A stretch of 64,000 nt of DNA. Source: Elusimicrobiota bacterium. Its GTDB lineage: Bacteria > Elusimicrobiota > UBA8919. Location: contig JBFLWK010000002.1 in NCBI GenBank assembly GCA_040757695.1, positions 10,407 through 74,406 of the forward strand, in the 5' to 3' direction. Of this stretch, positions 1-64,000 are shown in pieces (positions within the stretch are counted from its first letter, which is position 1; each line of letters starts with the position of its first letter). The position numbers and the translations under genes are program-made. Under the pieces are notes generated by a model, which saw only the letters and a program-made list of their open reading frames with translations, was not told the DNA's origin and made no database searches.

Positions 1-12
1 TTAAAAGTTAAA

Positions 13-345
13 ATGAAAAAACTATTTGCTATTCGCTATTCGCTATTTGCTGTTTCTAACGGTGCAGCGCTTGTTACTGCGTTAATTTTTCTTGTTTTTC
101 TGAGTGGTATTGGGATTGCACTGGTTGTATGGCTTACCTCCGAGTCAAAACAGGCAACACATAAGAAACTGGTCACCGCGGATTTGTATTTAGCAGAAGC
201 CGGTACAGAAAAAGTAGTTTATCTGTTAAGGTCGTCAACTGCAATAGCAAAACCGTTTCTTGATGATTTGCCAAACGATACAACCACATTTACATACTTT
301 ATCCGAGGCACAAGCGTAGTCGTTACTATTGATGATATACCGTAG
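13..345 (+). CDS. membrane-anchored hypothetical protein with PilX-N-like segment
   Basis: 110 aa; N-terminal hydrophobic helix then ADLYLAEAG, resembling the AEAG motif of PilX N-terminal domains. 5' coding region contains a (TATTCGC)x3 7-bp repeat. Upstream extent unknown. Confidence 0.3.
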   Translation: MKKLFAIRYSLFAVSNGAALVTALIFLVFLSGIGIALVVWLTSESKQATHKKLVTADLYLAEAGTEKVVYLLRSSTAIAKPFLDDLPNDTTTFTYFIRGTSVVVTIDDIP

Positions 346-380
346 AAATGCAGGTAAAAGGTTAAAGGTAAAAAGATTTA

Positions 381-426
381 TACCCGACTTCAGTCGGCTG
401 AAAAAAAGAAACCCACTAAAGTGGGG
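381..426. repeat. REP family-2 doublet (CCGACTTCAGTCGG ... CCCACTAAAGTGGGG hairpins)
   Basis: Same composite two-hairpin element recurs at 47866-47913 and 48531-48571 flanking RAYT 47954-48526. Confidence 0.7.
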
Positions 427-544
427 AGCAAAGAAATAAAGGGACGGAGCAAATTATTTTCTCAACCACGGAAGCACGGAATAATTTTTTTGTAGTAGCG
501 AGGTTTCCTCGCTATTTGGTTTTAACGACAGGTTAAAAGTTATT

Positions 545-1024
545 ATGACAGCAAGAGTTAGATTTATTTTGGTGATTTTTAGTTCGGTAGTCGCAATTTC
601 AGGGCTTACTTTTTTGCAAAAAAAATGGGAAATATACAGATATAAAAAACGTATCGCTGAAATAGAAGATACTTATAAATCTGCATTTGAATTAAATAAA
701 GAACGAAAATATACACAGGCAAAATTGCGATTTGAGAAAGCACTCGGTCTGTCACCTAATTATATTGATGCGCCTGATGCACATTTTTGTGTCGCACAAA
801 TCTATATATTAGAATCTGACTATACATTAGCAATAAGACATTATACAGAAATAATAGAAAAATTCGCTAATTCTAACAAGGCGAATGACTCGCTTTATAC
901 AACAGGTATTATCTATAAAAATTTTATCGGTAACCATAAAAAAGCACACCAGATTTTTAAAGAATACTGTAAAAAATATCCAAATGATAAACGAGCAAAA
1001 AAATTAAAGAGGTTTATGAAATGA
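545..1024 (+). CDS. TPR-repeat membrane-anchored protein
   Basis: 159 aa; N-terminal TM helix; TPR-like Ala/Tyr/Leu periodicity (KALGLSPNYIDAPDAHFCVAQIY...); stop overlaps next start (ATGA). Confidence 0.5.
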   Translation: MTARVRFILVIFSSVVAISGLTFLQKKWEIYRYKKRIAEIEDTYKSAFELNKERKYTQAKLRFEKALGLSPNYIDAPDAHFCVAQIYILESDYTLAIRHYTEIIEKFANSNKANDSLYTTGIIYKNFIGNHKKAHQIFKEYCKKYPNDKRAKKLKRFMK

Positions 1025-2286
1025 ATAACGAAACGCAGATAAACGCAGATAGAAACGCAGATAAACGCAGATTGAATATCTTGATTCTTGTTTCCTGCTT
1101 CTTGCTTCTTCTTACTTCCTGTACTAAAAAAACAGTTCTGAAACTTATGGTCTGGGGCACACAGGAAGAAGTAAAAACAGCCCGCTACTATCTGAAAACA
1201 TTTTATAAGTATAATCCGGAAATCAAAGTAGAAATTATATCAACCAATCCGTTTGAGTTTCACGGCAAATTGTTAGAATTAGAGAATAAAAATGGATATC
1301 CTGATGTGTTTTATATCTCACGGGAATGGTTTGAGTTCTTTGTTTCAACAGGGATTTTGTGTGACTTAACCGATTTTATAAAACAAGATAAAGAGTTTGG
1401 GTTTGACGATTTTTATGATAATGTAAAAAAATCATTCGCTATTTCTGGCAGATACTACGCAATCCCGAAGGACTTTACACCGCTTATTTTGTACTATAAC
1501 CAAAACATATTTGATGACTGTAAAGTAAAATACCCAACTGAAAACTGGAACTGGGCTGAGTTCTTGGAGACTGCAAAAAAAACAACCAGCAACGACCACT
1601 ACGGCTTTGTGTTTGAGTTCTGGCTTGGGCAGTATGCTCCATGGTTATGGAATGCCAGCGGTGATTTCTTTGACCGAAAAGGCAACTGGAATTTGTACAG
1701 TAAAGAAAATATAAAAGCGCTGGATTTTTTACAGGATATGGTGTATAAATATAAAACGAGTCCTTCACCGAAAGTATTACAGAAAAAGTCAGCCACCCAA
1801 CTTTTTATAGAGGGCAGAGCGGCGACTTTTTCTTCAGGCAGATGGTCCTGCTTAGATTTCAAGAATATCAAAAGTTTTAAGTGGAATGTTTGTTCATTGC
1901 CAAAATATAAAAACAAAACTACAGTCCTGCTCGCAGTCGGCTACGGAATAAACCAGAAATCAAAACATAAAGAAGATGCCTGGAAACTGGTCAGGTTTCT
2001 AACAGGAGCCGGCGGCGAAATTTTGGTTGCACAACAAGGACAGGCAATCCCAGCCCGACGGAGTATCGCACAATCGCCATATTTTATAAATTCACTTCCT
2101 GGTATTGATAATTATGTGTTTCTGAAAGCGATTGAAAACGGAAAATTTACACCAACATCAGCCAACTGGCCTGAAATAATAAAAATCATGGATAAACATT
2201 TGAACAGTATTTTTACAGAACAAATACCGCCTCAAAAAGCACTCTCTACCCTTCATAGCGAATTAGAAAAGCATGAAAAAAACTGA
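1021..2286 (+). CDS. ABC sugar transporter substrate-binding lipoprotein (SBP family 1)
   Basis: 421 aa; signal peptide ending LLLTSCTKK; paralogous to 37477-38877 (YYAIPKDFTPLILYYN vs YYGIAKDFTPLVLYYN). First 17 codons encoded by four ACGCAGAT iterons. Confidence 0.75.
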   Translation: MNNETQINADRNADKRRLNILILVSCFLLLLTSCTKKTVLKLMVWGTQEEVKTARYYLKTFYKYNPEIKVEIISTNPFEFHGKLLELENKNGYPDVFYISREWFEFFVSTGILCDLTDFIKQDKEFGFDDFYDNVKKSFAISGRYYAIPKDFTPLILYYNQNIFDDCKVKYPTENWNWAEFLETAKKTTSNDHYGFVFEFWLGQYAPWLWNASGDFFDRKGNWNLYSKENIKALDFLQDMVYKYKTSPSPKVLQKKSATQLFIEGRAATFSSGRWSCLDFKNIKSFKWNVCSLPKYKNKTTVLLAVGYGINQKSKHKEDAWKLVRFLTGAGGEILVAQQGQAIPARRSIAQSPYFINSLPGIDNYVFLKAIENGKFTPTSANWPEIIKIMDKHLNSIFTEQIPPQKALSTLHSELEKHEKN

Positions 2287-2318
2287 ATAAAAAAAAATTT
2301 GCAAAATCAAAAAAGCAC

Positions 2319-2347
2319 TTGACAAACTGCACATTTTATATTATACT
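2319..2347 (+). promoter_or_regulatory. sigma70-like promoter candidate TTGACA-17nt-TATACT
   Basis: TTGACA at 2319-2324, 17-nt spacer, TATACT at 2342-2347, in the intergenic region after the SBP gene. Confidence 0.3.
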
Positions 2348-2358
2348 TTTACCAGAGG

Positions 2359-2655
2359 TTGAAGAAAATGTTTGATAATGTTGTCATTGTGAGCGAAGCG
2401 AAACAATCTCATACTGTCATTCCCCTTTTCTCAAAAGTGGTGTCCCGCAGGGACGGGGTATTCATTCCCGAATGTTCCCCGATAGTGAATTTCGGGGACA
2501 GGCTCTATCGGGAATCCATAGATGTCGCCCCTGTGAATAACCCCAAAATTTTCGGGTGGGTAGGTGGGGTAAAAACCAGAAGTAAGAAGCAGGAAATAAG
2601 AAGTCAGAATTTTGTAGTGGCACGCTCGTGGCGTGCTTTTTACTCCCCACTTTAG
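2359..2655. repeat. cluster of dispersed repeats (GTCATTGTGAGCGAAGCGAAACAATC family plus GTCATTCCC/GGGAATC hairpins); ORF 2359-2655 is repeat-derived
   Basis: Contains gtcattgtgagcgaagcgaaacaatc and several attcccg...cgggaat hairpins; related copies at 32194, 33160, 50260, 53080, 59432. Confidence 0.55.
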
Positions 2656-2806
2656 TGGGTATTGTTTATTCCGATTGTAGATGAGTAGGATTCTACGACG
2701 CTTTAGCGTCGGTTTAAGGACTTAAGTCCAAATATCCCAACTAAAGTTGGGTAGAAATCTTTTAATTTTTAATTTTTAATTGCCGTCAAAAAGGGGTGAT
2801 AAGAAA

Positions 2807-3178
2807 ATGGGCAAACTTACAGAATCGGGTGAACGCGAATTCACGCGTCGGGTAATCAGTATCTTAAAAGAGACAAAAGATGAATTCAAGGGTACTGATT
2901 TAAATATTGACAGACGGGTAAAGGAGTTAGAAACGCTTGCAGCAGACGCTGATAAAGCGGAGGCAGCGCAGATAAAGGCGCAGGCGACAGCGAGACAGGC
3001 GACAAAGGTATCAATTGAGAAAAGGAAAGCGGCGTATAACAAGGCGTCTGCAACGATTGATGCGATTTCAGGTGCGTTAGGTAAAACACACGCACTCACA
3101 AAACGGTTAAAAAACCTGCGTGATGAGATGGCATTAGAGGCGTTGCGTGGCAAAAAGGCAGGGACGAGCAACAAGTAA
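2807..3178 (+). CDS. hypothetical coiled-coil (Ala/Lys-rich) protein
   Basis: ATG at 2807 preceded by AAAGGGGTGATAAGAAA (SD-like); the 2780 start lies inside a repeat. No recognisable family. Confidence 0.4.
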   Translation: MGKLTESGEREFTRRVISILKETKDEFKGTDLNIDRRVKELETLAADADKAEAAQIKAQATARQATKVSIEKRKAAYNKASATIDAISGALGKTHALTKRLKNLRDEMALEALRGKKAGTSNK

Positions 3179-3200
3179 TGGGGATAATGAAAAGTAACCC

Positions 3201-3232
3201 CAGTAGCCTACCCCTTAAGGGGTAGGCTACTG
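3201..3232. repeat. perfect 32-nt palindrome CAGTAGCCTACCCCTTAAGGGGTAGGCTACTG (GTAG...TTAA...CTAC REP-like)
   Basis: Exact 16+16 dyad with TTAA centre and GTAG/CTAC ends, same architecture as the REP family-1 palindromes. Confidence 0.8.
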
Positions 3233-3237
3233 CTGAT

Positions 3238-3432
3238 GTGATGATGACAAGTTCCTATGGGATGATGACGAGGACCTATGGGATGATGAAAAGTACATTG
3301 GGGATGATGGCAAGTACATTGGTACTCAAGCCGAGTACACAGGGGATTATGAAGAGTTCCTAGGGGATGATGACGAGTACCTAGGGGATGATAAAAAGTA
3401 CCTTGGTACTCAAGGCAAGTACCTTGGTACAC
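3238..3432. repeat. 21-bp minisatellite (GATGATGAnnAGTnCnTnGGG) x7 with two 21-22-bp extensions
   Basis: Seven contiguous degenerate 21-bp units in the 250 bp upstream of the 3496 gene; not spacer-interleaved (not CRISPR). Confidence 0.8.
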
Positions 3433-3495
3433 GGGACAATCCCCAATGCACTTTTGTCAAGTCCTTTAAAATAGTTCATTGTAGTGCGATTTTAT

Positions 3496-6333
3496 ATGAA
3501 AAGAATCAGAACCGTCTCAATTATTGGAATTTTTATATTTTTATTTTCTACCTGTCTTTTGGCTGATGCCTGGGACCCAACAGATGATATAGCGGTTAAT
3601 GGAACGGTCATTACTCCTACAACAGTAGAACAATCACATGGTCCACATGACTTATCTGCTACTGATACAACTGATTGGTTTAGGATAGATATGATTGCTG
3701 GAACTACATATTATTTTAATACTGTTGGTGGTTCCGGCGATAATTATGGTGAACTTTACAGCGACTCCGGCGGTACAAATCGTGTAGCATATAATGACGA
3801 TAGCGGTGGAAATCTGCAATTCGCCTTTTCATATCAAGCTGCTAATACCCAGACATATTATTTGAAAATAAGAACATATTCTGTTGGTGGAAGTTGGTCT
3901 GGCTCGCTTAACTATAAGTACGGTAACACCGCGCCGATACTTTCATGGACCGGTGAGGCAAATTATACATCAGATGGGCTTGACCCTGAAACAGGCAATA
4001 CATCAACAAACTTTACTTATCGTGTAACTTATACAGATGCGGATAATGATGTGCCTCTCAGCGGGACTCCAAAAGTGCATATCAAAAAAGGCGGCTCTGA
4101 AATTTCAGGTAGTCCGTTTACGATGACATACATTTCAGGAAATTACAACACCGGTGCGATTTACAAAAGCGAGGTGAACCTCGCTACTACAGGAACTGAT
4201 TACACATACTATTTTGAAGCACAGGATTCAAAAGGTGCTTCTGCAACAGGGCTACCGACAAACCCGATAGATGCGCCTGATGTTTATGCTGCTGTTCCTG
4301 CGGGCTTCACTGGTGATTTTTCACAGGCAGGTGGTAGCGTGTATGATGGTGGAAGTGATGACTATGGCTATGGTGTAGCAGTAGATACAATTTCTGTTGG
4401 TGGACCTTACATTTATGTTGTAGGCCCTTCTTCAAATGGTGTCAATGACTTTGATTATTTCACAATAAAATATAATGCTTCCGGTGTAATGCTTGCTTCT
4501 GCAACATTTAATAGTGGCTGGGAGGAGGTGGCTACAGATGTAGTAATAGATAATTCAGGTAATGTATATATTACTGGTTGGTCGCATAACGGCATAGTTG
4601 GGAACTGTCTCACAATCAAATACAATAGTAATTTGGTGTTTCAGTCGTCGGCTTGTATTGGAACCGGTGGATGGGCTATCGGCACAGGTGTAGTTGTAGA
4701 TAATTCAGGAAATGTTTTTGTTATATGTATTTCATACAATTTCCCAAATGACGATATTGTAACAATAAAATATAACAATAATTTAGTGTTTCAATCCTCT
4801 GTTACATTTAATAATAGTTACCGTGAAACAGGGAATGGTATTACAACAGATAATTTGGGAAATGTATATGTTACATGTATCTCGTCAAATGGCGCAACTG
4901 AAGATATTGCCATAGTGAAATATAACTCTAACTTAGTTTTCCAGTCATCAATCGCATTTAATGGTGGTTATAATGACGGAGGTAGTGATATTATTGTGGA
5001 TAATACGGGCAATATTTATGTTACAGGGAATTCATTTTATACTGATGACCGAACTATTACAATAAAATATGATTCCAACATGGTATTTCAGTCCTCGGCT
5101 GTGTTTAATCTATTGGGGTATTGGGGCAGTGGAATAGCGTTGGATAATACTGGTAATGTTTATGTTACATCATATGCAGAACCTAAAGGTCAAGGCGTTA
5201 ATTATTGCCTAATAAAATACAATTCTAATCTGGTATTTCAATCATCAGCAACATTTGATAGTGGTAGTGGTAATGATGATTGTAGTACTGATATAGCAAT
5301 AGACAATTCAGGCAATGTTTATGTTACGGGTTGGTCAAATAACGGCGTAAATGATGACATTCGCACAATAAGGTATACCTCATCTTTAACACCGCCTAAC
5401 AATGCACCTACAATATCATCCCTTACGGCAAACCCGACAAGTGTTTCTACAGGTGCGGTTTCTGTGATTACTTGTTCTGCATCAGACCCTGATGGCGATA
5501 CATTGAGTTATGCGTGGAGTTCTGCGAGTGGCACGATTTCTGGTAGTGGCTATCAAGTCAACTGGACTGCGCCATCATCTTCAGGCACCTATACAATCAC
5601 TGCTACTGTTTCTGATGGCAAAGGCGGTAGTGCTTCAAAAAGTGTAAACATAACTGTAACTGCTGCACAATCAGGTGTTAGTGTTTCCACTTACTACATC
5701 AAGGGCTATGTGAAGAATAGTAATGGCACAGGGATTGCGAATGTGACAATGAGTTTAACAGGCGCAACTGTAAAATCTGCGGCTACAAGTTCAACAGGGT
5801 ATTATGAATTTCTGAATTTAGCCGGTAAGAAAAGTTATACAATAACACCTAAAAAAGAAAACTGGAGTTTTAGCCCGTCAAATTATACTATTCTGCTTAC
5901 TGCAAATACAGAACAGAATTTTACCGGTATATATCTTTTAGTTGATAGCCCTGTAAATATAGATATTCCATTAGGCGAAAACGATAAGCCAGTAACAATA
6001 GAAATGCCAAAACCAAATGATGCAAAAATAGTAGTTGAAGAGCATTCTGAAAAACCTAAAGAGCAGCGCGGTACTGTTAATCCTGATAAGAATGAAGAAG
6101 TTGGGATTGTATTCAAGCCGGACAAAAAACCGGAAGAGTATATCGGGCAGAAATTTACTATACGGATATTTAATTTAGTTGGTGAACTTATAGAAGAGTT
6201 CACAAAAATACCACAGACTGCAGATGATACATGGATGAAATGGCTACCGAAAGATATTGCGTCTGGTATTTATATTGTTCAGGTTAATGGACCCGGTGTA
6301 AAGGTTCACAAGAAGGTAGCAATATTGAGGTAA
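3496..6333 (+). CDS. secreted multi-domain protein: PPC-like domain, SBBP beta-propeller repeats, PKD-like, carboxypeptidase-regulatory-like domain, T9SS-type C-terminal sorting domain
   Basis: Signal peptide LFSTCLLADA; repeated D-N-SGN-Y-VTG SBBP motifs x8; PKD-like ITCSASDPDGDTLSY; C-terminal ~80 aa ending GIYIVQVNGPGVKVHKKVAILR like T9SS/FlgD-Ig CTDs. GTG at 3484 is an alternative start. Confidence 0.75.
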   Translation: MKRIRTVSIIGIFIFLFSTCLLADAWDPTDDIAVNGTVITPTTVEQSHGPHDLSATDTTDWFRIDMIAGTTYYFNTVGGSGDNYGELYSDSGGTNRVAYNDDSGGNLQFAFSYQAANTQTYYLKIRTYSVGGSWSGSLNYKYGNTAPILSWTGEANYTSDGLDPETGNTSTNFTYRVTYTDADNDVPLSGTPKVHIKKGGSEISGSPFTMTYISGNYNTGAIYKSEVNLATTGTDYTYYFEAQDSKGASATGLPTNPIDAPDVYAAVPAGFTGDFSQAGGSVYDGGSDDYGYGVAVDTISVGGPYIYVVGPSSNGVNDFDYFTIKYNASGVMLASATFNSGWEEVATDVVIDNSGNVYITGWSHNGIVGNCLTIKYNSNLVFQSSACIGTGGWAIGTGVVVDNSGNVFVICISYNFPNDDIVTIKYNNNLVFQSSVTFNNSYRETGNGITTDNLGNVYVTCISSNGATEDIAIVKYNSNLVFQSSIAFNGGYNDGGSDIIVDNTGNIYVTGNSFYTDDRTITIKYDSNMVFQSSAVFNLLGYWGSGIALDNTGNVYVTSYAEPKGQGVNYCLIKYNSNLVFQSSATFDSGSGNDDCSTDIAIDNSGNVYVTGWSNNGVNDDIRTIRYTSSLTPPNNAPTISSLTANPTSVSTGAVSVITCSASDPDGDTLSYAWSSASGTISGSGYQVNWTAPSSSGTYTITATVSDGKGGSASKSVNITVTAAQSGVSVSTYYIKGYVKNSNGTGIANVTMSLTGATVKSAATSSTGYYEFLNLAGKKSYTITPKKENWSFSPSNYTILLTANTEQNFTGIYLLVDSPVNIDIPLGENDKPVTIEMPKPNDAKIVVEEHSEKPKEQRGTVNPDKNEEVGIVFKPDKKPEEYIGQKFTIRIFNLVGELIEEFTKIPQTADDTWMKWLPKDIASGIYIVQVNGPGVKVHKKVAILR

Positions 6334-6398
6334 GAAAGACAGACGATAGACGTTAGTAGTAGCCGTCTACTCTCTCGTGTCTGATTTATTGGTGGTGT

Positions 6399-7646
6399 GT
6401 GATGTTTAGAAAAATTTTATCTGTGTTTATCTGTGCCCTCTGTGGTTTTTCTCTGTGTCCTCTGTGGTCTCATTACGGAAAAAGTGGCTGGATTATATTT
6501 CGTAAGTTGCAATCACCAAAACCAAAATCAATAACAGCGGTATGCGCAGTACGAGGTGATTTATCCGGTGTGCTTTACAACCCTGCTACAGTTGCATCAG
6601 CTGAGCAAAAAGAAGTGTTTATATTAGGCGAAACAGGGCTTGCAAAAGATAGTGTTGCAGGACTAATTTATGCACAGCCGTTAAAATCGCAGACACTAGC
6701 AGCTGGTATAATGTCGTATAATGCTGGTAAAATGACACTTTACTGGATAGAAAACGGGCTGGAGAAAGAGAAAGAAGTTATAGCACAGCGTGATTTACTC
6801 GGATTTATATCATATGCACGGCAATTTACAGCAAAACTTCATATTGGTACTACATTAAAATTTGCAAATAGTAATATCGCAGAAGTAAAATCGGCATCCG
6901 CAATTGGCAGCGATTTCGGGCTGTTGTATCTAGCACATATTAACGGATTATCTTTATCTGTAGCGGTTCAGAATATAGGGCTTTCAACAAAATTTATAGA
7001 AAAAAAAGAAAAACTACCTGTAAGTATATCATTTGGTAGCGGATATACGAGCAAACTGACTCAGAAATCTTATTTAAGTTTCGGGTTTGAAGTTCCATAT
7101 ATTGTAAAAGATGAACATCTGATACCCGGTGTTGGACTTGAGTATGGTATTTCAGTATTCTCCATAAATTCAGGATACAGGTTTATTAAAAACGGTGATG
7201 CGGTTTTTCAGGCAGGGTTTGGAATAATGCTTGCAGATAAACTTGAGTTTGGTTATTCTTTTCTACCTGCAACATATTTATCTGATACACACAGAGTTAA
7301 CGTTGGCTACCGATTCGGAGAAGCACACGGAACCGACGCGGAAATAGAACGCGAAACTGACGCGGAAATAGAACGCGAAACTGACGCGGAAATAGAACGC
7401 GAAACTGATGCAGAACCTAAAGGCGAGATTGCTTCGCCTACGGCTCGCAATGACAAGCAATTAACGAATCGGAAAAAAAAGAACCTGATGACGGAACATT
7501 TTAATAAAGCGACTCAATTATATCAGAAAAAAAAATATGAGGAAGCAATCGCCGAGTGGGAAGCGGTCTTGAAACTTGACCCGCAACACAAGATATCCCA
7601 ACATAAAATAGAAACTGCAAAAAAGCAATTGAACTTAAAAAAATAA
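6399..7646 (+). CDS. PorV/PorQ-family-like outer-membrane beta-barrel with C-terminal TDAEIERE repeats and TPR-like tail
   Basis: Immediately downstream of CTD cargo; N-terminal motif LYNPATVASAEQ; alternating beta-strand pattern; C-terminus YEEAIAEWEAVLKLDPQH is TPR-like. Confidence 0.5.
   Translation: MMFRKILSVFICALCGFSLCPLWSHYGKSGWIIFRKLQSPKPKSITAVCAVRGDLSGVLYNPATVASAEQKEVFILGETGLAKDSVAGLIYAQPLKSQTLAAGIMSYNAGKMTLYWIENGLEKEKEVIAQRDLLGFISYARQFTAKLHIGTTLKFANSNIAEVKSASAIGSDFGLLYLAHINGLSLSVAVQNIGLSTKFIEKKEKLPVSISFGSGYTSKLTQKSYLSFGFEVPYIVKDEHLIPGVGLEYGISVFSINSGYRFIKNGDAVFQAGFGIMLADKLEFGYSFLPATYLSDTHRVNVGYRFGEAHGTDAEIERETDAEIERETDAEIERETDAEPKGEIASPTARNDKQLTNRKKKNLMTEHFNKATQLYQKKKYEEAIAEWEAVLKLDPQHKISQHKIETAKKQLNLKK
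7330..7410 (+). repeat. near-perfect 24-bp tandem repeat x3.5 inside CDS (encodes TDAEIERE x3)
   Basis: ACTGACGCGGAAATAGAACGCGAA repeated essentially without mismatches. Confidence 0.85.
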
Positions 7647-8135
7647 AATTGAGTTTTCATTCAAATTACAGAAATGCCTCTGATTATTTCGGAGTCATTT
7701 TTTTGTTTGCAATTTTTTTATTTTTTGAGGAAACTGGGGACGCTCCTAATTTTTGAGTGGATACAACTGGATTCCCGATTGAGGCACTCGGGAATGACAT
7801 AGCAGGACGCAGATTTGCGCAGATTATCAGGATTTTAAGTATCCAGACATTTCTGCGAGAATCAGCGTCCCCAAAAACCATTCGGGAATGACAAGTGAAG
7901 CAGGGAAACCCTGCAACTACATTTTGGTTTTAATTTCCTTCGTCCCCATTATCCCGTCCCCATTATCCCGTCGGTACTGAAGCCCCTAAAGGGCTGAAGT
8001 GCCGACTACATCCGAACTCATCCGAACTATTGCTTTTTGTTTTCCATTCCCCGCCTTATCTTTCCTTACAAAAATTTTACATTTCTCTAACCAAATTCTA
8101 ACACTCTTTCCTTATAATTATATTGAAAAAATCAA

Positions 8136-8184
8136 ATATCACATTAGCGATAATATGAGTATCATATTAGCGACAATGTGATAA
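8136..8184. promoter_or_regulatory. operator-like dyad TATCACATTAGCGATAATATGA / TATCATATTAGCGACAATGTGATA 9 bp upstream of the giant gene start
   Basis: Two ~22-bp half-sites whose outer arms (TATCACAT / ATGTGATA) are mutually reverse-complementary. Confidence 0.35.
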
Positions 8185-8192
8185 TATAAAAA

Positions 8193-11100
8193 ATGAAAAA
8201 GACGCTGAAGTATCGGCTGCTTTTCCTTCTACCTTCTACCTTCTACCTTCTTACCTGTCTTTATGCTGGTTCGTCCTTGCATTATGTTAATCACTGGCAT
8301 GACCATCAGCCAATCTACTGGCCTAACAAAACACGCGCTTCATCTGCCAACCGATATGAATACGGAAACGAGACAATCAATAACAAAAACAATTCGCCTT
8401 ACGCAGGACATTCGTCTGTAGATGTTTTTGGTGTGTTTAATGTAGACGATAGAAAAGCCGCTTACCAGTATCGTTGTAAAGATGCACTTGGAACAATTAC
8501 TGGTTATCCTGAAGCAGGCTTTACTATTTCATATACAGGTGCGCTTGCAGAAAATGTGAAATCACTCGGTGACGCATATGCACTCGGCTATGGTCCTGAC
8601 TGGAACAATCCCTGGAAAGAAGCACGCGCTTGGACAACTTCTGGTGGAAAATCCAGGATGGATATTTTACTGACTGGTTTTCATCACCAGTTTTTTCCGC
8701 TTCTGCCCGACGATACATTAGCACGAAGAATAATTCAGTTATACAAACAGGGCTATCCTGAATGGTGGGGTACAACACCTTCACAATCTACTGGTTTCTG
8801 GCCAATGGAACTCGCATTTTCAGAGCGAATGATACCAACACTTCTATCAGAGGGTGTTACCTGGACTTATATTGCAAATAGCCATATCTCGCGGTGTATG
8901 CCGAACTGGCCTGCAACGCCCGGTAACGGAATGAATACAGAGCCGCCAAACAAAGCAGACCAGTATAATCCAAATGGTACTGCGGGATGGCGGAACGCAA
9001 CGCAAGATGGAAGACCCACAACTAATGATTTACGAGAGGCGTACAGACCTCATTATGCTAAATATATTGACCCTGAAACTGGCACAGCGTCAAAAATAAT
9101 AGTTGTTCCTTGCGGTGATTACGAAGGTTATATTGACGGTTATCAGACATTTGATGTTGGGCTTTTTGATGCAATTGCCGGCGCACAAGATGCAACACGT
9201 CCTGCCCTTGTAGTATTAGCACACGATGGAGATAACGCCTGGGGCGGTGGTTATGATTCTTATATGACCAATACACCACAGAAAGCAAGTGGTGCAAGTG
9301 CTCGGGGCTATACACCTTCACAGACATCACAGTATTTAGCAGACCATCCTGTACCTGTTAGTGATATCTGGCATGTTGAAGATGGTCCGTGGGTAAATGC
9401 AGCGGGTGATTTTGGCTCGCCTACTTTTTCAAACTGGAACTGGCCCTGGAAAAAGGATAATCTGCCAAATGCACCGACATTTGACTCAACCGCATGGGAT
9501 GATAATTCGCAATTCTGGGCAATTTTAACAGCAGGAACAAATCGCATTCTAACCGCTGAAAGTTATGTCGGCACTCCGAATATGGCAAATGTTTTACATC
9601 CAGACCAGACCACACCATCAAATATAGATTTAGCATGGCACTACTGGTTAGCAGGGTTTGATTCCGGACATGTTTATTACGGGACTGCCGAAGATTTTTC
9701 GTGGATACCTATTATCGCCATGAACAATGCGATGCCTTATTGCGATGCGATTATTGGCAGTGGCGAGATTACAGGTGCTGATACCGTTCCGCCAACTGTA
9801 TGGATACCGCAGAGATTTCCATATAATCCTGGCTCGTTGAATTATGGCTGTGCGTATAATTATAAGTCATTCAATTATCCGGCAGAGTTTGATGTGTACA
9901 GTTTTGTATATGATGCTTCTGGGCTTTCATCTGTAAAATTAAAATATAGAACAGCAACAGGTGCGAATACTACACCAATTGAGCCGGATAATTTTATTTA
10001 CGCAGGCGGAACAGCAGTAACCAGTTGGAATGAAATAAATATGTCTACAGGCACATGGACGGTAAAAGTTATGTTAAATGGAACCGAACAGATTCCTGCG
10101 CCTGTTACACCGAATTATATGCCTGTTAGATGCTGGGCACATGTCTCACCGGGTGCCAATAAACTTGTTGATTACTATATTGAAGCGACGGATAAAAAAG
10201 GCAATATCCGGAAAACAGCAATTCAACACTGCTGGGTTGGTGATGGCTCAGGTGCAGGTGGTGGTGGAACACAACTCTGGACACCAACAAATCCAACTGC
10301 AAGCGACCAAATTACTATTTACGGCTCTATTCTCGGCAAACCTGGCAAACTGCATTGGGGTGTTAATGGTTGGACACAGCCGTCATCAGAATACTGGCCA
10401 AGCAACTCCACAACAACCGTCTATGATGCACAATCAGTTGAGACGGTGATGCTGTTTGATGGAACTTCTTACTATATTACACTCGGTCCTTTCAACAAAA
10501 ACCAGGCAGTAAGCGAGTTAAATTTTGTATTCCATTGGGATGATGGCACCTGGGATAATAATGGTGGCGCAAACTGGAAAATTGCGATAAGCCCTGTGGA
10601 TACAACACCGCCGGCAAGCCCTCAACGACTGACTGCAACTGCAAAAAATACTGCAATTGACCTATCCTGGCAGGCGAATACAGAACCGGATTTAGCCGGT
10701 TACAATATCTATCAATGGTTCGTTTCAAGTTATGCTGTTCTCAATTCACAACTTGTAACATGGACAACTGGTTACACTGTCTCCCAACTAACAAACGGTA
10801 CAACTTACACATTTGTCCTAACCGCAAAAGATACTACTGGCAATGAAGCCGGATATTCTACATCTGTAACAACCTCGCCTGTAGCAACTGATACATTTGC
10901 ACCCCAAACACCAACCAACTTCTCAGTTTCAGGCGGTATTGAGAAAACAATCCTTAACTGGACCGCTAATCTTGAAACAGACCTATACGGCTACAGGGTC
11001 TACAGAAGCACATATACCAGTTCGTTCGCTCAAAAAGTTTTTATTGCAACAGTCACAGCACCATCTTATTCATATAATGATTCAGGACTAACTGCCGGGC

Positions 11101-14100
11101 TTACATACTACTATCAAATCACAGCACTTGATAATCTGTATAATGAATCATCTGCGACATCTGAAAAATACGGGCTTGCTCAATCGGTCCCACCGCCATC
11201 AGCACCAACCGGTCTTGTTGCAACACCCGGGAATGCAGAAGTGTACCTGAACTGGAACCCGAATACAGAAGCAAATCTCGCTGGCTACAATCTATACTGC
11301 TCGTCTGTCGGTGTATATTACAAAGTTAATACCGCGCTTATTACAGGTGCAACAACCTATTCGCATACTTCACTCACAAATGGTGTAACCTACTACTATA
11401 AACTCACCGCAGTAAATACTGTCGGAGGTGAATCGCAATTTTCAAATGAGGTTTCTGCAATACCTGCTGCGTTAGTGCCTGTTATTTTTCAGGTTGATAT
11501 GCGAGATATCGCAAATGTGACTTCCGTAAATATAGCAGGCGATATTTTAACGCCAGCATGGTCAGCAACTGCCAATCCGTTAACAAACCAATCAGGCACA
11601 CTTTCAGGTATCTGGAAAGTCACTATTAGTCTTGCTCAAAATGCAACGCTTAAATACAAATATACATATAATGGCGCGAATTGGGAGAACGATTTCGGTA
11701 CCGCACCGAATAACAACCGTCAAATTACAATCAGCCCGAATAATGCGAATTCTATGTATGTCTCAAATAAATGGAACATAGCAGGCGATGCGATACCTCT
11801 GGTTCCAACAGGGCTCACCGCAACAGGACAATTAGATAGCAAAATACTTGTAAAATATAACGCAAATACTGAGTGGGATTTACATGGCTACAACATTTAT
11901 ACAAGCAGTTATTCTTCAACAGTTGGCTATATCAAAAGTGTTTCTACAACAACCTCAACATCTTATTTGCTTTCCGGACTTGAGAATAACAATACATATT
12001 ATGTAAAAATAGAAGCACAGGATTTATCAGGACAGAAAAGCGGTATCTGCGGGCCGGTTTCTGCGATTGCGGGTGTTGATGACCCACCAGCAGTTGTCAC
12101 GGGCTTAACTGCGACTGCTAAAGATTCTGCAGTTGAACTGAAATGGTCTGCAAATACAGAATCCGATTTAGCCGGCTATTATGTATTCTGGTCAACAAAC
12201 ACAGGTGGTCCTTATTCAAGCACATCCACATTTATCTCGTCAACAACAGTTATCTATACCGCGTCACCATTAACAAACGGCACAGCATACTATTTTGTTG
12301 TCCGTGCATCAGATACCGTTGGGAATTTAAGTACAAATTCATTACAAGTAACTGCTACACCATCTTCTCAGCCAAGTTATGAAGAACGCACTATTGATGG
12401 CAGTTTCCTGGATTGGAAATTTTCTGATGTCAGGGCTCTGGATGCCTGTGAGGATACATATAATTTTTCAGATGGCTATGATTCTGCGAGAGATATTGTA
12501 GCACTTTATTCTCGTGAAGGCGTTAATAATTACTATTTCAGGGTTGATTTTCACGAGTTAGGGCTTTATGCAGAAAACGGCTATCTGGACTTGTATCTCG
12601 CTATTGATTGTGCAACAGGCGGACAGGTCTGGCTGCCTGATTATATGGACTGTCAGACGGACAAGCCGTGGGAAATATGTATCGCACTCTATAACGCTAC
12701 CTCTGCGAGTATTTACAAGAACGACTGGACGACGGTAAATACCGCATTCCAGGGTGCAAAATTTAATAGCCAGTATGACTCTGTAGAACTCGCAATCTCA
12801 AAATCAGCACTCACCGCTTACGGCTGGACACCCGGGACACCAATTGGGATTCAGACATTTTCAACAAAAGATGGAACCAATGGCGGAACCGGCGAAATTG
12901 CCGGTGCTTCTGATATTGTTGATGCCATTGAAGACGATGATAGGGGATATTCCGACGGTATTTTGAATGGAAACACACTTTCTACCGCATCAACTGGCAG
13001 GGCAAAATACGGATTTATTTATCACGGGAACCAATCACTGAATCTTGCGAATGATATTCGGGGCTGGATTTACACAACTTATCTTGACCATACACCAACG
13101 GGCTATCGGCGTGGGCTTGATACTATAGAAAATTTCGGTGTAAAAGGCAATATCCATGTAAGCGGAACTTTAGCAAGTGCGATACAGTGGGCAGACACTA
13201 CTTTCAATCAACGGATTGCTAATCTAACCTCTAACGGACAGACCGCGGTTATTGGTGGCGTGTTAGCAGAACATATGATGCCGTATTTTGAGGACTCCGG
13301 CGGCTATAATCCAAATTCGCGTGCGATACAAAATGGGACGGAGCTATTAACCTCTATATACAACCTCGCAATACAGCCAAAGGTCTTCTGGACTCCTGAA
13401 AGAGTAATCCGAGGACTGACATTCGCTGATATACTTACTAACCACGATACGGGACAGCCAACCGGTTATACCGCCACTGTATTAGACGACAAATACCATC
13501 TCAGGAACTGGTTTGCAATGCCGGATTCACAAAGATTCAAGTTGCATAAAATAAATGGTGTCTATGTGTTCCTAATTAACGGTGTCCGTGCAGATAGCGA
13601 GGCACAACCGGGCGATACCAATCAACTCACTTACGGCTACTACGACCCTGATGGCGCCAAATTCTGGAATCAGGACAACGGAATGCATATCGGAACCAGA
13701 AAATTATTGTTAGAAAGAGCGCAGGATTCAGACCAGGAACAACTTGTGCTCGTGTTTGACGATTGGGAAGCATATGCGGGCAGGTCATTCACTTCAGCAC
13801 TGCCAAACGATAACGCGGATAACTGGGATAAGACAATCGGCTGGGTTGCAAACCACCAGTGGATTGAGACGGTAACACTTGAAGATATTCTTTCACGCGG
13901 CTGGACACCAATAGACCACGGAACTAATACAACACTGCCAGTTGTCACATATGACTGGCTGATGCATGCCTGTGAGAACTCATATGACAACTGGTATAAC
14001 GGCACATCTCTGGAAGAAAGTTTCTTAAATCGTATCCCGAATGTGAAAGGCACTACCCCACTGCCATCAAACAAAAAATACGGGAATCTGGCAACTGCTG

Positions 14101-17100
14101 GAACTATTATTCGCGATACATGGAGTGATATTAAACTTGCTACTGCTACACAATTAAGCACACTGGCAGGTATGGTCTATAATACGCTTAACTACGAAAC
14201 CGCATGGCATGATGAAGATAATTCTGACAAGTTTTCAGCCGCGGATACAACATATGATACTATCTCCGGCTGGGCGTTGTATCTGCACGGACATATCAGG
14301 CATTCTTCAATAATTGCGAAAGCAGCACAATGGGCGAATGCGGTTTCTACTGGCGGGATATCTGCTAATACAGTTGCTCAATCGGTTGATTTAGATTCCG
14401 ACGGTGAATTAGAGCATTTGCTCTATAACAACAAGGTCTATTCCGTATTTGAAAAATACGGTGGACGAATGATAATGGGTTTTGCATATCAGCCAACCGT
14501 CGGGGTGGGGGGGGTACAACTTATCGGCGCACCTGCTACAAATTACGATAACGAAGGCGAAGAGGAATCAACCAGACATATTTCGGCATTCAGAGACGAA
14601 AATCTCGGTATCTATTGTAACGATACTTATTCTGTATCTGTCTGGACTTCGTCAATCACATTCACATCGTCCGATGGTAAAATCACAAAAATAATCTCAT
14701 TACCTGATAATTCAGATACATTAACCGCAAACTATACTCAAACACTTGGCACAAATCTTTATGTCAAATTCGGGCTTTCACCTAATGTCTATGATATGTA
14801 TTTTAACGGGAAACAGAACCTTTTAGATATTAGTTCTACAACATATATTGGACTGAAAAATACAGCCGGCGGTAGTGTCTATCTGGCACTTAACGGCGGC
14901 GCAACACTTAACTCGGCTTATACCGACGGAACAGCTGACAATACAAACGCAGCACATACACGGGTCTTTGAGGTTTATGGTGGTGCCAATTTTTCGGTAT
15001 CTCTCACGCTCTCGGGAACCTCTGCTGTTGACTCAACCCCACCTTCTGCGATTACAAATTTAGTTGCTACAACAGGCACAAACGATGGTGAACTTAATCT
15101 TACCTGGACTGCACCCGGTGATGATGGTACCGTCGGGAATAATACCACAGATGCAAAATACGAAGTAAAATTCGCAACCTACGGTGTGGTTGGCGGGAAC
15201 ATTGAAGGCTGGTGGACAACTGCAAATACATATTCGCAAAACTGGCCAGTTGCAAACTGCGGTGTTACAGAAACCAAAACACTCACAGGACTGAACCGCG
15301 CAACCTTGTATTTTGTCGGTATCAAGACAATAGATGATGCAAATAACAAATCAGATATAACAATTGTTGCGTCCGCTTATACACCTTCTGATACCATTCC
15401 ACCGTCGGCAATTACTACGCTGTCTGCATTAACAGGCGATAATTCAGGCGAAATAAAACTTTCATGGCTGGCACCCGGTAACGATGGCACCGTCGGAACT
15501 GCGTTAGGTTATGATATAAGATACTCTACTATTGCTTCTGTGTCACCTGCAATTTCTACATCAACATTTTATTCTGCAATCCCCTATCCCCTATCCCCTA
15601 TCCCCTCACCGTCAGGCACACAGGAAGTATTCACACTCACAGGACTTTTATACGGAACAACATATTATTTTGCAATAATTTCTAAAGATACAAATAATTA
15701 TTCAGCACTTTCTAACGGTGCAACCGCAGTTGCTAAACCAGATACTAGCCCACCTGATGCAATTACCACACTTTCTGCATTAACAGGAAGTTCAGTAGGC
15801 GCCGTGCAACTCCAATGGACCGCAACAGGAGATGATGGAACTGTTGGGGCAGTAGTAAATGGTAAGTGGCAAGTGGATTACAGTACAATTTCCAATTACC
15901 AATTCACAATTGACAATTACAAATTACAAATCACTACTTCCTACTCACCACTCACTAATCACTATTCACTAATCACTGGTTTAACCGAGGGTGATACATA
16001 CTACATTCGGCTCTGGGCGACTGATGAAGTGCCAAACTGGTCAGGGCTCTCTAACGCAGCAACCGCGCAGGCAAAAGTTGATGATATCGCACCTGCAATA
16101 ATTACTGACTTGACAGGATTTACAGGATTATCAGATGGCGAGGTTATATTGCAATGGACATCACCCGGCGACGATAACTGGTCTGGAAATTTAACCGGTC
16201 AATTTGAAATTCGCTACTCCACAGACCCTAATCTCTCAATCTCTCAATCTCTTAATCTCTCTACTTCCTCTGTTGCTCCCCTATCTCTTATCTCCTATCT
16301 CATATCTGATTTAACCGAGGGTTCAACTTACTATTTCAAGATAAGAACTGCTGATGATAAAAATAACTATTCTCAACTTTCAGGTGGAACGACTGTCCAA
16401 GTTGACCACACCGCACCTGCTGGAATTTCTAACCTGACTGCTTTAACAGGCACACTTGAAGGTGAAATTACTCTGAAATGGACTGCACCGGGTGATGATG
16501 GAACTGTCGGGACTGTTTCTGGCTATCTTGTAAAATATGCAACCGCACCTGTAACTACTAATACTTTTTACAATGCCACAAGCGTAGGGGGGGAATTAAT
16601 TCCCCCCCTACCATCGGGTAGTGAGCAATTATCTACAATAACTGGGCTTACACCATCCGCAACATACTATTTCGCGATAAAAGCACAAGATGATAAAAAT
16701 AATTGGTCTGTATGGAACTCATCGTTAGATGTCTCAGGAGTGAACACATCATGCATTGCAGCAGTCCAATCAATAATTCCTGCGGCAATCACAAACCTGT
16801 CGGCACTTTCCGGCACCGAAACAGGCAGTATCAAAATCACCTGGACTGCACCTTGTGAAGATGGGACTTACGGGAATGCAGTTGCTTCCTACGAGATTCG
16901 GTATGCTACTTATTCATTTGATGAGGCAGAGTTCTCACAGGCAACATATCTTACATATCCGCCAACACCAGCATCACCAGGAACAACCCAATCCATAACA
17001 ATCATAAATCTTACGCAGGGTGCACAGTACTATTTCAGAATAAAATCAAAAGATGATGCAAACAATATCTCACCGATAGATACAACATCTCCACAATCAA

Positions 17101-20100
17101 ATGCAATAGCAACAACTGGTGGGACACTTCCGAAACCACCTATATATATCGCTTTCCAGTGGCATATGCACCAGCCAATATACTATCCTTACGAAACCGC
17201 ACCGCAGACAGATGATAATGCAAGATATTCATTCAGTGTTGTCCATGTTCATAACGATAGAACAGGTCCTTATACCTCATGGCCCAATATGGCGATACAG
17301 AAAGGTGTTACAGCAGGGCTTAAACATCTCGGTGCGCAGGTCTCTTTCAGTGGCTCATTATCAGAAAATATAAATAATATCGTTGCAGCGGGCAGGGGAT
17401 TCTGGTCAGGTTGGCAGAATGATTATAAAACAGGATACAACTCGCTTACACAATCGGAAACAACAACGCCACCCGGTGCCGCAGGTCCCGGGGGAAATAA
17501 TCCACGACTTGACCTAATCGGGTTCGGATATCACCATCCTTTAATGGGGCTTGTTTCTTATTCCGATGTCAGAAAACAGATTCAACTCCACAGACAACAG
17601 CATTCAAATGTTTTTGGAATCACAAGTTATTCAAAAGGAATCTTCCCGCCTGAAAATGCATTCCGTCCTGAAATGATACCTGCACTTGTTGATGAAGGGA
17701 TACAATGGGTAATAGTTGACAATATCCATTTTGATAGAACGGTTCAGGGCTATCCGTGGAATTCTGGTGGGAATTTATACGAGCCTAATCCTTCTGACCA
17801 GATAAACAATCCGTCAGGCATAACATGGCTGCAACTTGTTAATCTCTGGGCACCGACAAAGGTCTCTGTGCCGTGGGGCTACAGACCGCATTATGTTCAA
17901 TACACAAACCCTGAGACAGGCATTTCTAAAAAAATTATAGCAGTCCCCGGCGCAAGATATGAAGGTAACGAAGATGCACGTGGTGGATTCGGTGCTTTAC
18001 TGTATGAAGCGGTGATGTCACAATATGAGGCATACAATACAGATGCACAGCATCCAATGTTAGTTGTTCTACCACATGATGGCGATAATTACGGTGGTGG
18101 TACACTTTCTTATTACGATTCTAACTTCCAGAATTTTGTCAACTGGCTTTTAGCAAACCCGTCAAGATTTGTCTGCACAACTATCCAGGACTATCTGGAT
18201 ATGTTCCCGCCTGACCCGAATGATATTATTCATGTTGAAAATGGCTCGTGGTCAGGTGCGGATAACGGCGACCCTGAATTCTTAAAATGGAACGGTGACC
18301 CCTCAAACGGATATTCACCTGATAGAAATTCATGGGGGATTGTTACTGCTGCAAAAAATCGGTTAGATACCGCAGAGTCAATTTTACCAGCAGGTTCAAT
18401 TACCGATATCCTGAATAATACCGGCAATAATACTGCAAAAGCATGGCATTATTATTATAATGGTCAGACATCGTGCTACTGGTATTGGGATGGAACAGAA
18501 ATATGGGATTCTAACCCGGCAAGAGCGTGTAATCTCGCGGTCTCATATGCAGACCAGGTGCTTGGTTCAACCCCTAATGATATTATAGCACCGACGATAT
18601 ACATCCCTCAACGAGAGCCGTACAACCCTGGTGGCACAGAATGGGGTGTGTTGAAACCATCAACCTTTACCGTCTGGACATATATTTATGACTTATCAGG
18701 ACTGAATTCGGTTTCATTAAAATACCGTGTTGATGCAGATGGTGTTCGCGATGGTGCTAATGACTTGTATTCAGGCGGGACATGGAATTCATTGACGATG
18801 ACAGGCACAACAGAGCCATCAAATACCAATCCCCAGCCAATGTATAAAGCACAAAAATTTTCTGCTGATATAATAGGGCAGTCAAACAAACTTATTGATT
18901 ATTATGTTGAGGCAACAGATACAAAAGGCAATCTCAGTAAATCACCAATTATTCATGTCTGGGTAGGACAGTCAACAACACCGGGGCAGACAACACTCTG
19001 GCAGCCATCAAACCCGACGAAAAATGATATTATTACTGTAAATGCCTCACAGACAAAACCTGGCAAACTTCACTGGGGCGTGAATAACTGGACACTCCCA
19101 AATTCTGCATACTGGCCTTCAGGAACTGTTGATTACGGTGATGGTAAATCAGTAGAAACACCGCTACTTTTAAGCGGTTCTTCATATTATATCCAAATCG
19201 GTCCTTTTAATAATCCTATACAGCAAGTAACAGAGATTAATTTTGTATTCCACTGGGATGATGGTTCTTGGGATAATAATTCAGGACAGAACTGGAAAAT
19301 ACCGGTTGATAATACAGTTATTTCTACACCAACGGTAAATATCACATACCCTGCAAATAATTCGTCGGTCAGTGGCTCTACTGTGAATGTTACCGCATCC
19401 GCAACTGATGATATCGGTGTTACAAGGGTAGAATTTTATTACAAAATATCAACCGATACCGTCTGGACAATTATTTCAACAGTAACCGTTACACCTTACA
19501 GCACTTTCTGGAATACGCTATCACCCCCCCTTGCCGAAGATAAACAGTATATTCTTATTGCAAAGGCGTATGATGCTGACGGAAATTATGGGATTTCTCC
19601 GGAAGTAACAGTGCGTGTGAACAATACAAACTCTGCACCGACGATTACTGTGACATCACCTAATGGCAGCGAGATTTGGGCTGGTTCACAAAATATTACA
19701 TGGACAACTAACGATACTGATGGTGATACATTGTTGATTACACTACAACAGTCAACACAAACCGCGGCAGGCACAAACTGGATAAATATAATTGTCGGGA
19801 TGAATAATCTTGGCAGTTATGTATGGAATACAACACTGGTTGCGGATGCGACGAATTATTTAATTCGTGCTATTGCAACAGACCCCGGCGGACTTACAGG
19901 GCTGGATATTTCAGACGGGATATTCAGAATAAGAAATACGGATACCGAGGCACCATCAGCAATCACTAATCTGTCTGCGTTACCCGGTACTTACGGCGGT
20001 CAGATTCAATTAACATGGACTTCGCCAGGTGACGATGGCACAGTAGGGGCAATTCAAAATGGGGAATTCAAAATTCAAAATTCTACATGGACAGAAGTTA

Positions 20101-23100
20101 TTTGGTCAACAACAAATGCACAGATTAGTATTTCCACATCTGTTACCGCACTTTCCAATATAAATTACACACTCGCTGGCTTAACACCTGGTGATACATA
20201 TTATATCCGTATCTGGACTGCCGATGAATCGGCAAACTACAGCGATATCTCTAACTCAGCAACCAGTTATGCAAATACTGATACAGGCGTAACCTATCAT
20301 CCTGTCAATGTTGATGGCACAATTTCTGAATGGTCTGACCTAAAAGAAAAAATGGATACTTATACCGGTACAACATTTTATTTTACATGGTCGTCAACTG
20401 CAATATATTTCTCAGCCGCTGGGACTCAACCTGAGGATTTTTTTGTGTTTATTGATACTACACCTAATTACGATACAAACGAGGGCTCTACAACATATTC
20501 TAATGGGACTTGGGATGGCTTAAATCATAAACTTCCTTTTAGGGGAAATGTTTCAGTTGCGATGGAAGTGGGTGCGGCTGCTTACTGGGAGATGAGAAAT
20601 TACACAGGCGCTTGGAATAGTGTGCCTTATACATCTGCAGGACCAACAGGCGGAATAGAATACAGTTTTTCAGGCACAAATTCGGAAATGGCTGTTCCAC
20701 TGAGTATAATTGGCAATCCATCTGCAATAAAAGTTGTCGCATTCGCAAAACGAGAAAGCACAAAAGCAGCCTATAAAGCATTCCCGGCTGAAAATACCGT
20801 TAGTGATAGCGGTGATGATAATTTAAGTTGGTATTATAATTTTGCTCAACTTACTTCTGGTAAAAATCCTAACGATGCACCTCATATAAATACTGCAACG
20901 CAAGACCCGTCAGCACCCTGCGCAATCACTAATCTTGCGGCAACTTCCGGCGATACAGCCCCAGCTGCCGACGATTACGGAAAAGTCACTTTAACCTGGA
21001 CAGCACCGCCTGAAGATGGAACCTACGGCACTGCGGTTTCGTATTATATTGTAAGATACAGAACTGATGGTGCTGTTAGTGACTCAAACTGGGCGACTGC
21101 AACAGATGTTTCAGGCGAGCCGGTACCTTCTGCACCGGGTACAAATCAGACATTTGTCGTCGATAATTTAACAGCCGGTACACTTTATTACTTGGCAATA
21201 AAATCAGTTGACGATGCTTCAAAAACATCAGATTTAGATACATCTTCACCAAGACCCTCTGCAAAAGCAGGTGTAACATACCACAATATCAATAACATTG
21301 ATGGAAACATTTCTGACTGGTCTGCATTTAGTGAATTGGTAGACAACGACAATCGCAACGGCGGGAATAAATCATTATACATTACATGGTCGTCAACCGC
21401 AGTATATTTTGCTTATGGTAATAACAAATTTAACGATATGGACTTGTTCATTTTGATAGATACTCATACAAATTATGATACTGCAATTGGGACAAAAACA
21501 CCGCCGGGCGATTGGGATGGAATGCCACAACACTCACTTCCTTTTTATGCAGATTATTCTTTGTCAATTGAAGGTAGTGCCTGGAAAACACTTGACAGAT
21601 GGAACGGTTCTGCATGGGTTAATGATGGGAATGGTGCTAATATTTTCGCATCATCTATAAATGATGCAACCGCAGGTGGGAATTCGGAAATTGCAGTTTT
21701 GCGTTCCGCACTTTCAAACCCAACGCAACTTCGTATTATGTCTGTTCATAAATGGGATACTGCGAAAAATGTTTTTGCATCATTCCCGATAGAAAACCCG
21801 GCACCGAATACAGATACTGCAGTTACATTTACACATTTCTATGTTCTGAATTTGACAGATAGCGAGACACCTTCATCCGCACAGGTGGTCTCTTCAAACG
21901 ACCCAACACCACCATCAGCAATAACAACACTTTCAGCACTGCCAGGCGATAATTCAGGTGAGATAAAATTAAGTTGGCTCGCACCTGGTGATGACGGCAC
22001 AATAGGGCAGATAGTAGATGGCAGCTGGGAGATAAGATACTCAACAGTCCCTAATCTCTCAATCTCTCAATCTCTTAATCTCTCTACTTCCTCTGTTGCT
22101 CCCTTATCTCCTATCTCCTATCTCCTATCTGACTTAACACCCGGCGATACTTACTACTGCCAGATACGCGCCGCCGACGATGTCGGTAACTGGTCAGCAC
22201 TCTCTAATACAGCAACAAGTTATGCGCAAGTAGCAGGACCGCCGGCTGGCTCATTCACACCGGTGATTGATGGAATAAAAGACAGTCAGTGGGGTGGGAC
22301 ACCGAATGCAACCTCTGTGAATTACAAACTGCCCGCTGATTATGCACGCGATGTTTATGTAACAAACGACCAGGCATATCTGTATATCGGCTTCCAGTTC
22401 AAAGGCGACCCCTGGGACGATACAAAATCGGCACATTATAACTTCTTGATAGATACACAGACAACACAAGGTACCGCAACCGACCCGTGGGTTGCTACAA
22501 CACAAGTTTCGTGGAACAATAAGCCGGATGCGGCAGTCAACGGCTGGGTCAATGGTATCACAGCGAATAGTTTCGGTGGTATGCTCAGATATGTCTCTGA
22601 CGGCACAAACTGGGATGGTGGGACAACTCTATTCACTGGAATAGATTTTTCATCATCAAAAAGCAATGATTGGGCAGAGTTCCGTCTACCACTGAATATA
22701 CTCAAAGTCCAGCCGGGTAGCTCAATAAATATAATTCATCTGTTCCGACCTGACGAGACAAAATTAGGTGTCTCTGATTCTACACCTTTTGACTCTTCTG
22801 GCTGTAATGATTACGGGAATGCAAACTCAACAATTTCGTCATCGTTTACTTATACACTTCAAGGTGTAGGTGATACTACAGCACCAAGTGCAATCACAAC
22901 ACTTTTAGCAACACAAGGCGATACAGAAGGAATGCTGAAACTCGCTTGGGCTTCTACCGGTGATGATGGGATATCTGGAACAATTCAACTCGGCGAATTC
23001 AGAATTCAATACTCAACATGGAGTGATGTTTTATGGTCAACCGCTTCCGCACAAGTTATTATCTCAACTTCTGTTGCTCCTTTATCTCCTATCTCCTATC

Positions 23101-24557
23101 TCCTATCTGGTTTAACTGCTGGTGATACATATTACTGCCGTGTCTGGCTTGCGGATGAAGTACCGAACTGGTCATCAATTTCAAACGCCGCAACCGCGTG
23201 GGTCCAGGTTGATGTAACACCACCGGCAGAAATTACAGCGTTTTCAGCATCACCAGGTCAAACAGAAGGTAATATCCTGCTCAAATGGACATCGCCAGGC
23301 GACGACGGTACCGTTGGGCAGATAATAGATGGGCAATGGGAGATAAGGTATTCTACCGACTCTAACTTAACCACTTATTCACTTATTCACTTATCCACTT
23401 CTAATGTCGTTCCACTCACTACTCGCTACTCTACAATCACAGGGCTTGAGAGTGGCAAAACATATTATTTTGCATTAAAAACATATGACGAACGAAATAA
23501 TCCATCTGAACTATCAAATACTGCAACATCTTGGGCACAACTTGATATAATAGCACCTTCTAAGATAACTGACCTGTCTGCACTGACTGGCGGAAATACA
23601 GGCGAAATTCAACTTTCATGGACCGCACCCGGTGATGATGGAACAGTCGGTACAGCAAGTTATTATGATATAAGATACTCTACCGTTAGTGCAAATTCAC
23701 CTGCGATATCAATCATAACATTTTATTCTGCTATCCCCTATCCCCTATCCCCTATCCCCTATCCTTCAGGGACACAAGAATCATTAACGCTCACAGGACT
23801 TACACCCGCGGTAACATATTATTTTGCAATAAGAACAGGTGATGAATCATCTGAGTTTAAACAGATAAACTGGTCTCTGATTTCTAACGGTGCTACAACA
23901 TATGCCAAACCGGATATTATCCCGCCTACCACAATAACTACACTTTCAGCACTTACTGGAAGTTCAGTTGATACTGTTAGATTACACTGGATTGCACCTG
24001 GTGATGATGGTACCGTCGGAAATATTACAGGCGGTAAATACGAGATAAAATACTCATCTAACCAGTCGGACACTTGGGCGACTGCACCGTATTCAATCCT
24101 GTTTGATACAAATACTGTAAGCGGAACTGAAGAGTCAAGAATTATTACAGGGCTTACTTCCTCAAATACATATTACTTCTGGATAAAAACAAGAGATGAA
24201 ATCGCTGATAATTGGTCAGATGCATCTGCACAGGTACTCGGAATACGAGCATATTTAAACCTTACAGTTGATAAAACAAAATCGGTTGATTCTGCACTGC
24301 CCGGTGAGACGATAACTTATACAATCACACTCGGAAATACCGGAAGTATTCCGGCAACAGATGTAGTTGTAAAAGATAAGATACCACAGAATTGTGAATA
24401 TCAGTCCGGTAGTATCCGTTTGAATGGTATTAGTAAAACGGATGCTGTTGACGGTGACGAAGCGGATTATAGTTCAGGAATTGTTAATGTTAACCTTGGA
24501 ACAATAAACGCTGGAATAACAGGACAGACAGTAAAATTTGATATTAAAATTCAATAA
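8193..24557 (+). CDS. giant (5454 aa) secreted multi-GH57 alpha-glucan-active surface protein with CBM20/CBM25-like, CBM9-like, many FN3 and Ig-like domains and a C-terminal DUF11 domain
   Basis: Signal peptide LLTCLYAG. GH57 module 1 (~8270-9800): HDHQP, FHHQFFPLL, WPMELAF, LAHDGDNAWGG. GH57 module 2 (~17150-18700): HMHQP, PPENAF, LPHDGDNYGG. Degenerate module 3 (~13000-14600): WTPERV. LHWGVNGW...WDNN (CBM25-like) x2; IFQVDMRD...YKYTYNGANWE (CBM20-like); >20 FN3 repeats (APSAIT-L-A-G--GEI-L-W-APGDDGTVG). Confidence 0.85.
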   Translation: MKKTLKYRLLFLLPSTFYLLTCLYAGSSLHYVNHWHDHQPIYWPNKTRASSANRYEYGNETINNKNNSPYAGHSSVDVFGVFNVDDRKAAYQYRCKDALGTITGYPEAGFTISYTGALAENVKSLGDAYALGYGPDWNNPWKEARAWTTSGGKSRMDILLTGFHHQFFPLLPDDTLARRIIQLYKQGYPEWWGTTPSQSTGFWPMELAFSERMIPTLLSEGVTWTYIANSHISRCMPNWPATPGNGMNTEPPNKADQYNPNGTAGWRNATQDGRPTTNDLREAYRPHYAKYIDPETGTASKIIVVPCGDYEGYIDGYQTFDVGLFDAIAGAQDATRPALVVLAHDGDNAWGGGYDSYMTNTPQKASGASARGYTPSQTSQYLADHPVPVSDIWHVEDGPWVNAAGDFGSPTFSNWNWPWKKDNLPNAPTFDSTAWDDNSQFWAILTAGTNRILTAESYVGTPNMANVLHPDQTTPSNIDLAWHYWLAGFDSGHVYYGTAEDFSWIPIIAMNNAMPYCDAIIGSGEITGADTVPPTVWIPQRFPYNPGSLNYGCAYNYKSFNYPAEFDVYSFVYDASGLSSVKLKYRTATGANTTPIEPDNFIYAGGTAVTSWNEINMSTGTWTVKVMLNGTEQIPAPVTPNYMPVRCWAHVSPGANKLVDYYIEATDKKGNIRKTAIQHCWVGDGSGAGGGGTQLWTPTNPTASDQITIYGSILGKPGKLHWGVNGWTQPSSEYWPSNSTTTVYDAQSVETVMLFDGTSYYITLGPFNKNQAVSELNFVFHWDDGTWDNNGGANWKIAISPVDTTPPASPQRLTATAKNTAIDLSWQANTEPDLAGYNIYQWFVSSYAVLNSQLVTWTTGYTVSQLTNGTTYTFVLTAKDTTGNEAGYSTSVTTSPVATDTFAPQTPTNFSVSGGIEKTILNWTANLETDLYGYRVYRSTYTSSFAQKVFIATVTAPSYSYNDSGLTAGLTYYYQITALDNLYNESSATSEKYGLAQSVPPPSAPTGLVATPGNAEVYLNWNPNTEANLAGYNLYCSSVGVYYKVNTALITGATTYSHTSLTNGVTYYYKLTAVNTVGGESQFSNEVSAIPAALVPVIFQVDMRDIANVTSVNIAGDILTPAWSATANPLTNQSGTLSGIWKVTISLAQNATLKYKYTYNGANWENDFGTAPNNNRQITISPNNANSMYVSNKWNIAGDAIPLVPTGLTATGQLDSKILVKYNANTEWDLHGYNIYTSSYSSTVGYIKSVSTTTSTSYLLSGLENNNTYYVKIEAQDLSGQKSGICGPVSAIAGVDDPPAVVTGLTATAKDSAVELKWSANTESDLAGYYVFWSTNTGGPYSSTSTFISSTTVIYTASPLTNGTAYYFVVRASDTVGNLSTNSLQVTATPSSQPSYEERTIDGSFLDWKFSDVRALDACEDTYNFSDGYDSARDIVALYSREGVNNYYFRVDFHELGLYAENGYLDLYLAIDCATGGQVWLPDYMDCQTDKPWEICIALYNATSASIYKNDWTTVNTAFQGAKFNSQYDSVELAISKSALTAYGWTPGTPIGIQTFSTKDGTNGGTGEIAGASDIVDAIEDDDRGYSDGILNGNTLSTASTGRAKYGFIYHGNQSLNLANDIRGWIYTTYLDHTPTGYRRGLDTIENFGVKGNIHVSGTLASAIQWADTTFNQRIANLTSNGQTAVIGGVLAEHMMPYFEDSGGYNPNSRAIQNGTELLTSIYNLAIQPKVFWTPERVIRGLTFADILTNHDTGQPTGYTATVLDDKYHLRNWFAMPDSQRFKLHKINGVYVFLINGVRADSEAQPGDTNQLTYGYYDPDGAKFWNQDNGMHIGTRKLLLERAQDSDQEQLVLVFDDWEAYAGRSFTSALPNDNADNWDKTIGWVANHQWIETVTLEDILSRGWTPIDHGTNTTLPVVTYDWLMHACENSYDNWYNGTSLEESFLNRIPNVKGTTPLPSNKKYGNLATAGTIIRDTWSDIKLATATQLSTLAGMVYNTLNYETAWHDEDNSDKFSAADTTYDTISGWALYLHGHIRHSSIIAKAAQWANAVSTGGISANTVAQSVDLDSDGELEHLLYNNKVYSVFEKYGGRMIMGFAYQPTVGVGGVQLIGAPATNYDNEGEEESTRHISAFRDENLGIYCNDTYSVSVWTSSITFTSSDGKITKIISLPDNSDTLTANYTQTLGTNLYVKFGLSPNVYDMYFNGKQNLLDISSTTYIGLKNTAGGSVYLALNGGATLNSAYTDGTADNTNAAHTRVFEVYGGANFSVSLTLSGTSAVDSTPPSAITNLVATTGTNDGELNLTWTAPGDDGTVGNNTTDAKYEVKFATYGVVGGNIEGWWTTANTYSQNWPVANCGVTETKTLTGLNRATLYFVGIKTIDDANNKSDITIVASAYTPSDTIPPSAITTLSALTGDNSGEIKLSWLAPGNDGTVGTALGYDIRYSTIASVSPAISTSTFYSAIPYPLSPIPSPSGTQEVFTLTGLLYGTTYYFAIISKDTNNYSALSNGATAVAKPDTSPPDAITTLSALTGSSVGAVQLQWTATGDDGTVGAVVNGKWQVDYSTISNYQFTIDNYKLQITTSYSPLTNHYSLITGLTEGDTYYIRLWATDEVPNWSGLSNAATAQAKVDDIAPAIITDLTGFTGLSDGEVILQWTSPGDDNWSGNLTGQFEIRYSTDPNLSISQSLNLSTSSVAPLSLISYLISDLTEGSTYYFKIRTADDKNNYSQLSGGTTVQVDHTAPAGISNLTALTGTLEGEITLKWTAPGDDGTVGTVSGYLVKYATAPVTTNTFYNATSVGGELIPPLPSGSEQLSTITGLTPSATYYFAIKAQDDKNNWSVWNSSLDVSGVNTSCIAAVQSIIPAAITNLSALSGTETGSIKITWTAPCEDGTYGNAVASYEIRYATYSFDEAEFSQATYLTYPPTPASPGTTQSITIINLTQGAQYYFRIKSKDDANNISPIDTTSPQSNAIATTGGTLPKPPIYIAFQWHMHQPIYYPYETAPQTDDNARYSFSVVHVHNDRTGPYTSWPNMAIQKGVTAGLKHLGAQVSFSGSLSENINNIVAAGRGFWSGWQNDYKTGYNSLTQSETTTPPGAAGPGGNNPRLDLIGFGYHHPLMGLVSYSDVRKQIQLHRQQHSNVFGITSYSKGIFPPENAFRPEMIPALVDEGIQWVIVDNIHFDRTVQGYPWNSGGNLYEPNPSDQINNPSGITWLQLVNLWAPTKVSVPWGYRPHYVQYTNPETGISKKIIAVPGARYEGNEDARGGFGALLYEAVMSQYEAYNTDAQHPMLVVLPHDGDNYGGGTLSYYDSNFQNFVNWLLANPSRFVCTTIQDYLDMFPPDPNDIIHVENGSWSGADNGDPEFLKWNGDPSNGYSPDRNSWGIVTAAKNRLDTAESILPAGSITDILNNTGNNTAKAWHYYYNGQTSCYWYWDGTEIWDSNPARACNLAVSYADQVLGSTPNDIIAPTIYIPQREPYNPGGTEWGVLKPSTFTVWTYIYDLSGLNSVSLKYRVDADGVRDGANDLYSGGTWNSLTMTGTTEPSNTNPQPMYKAQKFSADIIGQSNKLIDYYVEATDTKGNLSKSPIIHVWVGQSTTPGQTTLWQPSNPTKNDIITVNASQTKPGKLHWGVNNWTLPNSAYWPSGTVDYGDGKSVETPLLLSGSSYYIQIGPFNNPIQQVTEINFVFHWDDGSWDNNSGQNWKIPVDNTVISTPTVNITYPANNSSVSGSTVNVTASATDDIGVTRVEFYYKISTDTVWTIISTVTVTPYSTFWNTLSPPLAEDKQYILIAKAYDADGNYGISPEVTVRVNNTNSAPTITVTSPNGSEIWAGSQNITWTTNDTDGDTLLITLQQSTQTAAGTNWINIIVGMNNLGSYVWNTTLVADATNYLIRAIATDPGGLTGLDISDGIFRIRNTDTEAPSAITNLSALPGTYGGQIQLTWTSPGDDGTVGAIQNGEFKIQNSTWTEVIWSTTNAQISISTSVTALSNINYTLAGLTPGDTYYIRIWTADESANYSDISNSATSYANTDTGVTYHPVNVDGTISEWSDLKEKMDTYTGTTFYFTWSSTAIYFSAAGTQPEDFFVFIDTTPNYDTNEGSTTYSNGTWDGLNHKLPFRGNVSVAMEVGAAAYWEMRNYTGAWNSVPYTSAGPTGGIEYSFSGTNSEMAVPLSIIGNPSAIKVVAFAKRESTKAAYKAFPAENTVSDSGDDNLSWYYNFAQLTSGKNPNDAPHINTATQDPSAPCAITNLAATSGDTAPAADDYGKVTLTWTAPPEDGTYGTAVSYYIVRYRTDGAVSDSNWATATDVSGEPVPSAPGTNQTFVVDNLTAGTLYYLAIKSVDDASKTSDLDTSSPRPSAKAGVTYHNINNIDGNISDWSAFSELVDNDNRNGGNKSLYITWSSTAVYFAYGNNKFNDMDLFILIDTHTNYDTAIGTKTPPGDWDGMPQHSLPFYADYSLSIEGSAWKTLDRWNGSAWVNDGNGANIFASSINDATAGGNSEIAVLRSALSNPTQLRIMSVHKWDTAKNVFASFPIENPAPNTDTAVTFTHFYVLNLTDSETPSSAQVVSSNDPTPPSAITTLSALPGDNSGEIKLSWLAPGDDGTIGQIVDGSWEIRYSTVPNLSISQSLNLSTSSVAPLSPISYLLSDLTPGDTYYCQIRAADDVGNWSALSNTATSYAQVAGPPAGSFTPVIDGIKDSQWGGTPNATSVNYKLPADYARDVYVTNDQAYLYIGFQFKGDPWDDTKSAHYNFLIDTQTTQGTATDPWVATTQVSWNNKPDAAVNGWVNGITANSFGGMLRYVSDGTNWDGGTTLFTGIDFSSSKSNDWAEFRLPLNILKVQPGSSINIIHLFRPDETKLGVSDSTPFDSSGCNDYGNANSTISSSFTYTLQGVGDTTAPSAITTLLATQGDTEGMLKLAWASTGDDGISGTIQLGEFRIQYSTWSDVLWSTASAQVIISTSVAPLSPISYLLSGLTAGDTYYCRVWLADEVPNWSSISNAATAWVQVDVTPPAEITAFSASPGQTEGNILLKWTSPGDDGTVGQIIDGQWEIRYSTDSNLTTYSLIHLSTSNVVPLTTRYSTITGLESGKTYYFALKTYDERNNPSELSNTATSWAQLDIIAPSKITDLSALTGGNTGEIQLSWTAPGDDGTVGTASYYDIRYSTVSANSPAISIITFYSAIPYPLSPIPYPSGTQESLTLTGLTPAVTYYFAIRTGDESSEFKQINWSLISNGATTYAKPDIIPPTTITTLSALTGSSVDTVRLHWIAPGDDGTVGNITGGKYEIKYSSNQSDTWATAPYSILFDTNTVSGTEESRIITGLTSSNTYYFWIKTRDEIADNWSDASAQVLGIRAYLNLTVDKTKSVDSALPGETITYTITLGNTGSIPATDVVVKDKIPQNCEYQSGSIRLNGISKTDAVDGDEADYSSGIVNVNLGTINAGITGQTVKFDIKIQ

Positions 24558-24583
24558 AAAAAATAGGGACGGAGGAAACTGAA

Positions 24584-25570
24584 ATGAAAAAGGTATTGTT
24601 GATAGTAACATTGTTGGTTTTTGGTGTATTAGGGTTCGCGGGTCTTGGAAATGCACATGGGACACAGGCAGGCACGGTTGTCTCAAATGGTGGCGATACA
24701 GGAACTGCCGGAACGGTTGATACAGCAGGTGATACGATTGTGACTTATACAAACGGTCCTGCAAACGGAATCAGTCCAACCGCAGTCACTGTAATTGTAT
24801 CAACAGGTTATGCGATTGCGAATCTTCCAACACCTAATGACCAGACGGTATTGGCAGGCGCTACTGCATATTTTGCATATACCATCTGTAATATCGCGAA
24901 TTCAACTGATACATTTACACTGGCTGCGGCATCTGTTCCTGTAACAGGTCAGCAGGAATGGCTACCAATTATCTATGCGGATGATGGTGCAGGTGGCGGA
25001 ACTGCGAATGATGGTGTCCATCAGAATGGTGAAACGAATACAGTTACCAATACAAGCCAATTTTTTACAAATACATCGTATTACTTTTTTGTAGCGGTTC
25101 CTGTACCATCCACAGCAGTAGATGGCTCTTCAACAACTGTTCGGCTTACTGTTAAGGATAAAAACGGTGACGGCACAGAAGATAACTGGCCAGCCGCTGG
25201 AGATGATACACGCACAGATGATACGATTACTATCTGTTCGGTTGCAGTGCTTACTATTACAAAATCAACAGATGTTGCGTCTGCCAGACCCGGTGAACTT
25301 GTAGAATATACAATTGTTGTAACTAATAACGGCACAGGTGCAGCAAGTAATGTTGTTGTGAAAGACAAGATACCTGCAAATGCAACATTCAATGCGGACA
25401 GTTATGCAGCGGGTTATGGTGTTCAACTTGACGGCGTGAATAAGACGAATGCTAATGATGGTGATGAGGCAGATTACAATGTTACCACTGCGGATGCGAT
25501 TACTGTTAATATCGGCACTATCAATGCAAGTAGCAGTAAGACAGTGAAGTTTAAGGTCCAGATAAATTAA
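24584..25570 (+). CDS. secreted DUF11 (conserved-repeat domain) protein
   Basis: 328 aa; signal peptide; C-terminal LTITKSTDVASARPGELVEYTIVVTNNG...VKDKIP matches the DUF11 pattern and the C-terminus of the giant protein. N-terminal domain paralogous to 25638 ORF. Confidence 0.6.
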   Translation: MKKVLLIVTLLVFGVLGFAGLGNAHGTQAGTVVSNGGDTGTAGTVDTAGDTIVTYTNGPANGISPTAVTVIVSTGYAIANLPTPNDQTVLAGATAYFAYTICNIANSTDTFTLAAASVPVTGQQEWLPIIYADDGAGGGTANDGVHQNGETNTVTNTSQFFTNTSYYFFVAVPVPSTAVDGSSTTVRLTVKDKNGDGTEDNWPAAGDDTRTDDTITICSVAVLTITKSTDVASARPGELVEYTIVVTNNGTGAASNVVVKDKIPANATFNADSYAAGYGVQLDGVNKTNANDGDEADYNVTTADAITVNIGTINASSSKTVKFKVQIN

Positions 25571-25581
25571 AAGGTATAAAA

Positions 25582-25609
25582 GGTAGTCGGCAATTAATTG
25601 CCGACTACC
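25582..25609. repeat. REP family-1 perfect palindrome GGTAGTCGGCAATTAATTGCCGACTACC
   Basis: 28-nt perfect dyad, GTAG 5' end, AATTAATT centre; same family as the RAYT-flanking palindromes. Confidence 0.8.
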
Positions 25610-25637
25610 AGTCAGGCAAGAATAATAAAATTGGATT

Positions 25638-27833
25638 ATGTATAGGATACCACGCTTATTATCAATAGCCATTTCACTACTCGTTTTACCGGTAATACTC
25701 TATTCTGCTGGTGTAACTCCGGGAACGGTGATTACAAACGGTGGTGATTCAGGAACCATTGGCATGGTTGATACACCCGGCGATACGATTGTAACATGGC
25801 ATTCTTCACCTAATGGTATATCACCATTACCTGTTTCAGTTACCGTTACTACCGGCTATGCTATGATATGGGTTTCAACACCAGCCAGTCAACAGAACCT
25901 GATGCCCGGAGCAACTGTTTATTATCCATATCAGATTAGAAATTATGCAAATGGTTCAGATAGTTTCACAGTTGCAGTTGCAACTATTGCAGGTCAGAAC
26001 TGGCAACACCGAATTTATGCCGACGACAACCAAGACGGCACACATCAAGAAAATGAAACAACTATAAGTTCTACAGGGTTGCTCCTGCCCGATACTACAT
26101 ATTATTTCATAGTTGGGGTTAATGTGTCAACATCTGCAACTTCAGGGCAGACTTCAACATTTCGGCTCACAGTTAAAAACCAGAATGGCCAAGGCACAGA
26201 AGATAACTGGCATTCTGCAGGTAATGATACATTAACTCATGAGATTGTCTCAACTGTAGGGTTACTTCCACCCGCTACACCATCTAATTTCTACGCCACT
26301 TCAGTGACGGTTTCATCAATAACTTGGACCTGGACTGATAACGCAACAAATGAAGACGGCTATCGGTTATCGGTTATCGGTGTTGGGATTCAAGAACTAC
26401 CAGCAAATACAATCTCTACGACAACCACGAACCTCACACCAAACACATCATATTCTGCATATGTAGAAAGTTGGAATATTTCAGGTAGCAGTGCATCTGT
26501 TACCGTCTCAACCTATACACTTGCTAATCCACCGTCAGGAACGCAGATTACGCAGATAACAACAAATACGATTACGCTGATGTGGTCAAACAATAGTAAT
26601 CCGAATTATACGAGTTATGGGGTTTATCGGTCAACCAATGGCAGTTCCTTCTCACTTCTTGATTCTGGCGTCTTTACTTCTTATCTGTCCTCTAACCTCT
26701 CACCTCTAACCTCTTATTGGTATAAGGTTCAGGCAATTAACGAAAATGGTATCGCAACTGCATTTGATATAACGGTTTCTACAAGAACAAAATCGGCTGA
26801 TACTACACCACCGAAACCACCTTGCGGTGTAAGGGGGGAATTAATTGCCGAGCAACTTGCAAAAATTATTTGGTCAGAAGTTACAAAAAATACCGATGGA
26901 ACAACTTGTACCGATTTAGCGAAATATAAAATTTATTATTCTAATATACTGGAAGGGCCTTGGAAAGTGGCAACTGATGTTCCATCATCGTCTACCTTCT
27001 ACCTTCTACCTTCTACCTTTTCATTCAATTATTACAAAATTACTGCAGTTGACACCAGTGACAACGAAAGCGCTGATTCAGTATATATTGACAACACTGC
27101 AGCGCTTTCGGCAGTTACGAAAGAAAATGGTAAAATAGTCGCATTTGTAAAAATTCCACAGGATGTATCAGCTGTGCTCTATAAAGATGGGAAATATACC
27201 GACGATATTGTGATAAATATGCAGAAATTACAGGACGATGATGAACGGGATATCTATGTATATGACTTCCAGCCACAAAAATCAACAACTGGTGAAAAAA
27301 TAGATGATTTCAGGTTTGTTCAGCAGAAAATAGAAATAACATTTTTCTATGATTTGAATAATGATGATTATATTGAAAAAGTAGGCTTGCCAATTTCAGA
27401 AGCAAAAAGCTGGCTTTCTATATTCTATCACAACGGTGTTGAATGGGAAAAACTTGGTGGTGTTGTGAATGCTAATGAGAAATCAATCACAGCAAAAGTT
27501 ACTCATTTGAGTAAGTACAAGTTGAGAAAAACATTAAGAACTATTGGGTTTGGCGATTTACGAATGTATCCGAAAAAGATATTCGCACCATATGAAACAA
27601 ATGATACATATAATAGAATGAAATTCTGTTTTGAAAATGATTCCGAGAAACGAGTAACATTAAGAATATTTGATATTAAAGGTAGAGAGATTTTTAGTGA
27701 CTCAACAACCGATACAGAAATTTATTGGTATGGTAAAGATACCGACGATAAAGTTGTTTCCGGTGGCGTGTATATCTACCAACTTGAATGTGATAAAAAA
27801 GTAATAAACGGCACTGTGGTGGTAGTGAAATGA
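25638..27833 (+). CDS. secreted FN3-containing protein with T9SS-type C-terminal sorting domain
   Basis: 731 aa; N-terminal domain paralogous to 24584 ORF; FN3 repeats; C-terminus ...RIFDIKGREIFSD...GVYIYQLECDKKVINGTVVVVK; stop overlaps next start (ATGA). Confidence 0.7.
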   Translation: MYRIPRLLSIAISLLVLPVILYSAGVTPGTVITNGGDSGTIGMVDTPGDTIVTWHSSPNGISPLPVSVTVTTGYAMIWVSTPASQQNLMPGATVYYPYQIRNYANGSDSFTVAVATIAGQNWQHRIYADDNQDGTHQENETTISSTGLLLPDTTYYFIVGVNVSTSATSGQTSTFRLTVKNQNGQGTEDNWHSAGNDTLTHEIVSTVGLLPPATPSNFYATSVTVSSITWTWTDNATNEDGYRLSVIGVGIQELPANTISTTTTNLTPNTSYSAYVESWNISGSSASVTVSTYTLANPPSGTQITQITTNTITLMWSNNSNPNYTSYGVYRSTNGSSFSLLDSGVFTSYLSSNLSPLTSYWYKVQAINENGIATAFDITVSTRTKSADTTPPKPPCGVRGELIAEQLAKIIWSEVTKNTDGTTCTDLAKYKIYYSNILEGPWKVATDVPSSSTFYLLPSTFSFNYYKITAVDTSDNESADSVYIDNTAALSAVTKENGKIVAFVKIPQDVSAVLYKDGKYTDDIVINMQKLQDDDERDIYVYDFQPQKSTTGEKIDDFRFVQQKIEITFFYDLNNDDYIEKVGLPISEAKSWLSIFYHNGVEWEKLGGVVNANEKSITAKVTHLSKYKLRKTLRTIGFGDLRMYPKKIFAPYETNDTYNRMKFCFENDSEKRVTLRIFDIKGREIFSDSTTDTEIYWYGKDTDDKVVSGGVYIYQLECDKKVINGTVVVVK

Positions 27834-29266
27834 ATATAAACCAGAAGTCAGAAGTCAGAAGTCAGAAGTCAGAAGTCAGAAAATTTTTGCTTCTTTTTTC
27901 TTACTTCTTGCCTCTTGCTTCTTGTCTTTATGGGGCATTTGAAGATACTGGCACTGGTGCACGGCCAATTTCTATCGGCGCATATACTGCAATCGCTGAC
28001 GATGCAAATGCAATTTTTTATAACTCTGCAGGGCTTACAAATGTATTGTATCCTGAACTTTCATCCTGCTATGGCAAACTTTACTGGGGCTTAAACGGGC
28101 CTGATGAGTCTGCTCTATCTGATACATCTGTTGGGTTTGTCTATCCATCACATTTCGGCACATTTGGACTCGGCTGGCTCAATTTCGGGCTATCAGGTTA
28201 TTATTCTGAAAATACGATTCTGTTGTCATATGGAAGAGATGTTATTGAAAGAATATCTCTCGGAACTACACTGAAATATCTTACAAGAAAATACGGACAG
28301 GATATTTATACAATCAATTATGATATGTTTAAGAAAAATGGCTATTTACAAAACACGGTCAGCGGTGATATTTCAATTTTGTACAATTCTGCAAATTTGA
28401 GTTTTGCAGTTGTTGTAAAAGATGTTAATCAACCCGATGTAGGTCTCGGCAATAAAGATATTGTTCCACTACTCGTTAAATTTGCTACCGCATATAAAAT
28501 CAAAAACCTGAATCTCGGGCTTGAAACATTTTACAAAGATAAAAAATACGGAGTTATACTTGGTGGCGAAAAACTATTTGGTGAGTTTGCACTCAGGTCA
28601 GGTTTTGAATTCGGAACTGATGAATTACGGAATCTTAATCTCGGTTTCGGTTATAAGTTTGCAGAAAGATTCTTGATTGATTATGCAGTTTCGTATCCAT
28701 TTTCAGGTTTGAAAGAAATATACGGTACACATCGGCTATCTATCGGACTTAAATTTGGACCTCAGCCTAAAGACGAACTCTCAGAAGCTAAAAAAGAAAT
28801 TGACCGACTGACTGACGAAATCTTAAAACTTGAAGAATCAATACAAAAAGTTCAAGCCGAAAATATCAAACTTAAAGAGTCAAAAATAGCGCCCGAGAAA
28901 GAACCACAACAAGAACCGCAACAAACAGAAAAAATAGAAGTTGAACTTGATAAGAAAAAAATTATGAAACAATACTACGATAAAGGGCTGGATTATTATC
29001 AGAAAGGTGAATACAGAAATGCAATAGCCGAATTTAACGAAATCCTGAAATTCCAGCCAGACCATCAACAATCAATTCGGTTAATAAAACAATCAAAACT
29101 AAAAATAGAAGAATTAACCGCGGAACTTTATTACAAAGGGCTCAAAGAGTACACTAAAGGTAATGTAAAACAGGCAATATCTTATTGGCAGAAAGCACTT
29201 GAAATTGATACAGAAAATGATAAAATAAAGAATGCGTTAGAAAAAGCAAAAACAGAAATACGCTGA
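27830..29266 (+). CDS. PorV/PorQ-family-like outer-membrane beta-barrel with C-terminal coiled-coil and tandem TPR-like tail
   Basis: N-terminal GARPISIGAYTAIADDANAIFYNSAGL (PorV/PorQ-like signature as I recall it); C-terminal EYRNAIAEFNEILKFQPDH and VKQAISYWQKALEIDTEN; 5' region (CAGAAGT)x4. Confidence 0.5.
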   Translation: MNINQKSEVRSQKSEVRKFLLLFSYFLPLASCLYGAFEDTGTGARPISIGAYTAIADDANAIFYNSAGLTNVLYPELSSCYGKLYWGLNGPDESALSDTSVGFVYPSHFGTFGLGWLNFGLSGYYSENTILLSYGRDVIERISLGTTLKYLTRKYGQDIYTINYDMFKKNGYLQNTVSGDISILYNSANLSFAVVVKDVNQPDVGLGNKDIVPLLVKFATAYKIKNLNLGLETFYKDKKYGVILGGEKLFGEFALRSGFEFGTDELRNLNLGFGYKFAERFLIDYAVSYPFSGLKEIYGTHRLSIGLKFGPQPKDELSEAKKEIDRLTDEILKLEESIQKVQAENIKLKESKIAPEKEPQQEPQQTEKIEVELDKKKIMKQYYDKGLDYYQKGEYRNAIAEFNEILKFQPDHQQSIRLIKQSKLKIEELTAELYYKGLKEYTKGNVKQAISYWQKALEIDTENDKIKNALEKAKTEIR

Positions 29267-29279
29267 TTGCCGCTGATAA

Positions 29280-29440
29280 ACAACGCGGATTCCCGCTGAT
29301 TTGTCATTCCCGAATGCCCCTGTCGGGAATCCTTGTTTTCACGTGGACAGGTTCTACTCCTTTAATGGATTCCCAATAGAACCATTTGGGAATGACACCT
29401 CCGATAGAGTCATTCGGGGGCAGATTTTGTGTCATCTGCG
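29280..29440. repeat. GTCATTCCCGA / TCGGGAATGACA dispersed hairpin-repeat cluster
   Basis: Several attcccg-N-cgggaat hairpins; related copies at 2400-2520, 7770-7900, 35430-35540, 36490-36600. Confidence 0.6.
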
Positions 29441-29448
29441 ATTCTTAT

Positions 29449-30873
29449 ATGCGAATCAAGACAAAATTCTCTATTTTTGCGGTTTTACTTATAGTTGTCT
29501 GCGTCATTGCAGTCAGTTATTCTATTTTTCTGATAGAAAAAAAACTGCTTGTTGAAAACCAGAACCAGGAACTAACAAAAACGATTTCGCAGTTTTCTGC
29601 AGTTGCCAGAGAGGCAATAATTGCAAAAGATGATTTGCTGGCACTGAATTATTTGAAGGCATTAAAAAAAACAGCACTCGGGTTTGAAAATGGCTATCTT
29701 ATAAATAAATTAGGCACAATTATCGCAACAACCAATGCGGATTTGCTAAGAAAAAAGAAACTGCCTGATAAAAAAGATAATTCTATAAGAATCAGTAATG
29801 ATGTTATATCAGGCAATAAAAAAATTGGATTTGTTTGTATTGATTTCTCTGCAGAAGTACTAAAAAAATTGACTGATGAAAATATAAAAAAAATCGGATT
29901 TCAGGTTCTGCTCACTTCATTGCTTGTTCTGGTTTTTGGAATAATAATTTCGGTTATGTTTGCAGCAAAATTATCAAAACCTGTAAAAAAACTGGTAACC
30001 GAAGTTCGCGCTATCGCAGATGGTAATTTAGAGACCAAAGCAGATGTTCTGACAAAAGATGAAATAGGCGATTTGGCAAATGAATTTAATAAAATGGCTG
30101 TATCACTAAAGTATCTGGACCATCTAAAATCGGATTTTATCTCTAATGTATCACATGAACTGCGGTCTCCACTGGCTGCAATAGAGAGTTATATCAATCT
30201 TATGCTTGAAGATAAAGAAGAACTTAACTACGAAAATCTTGCAAAAATAAAAAATAATACTGCACGATTATCAAAATTTATTGACGACCTTTTAGATGTT
30301 TCTAAAATTGAACAGAAGGGTGGGGAAATATCCGAAAAAAAAGTGGTAAAATTAAATACTGTTGTTGAAGATGTTGTCTCGCTTTTTAAAGTGCAGACAG
30401 AAGATAAAAACCTAAAATTAGAAAATAAATTACCAGAAAAGTTGCCTGATGTTATCGCGAATAGTGAACGACTTAAACAGGTTTTTATCAATCTTATTTC
30501 AAATGCAATAAAGTTCACACAGGAAGGCGGAAAAATACAGATAGAAGCAAGAGGCAAGAGGCAAGAGGCAAGTAAAGGCAAAGAAGTTGATTCTACTGGC
30601 ATCTTGCATCTTGCATCCTGCATCGAAGTTGCAGTGGCAGATACCGGTATCGGTATCCCCAGTGACCAGTTAGCAAAAATTTTTGATAAGTTCCATCAGG
30701 TAAAAGGAACCGTAGATGAACTAAAAGGACCTAAAGGAACAGGGCTTGGACTCTCAATTGTTAAAGGAATAATTGAAGAGCATAATGGAAAAGTATGGGT
30801 AGAGAGCGAATTAAATAAAGGCACAACATTCTATTTTACACTACCTGTAAACCCAAATAACGGCACCGAATAG
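29449..30873 (+). CDS. sensor histidine kinase (2 TM helices, periplasmic domain, HAMP, HisKA, HATPase_c)
   Basis: H-box SHELRSPLAAI; N-box LISNAIKFT; G-boxes DTGIGI and GTGLGLSIV. In-frame (GCAAGAG)x3 / (CATCTTG)x2 insert in the ATP-binding domain. Confidence 0.8.
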   Translation: MRIKTKFSIFAVLLIVVCVIAVSYSIFLIEKKLLVENQNQELTKTISQFSAVAREAIIAKDDLLALNYLKALKKTALGFENGYLINKLGTIIATTNADLLRKKKLPDKKDNSIRISNDVISGNKKIGFVCIDFSAEVLKKLTDENIKKIGFQVLLTSLLVLVFGIIISVMFAAKLSKPVKKLVTEVRAIADGNLETKADVLTKDEIGDLANEFNKMAVSLKYLDHLKSDFISNVSHELRSPLAAIESYINLMLEDKEELNYENLAKIKNNTARLSKFIDDLLDVSKIEQKGGEISEKKVVKLNTVVEDVVSLFKVQTEDKNLKLENKLPEKLPDVIANSERLKQVFINLISNAIKFTQEGGKIQIEARGKRQEASKGKEVDSTGILHLASCIEVAVADTGIGIPSDQLAKIFDKFHQVKGTVDELKGPKGTGLGLSIVKGIIEEHNGKVWVESELNKGTTFYFTLPVNPNNGTE

Positions 30874-30945
30874 AAACACCGAATACTACCGAATATTCGG
30901 GTCCATTTGGTTTACATTCGGTTGCTATTCGTGATTAAGGAGCGT
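30871..30945. promoter_or_regulatory. helically phased CCGAATA ... TATTCGG half-site array with central CCGAATATTCGG palindrome
   Basis: CACCGAATA x2-3 (10-13 bp spacing), palindrome at 30899-30910, then ATTCGG/ATTCGT at 10-11 bp spacing; overlaps the HK stop codon. Confidence 0.4.
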
Positions 30946-30952
30946 AGCGACT

Positions 30953-31342
30953 ATGAAAAAGATATTAGTTATTGACGATGAAAAAGATTTCAGAGACCTT
31001 GTAGAAAAAATATGTTCTAAGGAGTTTGAAGTTGTAAGTGTTGGTGATGCTGAGGAAGGTTTTAAGATTATCAAAAAAAATCTGACTGACTTGCTATTGC
31101 TTGATATAAATCTGCCTAGGGTTGGTGGCTATACGCTCTGTCAGCGAATCCGTGCGGATGAACAATTAAAAAAATTGCCAATAATAATGCTGACGGTAAG
31201 GCGCCGAAAAGAAGACCAACTAAAAGGGCTTGAACTTGGTGCAGATGATTATATCACAAAACCGTTTGAGCCGAAAGAGTTAATCGCACGGATAAAAACT
31301 GTTCTTGCCCGCTGTAAGAACCCGAATAAATGCACCGAATAA
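30953..31342 (+). CDS. single-domain response regulator (CheY-like receiver)
   Basis: 129 aa; DD...D...K receiver pattern (VIDDEKD, LLLDINLP, ADDYITKPF). Confidence 0.8.
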   Translation: MKKILVIDDEKDFRDLVEKICSKEFEVVSVGDAEEGFKIIKKNLTDLLLLDINLPRVGGYTLCQRIRADEQLKKLPIIMLTVRRRKEDQLKGLELGADDYITKPFEPKELIARIKTVLARCKNPNKCTE

Positions 31343-31402
31343 AAACACCAAATATAAGCGAATATTCGGTTCAATTCGGTTAACATTCGGTTTTCATTCG
31401 CG
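31320..31402. promoter_or_regulatory. second CCGAAT...CGAATATTCG...ATTCGG phased half-site array
   Basis: Paralogous to 30871-30945; overlaps the receiver stop codon (GCACCGAATAA) and lies upstream of the OmpR-family regulator. Confidence 0.4.
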
Positions 31403-31419
31403 TGTGAACGAAGTGAACA

Positions 31420-32112
31420 ATGAAAGAAAAAATACTGGTTGTTGACGATGATAAAGAAATTTTAGAACTTGTGAAAGATACTTTAGAGATTTCCGGGTTT
31501 TCTGTTATTACAGCAAGAGGTGCGGATAGTGCAATGGAAAAAATTGAAGCGGTCAGCCCGGCACTTGTGATTCTGGATTTGATGCTGCCAGGTATAAACG
31601 GATTTGAACTCACACGGATTCTTAAAAAAGATAACAAAACAAAAAATATACCGATTATCCTGATGTCTGCAAAATTTACAGATACACAATCAATAGTTAC
31701 AGGGCTTTCATCAGGTGCGGATGATTATATTGCAAAACCGTTTGATATTGATGTACTAATAGCGAGAGTAAAAGCGATTTTGAGACGGACAAGCGGAGGG
31801 GGGTATAGATATGAAGAACAGGAGTTTATCTCGTCAAAAAATATAAAAGTGAACCTGAAAAGTAAAACGGTTTATATGCGTGAAAAAGAAGTGAAGTTAA
31901 CACCGAAAGAATACGAACTGCTGGTCTATCTGATGAAAAAAAACGGTGCAGCATTAGACAGAAATACGATACTTCAAGCGGTCTGGGATTACAGTTATTT
32001 CGGGACAACACGAACCGTAGATGTCCATATTCAGCAATTGAGAAAAAAATTGAACGATGACGGGAAAATAATACAAACAATCAGCAAAACCGGCTATAAG
32101 TTTGAAGATTAA
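31420..32112 (+). CDS. OmpR-family response regulator (receiver + winged-helix Trans_reg_C)
   Basis: 230 aa; receiver VVDDDKE...LDLMLPG...ADDYIAKPF; C-terminal LTPKEYELLVYLMKKNGAALDRNTIL...TRTVDVHIQQLRKKL. Confidence 0.85.
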   Translation: MKEKILVVDDDKEILELVKDTLEISGFSVITARGADSAMEKIEAVSPALVILDLMLPGINGFELTRILKKDNKTKNIPIILMSAKFTDTQSIVTGLSSGADDYIAKPFDIDVLIARVKAILRRTSGGGYRYEEQEFISSKNIKVNLKSKTVYMREKEVKLTPKEYELLVYLMKKNGAALDRNTILQAVWDYSYFGTTRTVDVHIQQLRKKLNDDGKIIQTISKTGYKFED

Positions 32113-32193
32113 CGGAGGAAGCCAATGAAAAAATTGCAGATTGCAGATTGCAGATTGCAGATTGGTAGAAATTGGAACTGGAATTGGAAACGG

Positions 32194-32991
32194 ATGTCAT
32201 TGCGAGCGTTAGCGTGGCAATCTCGGTTTTGGGTTTTACTTTTTACCTTTCTACCTTTCCACCTTTCTACCTGCCTTTATGGACAGGATATGAAAGTGAA
32301 ACTGAACTCCGCAGACGGTTCTACCAGTTTCCAGGTGCGGGATTCTGCCGATGTTGTTGTAAGTTCCATAACATCCGACGGTAATATTCATACAAAATAT
32401 GGTGTAAAAGCAGCAACAGAATCAATTACAGGATTGTCAAGCGTATCAAGGAGTTCTGTGACATATGAGATTGTTGCAGCAAGCGCTTCCTTCACTGCAA
32501 CAGGAACTTACTCTATCATAACCAGTTCAGGGATAAGTCTCCCCGCAGGTGGCTTAAAGGACTTAACAGTAAAAAATGAAGATTTAATCATCACCTCAAC
32601 TTTTGTCTATGTTGCTAATACGAGTGGACTTGCTGAGCGTACGTGGACTGATACTGTGCCATTTTATGGAACACTGAACATAACGCAACAACCTGCTATG
32701 ATATATGCAGTTTTCACTACGAGTTGCTGCCGTACAGATAGTGGTTACCCAAAATTTGAATGGCAAATACTTGGAAATGGTTGCGGTCTTTCTTGGAACG
32801 TTATGGGTTATAGTGGAGGACAGTTACAGGCAGCAAATTATACTGGTTGGTCTTGGCTTGTGACTTGCGTCGGCGTGAAAAGGGTCACGCAGACGGGAAC
32901 CCTCACTGTGAAGGTACAGGACCAGCACTGGGGAAATATGAATCTCTCTGAATCAAATTTCTCTGCATTCTGGTTCCCATGTGGCCCGTAG
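32194..32991 (+). CDS. secreted hypothetical protein (Cys-rich C-terminus)
   Basis: ATG at 32194 lies inside a GTCATTGCGAGCG repeat; signal peptide ends HLSTCLYGQD. The 32125 start would add a (GCAGATT)x4 repeat-encoded leader. Confidence 0.45.
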   Translation: MSLRALAWQSRFWVLLFTFLPFHLSTCLYGQDMKVKLNSADGSTSFQVRDSADVVVSSITSDGNIHTKYGVKAATESITGLSSVSRSSVTYEIVAASASFTATGTYSIITSSGISLPAGGLKDLTVKNEDLIITSTFVYVANTSGLAERTWTDTVPFYGTLNITQQPAMIYAVFTTSCCRTDSGYPKFEWQILGNGCGLSWNVMGYSGGQLQAANYTGWSWLVTCVGVKRVTQTGTLTVKVQDQHWGNMNLSESNFSAFWFPCGP

Positions 32992-33350
32992 AAAAAAAAT
33001 TGTTATTCTGAGAGAAAGTAGCCGACGCTGGACTGAAATGGGGACGGATGAAAATCGCCCTAAAGGGACGCGCCAAAAAGGGACGGAGCAAATAACGGGA
33101 ATGGGGATGCTTCTAATAGGAAATAAGGGCGGGTCTGATTTATGATGTCTTGGAGAATTCCGAGCGAAGCGAGGGCTATCTTAACCACGAAATCACGAAA
33201 GTCCGAAAAAAAACTATCAAAAAGTTTCGTGTTTTCGTGTTTTCGTAGTCATGTAGTGTGGCCTTCATGCCACACTACAGGAAGACTACTTTTCTACGCT
33301 CCGATAAATTGGAGCGGTTCTAACCGAAACTAAAGTCAGTATGAAAAAAT

Positions 33351-35396
33351 ATGCACACCTATATAACTACTAGATGGAAAGATGGAAAGATGGAAAGATG
33401 GTTAGGTAATAGATTTTCCTTTCTATCTTTCTATTTTTCTATCTTTCTATCTCTCTATCTTTCTACCTGCCTTTATGCAACTGCATCTGCACCGAAAGTG
33501 GTTGAGGATGGTGTACTGTTCACATTTGACGCAAAGAATGCACATAAAGTATATTTAGCCGGCTCTTTTAAGAAAGATAATGATGGGAATTCAGTGGTTA
33601 ATTTCAGCGAACTTGTAACGGTAACTAAAAAACGGCTCTTGGTTGAAGGTCGGATTCTAAAACCGTTAATTGTTGAAAAAATCAAAAAAAATTTGGATAG
33701 CATTTATATAAAAAAAATAGTCCTGCATAAAATCTGGATAAAACCAAATGAAGAAACGAAAGTTACTGTAGATATAGAAAATATAGAGAGTAAAAAAAAA
33801 GATACTACACTTGTGTTTTATGTTAAAAAGTTTGACAACCAAGTATTAGCACAAAAAGAAACAAAAAAAATAGAGAAATCTATAACATTTGAAATCCAAA
33901 CAAAAAGTTACAGTGAAGACGGTTATATTTTTGAGTTTGAATTAAAAGAAAAAGAAAAAGTTATAGATAGAGAATATGAAGTTATTTCAATAGTAAAAAA
34001 TATTTCTGATGATTTAAGATACGGCTTCTATGCAAACTGGGATAAAATCGGCGCTGACTACAAGAAGAAAACCGACTATTTTGCACAACTGCATATCAAT
34101 GCGATTGAGTATTACGATTATTTTCCAGCACACGGTTATTACGCACCTAAAGAAAAAATGTATAAATCTGAGCCATTCGGTATAACGATTTTAGCCGACG
34201 ATATTCAGCAAAAAATTGATTCTGCACGAGACCGAAATATCCTGTCTGTTGCATATGTTGCTGCATATTCGGCTTCTAAATCTATTTATGAAAAATACCC
34301 GTATCCAATGACTGATGAAAAAGGCAACCCGAAAGTTTTTAATGGTAGTATCACAACAGAACTTGACGCCAAAAACCAAAACAAGGATATCTGGTTTTAT
34401 CTGATGGCAATCGCACAGGATACTAAATGGTATTCTTACATTATGGAACAGTTCAGAAAAACGATGGATAATTCTGCTGATGATTTGGTTTCATTTGATG
34501 GTTTTGAGATTGATTCTTACGGTCATTCCAAAAACGAACGATACTATAGTGCAAGTAGTAAATATAATGGTGAACTGTTGAGCACAATTATTATGACTTT
34601 TGTGAATGCTGTTCGTAAAATAGCACATAAAATTAAACCTGATTCTGTTGTATCGTTTAATTGTGTCAACGAATACGGTATAGAGCAAATGTGTAATATA
34701 GTGGATTTCCTATTCATAGAGAATTGGGCGGGTTATAAAAGCGGCTTAGAAGATTTAGTTGATATCTGCTATAAAAACCGTGTGGCTAAAAATCAGCGGG
34801 TAGTAATCAAACTCTATCCAGCGGATACTGTGGGCAGTCCAAAAATATTCTCAAAAGAATGTCTGAAATACTTACTCGGTGCTGCAATGACCGGCGGCGG
34901 CTCCGTTATGGTTGCCGGCGAGCCTGACGAACAAAACAACCGAATGCATGCGTTGAATACGCTTTATTATCCTGATAATGTCGCAATGCCCGACGACAAT
35001 TTTGGTATCTTAAAAAATTATTATACTTTTGATACACTGCTATACAGAATCACACACGGCAAAAATGTGAATAACCTGAAGTCAGATTTTGAACTACCGG
35101 ATTGTATTACAAGAGAATTTTTATCAAATAGATATATCGTGGTAAGTATTTTGCATAACGGCAACAACAGTGAATGGAATCAAAAAGTTGCCACACCGAA
35201 TACATTAGAAAACTACGAAATTGCTTATACTCTGCCTAAAAACAAAAAACCAGTCGCGGTCTATTATGGAACGCCGGATTACGAGGAATTACTAATACCT
35301 AAATCATTAGATTGGGAGTTAAAAGACGGATATATTCGGACACTACTGCCGAAACTTGAAACTTACGGTGTTTTAATAATAGAAACAATACAATGA
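33351..35396 (+). CDS. lipoprotein with putative TIM-barrel glycoside-hydrolase-like C-terminal domain (family uncertain; GH66/GH114-like suspected)
   Basis: 681 aa; repeat-built signal peptide ending YLSTCLYATASA; C-terminal FAQLHINAIEYYDYFPAHGYY. Sits next to ABC sugar transporter genes. Confidence 0.45.
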   Translation: MHTYITTRWKDGKMERWLGNRFSFLSFYFSIFLSLYLSTCLYATASAPKVVEDGVLFTFDAKNAHKVYLAGSFKKDNDGNSVVNFSELVTVTKKRLLVEGRILKPLIVEKIKKNLDSIYIKKIVLHKIWIKPNEETKVTVDIENIESKKKDTTLVFYVKKFDNQVLAQKETKKIEKSITFEIQTKSYSEDGYIFEFELKEKEKVIDREYEVISIVKNISDDLRYGFYANWDKIGADYKKKTDYFAQLHINAIEYYDYFPAHGYYAPKEKMYKSEPFGITILADDIQQKIDSARDRNILSVAYVAAYSASKSIYEKYPYPMTDEKGNPKVFNGSITTELDAKNQNKDIWFYLMAIAQDTKWYSYIMEQFRKTMDNSADDLVSFDGFEIDSYGHSKNERYYSASSKYNGELLSTIIMTFVNAVRKIAHKIKPDSVVSFNCVNEYGIEQMCNIVDFLFIENWAGYKSGLEDLVDICYKNRVAKNQRVVIKLYPADTVGSPKIFSKECLKYLLGAAMTGGGSVMVAGEPDEQNNRMHALNTLYYPDNVAMPDDNFGILKNYYTFDTLLYRITHGKNVNNLKSDFELPDCITREFLSNRYIVVSILHNGNNSEWNQKVATPNTLENYEIAYTLPKNKKPVAVYYGTPDYEELLIPKSLDWELKDGYIRTLLPKLETYGVLIIETIQ

Positions 35397-35399
35397 AAC

Positions 35400-35570
35400 C
35401 GCAGATGAACGCAGATATACGCAGACGCCGTTCCCGTCCCGTATGTGTCATTCCCGCGAAAGCGGGAATCTACGGGATAAACTCCAGCGGGAATCTACAA
35501 TTATGGATTCCCGATAGAGACACTCGGGAATGACACTTCGTGTCATCTGTGTTCTCAGTGTTCTCTGTGG
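35400..35570. repeat. left arm of ~150-bp inverted repeat (ACGCAGAT iterons + GGGAATGACA hairpins)
   Basis: Near-identical reverse complement of 36461-36655. Confidence 0.8.
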
Positions 35571-35580
35571 TTAAAATTAG

Positions 35581-36456
35581 ATGAAAAAAACAATAAAAGA
35601 AAACCTTACGGGCTATGCGTTTCTTTTACCAAATATCTTGGGCTTTCTGGTATTTGTTTTTTTGCCAGTTTTCGCATCGCTGGTCTTAAGTTTTTTTGAA
35701 TGGGATCTGTTCAGTACACCTGTTTTCGTCGGTGTCGCTAATTTTGTGAAACTGGTCAAAGACACTTATTTCTGGAAATATCTGTTGAACACACTGTTCT
35801 TTATGCTTGGAATACCTGTTGGAATGGCGGTCTCTTTACTTTTTGCAATAATGATGAATCAGAAAATCAAAGGAATCGTATTTTTCAGAACTGTTTATTT
35901 TATGCCAGTTGTCTCGTCATTTGTCGCCTGCGCACTGCTCTGGCGATGGATTTATAATCCTGATTTCGGGCTCTTGAACGGGCTGTTAAAAATGGTTGGC
36001 ATAAACGGTCCTGCATGGCTTTCTTCAACAACTTGGGCTAAACCAGCAATTATTTTGATGAATATCTGGAAAGGTGCAGGATATAATATGCTGCTTTATT
36101 TAGCAGCACTTCAAGGCATTCCGGATTTTTTATACGAAGCTGCAGAAGTGGATGGCGCAGACATTTGGAATAAATTCTGGCATATCACTTTTCCATTGCT
36201 TTCACCAACACATTTCTTTATTATCATTATGAGCGTAATTGGTGTCTTCCAAACATTTGGCGAGATATTTATGATGACAGGTGGCGGACCCGGTGGCTCA
36301 ACCACGACAATCGTTTATTACATCTATAATAATGCATTCCAGTGGTTCCATATGGGTTATGCATCGGCAATCTCTTGGGCACTTTTTGCGCTGATTTTTG
36401 GCGCTACTATTCTTCAATGGAAATATACTGCCAAATTCAGAGAACTAACATATTAA
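35581..36456 (+). CDS. ABC sugar transporter permease (MalF/UgpA-like)
   Basis: 291 aa, 6 TM; EAA-like loop LAALQGIPDFLYEAAEVDGA. Confidence 0.85.
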   Translation: MKKTIKENLTGYAFLLPNILGFLVFVFLPVFASLVLSFFEWDLFSTPVFVGVANFVKLVKDTYFWKYLLNTLFFMLGIPVGMAVSLLFAIMMNQKIKGIVFFRTVYFMPVVSSFVACALLWRWIYNPDFGLLNGLLKMVGINGPAWLSSTTWAKPAIILMNIWKGAGYNMLLYLAALQGIPDFLYEAAEVDGADIWNKFWHITFPLLSPTHFFIIIMSVIGVFQTFGEIFMMTGGGPGGSTTTIVYYIYNNAFQWFHMGYASAISWALFALIFGATILQWKYTAKFRELTY

Positions 36457-36460
36457 AAAA

Positions 36461-36655
36461 ATGAAACCACAGATAAACACAGATGAACACAGATGACACG
36501 AAGTGTCATTCCCGAGTGTCTCTATTGGGAATCCATAATTGTAGATTCCCGCTGGAGTTTATCCCGTAGATTCCCGCTTTCGCGGGAATGACACATACGG
36601 GACGGGAACGGTGTCTGCGTATATCTGTGTGCAATCTGCGTAATCTGCGTTCAAA
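36461..36655. repeat. right arm of ~150-bp inverted repeat
   Basis: Reverse complement of 35400-35570; compared base-by-base by hand over ~150 nt. Confidence 0.8.
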
Positions 36656-36658
36656 AAT

Positions 36659-37468
36659 ATGGTAAAAAAAATTATTACTTATTCAATACTGATATTTGGC
36701 GCAGTTGTAATGCTCGCACCGTTTCTGTGGATGCTCTCTACATCGTTAAAAGAGCCCGGTGCAGTGTTTGTATATCCGCCAAAATGGCTGCCTGTGCCTG
36801 TCCGATGGCGAAATTATGTTGATGCATGGAATGCGGTTCCGTTTGGCAGGTTCTTCCTGAATTCTATTCTTGTCTCTTTATGCGTTACAATCGGGCAGGT
36901 GCTCACATCATCGCTTGCTGCATATGCGTTTGCGCGGCTGAGTTTCAAAGGCAGAGATAAAATATTTTTAGGCTATCTCGCTACAATGATGATACCATTC
37001 CCAGTAACAATGATACCGGTTTTTATCTTAATCACAAAATTGCAACTGATTGATTCTATACAAGCACTGATACTACCGGGGCTTTTTACCGCATATGGAA
37101 CTTTTATGTTAAGGCAGTTTTTTCTGTCTATCCCGAAAGAATTAGAAGAGGCGGCAGTGATTGACGGTGCGAGCAAATTCAGAATCTGGTGTCAGATAAT
37201 CATGCCTTTATCAAAACCGGCATTAGCAACACTGGCAACATTCACATTTATGGGCACCTGGAATGATTTTATGTGGCCATTGATTGTGATAAAAACAAAA
37301 ACAAAAATGACACTACCAGTCGGGCTGGCATCGTTTCAGGGAATGTATTATACCGACTGGACGCTCCTTATGGCTGCAAGTGTGATTGTGCTTCTGCCAG
37401 TGCTGTTGGTTTATATATTCAACCAACGATTTTTTGTTAAAGGTATCGCCTTAACAGGACTTAAGTAG
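36659..37468 (+). CDS. ABC sugar transporter permease (MalG/UgpE-like)
   Basis: 269 aa, 6 TM; EAAVIDGASKFRIWCQIIMPL EAA motif. Confidence 0.85.
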   Translation: MVKKIITYSILIFGAVVMLAPFLWMLSTSLKEPGAVFVYPPKWLPVPVRWRNYVDAWNAVPFGRFFLNSILVSLCVTIGQVLTSSLAAYAFARLSFKGRDKIFLGYLATMMIPFPVTMIPVFILITKLQLIDSIQALILPGLFTAYGTFMLRQFFLSIPKELEEAAVIDGASKFRIWCQIIMPLSKPALATLATFTFMGTWNDFMWPLIVIKTKTKMTLPVGLASFQGMYYTDWTLLMAASVIVLLPVLLVYIFNQRFFVKGIALTGLK

Positions 37469-37476
37469 GGGGGATT

Positions 37477-38877
37477 ATGCAAAAAGTGGCTAAGTGGTTT
37501 GTTGACTTCAAGTGGTTAAGTGGTCAAGTGAATAGATGGTTTGGTGGTCAGGTGGTTAGGTGGTTAGGTTTGGTTTTCCTATCTACCTATCTACCTATCT
37601 ACCTATCTACCTGCTTTACCGGTTGCAGGAAAAAAGATGGGAAGTTAAAAGAAGGCGAGGTAGAACTTGAATATATGATGTGGGGTGAGCCGGATGAATT
37701 AAAAACGGTAACCGAGTACTTGAAACAATTTGAAGAAAAGTTCCCTAAAATCAAGATAAAAATACTGCATACCCCACAAAATTACGACGATAAACTAAAA
37801 ACGATGTTCGCTGCACATACACCGCCGGATGTTATGTATGTCGGGCTTGAGACATTCCCATCATTCGCAACCCGCGGTGTGCTTTTAGACCTCAATCCAT
37901 ATCTTGAACGAGATAAGCAGGAGTTTAACCTTAACGATTTTTATCCGGAACTGATGAAATGTTTTGAATACGATGGAAAGTATTACGGGATTGCAAAGGA
38001 CTTTACACCGTTAGTTTTGTATTACAACAAAGATATGTTTGATAAAATGGGGGTAAAATATCCGAATAAGAAGGGTGGGTGGAAATGGGCTGATTTTTTA
38101 GATGCTGCAAAAAAACTGACTGTTGATTTTAATAACGATGGTAAAATAGACCAGTACGGGTTTGTATTAGAGACATGGTTTCAAGAATGGGCACCTTGGG
38201 TTTGGCAGAATGATGGAAAAATAATGAGCGATGATAAAAAGAAATGGCTGCTCGGCTCACCTGAGTATATTGATAGAAATTCAGAAGCAGTCCAGTTCCT
38301 TGCGGATTTGGTCTGGAAACATAATGTCGCACCGAGACCAACTGTGACAACTGATTTTGGTACTGCGGATATGTTTATGACTGGCAAAGTGGCTATGTGC
38401 ACTTACGGTAGATGGATGTGTATGCAATTCAGGCATATAAAAGATTTTAAGTGGGATATCGCACCACTGCCGTATAACAAAAAACGGGCTGCTACGCTTT
38501 TTGTTGTCTGCTACGGTATCGCAAACGAATCCAAACATAAAGAAGAGGCATGGCAACTTATAAAGTACTTGATGAGTAAAGAAGGGCAGGAATTGGTTGC
38601 AGAAGCAGGTCATGCTATACCGTCTTTGAAATCAGTTGCAAAGTCAGACCGTTTCCTGAAAGCGAAAGTGATTACTCAGCCGATAGATGCAAAGGTTTAT
38701 CTTGATTCAATAAAATATGCTCAACCGACACCGACAAATCCATACTGGGTTGAAATAAATGAGTTATTAGGCAGAGAGATTGATTGGGTCTGGCAGGGTA
38801 AAAAACCAGCCAAAGAAGTTTTAGAAACAATTCAGCCACAGATAGAAAACCTGCTATCAAAATATTATGTAAAATAA
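37477..38877 (+). CDS. ABC sugar transporter substrate-binding lipoprotein
   Basis: 466 aa; paralogous to 1021-2286; leader built from AAGTGG/AGGTGG and CTACCTAT repeats ending YLSTCFTGC. True start may be an internal GTG. Confidence 0.8.
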   Translation: MQKVAKWFVDFKWLSGQVNRWFGGQVVRWLGLVFLSTYLPIYLSTCFTGCRKKDGKLKEGEVELEYMMWGEPDELKTVTEYLKQFEEKFPKIKIKILHTPQNYDDKLKTMFAAHTPPDVMYVGLETFPSFATRGVLLDLNPYLERDKQEFNLNDFYPELMKCFEYDGKYYGIAKDFTPLVLYYNKDMFDKMGVKYPNKKGGWKWADFLDAAKKLTVDFNNDGKIDQYGFVLETWFQEWAPWVWQNDGKIMSDDKKKWLLGSPEYIDRNSEAVQFLADLVWKHNVAPRPTVTTDFGTADMFMTGKVAMCTYGRWMCMQFRHIKDFKWDIAPLPYNKKRAATLFVVCYGIANESKHKEEAWQLIKYLMSKEGQELVAEAGHAIPSLKSVAKSDRFLKAKVITQPIDAKVYLDSIKYAQPTPTNPYWVEINELLGREIDWVWQGKKPAKEVLETIQPQIENLLSKYYVK

Positions 38878-38959
38878 TAGAGTCAACTTTTTCTACGAAA
38901 CTTTAGTTTCGGTTAAAACCGAATCAGAACCGGCACTGAAGTGTCAAAAGTAACACAAG

Positions 38960-39582
38960 GTAGACGGCAATTAATTGCCGTCTACGGAAGGAGATAAATA
39001 TATGGGCAAAATTCACAGGTTTTTGGAAAAAGGTGCGGTTCATTTTGTAACAACTAATACTATAAATCGTGTGAAAATTTTTAATGATGAAGTTTCTGCA
39101 AGATTTCTGTTATTATGTATTGGGTATCATAAGTTTATGCTTAATTTTTACCTTCTGGGATATGTGATTATGCCAGACCATTTACATATGTTGTTGCAGA
39201 TTTTAAGCGAGAAATATAATCTATCTGTTATTATGAAGCAAATCAAAGGCAATTTTGCCCGTAAATACAACGAATGGTATCAAAAAAACCAACCCACAGG
39301 TAGTCGGCGTTTAAACGCCGACTACCTGAAATGGGATTATAGAGGGTTTTCATACAAACCTGTATGGCAGGAAAGTTTTTATGACACTGCATTACGAGAC
39401 CCAAAACAAGTTCGTGAAAAAATAGAATATATGCATTGGAATCCCGTCAAAGCAGGGATTGTTGACCACCCTAAAGATTATGAATTTTCAAGTTATCACC
39501 AGTATTACGGTGAAAAAAGATTATGGATACAAATCCCTATAGAAAAATTTATAATTTAATACGGCATTTAATTGCCGTCTAC
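38960..39582 (+). mobile_element. RAYT family-1 cassette: REP palindrome - RAYT gene - REP
   Basis: 5' GTAGACGGCAATTAATTGCCGTCTAC (38960-38985), 3' ACGGCATTTAATTGCCGTCTAC (39561-39582); same architecture as 62614-63222. Confidence 0.7.
39002..39559 (+). CDS. REP-associated tyrosine transposase (RAYT; IS200-like Y1 HuH transposase, COG1943-like)
   Basis: HuH motif PDHLHMLL; C-terminal YMHWNPVKAGIVDHPKDYEFSSY. SD GGAAGGAG upstream of ATG 39002; ~80% identical to 62656-63210. Contains an internal perfect 28-nt palindrome at 39299-39326. Confidence 0.75.
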   Translation: MGKIHRFLEKGAVHFVTTNTINRVKIFNDEVSARFLLLCIGYHKFMLNFYLLGYVIMPDHLHMLLQILSEKYNLSVIMKQIKGNFARKYNEWYQKNQPTGSRRLNADYLKWDYRGFSYKPVWQESFYDTALRDPKQVREKIEYMHWNPVKAGIVDHPKDYEFSSYHQYYGEKRLWIQIPIEKFII

Positions 39583-42500
39583 ATTGTAATAGGTATTTCT
39601 TACCTTTATGGGTCATTTACTATAACTGCGGGGACGGCTACGCTTTCTGATTTCACAACTGTTGATATTTCAAGCGATGTTGCAATTGATGCAGGTGCAG
39701 TGTTCGTAGCAAGCGGTGGTGTTATCAATATAGGCAGAAACTGGACCAAAAATGATACCGGTATTTTTGATTTCGGCACCTCAACCATTACATTTTATAC
39801 AACATATACAAGCACACTTACAGGCAATACCACTTTTTACTGTTTTCGTTGCGAAACCTCAGCAAAAGAATTGCAATTTACCGAAAAGTCAACCCAGACG
39901 GTAACAAATATATTCACACTAACAGGTGCTTCGGGTAATTTGATAAAACTGCGGTCAACAGTTGACGCTTCTTTATGGTATATTCAATTCCCAAACAGCG
40001 CTCAATCGGTTGATTATGTAGATGTTAAGGACTCATCTGCCTGTATAAAAACGGTTACCGCTAACTATTCTACTGATTCCGGGAACAACTTTAACTGGAT
40101 ATTCCCGAATAACCCGCCGACAATTTCAGGACTTACTCAACTTGCTGGGAGTGAGGCTTTAGCCTCAATGCAATGGACAAATTCGTCATTAATCATTTCG
40201 TCATTCACACTTCAAGACCCGCAAGCAGGTGATACTGTAAAGTTTTATCTACACGTGACTTCAGTCACAAGTGGAAGTTCTGCTGACTGGTCACAGCCAT
40301 TTTTCTGTACAACATCTGCATATCTATCGCAAGGGACTACAGGATACCTGTGGACTACACTAACCGATAAAGCAACATACTGGTGGCGATGCTGGGCAGA
40401 AGACAGTCAAGGTGCCACATCGTCCACAAATACAACACTCGGTCAGGGCGGTGTCGCAAAATTCGCCTTTGATAACAAGCCACCGGATGCTATCTCAAAT
40501 CTTACCGCACTCACAGGCACACAATACGATGGTGATATATTACTCAAATGGACTGCACCCGGTAGCGATGGTGCAGTTGGCGATTTCTCAGGTCAATACC
40601 ATATCAAATGGTCTACAAGAACAGAAAATATTACAAATTTTGACTCCCCACCATATCCTACATATGAACGGTATGTAAGTAGTTCTATAATAGCACAACA
40701 AGAACAGGTATTCACAATGACTGGTTTAAATCCAGGCACAACTTATTATTTCGCAATTGAAACGATAGATACCGCCGGGAATACAGCATCATGGTCAACA
40801 GTCGGTGTCAATACAGCCAACCGAAATTATGCTTTGGACTTAAATCCTAATCCACCACCTTCACTTTCTGCAATTTCCAACTCCTCAACAACTATCAATC
40901 TGTCCTGGGAAAAACCTGTCCCTCTATATATTGATGATATTTCGTATTACCATATTTTTCGTGCTACATTTACATTCACAAGCACAACAACACTGAATGT
41001 TATTTTGGTAGATACCGTTACTCATCCTACTGATGTTCATATATCAACAGGACTCGCTATCCATACAACCTACTACTACCGGATAGTTACTTTTGATAAA
41101 GGTGATACAGACCCCGGGCTTATAAGTTATGTGTTGAACTCTATTACTTCTACGATAGTAAACGCCTGTCCGCAACCGACTGCCTCTGAAAAAGTAAAGG
41201 TAAGCGTGGTCTATGATAACCGTTCTTCTACAAATACAAACAATTACGGGCTTATTGATGGTATTGAAGATGCAGATGGTACTGTCACCTGGGATTGGCC
41301 ATTTATACCTGATGGTGGGAATATCACCAAATACGAGATTGAGGTCTCAACAGATATAAATTTTTCATTCTACTCATCTTCTGCAGCGCTTTCATCAACT
41401 GTTTCTACATATACCGCAACGGGTTTAGTGCGTGGAAAATATCATTATGCGCGTGTCCGTGCCACAAATGACGAAGCCATCACAGGTAGTTGGACTGCTT
41501 CAGACGGTATCTATGTGAATGCAAAAACGGTTGACGGCTCGCTTGCCGATTGGTCAACTTTTAACCTATCAACATATAACTTTATAACTACCTATCAAGG
41601 TGCAGGAAACTGGCGTGAGGCGGTCTGGATTGATACAACTACTGACGAGCGTGGTGCAGATGATAACCAGCCAAATTATACACAACTGGATATCGCTACA
41701 TTTTCAATTACTTGTGATGAATATAATCTTTATATGTATGTGCTTTTTGCTTCCAGTAATACCGGTGGTAGTTCGCCTGTTTTTGATGGCAGGAATTTTG
41801 TACAAATTTTAATTGACAATGGTAACATCTCTGCAGAACGCGTCTTCCGTGGTCGTGGTGATAAATACGAGGACAGTTATGTCTCAAAATATGTTTCCTG
41901 GGAATATCTATGTGAGATTGTAACAGGTAACGACCAGTTTCGTGTAGAAGATAATTTATTCACTAACCGCCAGTATGGAAAGTATACAGAAAATAACAGC
42001 GGCTACTTTTATGAAGTTGCAATGCCATTATCAAAATTAGGTGGCAGTAGCAAATTTTTAGGCAAAACGGTTAACTTCACAGTTGCAACATTCTGGAATG
42101 ATGGTGACGCTATCGGCAACTGGTCACCTGCAACAAATTCTAATATAGTAGATGTAGTAAGTTCATCAGGACCTGCTACTTGGAATGAAGTTGAAGGCAG
42201 GATTGTTGACCATTATCTCGCAATCACATTTTCTACATTTGGCTATGTTAGTTCTGCTACTTCTACACTATCAACAACATCTTCAATCCCGGATGAGCCA
42301 GAAAACGCATCAAACGGTGTCTCACCCTGCCCGCCTTCTGCACTGGACTATATTATGTATCGGCTTTTCCCGGATGCATGGTATAACGGCGATACTACTA
42401 ACGACGATATCGGCGATACTAACGATTACGGTGGTGATTTCCAGGGTGTTATAGATAAAGTGGACTACCTCAACGAGATGGGAATCAATATGGTTTATTT

Positions 42501-45500
42501 CGGGCCTTTCCATGAAAATGGTGGCGGTATCTGGGGCTACAATATTGACGATATCTACAAGCACGAAGGTAAGTTCGGTGGTACTTCCAAATATATTGAG
42601 ATGATGAAAACACTCAGAAACCATAATATCAAAGTAATGATGGACTGGGTACCGGGTCAGGTTGGTGGACCTGATTCACCAACTGCGAAGAAGCATCCTA
42701 CATATTATCAGCCGGAGCAGTTTTCTACCTCTGGCGGTGGCACAAAACAGGAATATGCAGAACCACGCGCACTTTATCTCAACAATCTCATCTGGAATAT
42801 GTCAATAACAGATGCTGTCCGTTTTGATAACCCCAAATTCTGGGATAATGGTCTCGGACCTGAACAATATGAGTTTAATAGAGCGTTGAGGAAACTTACT
42901 GACCGCTGGGACCCGCAGTACTACCTCTTTTCTGAGATACCAGAAACCGCTGGCGATATCAATAACTATACAGGAAATAACGGGCCGATGCTACACGGTG
43001 GCGAGCAGATGAAAGTAGGTGGGTATAAAGAAGGTGGGCAGTATTATATCAGTTCGTGGGCTATGCCCAAGGGTACTGTTGGTGTGGCTGCTGAAGCTAA
43101 TAATAGACATAGTAACGCAGATGGCTGGAATACTTCTCAAGTTTGTAGAAATAGTTTAGATAATGAAGAAATCAATTGGAAAAACGAGTGGGCGATAAAC
43201 GCAACAATTATGGAAAGCCATGATGAACGAAGATTCATCAGCAGATCTCGTGGAGATGATGGTGCTTCCTGGGGATATGATTCTCAGGTTGGTTATATGG
43301 CAGCAATCACACTCGGTGGGCCTTTAAGTATTATGTATGGTGGTGAAGTCGGTCTTGAAGGTCCTTACGATGGCTCACAAAAAGCAAAAATGGATATCAA
43401 CGGCAATGTTCGGCTAATGGAGTTTGATAGAGTTAATGTTGACCCGTGGACTAATGTTAGACCCGCTATCCGGCGAGCAATTCAAGCAAAAGCAAATTTC
43501 GCACCATTGCGCGGCGATCCCCAAGAAGGCGGTCGCGGATGGTATAACGGAACAGATGCTGCCGAGTTTGATACAAATATTCTTGGATGTTCAAGAACTG
43601 GCTGGGGTCAGAAAGCAATTGTCTTCTGGAACTGGTCAGCAGGTGATATAACCCTGCCAGCTCTTATAGGCACAGGTGATGCAAGCACAAGTTATAAGGA
43701 CTGGCTTACCGATGCTGGATATACAACGAATGCGTCCGGACAGTTCACAACTACAATTGTAGTGCCATCACATTACGGAAGAATTCTGATTCGTGGTGGT
43801 TATGACTGGGTAAACTGCACAGGCACCGTTACAAGTGGTGGCTCACCTGTCGCAAACGCTGTTGTTGATATTGACCAGAAATCACACTGGACTGTGATGA
43901 CTGATGCGAATGGTTATTATTCTATTTCAGGCAATTTAAGAAAGATATTAACCGGAAGTCATACTATACGCTGCTGGGCGGATGGCTATAATATCGCAAC
44001 CACAGATGTTAATTTCACAACCGCACTCATAAATAATGGTGTTGATTTTACATTAACAACAGATAATACACCACCATCAGCACCATCAACACTCGCTGCA
44101 CAGCCAAGAAGTGAAGCAGTGATGCTTTCCTGGCAGCCAAATACAGAATCGGATTTTCAGTCGTATCTTATCTATCGCTCGTCAACAGAACCTATACCCG
44201 ATGGCTCATTCCCAGAACCAGTTTTTGAGGTATTCAAAACATTTTATTATGATAACAATCTTGACGGACAATTAGACAGCAACGACAATGTCTACGACCG
44301 GATACAAAATGGAACTACATACTACTACCGTATCCGTGCGGTTGATAGGAACGGTAACAAATCTGCATTATCTAATCAAATTACTGTAATCCCAAGAGCT
44401 GTAAAAGTAAAATTCTGGCTGGATGCGCGGGATTCCGGACTCACCATAACATCTGCTACTGTAACTGGCGGTGCACTCGCATTCGGGAATGCTACATATG
44501 GCAGTTGGCCCAACGGTTTGGCAATGGATGAAGTTGTAGACGGTGTTTTTCAGAAAGAGGTTGAGTTTGACGATACAATATTTTTGGAATACAAATATAA
44601 ACTTCACAATGGTAATAATGTTTGGGAGGGTAGTAGTGGTCAATTGTTCCTTGACGGGCCTCAACAAGGTCACAACCGTGGTGAACTTTACAAATATAAC
44701 CAGTCAAATAGTGTGAATGAAAACGAGCAGGTGCCTGATATTGAAATAAAAGATGAAGGCAATGGCGAGATGATATTAGCGGATAAATGGCAATACTATA
44801 ATGACCAAGCACCAAGAACACCACAAGGGCTTGAAATCACCGCAGGACCGAATCAACTAACTGTTGGATGGACGGCAAATGCAGAGCCGGATTTGAATTA
44901 TTACACAATCCGTACTTCTAATACTGCCGATAGTACACTTAAATATGTGCAGGTATCAAGTGCAGCAATCAATTATGTTGACCTCGGGCTAACTAATAAT
45001 GTTACCTATTTCTATTCTGTTTCCGCTACTGATAGACGAGGCAATACATCCGGCTATTCTTCTGTAATTTCGGACTACCCGAGAGCAACTGATACATCTG
45101 CACCTTCTACACCAACAGGGCTTGAAGCAGTAGGCGCAGGCACTGATGGCTTGACTGCAATCAAAGTAAAATGGTCGCAAAATTACGAAGGTGATTTAGC
45201 AGGATATAATATCTATAAATCAACTGTGTCAGGTTTCACACCCGACACTACAAATAAATTGAATTATACGCTTATCTGCCCAACCGCTACTTATTATACC
45301 GATTCTAATATCACAACCGGCACTACTTACTATTACAAACTCGCAGCAGTTGATTCTTCAGGCAACAGTTCACCGTATACCTCACAACTCTCTGTGAATT
45401 TATTCCCAATCACTTTTGAAGTAGATATGGGTAATATCACATTAACAAATGTCCAGATTATCGGTGATACAGAACCACTTGACTGGACCACATCGATAAA

Positions 45501-47886
45501 CCTTACACAAATGAGTAATAGTACCACATGGTATCGCCAACTCGGAATGGTCGCTAATAGCAGCATCAGATACAGATACTCGTATAATAACGATTTAGAT
45601 AACAAAGAACAGAACTTTAATACAGCATCTACAGACCGTGAATATACAATCCCATATTCAACAACAACAAACTACGACGACTGGGAAGAAAATCCGGATG
45701 CAATTGCAGGCACACTGGTTTATGCAGGGTATCAAAAAGCGAATCTTTATTGGGATAGAAATACAACCGCTGAAGAATTACTCGGCTACAATATCTATAG
45801 AAACGACGGGCTTACAAGCCAGACAACTATACAGCTAAATGCATCACCTGTCTCTTACAGCCAGCCATACACTGTAGAAGGACTTACACTTGGCAATACT
45901 TACTCATTCCTGATTCGTGCAGTTGATTCAGGTGGCCAAAAACTTGAAAGTTCTACCGCAACCGTTGTTTCCTGCTGGATTAGTAACCAGATTGTTTATG
46001 TTAATTTCGGTGTGCCATACACAATTGGGCTTGCAAGTTCGCCTTGGGGTGATAGTAGTAAAATCCAACTGCAACTCGCGATAATGTCATCAACACAAAC
46101 TTCAGTTTGGAGTTCAGCCGACAGAGCGAATATTACTAATGGAAAACTTGATATGACTGCAGATGCTACAAACAAAACCTATCGCGCTAGTGTGCCGCTG
46201 ATTAAAGGGCAGTACTACAATTTCTTGTTCTTTGCAGAAACAACCGCAACACCACCAGACGGGCTTAAAGCTAATACCGTATACTACGATTGCGTCTGGA
46301 ACGCTGGCACCTGGAATAGTTATTCTGTAGTTCCATCAACTGCAAAATTTATCACATCTAAAAGTTCAACTTCTATAACAGGTAATCAATACGGCTGGTT
46401 TGGTAACGCAGGCAAAGATAATGATGCTCGCAGAATCTTGTATGTGGATACAACACTTGACAATGATGCTACCTGGTATGTATTCGCTAATTTTGCATCT
46501 ACACCTACCGCACCAACATATATTCAAGCGATACCCGGGAATCAAAAGGTTACCCTTGTATGGTCTGCACCTTACGGCAATGCATGGATATGGCCACCAC
46601 CCCAAAACACAGGTAATGTGCCTGCAAGTGGTGGTGAGTCAATGAAAGCCGCAGATGTTGTCTGCGGCGGTGTCTACCAGATATATGTCTGCACAGATAT
46701 AGCAATCACAAACGATTTCTCTAAATATCAAGCAACTGCTACTGTTTCCGGTAGTTCGTTTACATATACATCCCCGCCACTCAAAAACGGCGTCACATAT
46801 TACTACATTATCCGTGCTTCAGATACCTTTAAGGGAATTGCTGGCGGAATTGACGGCAACTGCTACAGCGTATTTTCTGCCACTGTCTCTGCGTGCCCGA
46901 CTAACGAGTATGTAGTTGTAAAAATAAGAGTGAATAAAGGCGCAGAACCAATATGGCGTAATGTCCGAAAAACAATCGCATTCCAGGAAGGTCAAACCGT
47001 GTCCGCATGGGATGAAGTAGGCAGGTCTAATTTAACATCAACAGGTCGTGCTGTAAATATGACCGCACCTGCTGATGATTCAACCGAGCAGGAGTTTTCT
47101 GTAAATCTTGCTGGTGGAACAACTTACAATTTTATATTATTCGCATATTCTACATTCACAATCTCAGGACTTACCGTCGGAACAACATATTACGATACCG
47201 TCCCTACAAGCGGCTCTAATGGTATGGCAACCTCAACATCTACCGCTAATATCACATCACACGGTTCTGCGTGGTATGGCAATGTAGGTGCTACTGGCGA
47301 TTCCAGACGGCTTTTATATGTGCCACGATTATCTCAACTTGGTGGCGGTGCAACTTTGTATGTATATTGCAACTTCGCAGCCAGACCTACACAGTCGTCT
47401 GTGTATGCCACTGCTGCATCTTCTTATTCAATATTGTTAATGTGGACACCATATGGTGCCTGGGGAACTGATAGCGAATCATTCAAAGCTGCTGATGTCA
47501 TTGCAGGCGGGTTTTATTATGTTTATCGCTCGTCAGTTTCAGCATCAGGACCATATGTTTTGTGGGCTTCTACAGATGTTATGTCATGGACTGATGATGA
47601 TAAAGATACATCTGGTGATAACAAAGGGCTGATTGGTGGGAATGAGTATTTCTATGTTATTGTCGCATCAGACGCATACAAAGGTGCATCAGGTCAGGTA
47701 GCAATACCGAATCTGTATCGCACAGGTGCACCTGAATTCTCAACTGCAGATGCTAGTTTTACACCCGGTGAGCGGATACCGCTATATTTCAAGGTAGAAA
47801 GAAAAGATATTATATACCCGACTTTAGTCGGCTACGTAGAAAAAAGATTTACACCTGACTTACTTATACCCGACTTTAGTCGGTAA
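39523..47886 (+). CDS. giant (2787 aa) secreted GH13 alpha-amylase-family surface protein with beta-helix-like N-terminus, FN3, CBM9-like, CBM20-like x2-3 and three C-terminal modules of unknown function
   Basis: GH13 module ~42300-43600: GGDFQGVIDKVDYLNEMGINMVYFGPF, NIKVMMDWVPGQ, IMESHDERRF. CBM20-like: ITFEVDMGNITL...IRYRYSYNNDLDNKEQNF. Only in-frame start (39523) lies inside the RAYT 3' end; the stop lies inside the REP family-2 cluster. Confidence 0.8.
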   Translation: MDTNPYRKIYNLIRHLIAVYIVIGISYLYGSFTITAGTATLSDFTTVDISSDVAIDAGAVFVASGGVINIGRNWTKNDTGIFDFGTSTITFYTTYTSTLTGNTTFYCFRCETSAKELQFTEKSTQTVTNIFTLTGASGNLIKLRSTVDASLWYIQFPNSAQSVDYVDVKDSSACIKTVTANYSTDSGNNFNWIFPNNPPTISGLTQLAGSEALASMQWTNSSLIISSFTLQDPQAGDTVKFYLHVTSVTSGSSADWSQPFFCTTSAYLSQGTTGYLWTTLTDKATYWWRCWAEDSQGATSSTNTTLGQGGVAKFAFDNKPPDAISNLTALTGTQYDGDILLKWTAPGSDGAVGDFSGQYHIKWSTRTENITNFDSPPYPTYERYVSSSIIAQQEQVFTMTGLNPGTTYYFAIETIDTAGNTASWSTVGVNTANRNYALDLNPNPPPSLSAISNSSTTINLSWEKPVPLYIDDISYYHIFRATFTFTSTTTLNVILVDTVTHPTDVHISTGLAIHTTYYYRIVTFDKGDTDPGLISYVLNSITSTIVNACPQPTASEKVKVSVVYDNRSSTNTNNYGLIDGIEDADGTVTWDWPFIPDGGNITKYEIEVSTDINFSFYSSSAALSSTVSTYTATGLVRGKYHYARVRATNDEAITGSWTASDGIYVNAKTVDGSLADWSTFNLSTYNFITTYQGAGNWREAVWIDTTTDERGADDNQPNYTQLDIATFSITCDEYNLYMYVLFASSNTGGSSPVFDGRNFVQILIDNGNISAERVFRGRGDKYEDSYVSKYVSWEYLCEIVTGNDQFRVEDNLFTNRQYGKYTENNSGYFYEVAMPLSKLGGSSKFLGKTVNFTVATFWNDGDAIGNWSPATNSNIVDVVSSSGPATWNEVEGRIVDHYLAITFSTFGYVSSATSTLSTTSSIPDEPENASNGVSPCPPSALDYIMYRLFPDAWYNGDTTNDDIGDTNDYGGDFQGVIDKVDYLNEMGINMVYFGPFHENGGGIWGYNIDDIYKHEGKFGGTSKYIEMMKTLRNHNIKVMMDWVPGQVGGPDSPTAKKHPTYYQPEQFSTSGGGTKQEYAEPRALYLNNLIWNMSITDAVRFDNPKFWDNGLGPEQYEFNRALRKLTDRWDPQYYLFSEIPETAGDINNYTGNNGPMLHGGEQMKVGGYKEGGQYYISSWAMPKGTVGVAAEANNRHSNADGWNTSQVCRNSLDNEEINWKNEWAINATIMESHDERRFISRSRGDDGASWGYDSQVGYMAAITLGGPLSIMYGGEVGLEGPYDGSQKAKMDINGNVRLMEFDRVNVDPWTNVRPAIRRAIQAKANFAPLRGDPQEGGRGWYNGTDAAEFDTNILGCSRTGWGQKAIVFWNWSAGDITLPALIGTGDASTSYKDWLTDAGYTTNASGQFTTTIVVPSHYGRILIRGGYDWVNCTGTVTSGGSPVANAVVDIDQKSHWTVMTDANGYYSISGNLRKILTGSHTIRCWADGYNIATTDVNFTTALINNGVDFTLTTDNTPPSAPSTLAAQPRSEAVMLSWQPNTESDFQSYLIYRSSTEPIPDGSFPEPVFEVFKTFYYDNNLDGQLDSNDNVYDRIQNGTTYYYRIRAVDRNGNKSALSNQITVIPRAVKVKFWLDARDSGLTITSATVTGGALAFGNATYGSWPNGLAMDEVVDGVFQKEVEFDDTIFLEYKYKLHNGNNVWEGSSGQLFLDGPQQGHNRGELYKYNQSNSVNENEQVPDIEIKDEGNGEMILADKWQYYNDQAPRTPQGLEITAGPNQLTVGWTANAEPDLNYYTIRTSNTADSTLKYVQVSSAAINYVDLGLTNNVTYFYSVSATDRRGNTSGYSSVISDYPRATDTSAPSTPTGLEAVGAGTDGLTAIKVKWSQNYEGDLAGYNIYKSTVSGFTPDTTNKLNYTLICPTATYYTDSNITTGTTYYYKLAAVDSSGNSSPYTSQLSVNLFPITFEVDMGNITLTNVQIIGDTEPLDWTTSINLTQMSNSTTWYRQLGMVANSSIRYRYSYNNDLDNKEQNFNTASTDREYTIPYSTTTNYDDWEENPDAIAGTLVYAGYQKANLYWDRNTTAEELLGYNIYRNDGLTSQTTIQLNASPVSYSQPYTVEGLTLGNTYSFLIRAVDSGGQKLESSTATVVSCWISNQIVYVNFGVPYTIGLASSPWGDSSKIQLQLAIMSSTQTSVWSSADRANITNGKLDMTADATNKTYRASVPLIKGQYYNFLFFAETTATPPDGLKANTVYYDCVWNAGTWNSYSVVPSTAKFITSKSSTSITGNQYGWFGNAGKDNDARRILYVDTTLDNDATWYVFANFASTPTAPTYIQAIPGNQKVTLVWSAPYGNAWIWPPPQNTGNVPASGGESMKAADVVCGGVYQIYVCTDIAITNDFSKYQATATVSGSSFTYTSPPLKNGVTYYYIIRASDTFKGIAGGIDGNCYSVFSATVSACPTNEYVVVKIRVNKGAEPIWRNVRKTIAFQEGQTVSAWDEVGRSNLTSTGRAVNMTAPADDSTEQEFSVNLAGGTTYNFILFAYSTFTISGLTVGTTYYDTVPTSGSNGMATSTSTANITSHGSAWYGNVGATGDSRRLLYVPRLSQLGGGATLYVYCNFAARPTQSSVYATAASSYSILLMWTPYGAWGTDSESFKAADVIAGGFYYVYRSSVSASGPYVLWASTDVMSWTDDDKDTSGDNKGLIGGNEYFYVIVASDAYKGASGQVAIPNLYRTGAPEFSTADASFTPGERIPLYFKVERKDIIYPTLVGYVEKRFTPDLLIPDFSR

Positions 47887-47940
47887 AAACAAACAAGCCC
47901 ACTAAAGTGGGGAATAATTTTACACCCGACTTTAGTCGGC
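47812..47940. repeat. REP family-2 cluster (3x ACCCGACTTTAGTCGG + CCCACTAAAGTGGGG)
   Basis: Encodes the last ~25 aa and stop codon of the 2787-aa protein (...YPTLVGYVEKRFTPDLLIPDFSR*). Confidence 0.75.
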
Positions 47941-47953
47941 AAAAACAAAAAAT

Positions 47954-48526
47954 ATGCGGTTTTATCTAGATAATACATATTATTTCATAACGTGTGCAAC
48001 CAGAGAACATTATACACTATTTAATACAAATGAGAAAAAACAAATTTTACTTAATCAAATAAATAAAGTAGAAAAAAACCTAAAAATTCCAGTTCTGTCA
48101 TATGGGATTCTTGCAAATCATTATCATATATTATTTCATCTTTTAGAAGGTAAGAAACTTAAAAAAGCAATGCAAACTATAAATGGTGGCAGTTCGTATC
48201 TGCTAAATCAACTGACCGGTATCTATCGGTCGGTATGGGATAAATACTTTGCAAAAATAATAACTACCGAACAGATGTTTTACAAAATTATTGGATATAT
48301 TGCGGGAAATCCTTTAAAACACAGTGAAGTAAATAATTTTGAAGAATTAAAATCGTACCAATTCTCAAATTATTATCAGCTTTGTTACATTTATGGCGAA
48401 AAAACAGCAAAGGCGCTTGTGCAAAGTACAATTGTAGTAGATGAAGCAGATAATTTTAAACCCGACTTTAGTCGGTTGAAAGAAGCGCAACTTACACCCG
48501 ACTTCAGTTGGCTGAAAGAAGTGTAA
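47954..48526 (+). CDS. REP-associated tyrosine transposase, second family
   Basis: 190 aa; HuH-like ILANHYHILFHL; C-terminal YIAGNPLKHSEVNNFEELKSYQFSNY. C-terminus (PDFSRLKEAQLTPDFSWLKEV) is REP-encoded; flanked both sides by REP-2 clusters. Confidence 0.6.
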   Translation: MRFYLDNTYYFITCATREHYTLFNTNEKKQILLNQINKVEKNLKIPVLSYGILANHYHILFHLLEGKKLKKAMQTINGGSSYLLNQLTGIYRSVWDKYFAKIITTEQMFYKIIGYIAGNPLKHSEVNNFEELKSYQFSNYYQLCYIYGEKTAKALVQSTIVVDEADNFKPDFSRLKEAQLTPDFSWLKEV

Positions 48527-48571
48527 CTTACACCCGACTTTAGTCGGAGAAAACAAACCCACTAAAGTGGG
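48461..48571. repeat. REP family-2 cluster (CCCGACTTTAGTCGG, ACCCGACTTCAGTTGG, ACCCGACTTTAGTCGG, CCCACTAAAGTGGG)
   Basis: Mirrors the upstream cluster 47812-47940. Confidence 0.75.
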
Positions 48572-48726
48572 AAATAATATGGTCGCTAACCAGACAAAAG
48601 GGGGTGATTAAAATGGGAAGATGGTTAGAAACTGGAGTACGACGATTTATCGTCGCTAATTCGCGTATATTCGCGGGTCTAATTCGCGAAGATTCGCGTT
48701 ATTCTAAAAAAAAGGAGGTGATTAGA

Positions 48727-49854
48727 ATGGAAAGATGGTTAGATGGAAAGATGGTAAGATGGCTCGGTCTTGCTTCTTGCTTCTTGTTTCTTGTTTCTTG
48801 TTCGCTGTTTGCTGATTTTGGTGGTGCAGGTGCGCCTACTGCTGATGGTACATATGGTGCAGCGGTAAAGTACATCTCTTTACAGCAAGGAACAACATCA
48901 TCTGCATGGATGAATAGAGGCAATATCGCAGCATTCGCTCAAATGACTTCTGTTGGTGATGGAACATACTACTGCAAATACAACCTCTATCCGGGCGCTG
49001 TCTACAACTATATGTTTTTTGCTACTTTTGGTAGTTCAACACCACCAACCGGTATAACCGGTGGGACAACCTACTATGACTGCCCTCGTGATAGCGGTGA
49101 TGATGCTGCATTCTTTGTAGCGGTTGACTCCAACAACCCAACTGGAACAAGACGAGCCGGTGCCGCATATTTCGGTGCAGGTAATGATAGTGGTGATTCC
49201 AGACGAATACTTGTTGTGCCACAGGATACCGGTTATTCGCTTTCTTCAACCTCAGGTGTCTGGGTGTATAACAACTGGTCATCTACCGGTGTAGCAAATG
49301 TAGATGCAATCCCTGTAAGTAACACATCTCTCAATGTTACACTTGGTGCGTACACAACATGGGGAACTGGTGAAAGTTACAAATCTATTGACATCTACGG
49401 TGGCGGGAAATGGTTTCTCTATAGAGCAACAGACCTCACGGGTACTTACGGGTTAATTGCATCTTCTACCTCTGCTAACTTAGGTGCTAATATGACCTAT
49501 CTGGATGAAGGTTTAACAACAGGTACCACTTATTACTACATCGCAGTTACATCAGATGCCTATAAAGGTGCAATGAACGCACTTGCAGCAGATGGCTGTC
49601 TTGTGAGGCAGTTAACTGGCGGTGCAACAGGACCATATGCGCCAAGTTATGACCAGCCTAGTGAAATCAGTTATGACGACTACGCAAGACCTGCAGCTGC
49701 GATACCTGTGTACTTCAAAGTTGAAGCACCCAACTGGGACTATATCGCAGAGCATGACTACATAGTATACCTGACACCGGTTGGTAAAGACGGCAGAGAA
49801 TGGCCATACAAGATGCCAGGCAGAATCTGTAGAGTGTATCTACCGAAAACATAA
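48727..49854 (+). CDS. secreted protein paralogous to the C-terminal modules of the 2787-aa protein
   Basis: SD AAGGAGGTGATTAGA before ATG 48727; signal peptide FLFLVSCSLFADF. YFGAGNDSGDSRRILVVP ~ WYGNVGATGDSRRLLYVP; PVYFKVEAPNW ~ PLYFKVERKD. A near-duplicate start (ATG 48613) lies upstream. Confidence 0.6.
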   Translation: MERWLDGKMVRWLGLASCFLFLVSCSLFADFGGAGAPTADGTYGAAVKYISLQQGTTSSAWMNRGNIAAFAQMTSVGDGTYYCKYNLYPGAVYNYMFFATFGSSTPPTGITGGTTYYDCPRDSGDDAAFFVAVDSNNPTGTRRAGAAYFGAGNDSGDSRRILVVPQDTGYSLSSTSGVWVYNNWSSTGVANVDAIPVSNTSLNVTLGAYTTWGTGESYKSIDIYGGGKWFLYRATDLTGTYGLIASSTSANLGANMTYLDEGLTTGTTYYYIAVTSDAYKGAMNALAADGCLVRQLTGGATGPYAPSYDQPSEISYDDYARPAAAIPVYFKVEAPNWDYIAEHDYIVYLTPVGKDGREWPYKMPGRICRVYLPKT

Positions 49855-49929
49855 GCACGAATAAATGCTATATTCGTGAGTTAGTTCAGCCCATAATAGG
49901 GGTATATATTTTTGTGCCTTGATGTGATG

Positions 49930-50215
49930 GTTGTAGTGTTTAGTGTAGGGGCGGGTTTACCCGCCCGAAACAACGGACAGGTAAACCTGTCCCTACGGAT
50001 GAAATGTAGCGCCCGATTTCCCGCCATAGGCGGGTCTGCCTAAGGCATGATATATCGGGCGTAGGTACGTCCCATATAAAATGGGACGCTACAAATGAAA
50101 AACTGCAATTATAAAAATTATATCTAAGGACATGGGAAGGGAGTGGTTTATCTCTAAAAACCAATGAAAAATTAAAAATTAAAAATGTAGTGCGATGCTT
50201 TAGCATCGCTATAGG
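49930..50215. repeat. cluster of GTAG-prefixed nested GC-rich hairpins (BIME-like REP cluster; alternatively a structured ncRNA)
   Basis: TGTAGGGGCGGGTTTACCCGCCC, GGACAGGTAAACCTGTCC...CCCTAC, TGTAGCGCCCGAT...ATCGGGCG, GTAGGTACGTCCCATATAAAATGGGACGCTAC, TGTAGTGCGATGCTTTAGCATCGC. Confidence 0.5.
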
Positions 50216-50329
50216 CTAAAAATGGACAGAAAAAATTATTATCACAGATTAACACAGAAATGTCATTCTGAACGAAGCGTTAGCGGAGTGAAGAATCTCG
50301 GGATTCTTCCCCGCCTCAGGCGGGTCAGA

Positions 50330-53053
50330 ATGACAACAATGCTGTTATCTGCGTTCATCTGTATCTTTTTTCTGCAGTCATTTGTGTTCTGTAGTTCTGA
50401 GAAAGCGCCATGGTCTAACTACTCGAAATGGCTTACTGGTTCGGATACACTTGGCAACTGGCAGGTAAAAGCAAACACAGGCACCTGGGATGGCGCTAAT
50501 AACTGGGTAATAAAAATATCTACTGAAGATCCGCAAAAAGCATTTTTCCCGGGTAGAGATTATTACTATCTCTATCAGACCATAACACCGGCGGGGGGTG
50601 GGGGTGAGGGGGTTGTCTGGGACCAACGAGCACGCGGGAAATCACAAGACCAATGGCAACCTTGGAAATCAGAACGAAAAATCAATCTACCTATTTTAGG
50701 TATTGATAAAGTGCTTGCAAATGGAACAACATATTATCCACTAAATGATTATATTGTCTGGTATGGCTCATGGCCTGTTGATAGCGGCCATTGGGAAGTC
50801 TACGATAACTGGGGTGGTGGGAATACAACTGACTCAAGAAAAGGTCCACCACTACCACCAACAAATCTTACCGGCTTTTTAATTGGTAAATATACAGGTG
50901 TAGGAGCATCAATAGAATGGACTCAACCTACCTGGTATGGTGATGATATCAAGGACTTAACAGCCGGCGGTGGTTATGAATTATGGCGGTCGTCTTATTC
51001 TTCTATTGCATCAACAACCACATTCACAAAAGTTGCAATTGCACTTGGTCCAGCACCACCACTTTCTTACACAGATACAGGGCTTTTATCAAATACCACA
51101 TATTTCTATTGTTTGAAATCATATGATGCCTATCTGCCAGCAGATTATTCTGGATTCTCTAATGTGTTAGCGCTCTATGGCGCTCAGCAACCGGTTGATA
51201 TCACATTCAATATTGATATAACAGGCTATTCTGCAGATAAGGTTTTTGTCTGGTGTGAATTCTCTAATGAAAAATACCAGATGCCTGACAGAAAAAACCA
51301 TCTCTGGAGTATAAAAATTCCGAATTCTGCAGCACCATTAAAACTGCTTATTGGTAACACAATAAAATACAGGTATGTTAAAGATAATGACTGGGAGCAG
51401 TATGACAGAAGCGTGCTGCTGGTTTCTACAGATACTGTATTAAACGATATCTGGGGTGTAGAAACAGTGCCGGATTCACCCGCAGGTCTGGCAGCTGAAA
51501 TCGTCACTTTTAGAACTGAGCCCGTCGGAAGTTATAGAACAAATGTTCTATGGGAGACAGACCCGAAACAATTACAAAATATCGCTGGCTATGAAATTCA
51601 GCACTCTACATTTTCAAACTTTACCAGTTCTACTACAATTACAATTCTGTCTGCAAATACAAGTTCGTATTTCCTGACATCCGCGGCTGCATATTTTAGA
51701 TTCTCAACTATTTACAAAACTGGCGTAAAATCAAGCCAGTCTGATATAATCCCACGTGGAACTGAACTACCTGCACTTGTTGAATTACAGAATACCGATG
51801 CAAAAGCTATAAATACATTGATTGCAAGAACTGGCTCAAATACAGGCGAGATTATTCTGTTTTGGAAGGCGCCGGAAATATCTACATCAGCCGGTAGTGC
51901 AAACCATTATATCATTCGCCAGGCAACTTTTCCAATGACGAACATTTCATTATTCAAACAAGGTACTCTCACAGGTAAAGCAAAAGCACATTATACTGAT
52001 ACTGATGAAGCATACATAACATTGAATCTTGGTGAAGAATGCCCTGGCTATTATTTTGGTATAGAAGCGATTTATGGCAACTGGAAAGCAGCAACTGTAT
52101 CAAACAATATAATCGGTGTTGCAGGTAAGTTTATTGTAACCAAAAAAGGCGGGACTACCGAAAAAGCAGCAAAAGGATTAGGAACTGAAGAACAGTACTT
52201 AACAAAACCGAACATAATAACCAAAAAATACGGAGTATCCGTTCCGAACGCAATTTTTGTTGTAAAAAATTCTGTTGAACTCGCAAAACTAACCGAGCCG
52301 GAATTAAAAAAGATACTAACTTCTGAGACACTACCGAATTTAGCAGCACAAAAACGATTTAAACAGCCGACTGAAAATACGGATTTAGAAAATAAGGACT
52401 CTACTGTGTTTGAATTCTCGGCATTTAGCCAGGCAAGTAATAAATTATTCAGCAGTGCCGAAAATATCAATCTGCCGTTTGTCATCGCAATCCCGTATTC
52501 TCAACTTGATAAAGATAATGACGGAATAGTAGATTCATCTAAAGGCACACAAAATGAGATAAAAGTCGCTAACCTGCGGGTTTATCGGCTGAATGAAAAA
52601 TATAACCCACCTTTCTGGCAGCGACTGAAAGATGGCACCAATTCTGTTGATACTGTCAACAAATTGGTAAAAGCAGAAACAAAACATCTATCATACTTCT
52701 GTCTCGCCACACCCGGTAATGCTGCGGAAGATTTATCAAATGTCGTTGTATTCCCGAACCCGTTCAAGCCTTACGATAATAAAGCCGAAACAGGCAGTTA
52801 TGAAACCGGGATTATATTCACCAACTTGACACCAACTGCCGAAATATGGATTTATACTATCGCAGCCGAACTGGTAAAAAAACATAAACTTCAAGGGCTT
52901 TCTGATGACGAAAAAGAAGGTAAATGGAAATGGGATGTCCGAAATGATGCTGGCGAACGGCTCGCATCCGGTGTGTATGTTTTTGTTGTAAAAGATGAAA
53001 ATGTGAAATTGGGGAAGGACAAATTTGTAGGAAAATTATGTGTTATTAGATGA
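50330..53053 (+). CDS. secreted FN3/CBM20-like protein with T9SS-type C-terminal sorting domain
   Basis: ATG 50330 lies in the terminal IR of a GTCATTCTGA...TCAGAATGAC repeat; signal peptide ICIFFLQSFVFCSSE. CBM20-like VDITFNIDITGY...IKYRYVKDNDWEQYDR; CTD starts VVFPNPFKPY and ends KFVGKLCVIR. Confidence 0.65.
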   Translation: MTTMLLSAFICIFFLQSFVFCSSEKAPWSNYSKWLTGSDTLGNWQVKANTGTWDGANNWVIKISTEDPQKAFFPGRDYYYLYQTITPAGGGGEGVVWDQRARGKSQDQWQPWKSERKINLPILGIDKVLANGTTYYPLNDYIVWYGSWPVDSGHWEVYDNWGGGNTTDSRKGPPLPPTNLTGFLIGKYTGVGASIEWTQPTWYGDDIKDLTAGGGYELWRSSYSSIASTTTFTKVAIALGPAPPLSYTDTGLLSNTTYFYCLKSYDAYLPADYSGFSNVLALYGAQQPVDITFNIDITGYSADKVFVWCEFSNEKYQMPDRKNHLWSIKIPNSAAPLKLLIGNTIKYRYVKDNDWEQYDRSVLLVSTDTVLNDIWGVETVPDSPAGLAAEIVTFRTEPVGSYRTNVLWETDPKQLQNIAGYEIQHSTFSNFTSSTTITILSANTSSYFLTSAAAYFRFSTIYKTGVKSSQSDIIPRGTELPALVELQNTDAKAINTLIARTGSNTGEIILFWKAPEISTSAGSANHYIIRQATFPMTNISLFKQGTLTGKAKAHYTDTDEAYITLNLGEECPGYYFGIEAIYGNWKAATVSNNIIGVAGKFIVTKKGGTTEKAAKGLGTEEQYLTKPNIITKKYGVSVPNAIFVVKNSVELAKLTEPELKKILTSETLPNLAAQKRFKQPTENTDLENKDSTVFEFSAFSQASNKLFSSAENINLPFVIAIPYSQLDKDNDGIVDSSKGTQNEIKVANLRVYRLNEKYNPPFWQRLKDGTNSVDTVNKLVKAETKHLSYFCLATPGNAAEDLSNVVVFPNPFKPYDNKAETGSYETGIIFTNLTPTAEIWIYTIAAELVKKHKLQGLSDDEKEGKWKWDVRNDAGERLASGVYVFVVKDENVKLGKDKFVGKLCVIR

Positions 53054-53116
53054 ATAATGTAGCCACCGAATTTATTCGGGGGTGAGCGAAGCGAATAATA
53101 AGTTCGTGGGGAAGTT

Positions 53117-54157
53117 TTGTATAATCCGATGAATAAAAATCAAAAATCAAAAATCAAAAATCAAAATGACAGATTAAAATTCAAAAATTTTAGATTTTGG
53201 ATTGTCATTTTGCATTTTACATTTTGCATTTTACATTTTGCCGAAGGCAGTGGTCCCGGCACTACTTCTGCCAATTTCCTGAAAATAGGTATCGGTGCAA
53301 GACCTGTGGCAATGGGTGAGGCATTCGTTGCAGTTGCCGACGATGCTAATACAATCGTGCATAATCCTGCCGGGCTTGCTCAACTATCACAAAAAGAATT
53401 CTCAGCAATGCATCTGGAGTATTTTCAGAATATAAAATATGAAGCGCTTTCATATCTACAACCATTCAAATTCGGAACTGCTGGTATCTCGCTTGGTTAT
53501 CTTTATATGAACGATATAAAGCGAACCTATTTTTACGAAGAAGAGTATTATAAAGAAGCAGGCGAATTCGGCGCCGCAGACAGAACCGCGGTTTTAGGTT
53601 TCGGTAAAAAATTAGGTAGTCGGCACTTAAGTGCCGACTACGGATATGGCTTAGCAGTAAGGTTTATCCGAGAGACGCTTGAGAGCGAATCCGCTACTGC
53701 TTTTGCGTTGGATATCGGGTTGCTCTGTAATCGGCAATTAATTGCCAATTACATTTCTTTACCACTGTCTTTTGGTATCGCAATTCAGAACATTGGCACA
53801 CAGATGAAGTTTATTGAAGTAAAAGAGAAACTACCAATTATTTTGAGAACTGGTGTTTGCTGGAATGTATCAGGTAAGAGGGGAATTAATTCCCCCCTAC
53901 TTGCGTTTGAGTTTTATAAACCATCAGATAATTATCCGGAATTAAAACTCGGCTCGGAAATATGGCTTTTTGACCTTTTTGCACCACGTATTGGCTATCG
54001 TTACAGAACCTGGGCAAGAAATAACTATCTTGGTGACCTCTCAGGGCTTACCGCAGGGCTTGGTATCAAAATATATAATTATACAGTTGATTACGCATTC
54101 GTGCCTTACGGTGATTTGGGCTATACGCATAGATTCTCACTAGGTGGCAGATTTTAA
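53117..54157 (+). CDS. PorV/PorQ-family-like outer-membrane beta-barrel (no TPR tail)
   Basis: FLKIGIGARPVAMGEAFVAVADDANTIVHNPAGLAQL; contains three in-frame REP family-1 palindromes (53617-53642, 53732-53748, 53879-53896). Leader from (AAATCAAA)n/(ACATTTTG)n repeats. Confidence 0.55.
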   Translation: MYNPMNKNQKSKIKNQNDRLKFKNFRFWIVILHFTFCILHFAEGSGPGTTSANFLKIGIGARPVAMGEAFVAVADDANTIVHNPAGLAQLSQKEFSAMHLEYFQNIKYEALSYLQPFKFGTAGISLGYLYMNDIKRTYFYEEEYYKEAGEFGAADRTAVLGFGKKLGSRHLSADYGYGLAVRFIRETLESESATAFALDIGLLCNRQLIANYISLPLSFGIAIQNIGTQMKFIEVKEKLPIILRTGVCWNVSGKRGINSPLLAFEFYKPSDNYPELKLGSEIWLFDLFAPRIGYRYRTWARNNYLGDLSGLTAGLGIKIYNYTVDYAFVPYGDLGYTHRFSLGGRF

Positions 54158-54201
54158 GAAAGGCAGATAGGAGATAGGGGATAGGAGATGGGAGATGGGA
54201 G

Positions 54202-54435
54202 ATGAGAATGGAACACGAAGGATACTGTTTACGAAATTATAAACAAGAATATATGCACTATTTATATCGTGCATATGCTGAGTGTAGAGAGACAATCGAA
54301 CATTTAGAGTTTCTGTATGAAACAGGTTCTCTAAAAGAGAAACCATCCAATCTTTTCACAGAATATTCAAACTTGTGTAAAATGATATATTCCTTTATAA
54401 TCTCTGTAGAAAAAGAACACATAAGCAAAAAATGA
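54202..54435 (+). CDS. small four-helix-bundle (23S rRNA IVS-like) protein, probably truncated
   Basis: 77 aa; YAECRETIEHLEFLYETGSLKEKPSNLFTEYSNLCKMIYSFIISVEKE resembles the C-terminal half of the TIGR02436 four-helix-bundle family. Flanked by inverted STR arrays 54158-54200 and 54450-54490. Confidence 0.3.
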   Translation: MRMEHEGYCLRNYKQEYMHYLYRAYAECRETIEHLEFLYETGSLKEKPSNLFTEYSNLCKMIYSFIISVEKEHISKK

Positions 54436-56555
54436 AAACCTGTATCTGCTATCTGCTATCTGCTATCTGCTATCTGCTATCTCCTATCTGCCTTTTCGCC
54501 TCTTCACCTCACACAATCACAGTTGACGGTAACCTTTCCGACTGGTCTTCAGACGAATTGATTTATGATGACCCGACAAACGACGGTGCCTGGGGACAAC
54601 AGAATCAGGTTGATAATCTGTATCTCACCTGGGATAGTAATAATCTGTATATCGGTGTAAGCGGTGTTCAGAAAGATGGGAATTGTTTTGTATTGTATTT
54701 AGATGCTGGAAGGGAACTTACAAATATCGGTCAGAAATTTGGTGATTATTCAGATGTATCTCAACTGAAAGATTCAAGTGGCTATTCTTGGTGGTGGTCA
54801 AGAAATCATAAATTCCCGTTTGGCTTTTTACCTGATTATCAACTTCATCTTTATGAAATGCAGTTAAAATTGAACGAGGGACACGGACTTTTCAGATATA
54901 CAACAAGCAGTCAGACAGTATCAGTTGAGATGAGTTCTTCTGCATATATTGGTGGTGGGACAGGTGTTTATGGCAGTTTTGAAGTTGCAATCCCGTGGGC
55001 TCAAATCTATCCTGATTACGGGGGAAGTATTCCTCAAAATGCAACCTTACAACTTGTTGCTGTGATGTCAGGCGGGAATGACACATCTAACCAACTACTC
55101 GGTTCTGTCCATGATTCAATTCCTGACCAACTAACGGATTTCACAACCTATTGGCACGGAGCATTTACGTTTGATACATGGCTAACAATACCGTTAGACC
55201 AAGATAGAAATAAGGAACCTGATATAAATCGGTCGCCTGTCCCGAGGAATCTTTTGGCAAAAGCAGGTGATGGTTGCGCATTTTTATCCTGGCAGAAAAA
55301 GGGCTTCTGGGAAAAAAATCTTAACGGCTATAAACTGTATTACAAAAAGCAACAGAGTTTTGCAGAAACAGATTTCTCATTAACAGGTGCAACTTCTGTT
55401 TTCGTTAGTAATACTACAAGTTATATTTTAACCGGTTTAGAAAATAATGTTTCATACTATTTTGTGCTAACTGCTATAAATACTGACGGGACTGAATCAG
55501 GTTGCTGTGAAGAAGAGTATTGTTATATCCACGGACCTACAATCTTTCATACATCAATAGAAAAGTTTGCATATCCAGGCAAAAATATCACAGTATCTGC
55601 TAATATCACAGATTCATCAGAACTTAAAATAGTAAATTTTTACTATAAAGTTCACGGTGGCGTATGTTATTCTGAAAATGTATTAACTCCAACACCCCCA
55701 ACATCGGCATCTTACAACTTCACAATCCCGGGTGATTCTGTAACACCGGAAGGGATTGACTATTACTTTTTAGCCGAGAATAATTCTGGCGATGTGAATA
55801 TCGCATCATCAACAATTGTGATTGTTTCAACAGAGTCCGGAAATTATAGTGTGGAAGCAGGGCTGGAATTGAAATTATCTGATACATCAACATATCCAAC
55901 AAAAATCGTAATCCCACCTTACGCATTAGACAGAACCCAAAAAATCTATGTTGAAGTAAAAAGCCACGGTGTTATCTTTCAAGACAACCAATCTCCAATC
56001 CCCAATCCCCAATCTCCAATCTCTGACATTTACCCTGTCTGTGTCTATGATTTTTATGGTGAGAATAAAACAGCAGTCGCATTTTCTAAAAATGCAGAAA
56101 TATATCTGAAATACTTTGATGACGATTTAGATAACAATTACTCTGAGATAACCTTGAAGCCGTTTGTCTGGACTGGTACGGAGTGGCTTGAATTAAAAAA
56201 TATCACACAAAATACTACCAATAATTTTGTTAAAGGTAAAACAGGTCATATCTCAAGATTTGCCGTATTTTATACCAACTCTTCTGGTAGCGCAGCCTTA
56301 AGGCCACATCTACAAAAAGTTGTCCGTTCTACTTTTATTCCTGACCGCGGTGAAGTTGTTGAGTTTAATTGTGCACAGTTGCCAACAAAAATAGAAATTT
56401 TTAATACATACGGTGCAAGAGTAAAAAAAATTACAGAACTCACTTACTGGGACGGCAGAGATGAAAACGGTACGATTGTGTCCGCAGGCGTTTATATCTA
56501 CCAGATACATTTTGGTAAAGAAATAATCTCAGGCAGTTGCGTTGTGGTGAAATGA
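54432..56555 (+). CDS. secreted CBM9-like/FN3 protein with T9SS-type C-terminal sorting domain
   Basis: Leader (CTGCTAT)x5; ITVDGNLSDWSSDE...LYLTWDSNNLYIGV; FN3; C-terminus WDGRDENGTIVSAGVYIYQIHFGKEIISGSCVVVK; stop overlaps next start. Confidence 0.7.
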   Translation: MKTCICYLLSAICYLLSPICLFASSPHTITVDGNLSDWSSDELIYDDPTNDGAWGQQNQVDNLYLTWDSNNLYIGVSGVQKDGNCFVLYLDAGRELTNIGQKFGDYSDVSQLKDSSGYSWWWSRNHKFPFGFLPDYQLHLYEMQLKLNEGHGLFRYTTSSQTVSVEMSSSAYIGGGTGVYGSFEVAIPWAQIYPDYGGSIPQNATLQLVAVMSGGNDTSNQLLGSVHDSIPDQLTDFTTYWHGAFTFDTWLTIPLDQDRNKEPDINRSPVPRNLLAKAGDGCAFLSWQKKGFWEKNLNGYKLYYKKQQSFAETDFSLTGATSVFVSNTTSYILTGLENNVSYYFVLTAINTDGTESGCCEEEYCYIHGPTIFHTSIEKFAYPGKNITVSANITDSSELKIVNFYYKVHGGVCYSENVLTPTPPTSASYNFTIPGDSVTPEGIDYYFLAENNSGDVNIASSTIVIVSTESGNYSVEAGLELKLSDTSTYPTKIVIPPYALDRTQKIYVEVKSHGVIFQDNQSPIPNPQSPISDIYPVCVYDFYGENKTAVAFSKNAEIYLKYFDDDLDNNYSEITLKPFVWTGTEWLELKNITQNTTNNFVKGKTGHISRFAVFYTNSSGSAALRPHLQKVVRSTFIPDRGEVVEFNCAQLPTKIEIFNTYGARVKKITELTYWDGRDENGTIVSAGVYIYQIHFGKEIISGSCVVVK

Positions 56556-58054
56556 TGACAATTAAAAATTACAAATTAAAAATTAAAAATTGTGGTTTGT
56601 TTTTGACATTCATTTTTCATTTTTCATTTTTCATTTTTCATTGCCTCTATGCTTCTTTTTCCGATATAAATATCACAAAAAATGATGGGCTTGCCAAATC
56701 AGGTGTCGCATCAATTTCCGATATTTCTGCATCTGTTATCAATCCAGCAGGTATCTCGCTTATTAAAGGAACACAGGTCTCTGTTGAATATCAGAAACTG
56801 TTTGTTGGATTGAAAGGTCCGTCTTACGAAGTTGACGGATTCAACAAACTAGATATCTCTAACAGTTTTTTGGGCTTGGCGACATCACTGCCTAAAAATA
56901 TCGGTGCAGTATCGTTCTATTGGAAATCATTCACAAGTTATAACCAGTATTTGGAAAATGTTTACGCTTTATGCTATGCAAGAAATTTAGAAGAAATATT
57001 TTTACGAGAAAAAGAAGAAGAATTCTCAGTTGGCGTTTCGTTAAAATATCTAACTGTTGGATATACCGCAGATGAATACACTCAGGATTTTTTTGATAAA
57101 TACGGGAATACAGCCAGCGGGTTTTCATCTGACTTGGGCTTGAAGTACTCGCCTGTCAGAGGGTTGGATTTCGGCGTTGCATTCTTGAATATCTATTCAT
57201 CTGATTTAGGGCTTGTTTATGAAAACAAACCGGAAAAACAGACTTTTTTAGGCGCTTCCTATAAACCAATAAACTATCTGACTGCAACCTGTGCATATTC
57301 GTTCAAAGAATCATATCCGTCTCAAAATGTTCATCTTGGTGCTGAATTTGAACTCCTAAGAAAACTTATTACTCTGCGGTCAGGCATTAACCGTGATGAA
57401 ATAACTACCGGCTGGACATTAAAAGGTGGGAAGTGGGGAAATTTTAATATCAATTACGCATTTGCATATCCGTTCCAGCTCGTTTCCTCCTACGGCTCAC
57501 ATATTCTATCGGTAGTATTTGAACTTCCACCAACTGCAGCAGAAGAACCTGAAACTGTCACACCAGCACCACCAGCTCCCCCAGTCACTGAACAACCTCA
57601 GCCAGAACCTGTCCCGACTGAAATTGAGAAACCAGTTGAAGCAGTCCCCCCCCCACCCCTCCCAGAACCACAGGTGCCGAAACCAGTCCCTAAACAAAAA
57701 GAATTTACAGAAAAACAGAAGAAAAGAATTATGGAACGACATTATAATAAAGCAATCTGGCATTTGCAACATGGTGAAGATAAACAGGCAATAATAGAGT
57801 TTGAAAAAATACTGAAATTAGAACCGAACCATAAACCATCGTTAGTACGGCTTGAGGCAGCAAAAAAACGGACTGATAAAGAACGAATAAAAGAAAAAAT
57901 AAAACAGCATTGGACACAGGGTGTAAAACTTTACCAGCAGAAACAATTTGATAATGCAAAAAAGGAGTTTGAAGAAATTCTGAAAATAAATCCAGCACAC
58001 GAACCATCAAAAAAACGGCTGGAACTGATAAAAAAAGAGTTGAAAAAAAGGTAA
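56552..58054 (+). CDS. PorV/PorQ-family-like outer-membrane beta-barrel with Pro-rich linker and two C-terminal TPR-like repeats
   Basis: ISASVINPAGISL motif; linker PAPPAPPVTEQPQPEPVP; tail HYNKAIWHLQHGEDKQAIIEFEKILKLEPNH and FDNAKKEFEEILKINPAH. ATG 56552 overlaps the upstream stop. Confidence 0.5.
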   Translation: MMTIKNYKLKIKNCGLFLTFIFHFSFFIFHCLYASFSDINITKNDGLAKSGVASISDISASVINPAGISLIKGTQVSVEYQKLFVGLKGPSYEVDGFNKLDISNSFLGLATSLPKNIGAVSFYWKSFTSYNQYLENVYALCYARNLEEIFLREKEEEFSVGVSLKYLTVGYTADEYTQDFFDKYGNTASGFSSDLGLKYSPVRGLDFGVAFLNIYSSDLGLVYENKPEKQTFLGASYKPINYLTATCAYSFKESYPSQNVHLGAEFELLRKLITLRSGINRDEITTGWTLKGGKWGNFNINYAFAYPFQLVSSYGSHILSVVFELPPTAAEEPETVTPAPPAPPVTEQPQPEPVPTEIEKPVEAVPPPPLPEPQVPKPVPKQKEFTEKQKKRIMERHYNKAIWHLQHGEDKQAIIEFEKILKLEPNHKPSLVRLEAAKKRTDKERIKEKIKQHWTQGVKLYQQKQFDNAKKEFEEILKINPAHEPSKKRLELIKKELKKR

Positions 58055-58178
58055 AAAAGTTGTAAAATGACCCGTTGTATTAAAAACAGGACGCAGATGA
58101 ACGCAGATGGACACAGATTATATCCTGATTTTTCTGCGTAAATCTGCGTCCAGTTTGCATACGATACGGAATCCGACT

Positions 58179-59522
58179 ATGCTGAACAAATATCTTGTTA
58201 GTCAATTTTTATTGCCCGTAATTTGCGGGTTGTTTTCTATCTATTTTTTGTATAACTCTGCTATACAAACCGTTAATATCAGATATATATTCCCGGTTTT
58301 TATTTTTTTTCTTTTTATATTGTATTTTTTGTCAGACCAGGTTTTAGCCGGTATTTTTTTTATATTTTATCTGGCTGTCGGCTTTTTAGCACTGATTTTT
58401 TCAAACGGGTTTGACAGGATTATCGTACTTCTGGAAATTGGTTATCTGATTGCTATCTTTATACTGGCTGATAGATTTTTGAATACATTTTCAGAAAAAT
58501 GTGCTATCCTGAAAGAAGAAACCGAAAATCTGCACTCTAAGTTAAACAATGCAGTAAAAACAAGTAAAGAACTTGTAAAAAAAGAAGATGGCTTAAAAAT
58601 ACAACTTGCTAATTATAAATCAATCACAGATATTATCCAGAATGTAAGTGCTACATTTGATACAAAAATAATAGAAACCTCTATTGTTGACTCAATCAAA
58701 CGATTTATTCCAAAAGGTAGTGTAGAACTCTTTTTCAATAAAAATAACGACCGTATTATCACCGATATTTTTGATAAAAATATAATGCTCAAAATTGACG
58801 ATATGAACTATTCACAGTACAGAGATACGCCGGTTAATTTCAGATCCTGTATTGCAGTACCATTCATAAATGAAGGGCAAACATTTGCAGTCGCAACAGT
58901 AAAATCAGATACCGCATATAATTTTAACGATTCAGATTTGAGAATGCTTTCTGTATTAGCGGATATCTTTTCACTCGGCTATATCAATGCACAACTCTAT
59001 AAAAAAACAGAAGAACTGGCAATCACTGACGGGCTCACAGGACTTTTTGTCCATTCATATTTTATAGAAATCCTGTCAGGAAATGTGTCCACTGCCAAAT
59101 ATTCAAAAACTAATCTTTCACTGATTATGCTGGATATTGATAATTTTAAGGACTTCAATGATAGATTCGGACATGAAGCCGGCGACGCAGTGCTCAAGTT
59201 TGTTGCAGATAGTATCCGTGCCAATACCAGAGAAACGGATATTATCGCCAGATATGGTGGTGAAGAGTTTGTAATACTTTTGCCATATACAAAACTGAAC
59301 GATGCAAAAGCAATTGCAGAACGAACCCGAAAATGGATTTATACAAAAGAGATAAATTTCAATAATAATATTTTGAAAATAACTGCAAGTTTCGGTGTCT
59401 GTGAATATAAATGTAGCCCCGACTTTAGTCAGGGTGAGCGAAGTGAAACAGAAGATTTTATAAATAATTGCGATATAAATTTATACACTGCCAAAAAACG
59501 AGGAAAAAACTGTGTGGTATGA
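58179..59522 (+). CDS. membrane-anchored GGDEF diguanylate cyclase
   Basis: RYGGEEF at the active site; multiple N-terminal TM helices. The 58107 start lies inside an ACGCAGAT iteron palindrome. In-frame REP-2-like insert SPDFSQGERSE at 59420-59455. Confidence 0.7.
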   Translation: MLNKYLVSQFLLPVICGLFSIYFLYNSAIQTVNIRYIFPVFIFFLFILYFLSDQVLAGIFFIFYLAVGFLALIFSNGFDRIIVLLEIGYLIAIFILADRFLNTFSEKCAILKEETENLHSKLNNAVKTSKELVKKEDGLKIQLANYKSITDIIQNVSATFDTKIIETSIVDSIKRFIPKGSVELFFNKNNDRIITDIFDKNIMLKIDDMNYSQYRDTPVNFRSCIAVPFINEGQTFAVATVKSDTAYNFNDSDLRMLSVLADIFSLGYINAQLYKKTEELAITDGLTGLFVHSYFIEILSGNVSTAKYSKTNLSLIMLDIDNFKDFNDRFGHEAGDAVLKFVADSIRANTRETDIIARYGGEEFVILLPYTKLNDAKAIAERTRKWIYTKEINFNNNILKITASFGVCEYKCSPDFSQGERSETEDFINNCDINLYTAKKRGKNCVV

Positions 59523-60657
59523 AATAATATCAGGAGTTATATGGCTGCTGCCTGTTTTGTTTATTACATTGAAACAACTCAAAGGAAGCCAGATATTTGG
59601 ATTGTGTTCTATCGGTATTTTTATCTTTATTTTTTGTTTTGTAAAAAGCATTTATTTCTATCATATTTCAGGGATGCTGTTTTTAATTGTAGCAGGTATT
59701 GTAAGATATAATTCAGATAAAAAATTCGGTTTGCTGTATTCAGAACATTTAGGAATAAAAGAAAAAATGAATACTGATATTGTGAAAACCGAGAATGAAA
59801 TAATCGGTCTTACTAAAAATACTGCAGAGGCAGAAAAAAATATCGCTACATATGAGATGTTCTACTCAATCTCCAAAATTCTTGTAAAACAGATAGACTT
59901 GAATGAAATAGTAAAGAATATAAAATCAGTAGTATTCTTTTTGAGACCGTTTATAAAGACATTTGAGATTTATACAGGTGAAAATCTACCAAAAAAATGG
60001 TCGGGATTTGAAGTGCCTGTTTTGATTGGCGAAGAACGGCTCGGCGTTATCCAACTGGCAGTAGATAAAGAAATAGCAGCTGCGTTTTCATACAATTTTT
60101 TAGAAGAGTGCGAAGTAATTTCACATCAGGTGGCACTCGGACTGAAAAGAGCAAGGTTGTATCAACTGGTTTTAGAACGCTCCCGAATTGATGGGCTCAC
60201 TGGCTTGTATCTCAGACGCTATTTTATTGAACGACTGAAACAGGAGTTTGTGTATTCACGACGGTATGGAACCTTCTTCTCGTTTCTGATAATAGATATT
60301 GACCATTTCAAAAAAATTAACGATACCTACGGGCACCTGACTGGTGATAAAATACTTTCTGAACTCGCAACAATTTTTAAATCGGTATTTCATCCTGGAA
60401 TAATTGTTTCCAGATACGGTGGTGAAGAGTTTGCTGTGGTTGTCGGACTTACTCCAAAAGAAGAAGTAAAACAATTAGCAGAAAAATTGAGAAAAACGGT
60501 TGAAGAACATCTTTTTGCTGAAGATATACAAACAACAATAAGTATCGGTATCGCTTACAGACATCAGGCAGAAAGCGAGGATGAAATCATCAGAAAGGCA
60601 GACGAGGCACTCTACAGAGCAAAAAATAAAGGTCGGAACAAAGTCGTAGAATACTAA
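59512..60657 (+). CDS. GGDEF diguanylate cyclase with N-terminal TM and GAF-like region
   Basis: RYGGEEF, KADEALYRAKNKGRN. Confidence 0.8.
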   Translation: MWYEIISGVIWLLPVLFITLKQLKGSQIFGLCSIGIFIFIFCFVKSIYFYHISGMLFLIVAGIVRYNSDKKFGLLYSEHLGIKEKMNTDIVKTENEIIGLTKNTAEAEKNIATYEMFYSISKILVKQIDLNEIVKNIKSVVFFLRPFIKTFEIYTGENLPKKWSGFEVPVLIGEERLGVIQLAVDKEIAAAFSYNFLEECEVISHQVALGLKRARLYQLVLERSRIDGLTGLYLRRYFIERLKQEFVYSRRYGTFFSFLIIDIDHFKKINDTYGHLTGDKILSELATIFKSVFHPGIIVSRYGGEEFAVVVGLTPKEEVKQLAEKLRKTVEEHLFAEDIQTTISIGIAYRHQAESEDEIIRKADEALYRAKNKGRNKVVEY

Positions 60658-60715
60658 ATCACGAATAACACCCGAATGAAAAATATTGATATTCGGGAGA
60701 TATTTGGGAGGAATT

Positions 60716-61636
60716 ATGTTAAACTCAAAAACGCGTGAGACAGTTGTATCGTATCTTTTTTTAGCACCATTTTTGGCAATTTTTTCTGTGTTCCTTTTGT
60801 ATCCTGTATTCTATTCGCTGTATCTTTCATTCCGGTCAATCACACCCACTACGGATTTGTTTAACGCTTTTGCAGATATGAAGTTCGTCGGACTAAAAAA
60901 TTATATCACACTTGTGAATGATTTTGAGTTCTGGTGGTCGTTAGTAACTACGGGTTATTATGCGGTTTTGTATATCCCGCTTTCTATCGGTGTATCGCTC
61001 GTGCTTGCAATTATTTTGAATAACCAACTGAAAGGCCATTCTATTTTTAGGTCTGCATATTTTCTGCCGAATGTATTGGATATGTTTGTCGTCGGTATTA
61101 TCTGGCTTTTTATATATGCACCACATTATGGAATTTTAGACAGAGTTCTTACGCTTTTTAATATTACATACTTTGCTGAGAAAGGTGTTCTGGCAAACGA
61201 AAAAACAGCGATGCTCGGCGTGGTAGTTGCGCTGGTTCTGAAAAATGCCGGGTTTGGGATGATACTGTTTCTCGCAGCAATCCAGAATATATCTCAATCC
61301 GTTTTTGAGGCTGCGGATATTGATGGTGCTAACGAATGGCAAAAATTCAAACATATAACACTACCACTTGTCAGACCGATTATTTTGTTTCTTGTAATAA
61401 CAGGCACTATTGTTGCGTTGAATGCGTTCGCAGAAATTTATGCAATGACCAGTGGTGGGCCTGAAATGGTTGTTGCAGGAAAAACAGTCGGTGCAACAAA
61501 AGTTTCCGGGTATTATCTTTATAGACAATTTGAACGAATGAATTATGGTGATGCTGCAGCAATTTCGTATTTTCTGTTAGCATTAACGCTGGTTATCTCA
61601 TATATAAATGCAAAAGTGTTACATAAAAAATATTAA
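60716..61636 (+). CDS. ABC sugar transporter permease (MalF-like)
   Basis: 6 TM; EAA loop AAIQNISQSVFEAADIDGA; GGGAGG SD 5 nt before ATG 60716. Confidence 0.8.
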   Translation: MLNSKTRETVVSYLFLAPFLAIFSVFLLYPVFYSLYLSFRSITPTTDLFNAFADMKFVGLKNYITLVNDFEFWWSLVTTGYYAVLYIPLSIGVSLVLAIILNNQLKGHSIFRSAYFLPNVLDMFVVGIIWLFIYAPHYGILDRVLTLFNITYFAEKGVLANEKTAMLGVVVALVLKNAGFGMILFLAAIQNISQSVFEAADIDGANEWQKFKHITLPLVRPIILFLVITGTIVALNAFAEIYAMTSGGPEMVVAGKTVGATKVSGYYLYRQFERMNYGDAAAISYFLLALTLVISYINAKVLHKKY

Positions 61637-61639
61637 AAA

Positions 61640-61735
61640 GGCAAGTTAAAGGTATAAATTAAAGGTTAAAATTAAAGGTATAAATTAAAATTACAACCAA
61701 ATTTTAACCTTTAACCTTTAACCTTTAACCTGCAG
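61640..61735. repeat. long inter-cistronic hairpin of (TTAAAGGT)n ... (AACCTTTA)n inverted 8-bp repeat arrays
   Basis: 4 direct TAAAGGT units then 4 inverted AACCTTTAA units between the two permease genes. Confidence 0.7.
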
Positions 61736-61737
61736 TT

Positions 61738-62598
61738 ATGGGGGGTTCTATGCCAAAAGTACAAGGTGAAAAAACAGTGGTGTTTATTAAGCGGTCAATT
61801 CTTTATGTAGCAATAACATTAGGAGCGATATTTGTACTGTTCCCGTTTTTCTGGATGGTTTTTGTTGCTATAAAACCGGAAGGTCAGGCGTTTTCGTTGA
61901 CAATCTCGTTTGCAAAACCGTTATGGAAAAACTTCGTCTCTATTGCAACTGACCCGTCATACCCGTTCTGGAGATTTTTCATAAACAGTTTGATTGTCGC
62001 TACAATGGGCGCCGCATTGACGACACTTTTTTGTTCTATGGGTGGTTATGTATTCGCTAAAAAAGATTTCTATCTGAAAGAAATATTATTCTGGTTTTTG
62101 CTTTCTACAATGATGATACCGGGAATGATGTTTTTAGTGCCGCAGTTTGCAATCGTCACAAAACTACACTGGATAAATACATACAAAGGAATGGTTATCC
62201 CGCATGTAGCAAGTGTATTCGGGATTTTTATGATGCGGCAGTATATTGAAACGATTCCTTCATCCTTGATTGAATCGGCAAAAATTGATGGAGCATCAGA
62301 ATTACAGATTTTTTTCAGGATTATTATCCCGTTATCGCTTGCAATTACTACAACGCTGTTTTTGTTGACATTCCTGTTTCATTGGTCAAATTTTTTGTGG
62401 CATCTTGTTGTGAATACACCGGATTCGCCGAAATTAACTCTGCCCGTCGGGCTCGCACTTTTTAGAGGACAGTATCAGATGGACTGGGAAAAGATGATGG
62501 CTGCGAGTTGTTTTACAATAATACCAATAGCAATTCTGTTTCTGTTAGCACAAAAATTCTTTATAGAGGGTTTAACCTCCGGCGCAGTAAAAGAATAA
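61738..62598 (+). CDS. ABC sugar transporter permease (MalG-like)
   Basis: 6 TM; ESAKIDGASELQIFFRIIIPL EAA motif. Confidence 0.8.
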   Translation: MGGSMPKVQGEKTVVFIKRSILYVAITLGAIFVLFPFFWMVFVAIKPEGQAFSLTISFAKPLWKNFVSIATDPSYPFWRFFINSLIVATMGAALTTLFCSMGGYVFAKKDFYLKEILFWFLLSTMMIPGMMFLVPQFAIVTKLHWINTYKGMVIPHVASVFGIFMMRQYIETIPSSLIESAKIDGASELQIFFRIIIPLSLAITTTLFLLTFLFHWSNFLWHLVVNTPDSPKLTLPVGLALFRGQYQMDWEKMMAASCFTIIPIAILFLLAQKFFIEGLTSGAVKE

Positions 62599-62613
62599 AA
62601 AAAATTAAAAAAA

Positions 62614-63222
62614 GTAGACGGCACTTAAGTACCGTCTACTAAAGGAGAAAACTTTATGGGTAAACTTCAAAGATTTTTGGAGAAAGGAGCGGTATATTTT
62701 GTAACAACAAATACAATTGAACGAAACAAAATTTTTAGTGATGAAACCGCAGCAAAATTTCTATTGTTATGTATTGGTTATCACAAATTTATGCTCAATT
62801 TTAATTTATTGGGTTATGTAATAATGCTAGACCATTTACATTTATTATTGCAGGTTTTAACTGAAAAATATAGTTTGTCTAATATAATGAAACAAATCAA
62901 AGGCAATTTCGCAAGAAAATATAACGAATGGTTATATCAAAGTAGTCGGCACTTAAGTGCCGACTACAAGAAAAGGATTATGAAAAAATCTGGGAACCAT
63001 ATTTACATGCCCGCATGGCAGGAAAAATTTTATGATATTGCGTTACGCGACCCGAAACAGATTCGGGAAAAAATTGAGTATATGCACTGGAATCCCGTCA
63101 AGGCAGGGCTTGTTAATCACCCTAAAGAATACGAATTTTCAAGCTATCACCAGTATTACGGTGAAAAAAGAACATGGATACAAATACCGATAGAAAAATT
63201 CATTATCTAATACGGCACTTAA
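62614..63222 (+). mobile_element. RAYT family-1 cassette, second copy (REP - RAYT - REP)
   Basis: 5' GTAGACGGCACTTAAGTACCGTCTAC (62614-62639), 3' ACGGCACTTAAATGCCGTCTAC (63201-63222). Confidence 0.7.
62656..63210 (+). CDS. REP-associated tyrosine transposase (RAYT), paralog of 39002-39559
   Basis: LDHLHLLL HuH; YMHWNPVKAGLVNHPKEYEFSSY; internal perfect 26-nt palindrome 62943-62968 at the same position as in the paralog; SD AAAGGAG. Confidence 0.75.
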   Translation: MGKLQRFLEKGAVYFVTTNTIERNKIFSDETAAKFLLLCIGYHKFMLNFNLLGYVIMLDHLHLLLQVLTEKYSLSNIMKQIKGNFARKYNEWLYQSSRHLSADYKKRIMKKSGNHIYMPAWQEKFYDIALRDPKQIREKIEYMHWNPVKAGLVNHPKEYEFSSYHQYYGEKRTWIQIPIEKFII

Positions 63223-63260
63223 ATGCCGTCTACATAATTAGATAATTAGATGACTGAAAA

Positions 63261-64000
63261 ATGAAAATATCTAAAATACTGATACCACTTTATATACTAT
63301 TTTTAGTTTATGTCTTTGTTTTACAGTTTCTTTCTGTCGCATCATTTGTTAAACTGATTTTACTACTTGTTATTATTACGAGTTTTGTCTGGATTATCTT
63401 ACATTACAAGAAAAAAATATCATCTATTGAAAGAAAATATCATAATATCTTAACAAAGTATTTAGACCCGAAAATTGTAAAACAACTTGTTACAGAGCAA
63501 GATGAACTACATTCTGAAACAGAAAAGAGAAGTATTACAATAATGTTTATAGATATTAGGGGATATACAAGTTTGGCAGAGAAAATTCAGCCTGAAAAAT
63601 TGGTAAAGACACTTAATGAATATTTGGAAGCTATTACAAATATTATTATCAAATTTGGTGGAACTGTTGATAAATTTATAGGAGACGGTATATTATGCTT
63701 TTTTGGTAATCCGACTGAATATGCTGACCATCCTTTGCGTGCTATAAAATCTGCATTAGTAATCCAAAACACAATAAAGTCGTTAAATAAACAATGGATA
63801 AAAACAGAGCAACCTCTTATTCATCTCGGAATAGGAATAAATACGGGTGAAGTGATAATTGGGAATATCGGTGGGAATGACAGAATGGATTATACAGTTA
63901 TTGGTGATAATGTGAACATTACTTCACGATTATGCGATATTGCAGAAGCAGAACAGATAATTGTTTCCGAATTAACATATGAAGCAGTAAAAGAAAATGT
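63261..64000 (+). CDS. membrane-anchored class III adenylate/guanylate cyclase (partial, runs off window end)
   Basis: My own translation: two TM helices then ITIMFIDIRGYTSLAEKI...GGTVDKFIGDGILCFFGNP...LGIGINTGEVIIGNIGG (CHD catalytic-domain motifs). No stop before 64000. Confidence 0.7.
   Translation, partial: MKISKILIPLYILFLVYVFVLQFLSVASFVKLILLLVIITSFVWIILHYKKKISSIERKYHNILTKYLDPKIVKQLVTEQDELHSETEKRSITIMFIDIRGYTSLAEKIQPEKLVKTLNEYLEAITNIIIKFGGTVDKFIGDGILCFFGNPTEYADHPLRAIKSALVIQNTIKSLNKQWIKTEQPLIHLGIGINTGEVIIGNIGGNDRMDYTVIGDNVNITSRLCDIAEAEQIIVSELTYEAVKEN

Follow-up and report, generated by a model that had tools for sequence, protein, structure and literature searches.

Four adjacent gene pairs in the window (the whole 64-kb stretch that was analysed, part of an Elusimicrobiota metagenome-assembled genome) each couple a cargo gene, whose product ends in a type IX secretion system (T9SS)-type C-terminal domain (CTD), with a gene for a predicted outer-membrane barrel of the PorV/PorQ family. 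By analogy with known systems, each pair is probably a two-gene surface-display unit in which the barrel acts as a dedicated CTD-binding anchor or carrier for its own cargo. The four pairs had been located in a preliminary description of this DNA, and a check of the open reading frames (ORFs) confirmed all of them at those coordinates on the + strand. With a local CTD HMM, all CTD-positive ORFs in the window are followed by a barrel (4/4) and every barrel has a CTD ORF before it (4/4). A signal-peptide-like hydrophobic stretch begins all eight products, and the ATGA start/stop overlaps described for the second and fourth pairs are present in the sequence.

Cargo C1 (3496-6333, with an alternative GTG start at 3484) comprises a signal peptide, SBBP beta-propeller repeats, a Big_9/PKD Ig region, a CarboxypepD_reg domain and a C-terminal CTD of ~90 aa (~6060-6330), and is followed by barrel B1 (6399-7646), in which a PorV/PorQ-family barrel (aa ~28-307) leads through a linker to one TPR (aa 367-397). 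The B1 linker is encoded with a 24-nt tandem repeat (7322-7417) that gives DAEIERET three times. Cargo C2 (25638-27833) has a signal peptide, an N-terminal domain common to an upstream 328-aa DUF11 protein, a pair of fn3 domains and, at the C-terminus, the CTD (~27560-27830), and its stop is overlapped by the start of barrel B2 (27830-29266; NCBI MEW6555825.1 / AB1349_00545). Cargo C3 (50330-53053) carries a signal peptide, a passenger without a Pfam match whose repeats are also present in a giant protein, and a C-terminal CTD (~52760-53050) that includes PNPF; a further upstream ATG at 50222 lies inside REP-like sequence. Barrel B3 (53117 or 53129-54157) is a short PorV/PorQ-family barrel without a periplasmic extension, and its gene contains two REP-like palindromes, both in-frame. 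In cargo C4 (54432-56555), the signal peptide is specified by a 7-nt tandem repeat, and the protein continues with an fn3 domain and ends in its CTD (~56310-56552). The C4 stop is overlapped by the start of barrel B4 (56552-58054), a divergent PorV/PorQ-like barrel (~28-29% identical to B2) that also has a linker rich in Pro and Glu and a TPR domain (TPR_2, 41.8 bits).

The pairing extends well beyond the window. In a comparison set of 83 loci, 86 barrels have an upstream neighbour on their own strand; this neighbour is CTD-positive in 64 cases and downstream genes are CTD-positive in only 9 of 78 (odds ratio for the upstream association 92, Fisher p 3e-56). The gap is exactly -4 bp, a 4-bp overlap, in 23 of the 64 pairs. 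These 64 cases come from more than ten labelled phyla, many of them little studied, with loci labelled Elusimicrobiota, Firestonebacteria, FCPU426 and Margulisiibacteriota as well as Ignavibacteriales, Marinimicrobia, Cloacimonadota and Zixibacteria, the last four being FCB-group phyla. Upstream passengers are unrelated in 95% of comparisons and CTDs are related in 55%; the CTD is the sole conserved part of the upstream proteins, whose passengers vary and whose lengths reach 2450 aa in complete ORFs and exceed 3300 aa in 5'-truncated ones. Among generic metagenomic CTD genes, a barrel lies directly downstream of only 7 of 101. Barrel divergence and CTD divergence co-vary (Mantel r 0.63); when species was held constant, the signal was modest, with a concordance of 64% versus 50% expected, a value reached by 87 of 2000 permutations. 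The conserved pairs, the restriction of conservation to the CTD, the co-variation and the scarcity of barrels beside generic CTD genes all back the earlier suggestion of a modular cargo with a private receptor. Exceptions to 1:1 pairing, namely C-C-B triplets and unpaired CTD genes, make the private barrel a strong tendency rather than a rule.

What kind of domain ends the cargos? At both profile and fold level the tails are T9SS-type/FlgD-Ig CTDs, which bears out the original CTD call at the level of the family. The window cargos share the features W-x-G...G-[VI]-Y-[IV]...[KR]-end; of the motif first ascribed to them, the G-[VI]-Y-[IV]...[KR]-end portion is indeed common to the cargos, but VFPNPF occurs in C3 only. 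Matches to type A CTD models in the window (TIGR04183 and PF18962, cut-offs 23 and 27 bits) all sit at the C-terminal end and each falls below its curated cut-off. C1, which is also matched by the local CTD HMM, gives 17.4 bits for Por_Secre_tail (cut-off 27) and 19.3 bits for TIGR04183, both at the extreme C-terminus; the isolated C2 tail gives 20.7 bits for TIGR04183, and C4 scores 15.9 on the type A models. C3 has no match to TIGR04183 or PF18962 and aligns locally with the CTD portions of the PorZ (43.6 bits) and PorU models, and window matches to these two models map to their CTD regions. For type B CTDs, CHU_C (PF13585, cut-off 27) reaches 26.5 bits with the isolated C2 tail, and 22.6 (C2) and 21.7 (C4) with the whole proteins; TIGR04131 matches no window cargo. 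Single window tails thus stay below the cut-offs of the T9SS models, whereas the family as a whole matches type A, PorU, PorZ and FlgD-Ig CTDs: among the 64 paired tails, TIGR04183 is matched by 48, the PorU model by 49, the PorZ model by 36 and FlgD_ig by 48, and the type B model is matched weakly by 21. A family CTD profile matches the C-terminal regions of PorU (6za2) and PorZ (5m11) at E ~2e-9, and also the RgpB CTD (8e-4) and F. johnsoniae substrate CTDs. For the C-terminal 100 aa of C4, AF2 predicts a beta-sandwich (pLDDT 79) whose top Foldseek matches are PorZ (5m11), T9SS substrate CTDs (8gl8_D, 8glk_D), the RgpB CTD and PorU, weak at E 3e-3 to 7e-2, together with FlgD; the C-terminal domain of 5m11 is also what the CTD profile matches. 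FlgD Ig domains match about equally well, and therefore the tails belong to a broader FlgD-Ig/CTD superfamily.

The barrels were likewise assigned correctly at the family level when they were first called PorV/PorQ-like. On the PorV/PorQ subfamily model NF033709 (curated cut-off 90 bits), B3 scores 172.6 and B1 90.0, exactly the cut-off, with B2 (42.1) and B4 (31.1) below it; 63 of the 64 paired barrels match this model at E<1e-3. None of the window barrels reaches an equivalog cut-off for PorV (NF033710, 250 bits), PorQ (NF033711, 220 bits) or PorV2 (NF052325, 325 bits), the best scores in the window being those of B3 (PorQ 95.7, PorV 75.9 and PorV2 74.6 bits); B1 gives 66 bits with the PorQ model and 19.8 bits with the PorP family. 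A profile of the barrel portion alone matches the solved PorV (6h3i_F) with an E-value of 1.2e-29, compared with 5e-8 for CymD and 3e-3 for FadL. The AF2 model of B2 contains a 14-strand barrel (aa 76-308) preceded by an N-terminal helical plug region (aa 44-71); beyond the barrel come a long helix (aa 316-351) and then TPR-like helices that continue as far as aa 477. By sequence and model, the barrels are therefore predicted to adopt a 14-strand FadL fold that includes an N-terminal plug segment and is most similar to solved PorV. The N-terminal motif described as shared by the four barrels is complete in B2 and B3 but degenerate in B1 and B4, and it aligns with the N-terminal regions of both PorV and CymD, a FadL-family channel, which makes it a superfamily-wide signature rather than one unique to these genes. 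A low-complexity linker and TPR repeats follow the barrel in B1, B2 and B4, an addition to the earlier description, and B3 has none; related barrels carry C-terminal extensions with TPR, LysM, helix-hairpin-helix (HhH) or OmpA-like domains.

We hypothesize that the first gene of each pair encodes a Sec-exported protein with a variable adhesin- or binding-like passenger (fn3, PKD/Ig or beta-propeller) and, as its last ~90 aa, an Ig-like beta-sandwich belonging to the T9SS CTD/FlgD-Ig type. Often translationally coupled to it, the second gene encodes a 14-strand outer-membrane barrel that falls in the PorV/PorQ branch of the FadL-fold superfamily. If known systems are a guide, the extracellular loops of this barrel may bind the CTD of its neighbour, and the barrel would therefore carry or anchor its specific cargo at the cell surface as a 1:1 complex, with the CTD presumably retained rather than cleaved. 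In the long forms B1, B2 and B4, the C-terminus of the barrel would have to lie in the periplasm together with the linker and TPR repeats, and this extension (or the LysM, helix-hairpin-helix or OmpA-like domain of relatives) may tie the complex to periplasmic partners or the cell wall. Precedents for such carrying or anchoring are PorV with type A CTDs, PorU-PorV, PorZ-PorQ, PorP-PG1035 and SprF-SprB.

PorU-PorV and PorZ-PorQ, complexes of the T9SS attachment machinery of Porphyromonas gingivalis and other Bacteroidota in which the PorU and PorZ CTDs are retained, are similar in that a protein with a type-A-like CTD is joined to a PorV/PorQ-family 14-strand barrel, which may hold it here as well. 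In P. gingivalis and F. johnsoniae, porU also lies next to porV and precedes it. The CTDs of PorU and PorZ are the best matches of the window CTDs and of the family profile, and the barrels have their highest scores with the PorV/PorQ family model and with solved PorV. In contrast to the one sortase and one LPS-delivery protein of those complexes, the present pairs are many per genome with diverse adhesin-like passengers, many of their barrels have TPR, LysM or HhH extensions that are predicted to be periplasmic, and the host phylum lies outside the groups with a documented T9SS. The PorV loops that grip the CTD belong to a carrier, not a channel (PMC10994853), and one PorV serves all type A substrates in Bacteroidota (PMC12618676); the window barrels share the family and fold of this shared carrier on the SprA translocon, and the CTD beta-sandwiches belong to the same superfamily, but here each cargo has its own barrel. 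One FadL-fold barrel per cargo is instead the arrangement of the type B systems, in which PorP-PorE-PG1035 and SprF-SprB form complexes and porP-like genes adjoin porE-like genes (PMC9143113), and PorP/SprF shuttles are cognate to their cargos (PMC12618676). Like SprB-SprF, PG1035-PorP-PorE and the Fjoh pairs, the present cargo and barrel genes are adjacent, and anchoring via the CTD (PMC9143113; PMC12618676) would be common to both. The TPR-containing PorE, a separate lipoprotein that gives a cell-wall/periplasmic tether, has its parallel in the TPR or LysM domain fused to the barrels here, so that an extended barrel may carry within its own chain the tether that PorE supplies to PorP. However, the barrels fail the PorP/SprF models (TIGR03519, cut-off 90.55; PF11751, cut-off 22.3), where B1 gives only 19.8 and 16.0 bits and B2 17.3 bits, with sub-threshold or weak matches in 20 of the 64 related barrels, and the type B CTD model is touched by far fewer tails than the type A model. 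The barrels being PorV/PorQ-like and not PorP/SprF members, the SprB/SprF comparison drawn in the preliminary description holds as a functional parallel and not as a familial one.

The cargo would also have to cross the outer membrane. No gene for a T9SS translocon, motor or sortase (SprA/Sov, PorK/L/M/N, PorU) was found in the 64-kb window and no report of a T9SS in Elusimicrobiota was found in the literature searched. One alternative hypothesis is that each pair is a self-contained secretion unit, resembling two-partner or autotransporter (type V) secretion, in which, where a phylum lacks an SprA-type translocon, the PorV-like barrel itself (perhaps aided by BAM) both exports and anchors its partner and the CTD is the targeting signal for its own barrel. 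The strict adjacency, the frequent translational coupling and the occurrence of pairs in Elusimicrobiota, Firestonebacteria, FCPU426 and Margulisiibacteriota are consistent with this hypothesis, as are the lack of T9SS core genes in the window and the reviews consulted, which restrict the T9SS to Bacteroidota or the FCB superphylum. We nevertheless consider it unlikely: the closest solved relative of the barrels is the carrier PorV, the B2 model retains the N-terminal plug region and its 14 strands would leave a narrow lumen, cargos reach the great lengths given above, and pairs are also found in Ignavibacteriales, Marinimicrobia, Cloacimonadota and Zixibacteria, within the group to which those reviews assign the T9SS.

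Two-component genes that are possibly linked to the C2/B2 pair follow B2 directly on the + strand: a HAMP/HisKA histidine kinase (29386-30873), a small ORF grouping with receiver/regulator genes (30953-31342), and a gene for a regulator of PhoB type (31420-32112). Among long barrels, 14 of 46 have a two-component-type or sigma-54-activator-type gene as their next neighbour, compared with 0 of 40 among short barrels; B2 is one of the 14, as are loci with the labels Ignavibacteriales, Zixibacteria and Elusimicrobiota. These neighbours could reflect a signalling module in which the CTD protein, the barrel or both give envelope input to the downstream two-component system through the periplasmic TPR as contact point, in parallel with the PorA CTD, which binds the PorY kinase as its ligand (PMC12152298). 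Such a role, although compatible with anchoring, seems a rather less probable primary function than even self-contained secretion, given that an adjacent kinase is missing from most pairs (from three of the four window pairs, for example), that two-component genes commonly neighbour many operons, and that large, diverse passengers better suit structural or adhesive roles.

More doubtful again is a nutrient-uptake pair, in which the barrel would work as a FadL-type channel taking up small substrates, hydrophobic or otherwise, the upstream protein would bind or process material at the surface and feed the channel in a Sus-like manner, and the CTD would have no connection with the barrel. Weak Toluene_X and UPF0164 matches and genes for sugar ABC transporters in other parts of the window point in this direction, but the FadL/OmpP1/TodX model (PF03349, Toluene_X) gives 16.3 bits with B3, below the cut-off of 29.7, and has no match in the other three window barrels. 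The barrel profile lies over 20 orders of magnitude nearer to PorV than to FadL-type channels, the likeness to FadL/TodX/CymD channels and BamG being far weaker (E 5e-8 to 3e-3), and the CTD is the one conserved upstream part and co-varies with the barrel. To our knowledge, these channels and BamG have no CTD-protein partner. Finally, coincidental adjacency of two abundant, functionally unlinked gene families, which the several copies of both in 64 kb might suggest, is contradicted by the association statistics, the fixed gene order, the 23 overlaps of exactly 4 bp and the retention of the pair across phyla, and deserves almost no weight.

The four cargo/barrel pairs listed in the preliminary description were all recovered by ORF calling on the window, and the eight genes are real ORFs on the + strand. 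Each pair consists of a cargo gene (C1-C4), whose product ends in a T9SS-type C-terminal domain (CTD), followed by a gene for a PorV/PorQ-like barrel (B1-B4): C1 (3496-6333) with B1 (6399-7646), C2 (25638-27833) with B2 (27830-29266), C3 (50330-53053) with B3 (53117-54157), and C4 (54432-56555) with B4 (56552-58054). The ATGA overlaps reported at the C2/B2 and C4/B4 junctions can be read directly in the sequence, and the later start codons chosen for C1, C3 and B4 were judged sensible because signal-peptide-like stretches begin just after them and the additional upstream codons of C3 are repeat-like sequence. Every ORF of at least 150 aa in the window lies on the + strand with one exception (13670-14161), which falls within a giant gene and is probably spurious. 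The B2 protein is identical to NCBI MEW6555825.1, annotated as hypothetical protein AB1349_00545 of an Elusimicrobiota bacterium MAG and encoded on a contig of 94,874 bp. Further gene products of the window include a kinase, regulators, ABC transporters for sugars, two proteins of GGDEF type, three transposases associated with REP elements, a giant repeat protein and a large amylase.

To which family do the barrels belong? The best-scoring NCBIfam model for all four is NF033709, the PorV/PorQ family model with a cut-off of 90 bits, which gives 172.6 bits for B3, 90.0 bits for B1, 42.1 bits for B2 and 31.1 bits for B4. None of the four reaches the PorV, PorQ or PorV2 equivalog cut-offs, the PorP/SprF model yields only 17-20 bits, and Pfam returns weak UPF0164, PorV, Toluene_X and PorP_SprF matches. 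A phmmer search of the PDB with the single B3 sequence found nothing relevant, and PorV was reached by profiles only: a profile of 60 barrel domains matches the solved F. johnsoniae PorV (6h3i_F) with an E-value of 1.2e-29. The AF2 model of B2 (pLDDT 87) has 14 strands and an N-terminal helical segment. The N-terminal motif described earlier as common to the barrels is present, though in degenerate form in B1 and B4; it aligns with the N-terminal regions of both PorV and the FadL-family channel CymD, and is for this reason taken as a superfamily-wide signature.

Taken singly, none of the four cargo tails described earlier as T9SS-type CTDs reaches a curated threshold; for the tails as a family the assignment holds. 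The C1 tail scores 17.4 against Por_Secre_tail (cut-off 27) and 19.3 against TIGR04183 (cut-off 23), the C2 and C4 tails score about 22 against CHU_C (cut-off 27), and the only matches of the C3 tail are local ones, to the CTD parts of the PorZ and PorU models. Among 64 tails encoded upstream of barrels, matches were obtained to the PorU model in 49, to TIGR04183 (type A) and FlgD_ig in 48 each, to CHU_C in 45, to the PorZ model in 36 and to TIGR04131 (type B) in 21. The matches of the window cargos to PorU and PorZ sit on the CTD regions of those models; C3 matches them through its CTD only and is therefore rejected as a homologue of either protein. A profile of the tails matches PorU (6za2) and PorZ (5m11) in their C-terminal regions at about 2e-9, and it also reaches the CTD of RgpB, Ig domains of FlgD and substrate CTDs from SprA-PorV complexes. 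The last 100 residues of C4 are modeled by AF2 as a beta-sandwich (pLDDT 79), for which the best Foldseek matches, with modest E-values, are PorZ/PorU, FlgD Ig, RgpB and T9SS-substrate domains. With the consensus PNPF...IY...G..V...WDG....G..V.SG.Y......G...V.K at the C-terminal end of the protein, the tails are, as a family, clearly assignable by sequence to T9SS-type/FlgD-Ig CTDs.

How general is the pairing? One genome per GTDB species was scanned with a narrow barrel alignment (A3), which yielded 80 loci; ORFs were called independently, barrels were recognized with a local HMM built from A3, and CTDs with an HMM seeded solely from the four window tails. About a third of the loci are labelled Elusimicrobia or Elusimicrobiota, and the labels of the remainder include Firestonebacteria, FCPU426, Zixibacteria, Ignavibacteriales, Eisenbacteria, WOR-3, Marinimicrobia, Cloacimonadota, Latescibacterota, Gemmatimonadota and Margulisiibacteriota. 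Clostridia or Spirochaetes labels, borne by some of the MAGs, may be unreliable. A same-strand upstream ORF is present for 86 of the 101 barrels found, and it ends in a CTD in 64 cases (74%), compared with only 9 of 78 ORFs downstream of barrels and 86 of 804 ORFs across the loci. The median cargo-barrel intergenic distance is 1.5 bp, and 23 of the 64 gaps are exactly 4-bp ATGA-type overlaps. When upstream genes are compared with one another, the passengers (the cargo parts before the CTD) are unrelated in 95% of comparisons and the tails are related in 55%, which argues that the CTD tail is what the barrel travels with. Barrel and CTD distances are correlated, with a Mantel r of 0.63 that was reached by none of 5000 permutations and is confounded by species relatedness; for paralogous pairs within one genome, concordance is 64% versus 50% expected (reached by 87 of 2000 permutations). 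Sequence comparison thus lends modest support to the view that cargo CTD and barrel have been inherited and have diverged as a unit.

In the reverse direction, 120 metagenome stretches were fetched by a hand-made degenerate CTD DNA pattern that ignored barrels, and a barrel follows 7 of the 101 CTD genes with room downstream. This rules out pairing as a generic feature of CTD genes and indicates that the CTD-barrel arrangement is a specific variant. The proposal of a private barrel per cargo is supported from the side of the barrels, 64 of 86 of which follow a CTD gene, but it has exceptions: because C-C-B triplets and some CTD genes without a barrel occur, the rule that every CTD protein has its own barrel is rejected. 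At least 5 of 20 apparently unpaired cases are ORF-caller artefacts (loci L053, L060 and L072) or barrel ORFs with a CTD match of their own (L065:3966-5312 and L067:9902-11242, from WOR-3 MAGs). The latter two each follow a CTD gene, match the CTD model at the C-terminus themselves, and could be natural barrel-CTD fusions or ORF-calling artefacts.

Beyond the last strand, B1, B2 and B4 continue into a low-complexity or coiled linker and then TPR repeats, a feature missing from the preliminary description. Both termini of an even-stranded barrel are periplasmic, and this general topology would place the extensions of B1, B2 and B4 in the periplasm. The barrels of relatives carry TPR, LysM, helix-hairpin-helix (HhH) or OmpA-like domains at the same position. 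The B1 linker is a 24-nt repeat present three times (7322-7417) that encodes DAEIERET.

In known systems, PorU is held on PorV and PorZ on PorQ with the CTDs of both retained, and porU and porV are adjacent genes. In Bacteroidota, PorV grips the type A CTD, a sandwich of 7 strands, with its extracellular loops inside SprA and afterwards carries it away (PMC10994853). Two further reports describe type B CTD proteins of Bacteroidota as remaining bound to PorP/SprF-like barrels encoded alongside them, and PorP as bridged to the cell wall by PorE, a protein with one TPR and one peptidoglycan-binding domain (PMC9143113; PMC12618676). In the window pairs, tails resembling type A, PorU and PorZ CTDs are combined with PorV/PorQ-like barrels; the genetics, with one barrel for each cargo, is that of SprB/SprF, and a tether like PorE is present but fused to the barrel. 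On the basis of this combination we favor, with moderate confidence, the hypothesis that each pair provides a dedicated CTD-binding anchor or carrier that would give a 1:1 surface complex. The interpretation as cargo plus private barrel is supported at the sequence level, and the pairs would represent cognate carriers or anchors in which a type-A-like CTD is matched with a PorV/PorQ-like barrel, to which a periplasmic tether is often fused. Such complexes may be tied to the cell wall by the TPR, LysM and HhH tails of the barrels, without PorE.

The T9SS is described, in the papers retrieved, as a Bacteroidota/FCB system, and no relevant paper emerged when the literature was searched for a T9SS, or for PorV-like pairs, in Elusimicrobiota or other lineages outside Bacteroidota. 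One tentative and rather doubtful scenario is that Elusimicrobiota and other non-FCB phyla are without any SprA or PorKLMN and that the CTD/PorV-like-barrel pair serves as free-standing, T9SS-independent surface display, with the fused periplasmic TPR/LysM domains providing tethering and an occasional dedicated two-component system providing control. The pair could in that case be the ancestral module, and the T9SS of Bacteroidota would have drawn its CTD signal and carrier proteins from it. Profile searches of the window ORFs found no T9SS core genes within the 64 kb. That the pair is a self-contained export unit is considered unlikely. Among the lineages with pairs, Ignavibacteriales, Marinimicrobia, Cloacimonadota and Zixibacteria belong to the FCB group, so the pair can probably coexist with a T9SS.

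An alternative hypothesis, compatible with anchoring, is that the pair supplies input to an adjacent two-component system, for which PorA-PorY is a precedent. A gene of two-component/sigma-54-activator type (histidine kinase, response regulator or sigma-54 activator) directly follows 14 of 46 extended barrels (400 aa or more) and 0 of 40 short ones, in cases that span Elusimicrobiota, Ignavibacteriales and Zixibacteria (29386-32112 in the window; loci L012, L015, L017, L022, L026, L032, L037, L038, L040, L045 and L048). As the explanation of the pairs, such signaling is nevertheless considered quite improbable. Could the pairs instead mediate FadL-type uptake? FadL ranks first when the B2 model is searched with Foldseek, and fold alone therefore cannot tell the subfamilies apart, but the sequence profile can: the 60-barrel profile matches the FadL-type channels CymD, TbuX and FadL at 5e-8, 3e-5 and 3e-3, far more weakly than PorV, which rules out barrels of FadL type only, and an uptake pair is regarded as very improbable. 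Chance adjacency, set against an odds ratio of 92 (p 3e-56) for the barrel/upstream-CTD association, is negligible.

Annotations from uncultured phyla contain CTD-tagged proteins and PorV-like barrels in their thousands, usually read as "has a T9SS". CTD/PorV-like-barrel pairs appear, from sequence, to be widespread outside Bacteroidota, and a fixed, often translationally coupled pair in Elusimicrobiota and at least 10 other labelled lineages is a more specific statement. The anchor/carrier hypothesis would widen the cognate-carrier principle, so far known from Bacteroidota with PorP/SprF and type B CTDs, so that it also covers PorV/PorQ-like barrels with type-A-like CTDs, and the pairing offers a simple rule by which proteins at the surface, and what anchors them, can be predicted in these genomes. 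Whether the CTD-barrel interaction predates the T9SS translocon and can be separated from it also becomes open to direct testing.

Several neighboring genes merit description. Two diguanylate cyclase (GGDEF) genes that overlap by 11 bp directly follow B4 (58107-59522, which also has a GAF domain, and 59512-60657) and may tie surface-protein display to c-di-GMP control. A recurrent protein of ~600-800 aa, whose cluster has seven members (L049:4897-6933, L052:1366-3369, L055:9585-11732, L057:1709-3487, L058:1826-4120, L082:1332-2408 and L021:13162-15576), is the next same-strand ORF after the barrel in seven cases across the loci; its N-terminal helix-hairpin-helix (ComEA-like) segment, large beta-rich region and aromatic final residue, read by eye from the L049 member, look like those of an outer-membrane protein. 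The 5454-aa repeat protein (8193-24557) has a C-terminal DUF11 domain, to which a C-terminal region of the 328-aa product of the next gene (24584-25570) corresponds (40% over 148 aa), and the N-terminal ~200 aa of the latter resemble C2 (46% over 208 aa). The giant gene, the 328-aa gene, C2 and B2 may form a single operon with a CTD on the last protein only. The amylase gene (39523-47886) encodes a 2787-aa protein in which an alpha-amylase domain is accompanied by six fn3 domains; its C-terminal ~300 aa recur at 32% identity in a 416-aa ORF without family match (48604-49854), from which it is separated by a REP-associated transposase gene, and this common region is not a T9SS-type CTD and has no barrel downstream.

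A REP-like palindrome (GTAGTCGGCA.TTAA.TGCCGACTAC) occurs in eight copies in the window (25569-25608, 38946-38985, 39286-39325, 39543-39582, 53602-53641, 53713-53752, 62600-62639 and 62928-62967), together with three REP-associated tyrosine transposase genes (38975-39559, 47954-48526 and 62656-63210). The intact B3 gene holds two of these palindromes in frame, which encode ...GSRHLSADY... and ...NRQLIANY...; compared with the other three barrels, the second is an insertion in B3. Hairpins of another family (ACCCGACTTTAGTCGG) are concentrated around 47812-48573, with a further occurrence at 378. Tandem repeats of 7 or 8 nt, which are not multiples of 3, lie in the 5' signal-peptide-coding ends of several secreted-protein genes, namely those for the giant protein, the 288-aa, 681-aa and 466-aa ORFs and C4. 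The 8-nt units form arrays at 8224-8265, 32232-32289, 33412-33485 and 37572-37629 and the 7-nt unit at 54443-54494, and some arrays have a complementary repeat just before them (inverse arrays at 33364-33415, 37526-37569 and 48725-48776). These arrays may serve in slipped-strand phase variation or may belong to another family of repeat elements. A 21-nt tandem repeat of about 8 or more copies (3219-3451) occupies the gap immediately upstream of C1.

Follow-up and report, generated by a model that had tools for sequence, protein, structure and literature searches.

The window analysed here is a stretch of 64,000 nucleotides from an Elusimicrobiota bacterium (contig JBFLWK010000002.1). At positions 8193..24557, on the + strand like all the modules of the chain and the downstream cassette described below, it carries a complete ORF of about 16.4 kb that starts with ATG and encodes 5,454 aa followed by a stop codon. 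None of the 5,454 codons is an internal stop, and the length of this open frame in DNA of about 42% GC indicates that it is real and beyond chance. The deduced protein starts with a putative signal peptide, MKKTLKYRLLFLLPSTFYLLTCLYA followed by GSS (8193..8267), which was read by eye; the segment TCLYAGSSLHY is kept in the orthologue L003. Three putative catalytic modules, hereafter A, B and C, follow along the chain, separated by FN3 domains and binding modules.

L003 comes from an independent MAG of another species (JBGFRZ010000009.1). Its frame is open over more than 4,146 aa and is collinear with aa 2-4044 of the megaprotein at 58.7% identity. It covers all three catalytic modules, retains their motifs (HDGDN twice, PERV and FDDWE) and spans every junction of the series A-FN3-CBM20-FN3-B-FN3-C. 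The single 16.4-kb ORF and the secreted-looking chain of 5,454 aa proposed by the initial annotation are thus borne out by both the open frame and this orthologue, and the assembly breakpoints that it had considered as a possible objection are answered by the collinearity of L003 over A, B and C. It could still be argued that separate genes for A, B, C and the FN3-rich part were joined by a frameshift or by the collapse or mis-joining of FN3-coding repeats, since the ORF includes 18 FN3 repeats, some pairs of which reach 67% identity in protein, and FN3 DNA is 70-90% identical over short stretches. However, self-repeats of the DNA within the ORF reach at best 87-90% identity in stretches no longer than 70 nt, and 70-78% in stretches of 176-300 nt. 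Misassembly at internal repeats is therefore unlikely, as none of near identity is long enough to misguide an assembler. Furthermore, the A-to-B part is collinear with two other proteins, P0291 (3,459 aa) and P0292 (80% identity over aa 1-1716), and a Logan short-read contig (L001) is 100% identical to the window over 23733-27019, reproducing exactly the 3' junction, with the 3' end of the ORF. An artefact of this kind is extremely unlikely: the ORF is one genuine gene that has a conserved orthologue.

Modules A (aa ~30-800; 8280..10592) and C (aa 2985-3712; 17145..19328) have the same organization: a GH57 catalytic region, beta domains and a C-terminal module that is PF23166-like in A (HWGVN; aa ~700-800) and matches PF23166 in C (aa 3609-3705; 19017-19307; E 3e-10). 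Both exceed the gathering score of the Pfam GH57 profile PF03065 (21.2 bits), as expected from the two well-conserved GH57 modules of the initial annotation. The match covers aa 35-227 in A (43.1 bits in a 2,800-aa segment, 31.9 bits in an 800-aa segment) and aa 2987-3180 in C (54.5 and 58.6 bits, best E 8e-16), and is limited in both to profile positions 1-174 of 291. The catalytic signatures lie where they had been located, not only in A (HWHDHQP at aa 34, WPMELA at aa 203, HDGDN at aa 344) and C (WHMHQP at aa 2990, PPENAF at aa 3152, HDGDN at aa 3295) but also in B (FIYHGNQ at aa 1608, WTPERV at aa 1733, FDDWE at aa 1855).

When module C is aligned with the 4-alpha-glucanotransferase of T. 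litoralis (1k1w), the Glu of its PPE(N) falls on that of WLTERV, which is the nucleophile Glu123 (PMC5347038) and belongs to CSR-3, on strand beta4. This alignment and that of 20 homologues point to E3154 (17652-17654) as the putative nucleophile of C, and to its equivalent E206 (8808-8810), within the corresponding motif, as that of A. The HDGDN motif would provide the acid/base residue expected in CSR-4 (strand beta7), D345 (9225-9227) in A and D3296 (18078-18080) in C, the latter also from the 20 homologues. In the A/C family alignment of these 20 homologues, the Glu (E175) is invariant and the HDGDN Asp (D317) nearly so (at least 90%). Modules A and C share 37% identity over 790 aa and are old paralogues. 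Since the closest characterised enzyme is only a marginal PDB match (E 5e-4 over 77 residues), their specificity could be that of an amylase, a pullulanase or a transferase. The Pfam profile places both modules in GH57; in CAZy, they may be filed either in GH57 or in GH119, a small sister family of GH57 that includes, for instance, the alpha-amylase IgtZ of Bacillus circulans. In IgtZ, Glu231 and Asp373 are separated by 142 residues, a spacing that corresponds to the 139-142 residues found in A and C. Look-ups of the names of the relatives' clusters returned only "hypothetical protein" or "GH57" labels, the sole plasmid homologue carrying the latter, and no NCBIfam model matched any of modules A, B and C.

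Between A and B lie three short FN3 domains (aa 801-1093; 10593..11471; in-protein HMM and Pfam fn3), a CBM20 starch-binding domain (aa 1093-1196; 11469..11780; E 3e-6) and two further short FN3 domains (aa 1197-1392; 11781..12368; in-protein HMM). The CBM20 that had been predicted passes the PF00686 gathering score (23.3 bits) when its region is scanned alone (27.2 bits) and scores 20.9 bits, below this threshold, within a 2,800-aa segment. Six long FN3 domains (aa 2278-2972; 15024..17108; Pfam and in-protein HMM) separate B from C, and C is followed by two Big_7-type Ig-like domains (aa 3713-3910; 19329..19922; PF17957, E 2e-15, in two stretches). Beyond them, long FN3 domains identified by the in-protein HMM (aa 3915-4029, 19935..20279; aa 4236-4358, 20898..21266; aa 4568-4680, 21894..22232; and four in aa 4892-5354, 22866..24254) alternate with three modules, X1 (aa 4030-4235; 20280..20897), X2 (aa 4359-4567; 21267..21893) and X3 (aa 4685-4891; 22245..22865). 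X1, which lies between FN3 domains, gave no match in Pfam, in PDB or among homologues; X2 is its paralogue (36% identity). X1 also gave a weak collinear match to the N-terminal domain of B (hhalign E 0.004, probability 9%). X3 matched neither Pfam nor PDB, and it does not significantly resemble this domain, X1 or X2. The chain ends in a DUF11/CLIPPER domain, a CnaA-like Ig domain (aa 5357-5454; 24261..24554) of a family described in PMC12617251. This tail was correctly recognised by the initial annotation (PF01345, aa 5357-5443, 34.6 bits for a gathering score of 24.6).

Other parts of the proposed architecture have to be revised. The in-protein HMM detects 18 FN3 domains (5 short and 13 long) instead of more than 20. 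The HWGVN...WDNN segments described as CBM25-like have no CBM25 match and belong, according to Pfam (E 3e-10), to PF23166 (Ig_N_CWD1), the N-terminal Ig-like domain of alpha-glucan water dikinase. No CBM9 Pfam match was found anywhere in the chain for the supposed CBM9-like module, nor did CBM9 profiles match X1-X3 or the N-terminal domain of B at E<=10. The presence of starch-binding-type modules on the same chain holds nevertheless: they are CBM20, the two PF23166 modules and a CBM74/glucodextranase-like domain located at the N-terminus of B.

This last domain, a predicted beta-sandwich (aa 1393-1600; 12369..12992), matched no sequence in Pfam or PDB. Its AF2 model (pLDDT 84) is closest in Foldseek to glucodextranase 1ug9 (E 7.5e-6, TMq 0.64) and to the CBM74 of R. 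bromii Sas6 (7uwv, E 7e-5), CBM9 (7nwn) reaching only E 8e-3. Module B proper (aa 1601-2266; 12993..14990) is predicted by AF2 and Foldseek to consist of a divergent GH57-fold catalytic domain, a helical region and a C-terminal beta domain. The initial annotation viewed it as a divergent third GH57 module. The fold supports this view, whereas the Pfam threshold does not: B scores 16.1-16.5 bits against PF03065 (E 0.006-0.007), below the gathering score. A search of PDB with the single sequence of B found nothing, as did the module-B family profile against PDB sequences. The AF2 model (pLDDT 87, pTM 0.90) retrieves GH57 structures as all top five Foldseek matches in PDB, the best being 1k1x (E 4e-20), with SmApu (7e1y) and TT1467 (1ufa) also matched, at global TM-scores of only 0.32-0.39 and with a very low sequence identity to the solved GH57 enzymes (12-14%). 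HGNQ, PERV and FDDWE are invariant among 25 module-B homologues, which suggests the Glu of PERV (E1736; 13398-13400) as nucleophile and the Asp of FDDWE (D1857; 13761-13763) as acid/base. In the model, E147 and D267/D268 (aa 1736 and 1856/1857) stand at the end of or just after predicted strands 142-144 and 262-268, which may correspond to strands beta4 and beta7 of the GH57 barrel. When the catalytic profiles of A/C and B were trimmed, hhalign aligned them weakly (E 0.003, probability 10%), pairing PPENAF with TPERVI and HDGDN, which holds the putative proton donor of A/C, with FDDWE. In a full-length hhalign of the two families, the match was limited to a PF23166 module common to both.

The module-B family is a large set of "hypothetical proteins" of about 1,000 aa. 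At least 247 hits were obtained, in Sumerlaeota, Planctomycetota, Kiritimatiellia and Eisenbacteria. Since its members are common in Planctomycetota and Kiritimatiellia, another alpha-linked substrate is possible for module B. More radically, B might not act on alpha-glucans at all. It could resemble GH38 alpha-mannosidases or polysaccharide deacetylases, or lack catalytic activity, and the chain would then combine two GH57 modules and an unrelated one. The score of B under the Pfam threshold, the presence of GH38 mannosidases (E ~5e-11) and polysaccharide deacetylase (E 2e-6) among the fold matches and the occurrence of relatives in Planctomycetota and Kiritimatiellia, two groups that degrade a wide range of glycans, all fit this alternative. 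However, GH57 structures outrank both GH38 and polysaccharide deacetylase, which the initial annotation had named as competing assignments, the best E-value being lower by nine orders of magnitude. The invariant Glu of PERV and Asp-Asp of FDDWE lie at predicted strand ends, as do the nucleophile and proton donor of GH57. Moreover, 6 of the 25 family members match PF03065 at E<=0.01 (best 4e-12), 4 of the 25 carry PF23166, CBM20 is also present in the family, and fusions of B to A-type GH57 modules are recurrent. We therefore consider a role of B outside alpha-glucan metabolism unlikely, and favour a GH57-fold enzyme. The defining features of GH57, whose average lengths are 362-814 aa, have been reviewed (PMC6037648). 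Compared with the T. litoralis enzyme (1k1w/1k1x), a CAZy GH57 member, the megaprotein shows the Pfam signature, a three-part fold in the predicted module B and CSR-like motifs that are recognisable in A, B and C.

Module C is closest, with 55-63% identity over the whole 730 aa, to proteins of about 1,000 aa from Ignavibacteria and Bacteroidota that end in a T9SS sorting domain, as do most module-C homologues. Some of them (for instance P0133 and P0168) are named by NCBI merely "T9SS type A sorting domain-containing protein". In these proteins, a catalytic region, beta domains and PF23166 follow one another as they do in C; module A is a more remote member of the group (37%). GH57 enzymes had been presented as mostly intracellular, whereas in this subfamily the closest relatives of C carry a secretion signal of the T9SS type. 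The premise of rarity was likewise overstated, since such secreted GH57 proteins are frequent and A+B fusions are found repeatedly, in several phyla. The relatives from Ignavibacteria and Bacteroidota combine one catalytic module with a T9SS domain, whereas the megaprotein has three modules of two families on 5,454 aa and a DUF11 end. The MAG labels of the close relatives are inconsistent (Ignavibacteria, Elusimicrobia, Caldiserica and Dependentiae).

At least five other protein clusters, which come from different phyla, also contain an A-type module fused to a B-type one (P0291, P0327, P0328, P0342 and P0261), and this recurrent pairing argues for functional cooperation. These enzymes share with the megaprotein the order A/C-type GH57 module, FN3/Ig spacers, B N-terminal domain and B catalytic module. 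For instance, the 3,459-aa P0291, from a MAG labelled Caldiserica, can be aligned collinearly with aa 1-2884 (42-49% identity), and P0327 (NUP89474.1), from Sumerlaeia, has 2,058 aa. Unlike the megaprotein, the five have no module C, no X1-X3 and no DUF11 tail; a weak CHU_C match takes the place of the tail in P0291. The P0291 gene adjoins genes for a LacI regulator, a response regulator and PorP/PorV-like proteins. The presence of three catalytic modules on one chain is rare.

No T9SS sorting domain of type A (PF18962) or type B (CHU_C) was found at the C-terminus of the megaprotein, where DUF11 is located instead. Three genes lie immediately downstream (24584..29266) and form a cassette that may be an anchoring or secretion partner, as suggested by adjacency and shared domains. 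The first (24584-25570) encodes a 328-aa protein with an N-terminal domain common to the cassette and a C-terminal DUF11, which is 46% identical to that of the megaprotein. The second (25638-27833) encodes a 731-aa protein that combines the same N-terminal domain with fn3 and a weak CHU_C. The third encodes a PorV/PorQ-like barrel of 478 aa with TPR, the CHU_C (two positions downstream of the megaprotein gene) and PorV-like matches being under the curated cut-offs. The megaprotein would be exported and tethered to the surface. A bolder reading, which we advance tentatively as somewhat doubtful, is that B represents a new GH family, sister to GH57 and GH119, defined by HGNQ/PERV/FDDWE and an obligatory CBM74-like N-terminal domain, and whose alpha-glucan specificity complements that of the A-type amylase, which would explain the repeated A+B fusion. 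In this reading, DUF11 and the first two downstream proteins would moreover constitute a new modular tethering system, by which giant enzymes are attached to an outer-membrane anchor of the T9SS type.

The wider neighbourhood includes the GH13 megaprotein that had been reported nearby (39523-47886; 2,787 aa) and a two-component regulator. The three sugar ABC loci are also present, each of them partial: one has a solute-binding protein (1021), another permeases with a solute-binding protein (35581-38877) and the third permeases (60686-62598). The separate CBM20 proteins that were expected were not found among the ORFs of the window. This gene content (GH13 giant, sugar-binding proteins and permeases, regulator) is consistent with the use of alpha-glucan.

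Taken together, these data lead us to propose, with a probability of about 0.7, that the megaprotein is a Sec-exported, cell-surface multi-enzyme that breaks down insoluble or polymeric alpha-glucan (starch, glycogen, pullulan-like). Its three modules, all on one chain, would be retaining glycosidases that belong to the GH57 clan: A and C, paralogous amylase-type modules each followed by its own PF23166 glucan-binding module, and B, of a distinct GH57-fold family, preceded by its CBM74/glucodextranase-like beta-sandwich. CBM20 and the other binding modules would keep the protein on the polymer, and the 18 FN3 and two Big_7 domains would act as spacers allowing the three active sites to reach neighbouring chains. 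The modules presumably differ in bond or product specificity; both their specificity for alpha-glucan and their synergy are proposed features of the model. The DUF11/CLIPPER end would tether the enzyme to the outer surface with the three downstream gene products, and the neighbouring ABC systems would import the released malto-oligosaccharides.

FN3 and Ig spacers make up about 40% of the chain, CLIPPER domains such as the terminal one are typical of fibrillar adhesin stalks (PMC12617251), and GH57 "like" groups devoid of catalytic residues are known (PMC6037648). Hence, the protein could be viewed as a giant adhesin for surfaces or cells coated with alpha-glucan, its catalytic modules being vestigial or lectin-like. 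However, the motifs and both candidate catalytic residues (E206/D345, E1736/D1857 and E3154/D3296) are kept in A, B and C, and likewise in L003, the orthologue with 59% identity, and in fusions that are more distant. In family alignments, the putative Glu is invariant, and the Asp is invariant (B) or nearly so (A/C). An adhesin is therefore very unlikely, and a degradative enzyme remains the preferred reading.

To our knowledge, nearly all the surface amylases described as multi-catalytic and rich in CBMs belong to GH13. The design of the megaprotein resembles that of these GH13 giants, such as the bifidobacterial amylase-pullulanases, MaAmyA of Microbacterium aurum with its FN3, CBM25 and CBM74, and Sas6 and the amylosome of Ruminococcus bromii (PMC5715617; PDB 7uwv). 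The GH13 giants are surface-exposed, act on granular or resistant starch and also join several catalytic and starch-binding modules through FN3 spacers; the CBM74-like fold of the B N-terminal model recalls their CBM74. They contain GH13 catalytic domains and have 1,400-2,000 aa, whereas the modules described here belong to the GH57 clan, on a chain of about three times that length. As judged from its sequence, the megaprotein may thus be an unusual build of a familiar enzyme type. The strategy of GH13 enzymes would be realised with modules of another clan, GH57, in a protein three times as large as usual and in an uncultured lineage. Moreover, fusion, co-occurring binding modules and fold tie the "hypothetical protein" family of module B to alpha-glucan metabolism. 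This family thereby gains a testable functional hypothesis and named putative catalytic residues, and modules A, B and C are each candidates for new starch-converting specificities.

The ORF located at window positions 8193-24557 (+) starts with ATG and forms one open frame of 5,454 codons, as initially proposed. It encodes a megaprotein in which Thr, Ser, Gly, Ala and Asn are abundant and whose N-terminus reads by eye as a putative signal peptide (MKKTLKYR, a hydrophobic stretch, then LYA/GSS). Judging from its sequence, this protein is likely (probability of about 0.7) to be an exported, surface-tethered multi-enzyme that degrades alpha-glucan. Its architecture, the conservation of its putative catalytic residues, its orthologues and its context are established features. 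A misassembly of the ORF is very unlikely: its DNA repeats are short and diverged (up to 87-90% identity within 42-70 nt, up to 70-78% within 176-300 nt), and no sequence feature favors a collapsed or chimeric assembly. Furthermore, MAG JBGFRZ010000009.1 (GTDB, labelled Ignavibacteria) carries an ORF open over more than 4,146 aa, as far as the retrieved sequence extends, that is collinear with aa 2-4044 (58.7% identity) and keeps every catalytic motif. Logan contig SRR29635779_5813 matches window 23733-27019 at 100% identity.

The two conserved GH57 modules announced by the initial annotation, A (aa ~30-800) and C (aa 2985-3712), both exceed the gathering score of PF03065 (aa 35-227 and 2987-3180) and display the signature motifs. 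The CSR-like motifs readable in A / C are HQPIY, MDILLTGF / RLDLIGFG, WPMELA / FPPENA, HDGDN and AWHY. The two modules share 37% identity across about 790 aa, which points to paralogues originating from an old duplication or from independent acquisition and not from a recent repeat. None of the 709 relatives found by phmmer among 1.84 billion cluster representatives carries two A/C-type modules in one protein. The Glu-to-Asp spacing of 139-142 residues is presumably that reported for IgtZ of GH119, a small sister family of GH57, and serves only as a lead for a possible placing of A and C in that family by CAZy. The nearest relatives of module C (55-63% identity along the full 730 aa) are proteins of about 1,000 aa from Ignavibacteria and Bacteroidota that have the same layout, i.e. 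GH57 plus PF23166 (Ig_N_CWD1, aa 3609-3705 here). Most of them carry a T9SS type-A sorting domain, indicating that this subfamily is typically secreted, contrary to the mostly intracellular location that the initial annotation assumed for GH57 enzymes. Sequence searches reached a single solved structure, the T. litoralis 4-alpha-glucanotransferase (E 5e-4), and the Glu of PPENAF (module C) aligns with that of WLTERV, i.e. Glu123, the nucleophile of this enzyme (PMC5347038). Across 20 homologues, this Glu never varies and the HDGDN Asp almost never does; it seems highly improbable that the megaprotein serves primarily as an adhesin and that its catalytic modules are vestigial.

Module B (catalytic part, aa 1601-2266) scores below the Pfam GH57 threshold (16 bits vs 21.2). 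It has at least 247 homologues, typically of 1,000-1,150 aa and annotated as hypothetical, from Sumerlaeota, Planctomycetota, Kiritimatiellia, Eisenbacteria and others, which share the invariant motifs H-x-N-Q, P-E-R-V and F-D-D-W-E. The family profile matches no PDB sequence. Out of 25 family members, six reach PF03065 at E<=0.01 (4e-12 at best); PF23166 is present in four and CBM20 in one. The AlphaFold2 model built from an alignment of 25 sequences is confident (pLDDT 87, pTM 0.90) and its top Foldseek matches are all GH57: 4-alpha-glucanotransferase 1k1x (E 4e-20), amylopullulanase 7e1y and branching enzymes 1ufa, 3p0b and 5wu7. GH38 mannosidases (about 5e-11) and a polysaccharide deacetylase (2e-6), the two families considered as competing assignments, rank after them; that module B acts on another substrate is rather unlikely. 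The global TM-scores stay low (0.32-0.39), a usual effect of superposing multi-domain structures. The invariant Glu and Asp-Asp are located at, or immediately past, the ends of the predicted strands 142-144 and 262-268. A trimmed profile-profile alignment of the A/C and B families is statistically weak (E 0.003) yet collinear, and pairs PPENAF with TPERVI, HDGDN with FDDWE, and the AWH motifs together. GH57 is defined by its (beta/alpha)7 barrel and helical bundle, by a Glu at beta4 and an Asp at beta7, and by five conserved sequence regions (PMC6037648). All three modules show or plausibly show these features (A and C at the sequence level), the Pfam threshold for B excepted. We conclude that module B is a genuine, divergent, predicted catalytic module of the GH57 clan from an uncharacterised family; the third GH57 module initially described holds by its fold and conserved motifs, and formally fails Pfam membership.

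The N-domain of the module B family (aa 1393-1600) gives a good model (pLDDT 84). Structure searches liken it to one of the domains of Arthrobacter glucodextranase (E 7.5e-6, TMq 0.64) and to CBM74, a starch-binding module from R. bromii Sas6 (E 7e-5); CBM9 reaches E 8e-3 at best. The CBM20 (aa 1093-1196, over threshold if scanned alone) and DUF11 (aa 5357-5443) modules expected in the chain were both matched by Pfam, together with Big_7 and many fn3 copies. DUF11, renamed CLIPPER, is CnaA-like and occurs in the stalks of surface proteins (PMC12617251). A profile made from the protein's own repeats gives 18 FN3 domains instead of the more than 20 claimed: five short (aa 801-1093, 1197-1392) and thirteen long (aa 2278-2972, 3915-4029, 4236-4358, 4568-4680, 4892-5354). 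Between the latter lie three modules of ~200 aa, X1 (aa 4030-4235; window 20280-20897), X2 (aa 4359-4567; 21267-21893) and X3 (aa 4685-4891; 22245-22865), without match in Pfam and PDB searches; X1 has no detectable homologue in a 5.8-billion-protein database. X1 and X2 share 36% identity, and their similarity to the CBM74-like N-domain of module B is collinear and no more than weak.

Proteins of 1,975-3,459 aa combining A+B (or C+B) come from unlabelled metagenomes and from MAGs that bear the labels Caldiserica and Sumerlaeia, so that the A+B pairing recurs as a design. To date, the three-module chain is found in the window and the JBGFRZ MAG, and is probably present in the organism encoding P0292, a 1,722-aa fragment cut by a contig end (80% identity to aa 1-1716). 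The locus of the 3,459-aa relative P0291, whose C-terminal end matches CHU_C weakly, is partially syntenic with the window (ENA ERZ27227314 k141_597384, 10001-21240): a LacI-family regulator precedes P0291, and PorV/PorP-like genes, including a 288-aa PorV/UPF0164-like one, and a response regulator follow it.

Downstream of the megaprotein gene, a three-gene cassette (24584-29266) encodes a 328-aa protein, a 731-aa fn3 protein that matches CHU_C weakly and a PorV/PorQ-like barrel with TPR repeats; a histidine kinase and a response regulator follow. In the 328-aa protein, the N-domain has 45% identity with its counterpart in the next gene product and the C-terminal DUF11 has 46% with the megaprotein tail, and these shared domains suggest a modular tethering chain. 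Paralogous barrel-TPR genes also lie 3' of other large surface proteins of the window. This pattern, with a PorV-like/UPF0164 barrel or barrel+TPR gene (6399-7646, 53117-54157, 56537-58054), is repeated at 3484-7646 and 50222-58054 behind an SBBP/PKD protein (949 aa), a protein that carries a PorZ/PorU-like domain at its C-terminus (943 aa) and an fn3 protein that matches CHU_C weakly (707 aa). An ABC permease pair is separated from the surface-protein cassettes by two GGDEF diguanylate cyclase genes in tandem (58107-60657), one of which has a GAF domain. The adjacent GH13 megaprotein (2,787 aa) and sugar ABC genes (sugar-type binding proteins, permeases) were recovered as described, whereas no separate CBM20 protein was found among the window ORFs, contrary to the initial annotation.

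Moreover, the 12-mer TCGGGAATGACA occurs nine times in the window (<=1 mismatch; 0.25 expected), at 7788-7799, 7882-7893, 29302-29313, 29386-29397, 35446-35457, 35524-35535, 36504-36515, 36582-36593 and 55072-55083. Located mainly in intergenic spacers, with inverted pairs about 80 nt apart, it looks like a REP/BIME-type repeat family. Since this family is present, the three IS200-like Y1 transposases (Pfam Y1_Tnp; 38975-39559, 47954-48526, 62656-63210), two of which share 76% identity, may be REP-associated and RAYT-like. Two of these genes bracket the GH13 megaprotein gene, the first overlapping its start. The C-terminal end of the GH13 megaprotein (aa 2483-2770) has a paralogue in a 416-aa ORF (48604-49854; 32% identity), for which Pfam gives no match.

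In function, the megaprotein resembles the multi-catalytic GH13 amylases, rich in CBM and FN3 domains, known from bifidobacteria, Microbacterium and Ruminococcus; it uses GH57-clan modules and is far larger. We infer its export, tethering, substrate and synergy: it would be exported and tethered at the surface, where its three modules would break down alpha-glucan in synergy. As its most valuable by-product, this analysis yields a functional hypothesis that can be tested on the large module B family.

Follow-up and report, generated by a model that had tools for sequence, protein, structure and literature searches.

Four barrel genes and the genes that precede them

The window, by which we mean the whole 64,000-nucleotide stretch of an Elusimicrobiota MAG analyzed here, contains exactly four PorV/PorQ/PorP-type 14-stranded beta-barrels (barrel HMM on six-frame ORFs), and in all four cases the barrel gene directly follows the gene of a large protein whose C-terminal domain (CTD) is of the T9SS type and which is its candidate cargo (Table 1). 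At 27830 and 56552 the start codon of the barrel gene and the stop codon of the cargo gene overlap as ATGA. Three of the four barrels carry C-terminal tails of 106–172 aa, with individual lengths in our alignment (A1) of 106 aa for the 6399 ORF, 166 aa for the 27830 ORF, 172 aa for the 56537 ORF and 0 aa for the 53117 ORF. Each tail consists of a spacer, which is a heptad coiled coil, a proline-rich segment or (TDAEIERE)x3, followed by one or two three-helix units of ~47 aa, and each of these units is a TPR with a capping helix (AF2 pLDDT 90–98).

The protein encoded at 27830 is 100% identical to NCBI entry AB1349_00545 (Elusimicrobiota bacterium), and its AF2 model has a pLDDT of 88 and a pTM of 0.79. 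In this model the 14 strands lie within aa 76–308, preceded by plug helices at aa 44–71, and the barrel scores 333 bits with the barrel HMM. The tail (aa 313–478, nt 28766–29263) opens with a helix in which residues 317–348 are hydrophobic at 8 of 10 a/d heptad positions, a spacer layout that is retained in the ortholog P0004. The model of the 56537 ORF places 14 strands at aa 79–330, disorder at aa 331–391 and helices at aa 392–504 (pLDDT 93–98), and the two proteins share 27% identity over their full length, tail included.

Short tandem DNA repeats are abundant throughout the window. Two heptamer tandem arrays (27842–27881 and 27887–27924, TRF) encode the signal peptide of the 27830 ORF, and a 24-nt array of 3.5 copies (TRF) makes up the 6399 ORF linker.

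Table 1. Coordinates of the barrel genes, their parts and their candidate cargo genes in the window.
Feature	Position	Strand	Basis or remark
Barrel-plus-tail protein, 478 aa	27830..29266	+	ORF; barrel HMM
Signal peptide, aa 1-35 (cleavage between ...CLYG and AFED)	27830..27934	+	Read from sequence; cleavage site judged by eye
14-stranded PorV/PorQ/PorP-type beta-barrel with N-terminal helical plug, aa 36-312	27935..28765	+	AF2, HMM
Coiled-coil spacer helix, aa 313-350	28766..28879	+	AF2 single helix (38 residues)
Short E/P/Q-rich linker, aa 351-361	28880..28912	+	Low confidence, pLDDT block ~62
TPR-plus-capping-helix unit 1, aa 378-423	28961..29098	+	Unit HMM 71 bits; Pfam TPR_2 aa 382-412; AF2 helices pLDDT 90-96
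TPR-plus-capping-helix unit 2, aa 430-475	29117..29254	+	Unit HMM 59 bits; AF2 helices aa 413-442, 446-459, 464-477
Barrel-plus-tail paralog, 415 aa	6399..7646	+	Barrel HMM; likely start ATG 6402 (start codon context)
(TDAEIERE)x3 linker of 6399 ORF	7331..7415
One unit of 6399 ORF	7485..7625
Barrel-plus-tail paralog, 505 aa counted from TTG	56537..58054	+	Barrel HMM; likely start ATG 56552
Pro-rich linker of 56537 ORF	57536..57709
Two units of 56537 ORF	57728..57868 and 57896..58036
PorV/PorQ-family barrel without tail, 346 aa	53117..54157	+	Barrel HMM; terminal beta-signal ...GGRF
Cargo candidate of 27830 barrel, 731 aa: fn3 + T9SS-like CTD (nt 27555-27830)	25638..27833	+	Pfam fn3; CTD HMM on C-terminal ~90 aa
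Cargo candidate of 6399 barrel, 949 aa: beta-propeller repeats, PKD, CRD, CTD (nt 6031-6330)	3484..6333	+	Pfam SBBP, Big_9, PKD; CTD HMM
Cargo candidate of 56537 barrel, 707 aa: fn3 + CTD (nt 56295-56552)	54432..56555	+	Pfam fn3; CTD HMM
Cargo candidate of tail-less 53117 barrel, 943 aa: CTD (nt 52751-53050)	50222..53053	+	CTD HMM

Barrel family and fold of the tails

When a profile of the barrels (A2) was compared with the PDB, PorV (6H3I_F) was the sole significant sequence match (E 2.5e-18), and the FadL-type channels TodX and CymD were marginal with E values of 0.013 and 0.044. The NCBIfam model PorV_fam (NF033709, cut-off 90 bits) matches all four barrels, at 172.6 bits for the 53117 ORF, 90.0 bits (equal to the cut-off) for the 6399 ORF, 42.1 bits for the 27830 ORF and 31.1 bits for the 56537 ORF. 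The 6399 ORF also matches the PorQ model at 66 bits, and the 53117 ORF scores 34 bits with Pfam UPF0164 (cut-off 21.4), a family which we take to have been built around T. pallidum paralogs and which is matched by 24 of 47 relatives. Tail-bearing relatives are labeled by NCBI as “PorV/PorQ family protein”.

The models for PorP fall short in the window: with PorP_fam (TIGR03519, cut-off 90.55) the 27830 ORF reaches 17.3 bits and the 6399 ORF 19.8 bits, and with PorP_SprF (PF11751, cut-off 22.3) the 6399 ORF reaches 16 bits. PF11751 does match 12 of 47 and 18 of 80 relatives, with a best E value of 4.8e-14. Membership in FadL proper was considered and rejected since the scores for PF03349, which covers the FadL/TodX channels, are far below its cut-off (12.3 and 16.3 vs. 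29.7 bits); the likeness at the level of the fold is real, and FadL, TbuX and TodX are the best Foldseek structural matches of the 27830 barrel. Membership in the Slam family was rejected as well, since the barrel belongs to another family and the domain order is reversed; among the window barrels DUF560 finds no match, and TPR_Slam stays below its cut-off of 35.2 with scores of 19.7 and 21.9 bits. The PorE model NF052230 (cut-off 600) has as its sole match one of 13.3 bits, between the 6399 tail and the TPR region of the model.

The tails are TPR-type domains by both profile and structure. Pfam TPR_2 (PF07719, cut-off 27 bits) scores 38.0 bits on the 27830 ORF, 41.8 bits on the 56537 ORF and 26.2 bits, just under the cut-off, on the 6399 ORF, and the profile of alignment A1 matches consensus-TPR structures. 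An HMM of the 47-aa unit that we built in this analysis recovers the five window tail units at 36–72 bits (71.6 bits in the 6399 ORF, 62 and 36 bits in the 56537 ORF), and in the rest of the window it finds nothing apart from a marginal 10-bit match in a TPR ORF ending at 1024. The period of ~47–60 aa arises from the third helix that follows each TPR. Two independent AF2 models (27830 and 56537) give the tail helical domains a pLDDT of 90–98 and the same five-helix layout, with low confidence in the 56537 tail found only at the Pro-rich linker. The tails weakly resemble BamD/YfiO, PilW, Tgl and the N-terminal end of the Amuc_1098 secretin, with every score far below the NCBIfam cut-off.

These results confirm the observation made in the initial annotation and partly support its interpretation, which had described PorV-like barrels, three out of four of them extended by a coiled coil or other linker and TPR-like units. 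The peptides it quoted are all found in the translations, the tail region it gave (28790–29266) falls inside the tail of the 27830–29266 ORF, and its count agrees with the four barrels of the HMM and the three tails of the alignment; its PorV assignment is upheld by the PDB and PorV_fam matches together with the 14 predicted strands, and its TPR-type units by the TPR_2 scores and the modeled helices. Of the tail lengths, 106 aa lies within its range of 80–150 aa, whereas 166 and 172 aa are slightly longer. Two observations had been anticipated as weighing against the proposal, namely disordered tails and the same tail on non-barrel proteins; both models show folded tails, with disorder confined to the Pro-rich linker of the 56537 ORF, but the unit does occur in many non-barrel proteins, mostly exported ones. 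The signature said to be shared by the paralogs is indeed common to their tails, and a strict regular expression for it is confined to barrel tails, but it amounts to the generic structural consensus of the TPR (G8, Y11, A20, F/W24, L28, P32) plus the capping helix. The unit consensus is identical between 227 barrel-fused and 138 non-barrel units, so no shared specific ligand can be read from the signature, and the idea that the TPR units carry a ligand signature peculiar to barrels was rejected.

Modular tails in relatives and pairing with candidate cargo genes

A genome scan with a closer barrel set (A3) was used to find related loci. Among the relatives, the tail position is filled by 1–20 TPR units, OmpA_C, LysM, a carboxypeptidase-regulatory domain (CRD), HHH_3 or a substrate-binding-protein (SBP)-like domain, and a tail is missing in about half of them. 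OmpA_C tails occur at 6 of 80 related loci, a CarboxypepD_reg domain together with OmpA in the relative P0072, and a barrel fusion to the periplasmic binding domain Phosphonate-bd in 5 of 80 relatives. The tail is thus modular, and peptidoglycan-binding domains replace the TPR units in some relatives. TPR, CRD and OmpA_C are three of the four domains of PorE; the resemblance lies in the family-wide set of domains at the tail position and is one of functional analogy. In one species among the 80 loci a propeller-OmpA gene directly follows a barrel with 7 units, and in the window no OmpA-like gene stands beside the barrels. Genes for an ABC-transporter binding protein and permease lie near barrels both in the window and in the related locus L003, with inconsistent adjacency.

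It is clear from these relatives that the fusion of an outer-membrane barrel to TPR units had been called unusual with too much emphasis. Among the 80 best species-level genomic relatives, 30 have 1–7 units; in a set of 1.84 billion representative proteins, the 148 that best match the tail include 32 barrel fusions; and FadL-like proteins of T. pallidum bearing a TPR three-helix bundle at the C-terminus were described in 2021 (PMC8407342). The tail architecture is common in several uncultured phyla and is a variant of known systems, not a new kind of machine. The best 120 matches of a further profile (A6) include no Treponema protein, and our literature search returned no paper linking the T9SS to Elusimicrobia and none on PorV-TPR fusions.

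The cargo candidates of the 27830 and 56537 barrels are homologous over the C-terminal half of the latter, and the C-terminal ~180 aa of the 25638 cargo are common to the 54432 cargo and to the cargo upstream of the barrel in L003. In the 50222 cargo the C-terminal 110 aa align with the PorZ model in its CTD region (E 1.4e-11) and also with the PorU model, and neither Pfam nor the PDB offers a match to the N-terminal 830 aa; a PDB sequence search of the 33351 ORF returned nothing. The cargo CTDs stay below threshold for the curated models of both type A and type B. Weak type A matches are found too, with Por_Secre_tail at 17.4 bits and TIGR04183 at 19.3 bits on the 3484 cargo, both under their cut-offs, and an assignment to type B would be provisional, drawn as it is from sub-threshold CHU_C scores (22.6 bits on the 25638 cargo and 21.7 bits on the 54432 cargo vs. 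a cut-off of 27).

In 55 of 80 genomic loci the ORF directly upstream of the barrel is matched by an HMM built from the four window CTDs, which matches none of 655 opposite-strand ORFs. Barrel similarity is correlated with CTD similarity (Spearman 0.77, a value reached in 0 of 2000 permutations), and in 26 of 58 pairs the top CTD match is the cargo of the barrel's closest relative. This co-variation could alternatively reflect mere co-inheritance of adjacent genes.

Proposed role and comparison with known systems

The reading we prefer, and which we consider roughly an even call, is that the window barrels act as surface anchors for specific cargo, in the manner of PorP/SprF, with a periplasmic tether fused to them that does the job of PorE in cis. 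The barrels would be cargo-specific members of the PorV/PorQ/PorP superfamily, two of them translationally coupled to the cargo gene, and by analogy with PorP/SprF-like carriers each may bind the CTD of its cargo at the cell surface and so retain it. The C-terminal extension is expected to be periplasmic because an even-stranded barrel puts both termini in the periplasm. The spacer would then reach away from the membrane and the TPR units may serve as a protein-protein docking module, with the tail most likely tethering the complex of barrel and cargo to a periplasmic partner or, via such a partner, to the cell wall. In Bacteroidota the tethering of PorP is done in trans by the lipoprotein PorE (TPR, propeller, CRD, OmpA_C). 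The docking role suggested in the initial annotation, to the cargo or a periplasmic partner, is plausible. That OmpA_C or LysM stands in place of the TPR units in relatives favours a partner in the periplasm or the cell wall, rather than the cargo, as the binding target of the tail. Several points speak against this reading. A PorE-like neighbor gene is present in just the one species among 80 loci and no OmpA-like gene adjoins the window barrels, the partner of the TPR units remains putative, the unit is generic and also found on non-barrel proteins, the cargo CTDs are sub-threshold for the curated models, the co-variation may be co-inheritance, and the longest-tailed barrels score well below the family cut-offs (PorV_fam 42 and 31 vs. 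90 bits, PorP_fam 17 vs. 90.55 bits).

It is also important to consider that the pairs might be dedicated exporters in the manner of Slam, in which the periplasmic TPR domain would capture the adjacent cargo or its CTD and the barrel, alone or with BAM, would export it with no canonical T9SS. Slam proteins do have a periplasmic TPR domain and a 14-stranded barrel and adjoin their cargo genes (PMC5449769), two of the tails show the weak TPR_Slam matches given above, the coupling of barrel and cargo genes is strict, and the T9SS has been described as limited to Bacteroidota or the FCB group. We nevertheless regard this as unlikely. The barrel is PorV-like rather than DUF560, the TPR_Slam scores lie below 35.2, and the order of the domains is reversed; there is no precedent for moving cargo that can reach several thousand residues through a 14-strand barrel with a plug; and relatives exchange the TPR units for OmpA_C or LysM, which bind peptidoglycan and not cargo. 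Furthermore, the TPR domain cannot be essential for cargo handling, since a tail is absent from one of the four window pairs and from roughly half of the relatives.

A broader form of this idea, which seems to us rather unlikely, is that Elusimicrobiota and neighboring candidate phyla may be without the T9SS translocon and motor and would then use the PorV-like barrels as autonomous cargo-specific devices for export and anchoring, with the TPR array taking the CTD and the barrel, perhaps with BAM, delivering the cargo and holding it at the surface, Slam-like or two-partner-like on a PorV fold. Such devices could be a simpler relative or a forerunner of the type IX carrier arm, and if it is true that these organisms are without a T9SS core, the pairs would constitute a new minimal surface-display system.

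A role in nutrient uptake, with FadL-like importers whose TPR tails dock periplasmic binding proteins or transporters, is quite unlikely in our judgment. The Foldseek ranking of FadL, TbuX and TodX would fit such channels, as would the matches of relatives to Toluene_X and UPF0164, the ABC-transporter genes near barrels in the window and L003, the Phosphonate-bd fusions in 5 of 80 relatives and the proposal made for T. pallidum (PMC8407342). The sequence match to PorV is strong, however, and that to TodX/CymD only marginal, the ABC genes are not consistently adjacent, and the pairing and co-variation with CTD-bearing surface proteins would be left unexplained.

We hold it very unlikely that the tail is an aid to assembly or oligomerization, like a built-in pilotin or BamD-type module that recruits BAM or drives self-association of the barrels into an outer-membrane array. 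BamD/YfiO, PilW, Tgl and Amuc_1098 are all outer-membrane-associated TPR modules, a heptad coiled coil is able to oligomerize, and the relatives with up to 20 units suggest a scaffold more than a simple tether; yet the BamD-type matches are all far below cut-off, tail-less paralogs and relatives evidently assemble, and the linkers of the paralogs are Pro-rich or acidic and not coiled coils. That the tails are non-functional, repeat-derived low-complexity extensions, as the repeat-rich window and the array in the 6399 linker might suggest, is hardly credible and was rejected, given that two models are helical at high confidence, the units persist in paralogs that are 27% identical overall and in dozens of species, and the tail units are not in themselves tandem repeats at the DNA level.

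With the cis-tether reading in mind, the window proteins can be set beside the known systems. Two-domain OmpA-type proteins likewise have a barrel, then a linker and a periplasmic domain for anchoring, and their beta-signal is internal; OmpA_C itself is present in the 6 relatives noted above; OmpA, however, has 8 strands and no cargo partner, whereas the presumed periplasmic domain in the window is a TPR domain and not a peptidoglycan binder. Slam (type XI secretion) shares the combination of a periplasmic TPR domain and a 14-stranded barrel in one polypeptide, with its gene beside that of a surface-displayed cargo, but its TPR domain is N-terminal, its barrel is DUF560 and its cargo are lipoproteins, while the TPR units of the window are C-terminal. 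PorV is the nearest sequence relative of solved structure and the PorV_fam model reaches all four barrels (two of them at or above its cut-off); PorV, though, serves type A CTDs as a single general carrier and is without a periplasmic domain, in contrast to one barrel per cargo and tails on 3 of 4 in the window.

The FadL-like T. pallidum proteins TP0548, TP0859 and TP0865 consist of a 14-stranded barrel and then a presumed periplasmic C-terminal three-helix bundle with one TPR motif (PMC8407342), which is the same unit architecture as in the single-unit 6399 ORF. They differ in their short linkers and single bundle, in being read as importers and in having no reported adjacent CTD cargo. The authors of that study came across no further FadL member bearing such a domain (PMC8407342), as against hundreds in the family of the window barrels, which means that the C-terminal TPR bundle of these vaccine candidates, reported as unique, belongs to a widespread architecture.

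The functional parallel of the preferred reading is PorP/SprF with PorE. PorP engages type B CTD cargo on the outside and PorE on the inside, and PorE bridges to peptidoglycan (PMC9143113); in F. johnsoniae 6 of 10 porP-like genes adjoin porE-like genes (PMC9143113), cognate carrier genes are linked to the genes of type B cargo (PMC12618676), and SprF is coupled through its C-tail to the GldK track in the periplasm (PMC12635249). The window shares with these systems a 14-stranded barrel gene beside the gene of its own CTD-bearing cargo, and would share a barrel linked in the periplasm to further modules, which in the known cases are the TPR/CRD/OmpA_C anchor PorE or, via the C-tail, the SprF-GldK track. 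The differences are that the TPR units of the window are fused to the barrel C-terminus rather than carried on a separate lipoprotein (relatives fuse OmpA_C, LysM or CRD), that the window barrels have no twin-cysteine tail and score far below the PorP family cut-off, and that the host is an Elusimicrobiota member in which the T9SS core is putative. In Bacteroidota the link of PorP/SprF-type surface cargo to the periplasm is only now emerging, through PorE or through disulfides to the GldK/PorK track. The fusions in Elusimicrobiota, Firestonebacteria, FCPU426, Zixibacteria and Krumholzibacteriota form a large, unstudied set, with TPR, OmpA_C, LysM or CRD as the module at the barrel C-terminus, that may serve as a “Rosetta stone” for the periplasmic link of carrier barrels; they support the view that cargo-carrying barrels generally require tethering to the cell wall or periplasm, and point to the TPR part as a barrel-proximal adaptor.

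Barrel family and fold

An HMM built from relatives recovers exactly four barrels in the window (39.8% G+C), and a 47-sequence alignment gives three of them C-terminal extensions (see table), in agreement with the initial annotation. The peptides quoted there are all found in the translations, and the region it had singled out, 28790-29266, lies inside the tail of the second barrel (27830 ORF), for which a homolog search gives a hypothetical protein from an Elusimicrobiota MAG at 100% identity. The description of the barrels as PorV-like is also well founded: the NCBIfam PorV/PorQ family model matches all four (172.6, 90.0, 42.1 and 31.1 bits; cut-off 90), with weaker matches from the PorQ, PorV and PorP/SprF models, and F. 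johnsoniae PorV (6H3I_F) is the sole significant match to a barrel-only profile among PDB sequences (E 2.5e-18), TodX and CymD being marginal. AlphaFold2 models of the 27830 ORF (pLDDT 88, pTM 0.79) and the 56537 ORF (pLDDT 81.5) have 14 strands after short plug helices, the top Foldseek matches are the 14-stranded FadL, TbuX and TodX channels, and Pfam matches of relatives are divided among UPF0164, Toluene_X, PorP_SprF and PorV. Together, these results place the window barrels in the PorV/PorQ/PorP branch of the FadL-like superfamily, with no clean fit to one curated family. The tail-less paralog (53117 ORF) has a terminal ...GGRF beta-signal, and the tailed barrels have the equivalent motif internally.

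Coordinates of features in the window
Feature	Position	C-terminal extension (aa)
Barrel	6399-7646	106
Barrel	27830-29266	166
Barrel	53117-54157	0
Barrel	56537-58054	172
Giant 5,454-aa protein	8193-24557	
328-aa DUF11 protein	24584-25570	
731-aa cargo	25638-27833	
HAMP histidine kinase	29386-30873	
Response regulator	30953-31342	
Response regulator	31420-32112	
Short tandem array	8225-8256	
Short tandem array	27842-27924	
Short tandem array	30543-30624	
Short tandem array	32133-32272	
Short tandem array	33372-33465	
Short tandem array	37512-37612	
Short tandem array	48727-48810	
Short tandem array	53135-53241	
Short tandem array	54443-54491	
Short tandem array	56560-56642	
IS200/Y1-type transposase-like ORF	38975-39559	
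IS200/Y1-type transposase-like ORF	47954-48526	
IS200/Y1-type transposase-like ORF	62656-63210	
36-nt x2.6 tandem repeat	48456-48547	

Tail units and their spread

In the 27830 model, strand 14 is followed by a single 38-residue helix (aa 313-350) with 8 of 10 a/d heptad positions hydrophobic, a short low-confidence linker and then five helices (aa 362-477, pLDDT 90-97), and the 56537 tail has a proline-rich, low-confidence stretch (aa 331-391) before the same five-helix layout (aa 392-504, pLDDT 93-98). The unit is a TPR hairpin with a third, capping helix, which in two-unit tails is continuous with helix A of the following unit. Both the structure prediction and the domain search that had been proposed as checks agree with this, as the repeat domains of the two models are folded at pLDDT 90-98 and Pfam TPR_2 scores two tails above cut-off and the third 0.8 bits below. 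A 47-aa unit HMM built from 19 units finds five window units at 36-72 bits, its one match elsewhere in the six-frame window ORFs being a 10-bit hit to an unrelated small TPR protein. We hold the structural description of barrels and tails with high confidence; a low-complexity artefact is excluded. The signature reported as conserved across the paralogs is indeed present in the tails, where it corresponds to TPR consensus positions 17-34 (A20, F/W24, L28, P32). The consensus of the unit does not differ between barrel proteins (227 units) and non-barrel proteins (138 units). Since both kinds of protein share this consensus, the signature reflects the fold and not a common ligand.

A genome search with one genome per GTDB species gives 404 confirmed relatives, and among the best 80 of these, 30 loci have 1-7 units (spacing ~47-60 aa), 6 have OmpA_C and 5 a Phosphonate-bd domain. 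The tail position in homologs is taken by further TPR units, LysM, HHH_3, OmpA_C, CarboxypepD_reg with OmpA, or nothing. The tail alone has 12,996 matches at E <= 1e-3 among 1.84 billion representative proteins; in the best 148, an N-terminal PorV-like barrel precedes 5-20 units in 32, and the others are non-barrel proteins with the same ~50-aa unit, many carrying signal peptides, or else TPR proteins of the ordinary 34-aa type. The unit is therefore found on non-barrel proteins as well, a distribution that the initial annotation had set against its own reading. From these counts, the barrel-tail fusion is frequent in these lineages and the tail module itself is generic, so that the design, with units at 30 of the best 80 loci, is not the unusual one it had been called.

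Hosts of the best 80 loci are Elusimicrobiota, Firestonebacteria, FCPU426, Goldiibacteriota, Eiseniibacteriota, Zixiibacteriota and Gemmatimonadota, together with several MAGs labelled "Clostridia" or just "bacterium"; Zixibacteria and Krumholzibacteriota likewise have tailed relatives, for which the NCBI name is simply "PorV/PorQ family protein". The label "Clostridia bacterium" on several genomes with close relatives of these barrels (loci L008, L010, L011, L013, L014, L016, L019, L052, L054 and L087) is probably a taxonomic mis-assignment, since it is hard to reconcile with a diderm envelope. Other domains fused to barrel relatives are Phosphonate-bd periplasmic binding, fn3, FlgD_ig and transglutaminase-like domains (collectively, loci L059, L060, L064, L069, L073 and L074, with ORFs of 644-757 aa, and proteins P0370, P0373, P0383, P0388, P0397 and P0419).

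Cargo pairing and gene context

Each window barrel comes directly after a 707-949-aa protein, its candidate cargo, which over its final ~90 residues looks like a T9SS sorting domain. These C-terminal domains (CTDs) score below threshold with the Por_Secre_tail, CHU_C and TIGR04183 models, and the match to the PorZ model, in its CTD region, is significant (E 1.4e-11). At two cargo-barrel junctions, stop and start overlap as ATGA. An HMM made without iteration from the four CTDs of the window, scanned over 1,285 ORF C-termini in 80 loci, matches 86, of which 55 are immediately upstream of a barrel, and 0 of 655 opposite-strand ORFs in those loci. Barrel similarity follows CTD similarity (Spearman 0.77; 0 of 2000 permutations as high), and the best CTD match is the cargo beside the barrel's closest relative in 26 of 58 cases. 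The two most alike window CTDs (25638 and 54432 cargo) precede the tailed barrels 27830 and 56537, themselves alignable over their full length. This supports barrels and cargo as cognate pairs, with a signal similar to that which co-inheritance of neighbouring genes would give.

The 731-aa cargo is the last of a three-gene series (8193-27833) that starts with the giant protein (fn3 and DUF11); it has a near-identical N-terminal region of ~100 aa in common with the 328-aa DUF11 protein, and the barrel-pairing CTD is present in the cargo only. Next after the 27830 barrel come a histidine kinase with a HAMP domain and a pair of response regulators, and another such kinase (7826-9187) lies directly after the related barrel P0013 at locus L004, which hints at a conserved regulatory linkage.

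The window also holds dozens of short tandem arrays (7- or 8-nt units, 4-8 copies each), often two side by side at the 5' end of a gene for an exported protein, where they supply the codons for the signal peptide's charged and hydrophobic parts; the signal peptide of the 27830 barrel is encoded by (CAGAAGT)x5.7 and (TTGCTTC)x5.4. Two arrays fall within the HATPase-coding part of the histidine kinase ORF. Since units of 7 or 8 nt are not divisible by three, gain or loss of copies would throw the gene out of frame, and such arrays could undergo slipped-strand phase variation. One transposase-like ORF scores 73.9 bits with the REP-associated tyrosine transposase model (cut-off 80), and one such ORF has its 3' end overlapped by the 36-nt repeat.

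Proposed tether and related systems

Even-stranded outer-membrane barrels have both termini in the periplasm, and for this reason we infer that the tail is periplasmic. It consists of a spacer of varying chemistry and then a binding module, and may tether the barrel to the periplasm or cell wall. The tether reading draws on this build and on the peptidoglycan binders (OmpA_C, LysM) that stand in the module's place in relatives; we consider it an even call.

A less likely alternative is a Slam-like exporter in which the tail TPR receives the cargo, given the analogy with Slam (TPR and 14-strand barrel, adjacent cargo gene; PMC5449769) and the fact that we found no literature report of a T9SS in Elusimicrobia. 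However, tail-less cargo-barrel pairs exist, and the TPR is swapped for peptidoglycan binders in relatives. The fold similarity and the ABC genes nearby are consistent with a FadL-like uptake channel whose TPR docks binding proteins, as proposed for T. pallidum (PMC8407342), but the cargo pairing is then left unexplained. A tail role in assembly or oligomerisation is possible, but the similarities behind it are far sub-threshold.

The proposed tether mirrors several features of Bacteroidota carriers. On the outside PorP binds a type B CTD protein, and on the inside PorE, which has TPR, propeller, CRD and OmpA_C domains and attaches to peptidoglycan; in F. johnsoniae, most of the porP-like genes adjoin porE-like ones (PMC9143113); carriers are specific for the cargo encoded beside them (PMC12618676), and SprF is linked to GldK through its C-tail (PMC12635249). 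In one species of the 80-locus sample, the gene (L003, 4437-6449; L009, 5950-7974) directly after a seven-unit barrel-TPR gene encodes a 670-aa protein with propeller-like repeats and an OmpA_C peptidoglycan-binding domain, which looks like PorE minus its TPR part, as if the TPR had moved onto the barrel, in this single case. Downstream of it, the gene order GGDEF, SBP, permeases is in part that of window 58107-62598, where a second GGDEF gene takes the place of the SBP gene. The T. pallidum authors found no other examples of their barrel-TPR proteins (PMC8407342); what is new here is the wide spread of the barrel-tail architecture, the modular tail position and the pairing of the barrels with CTD cargo.
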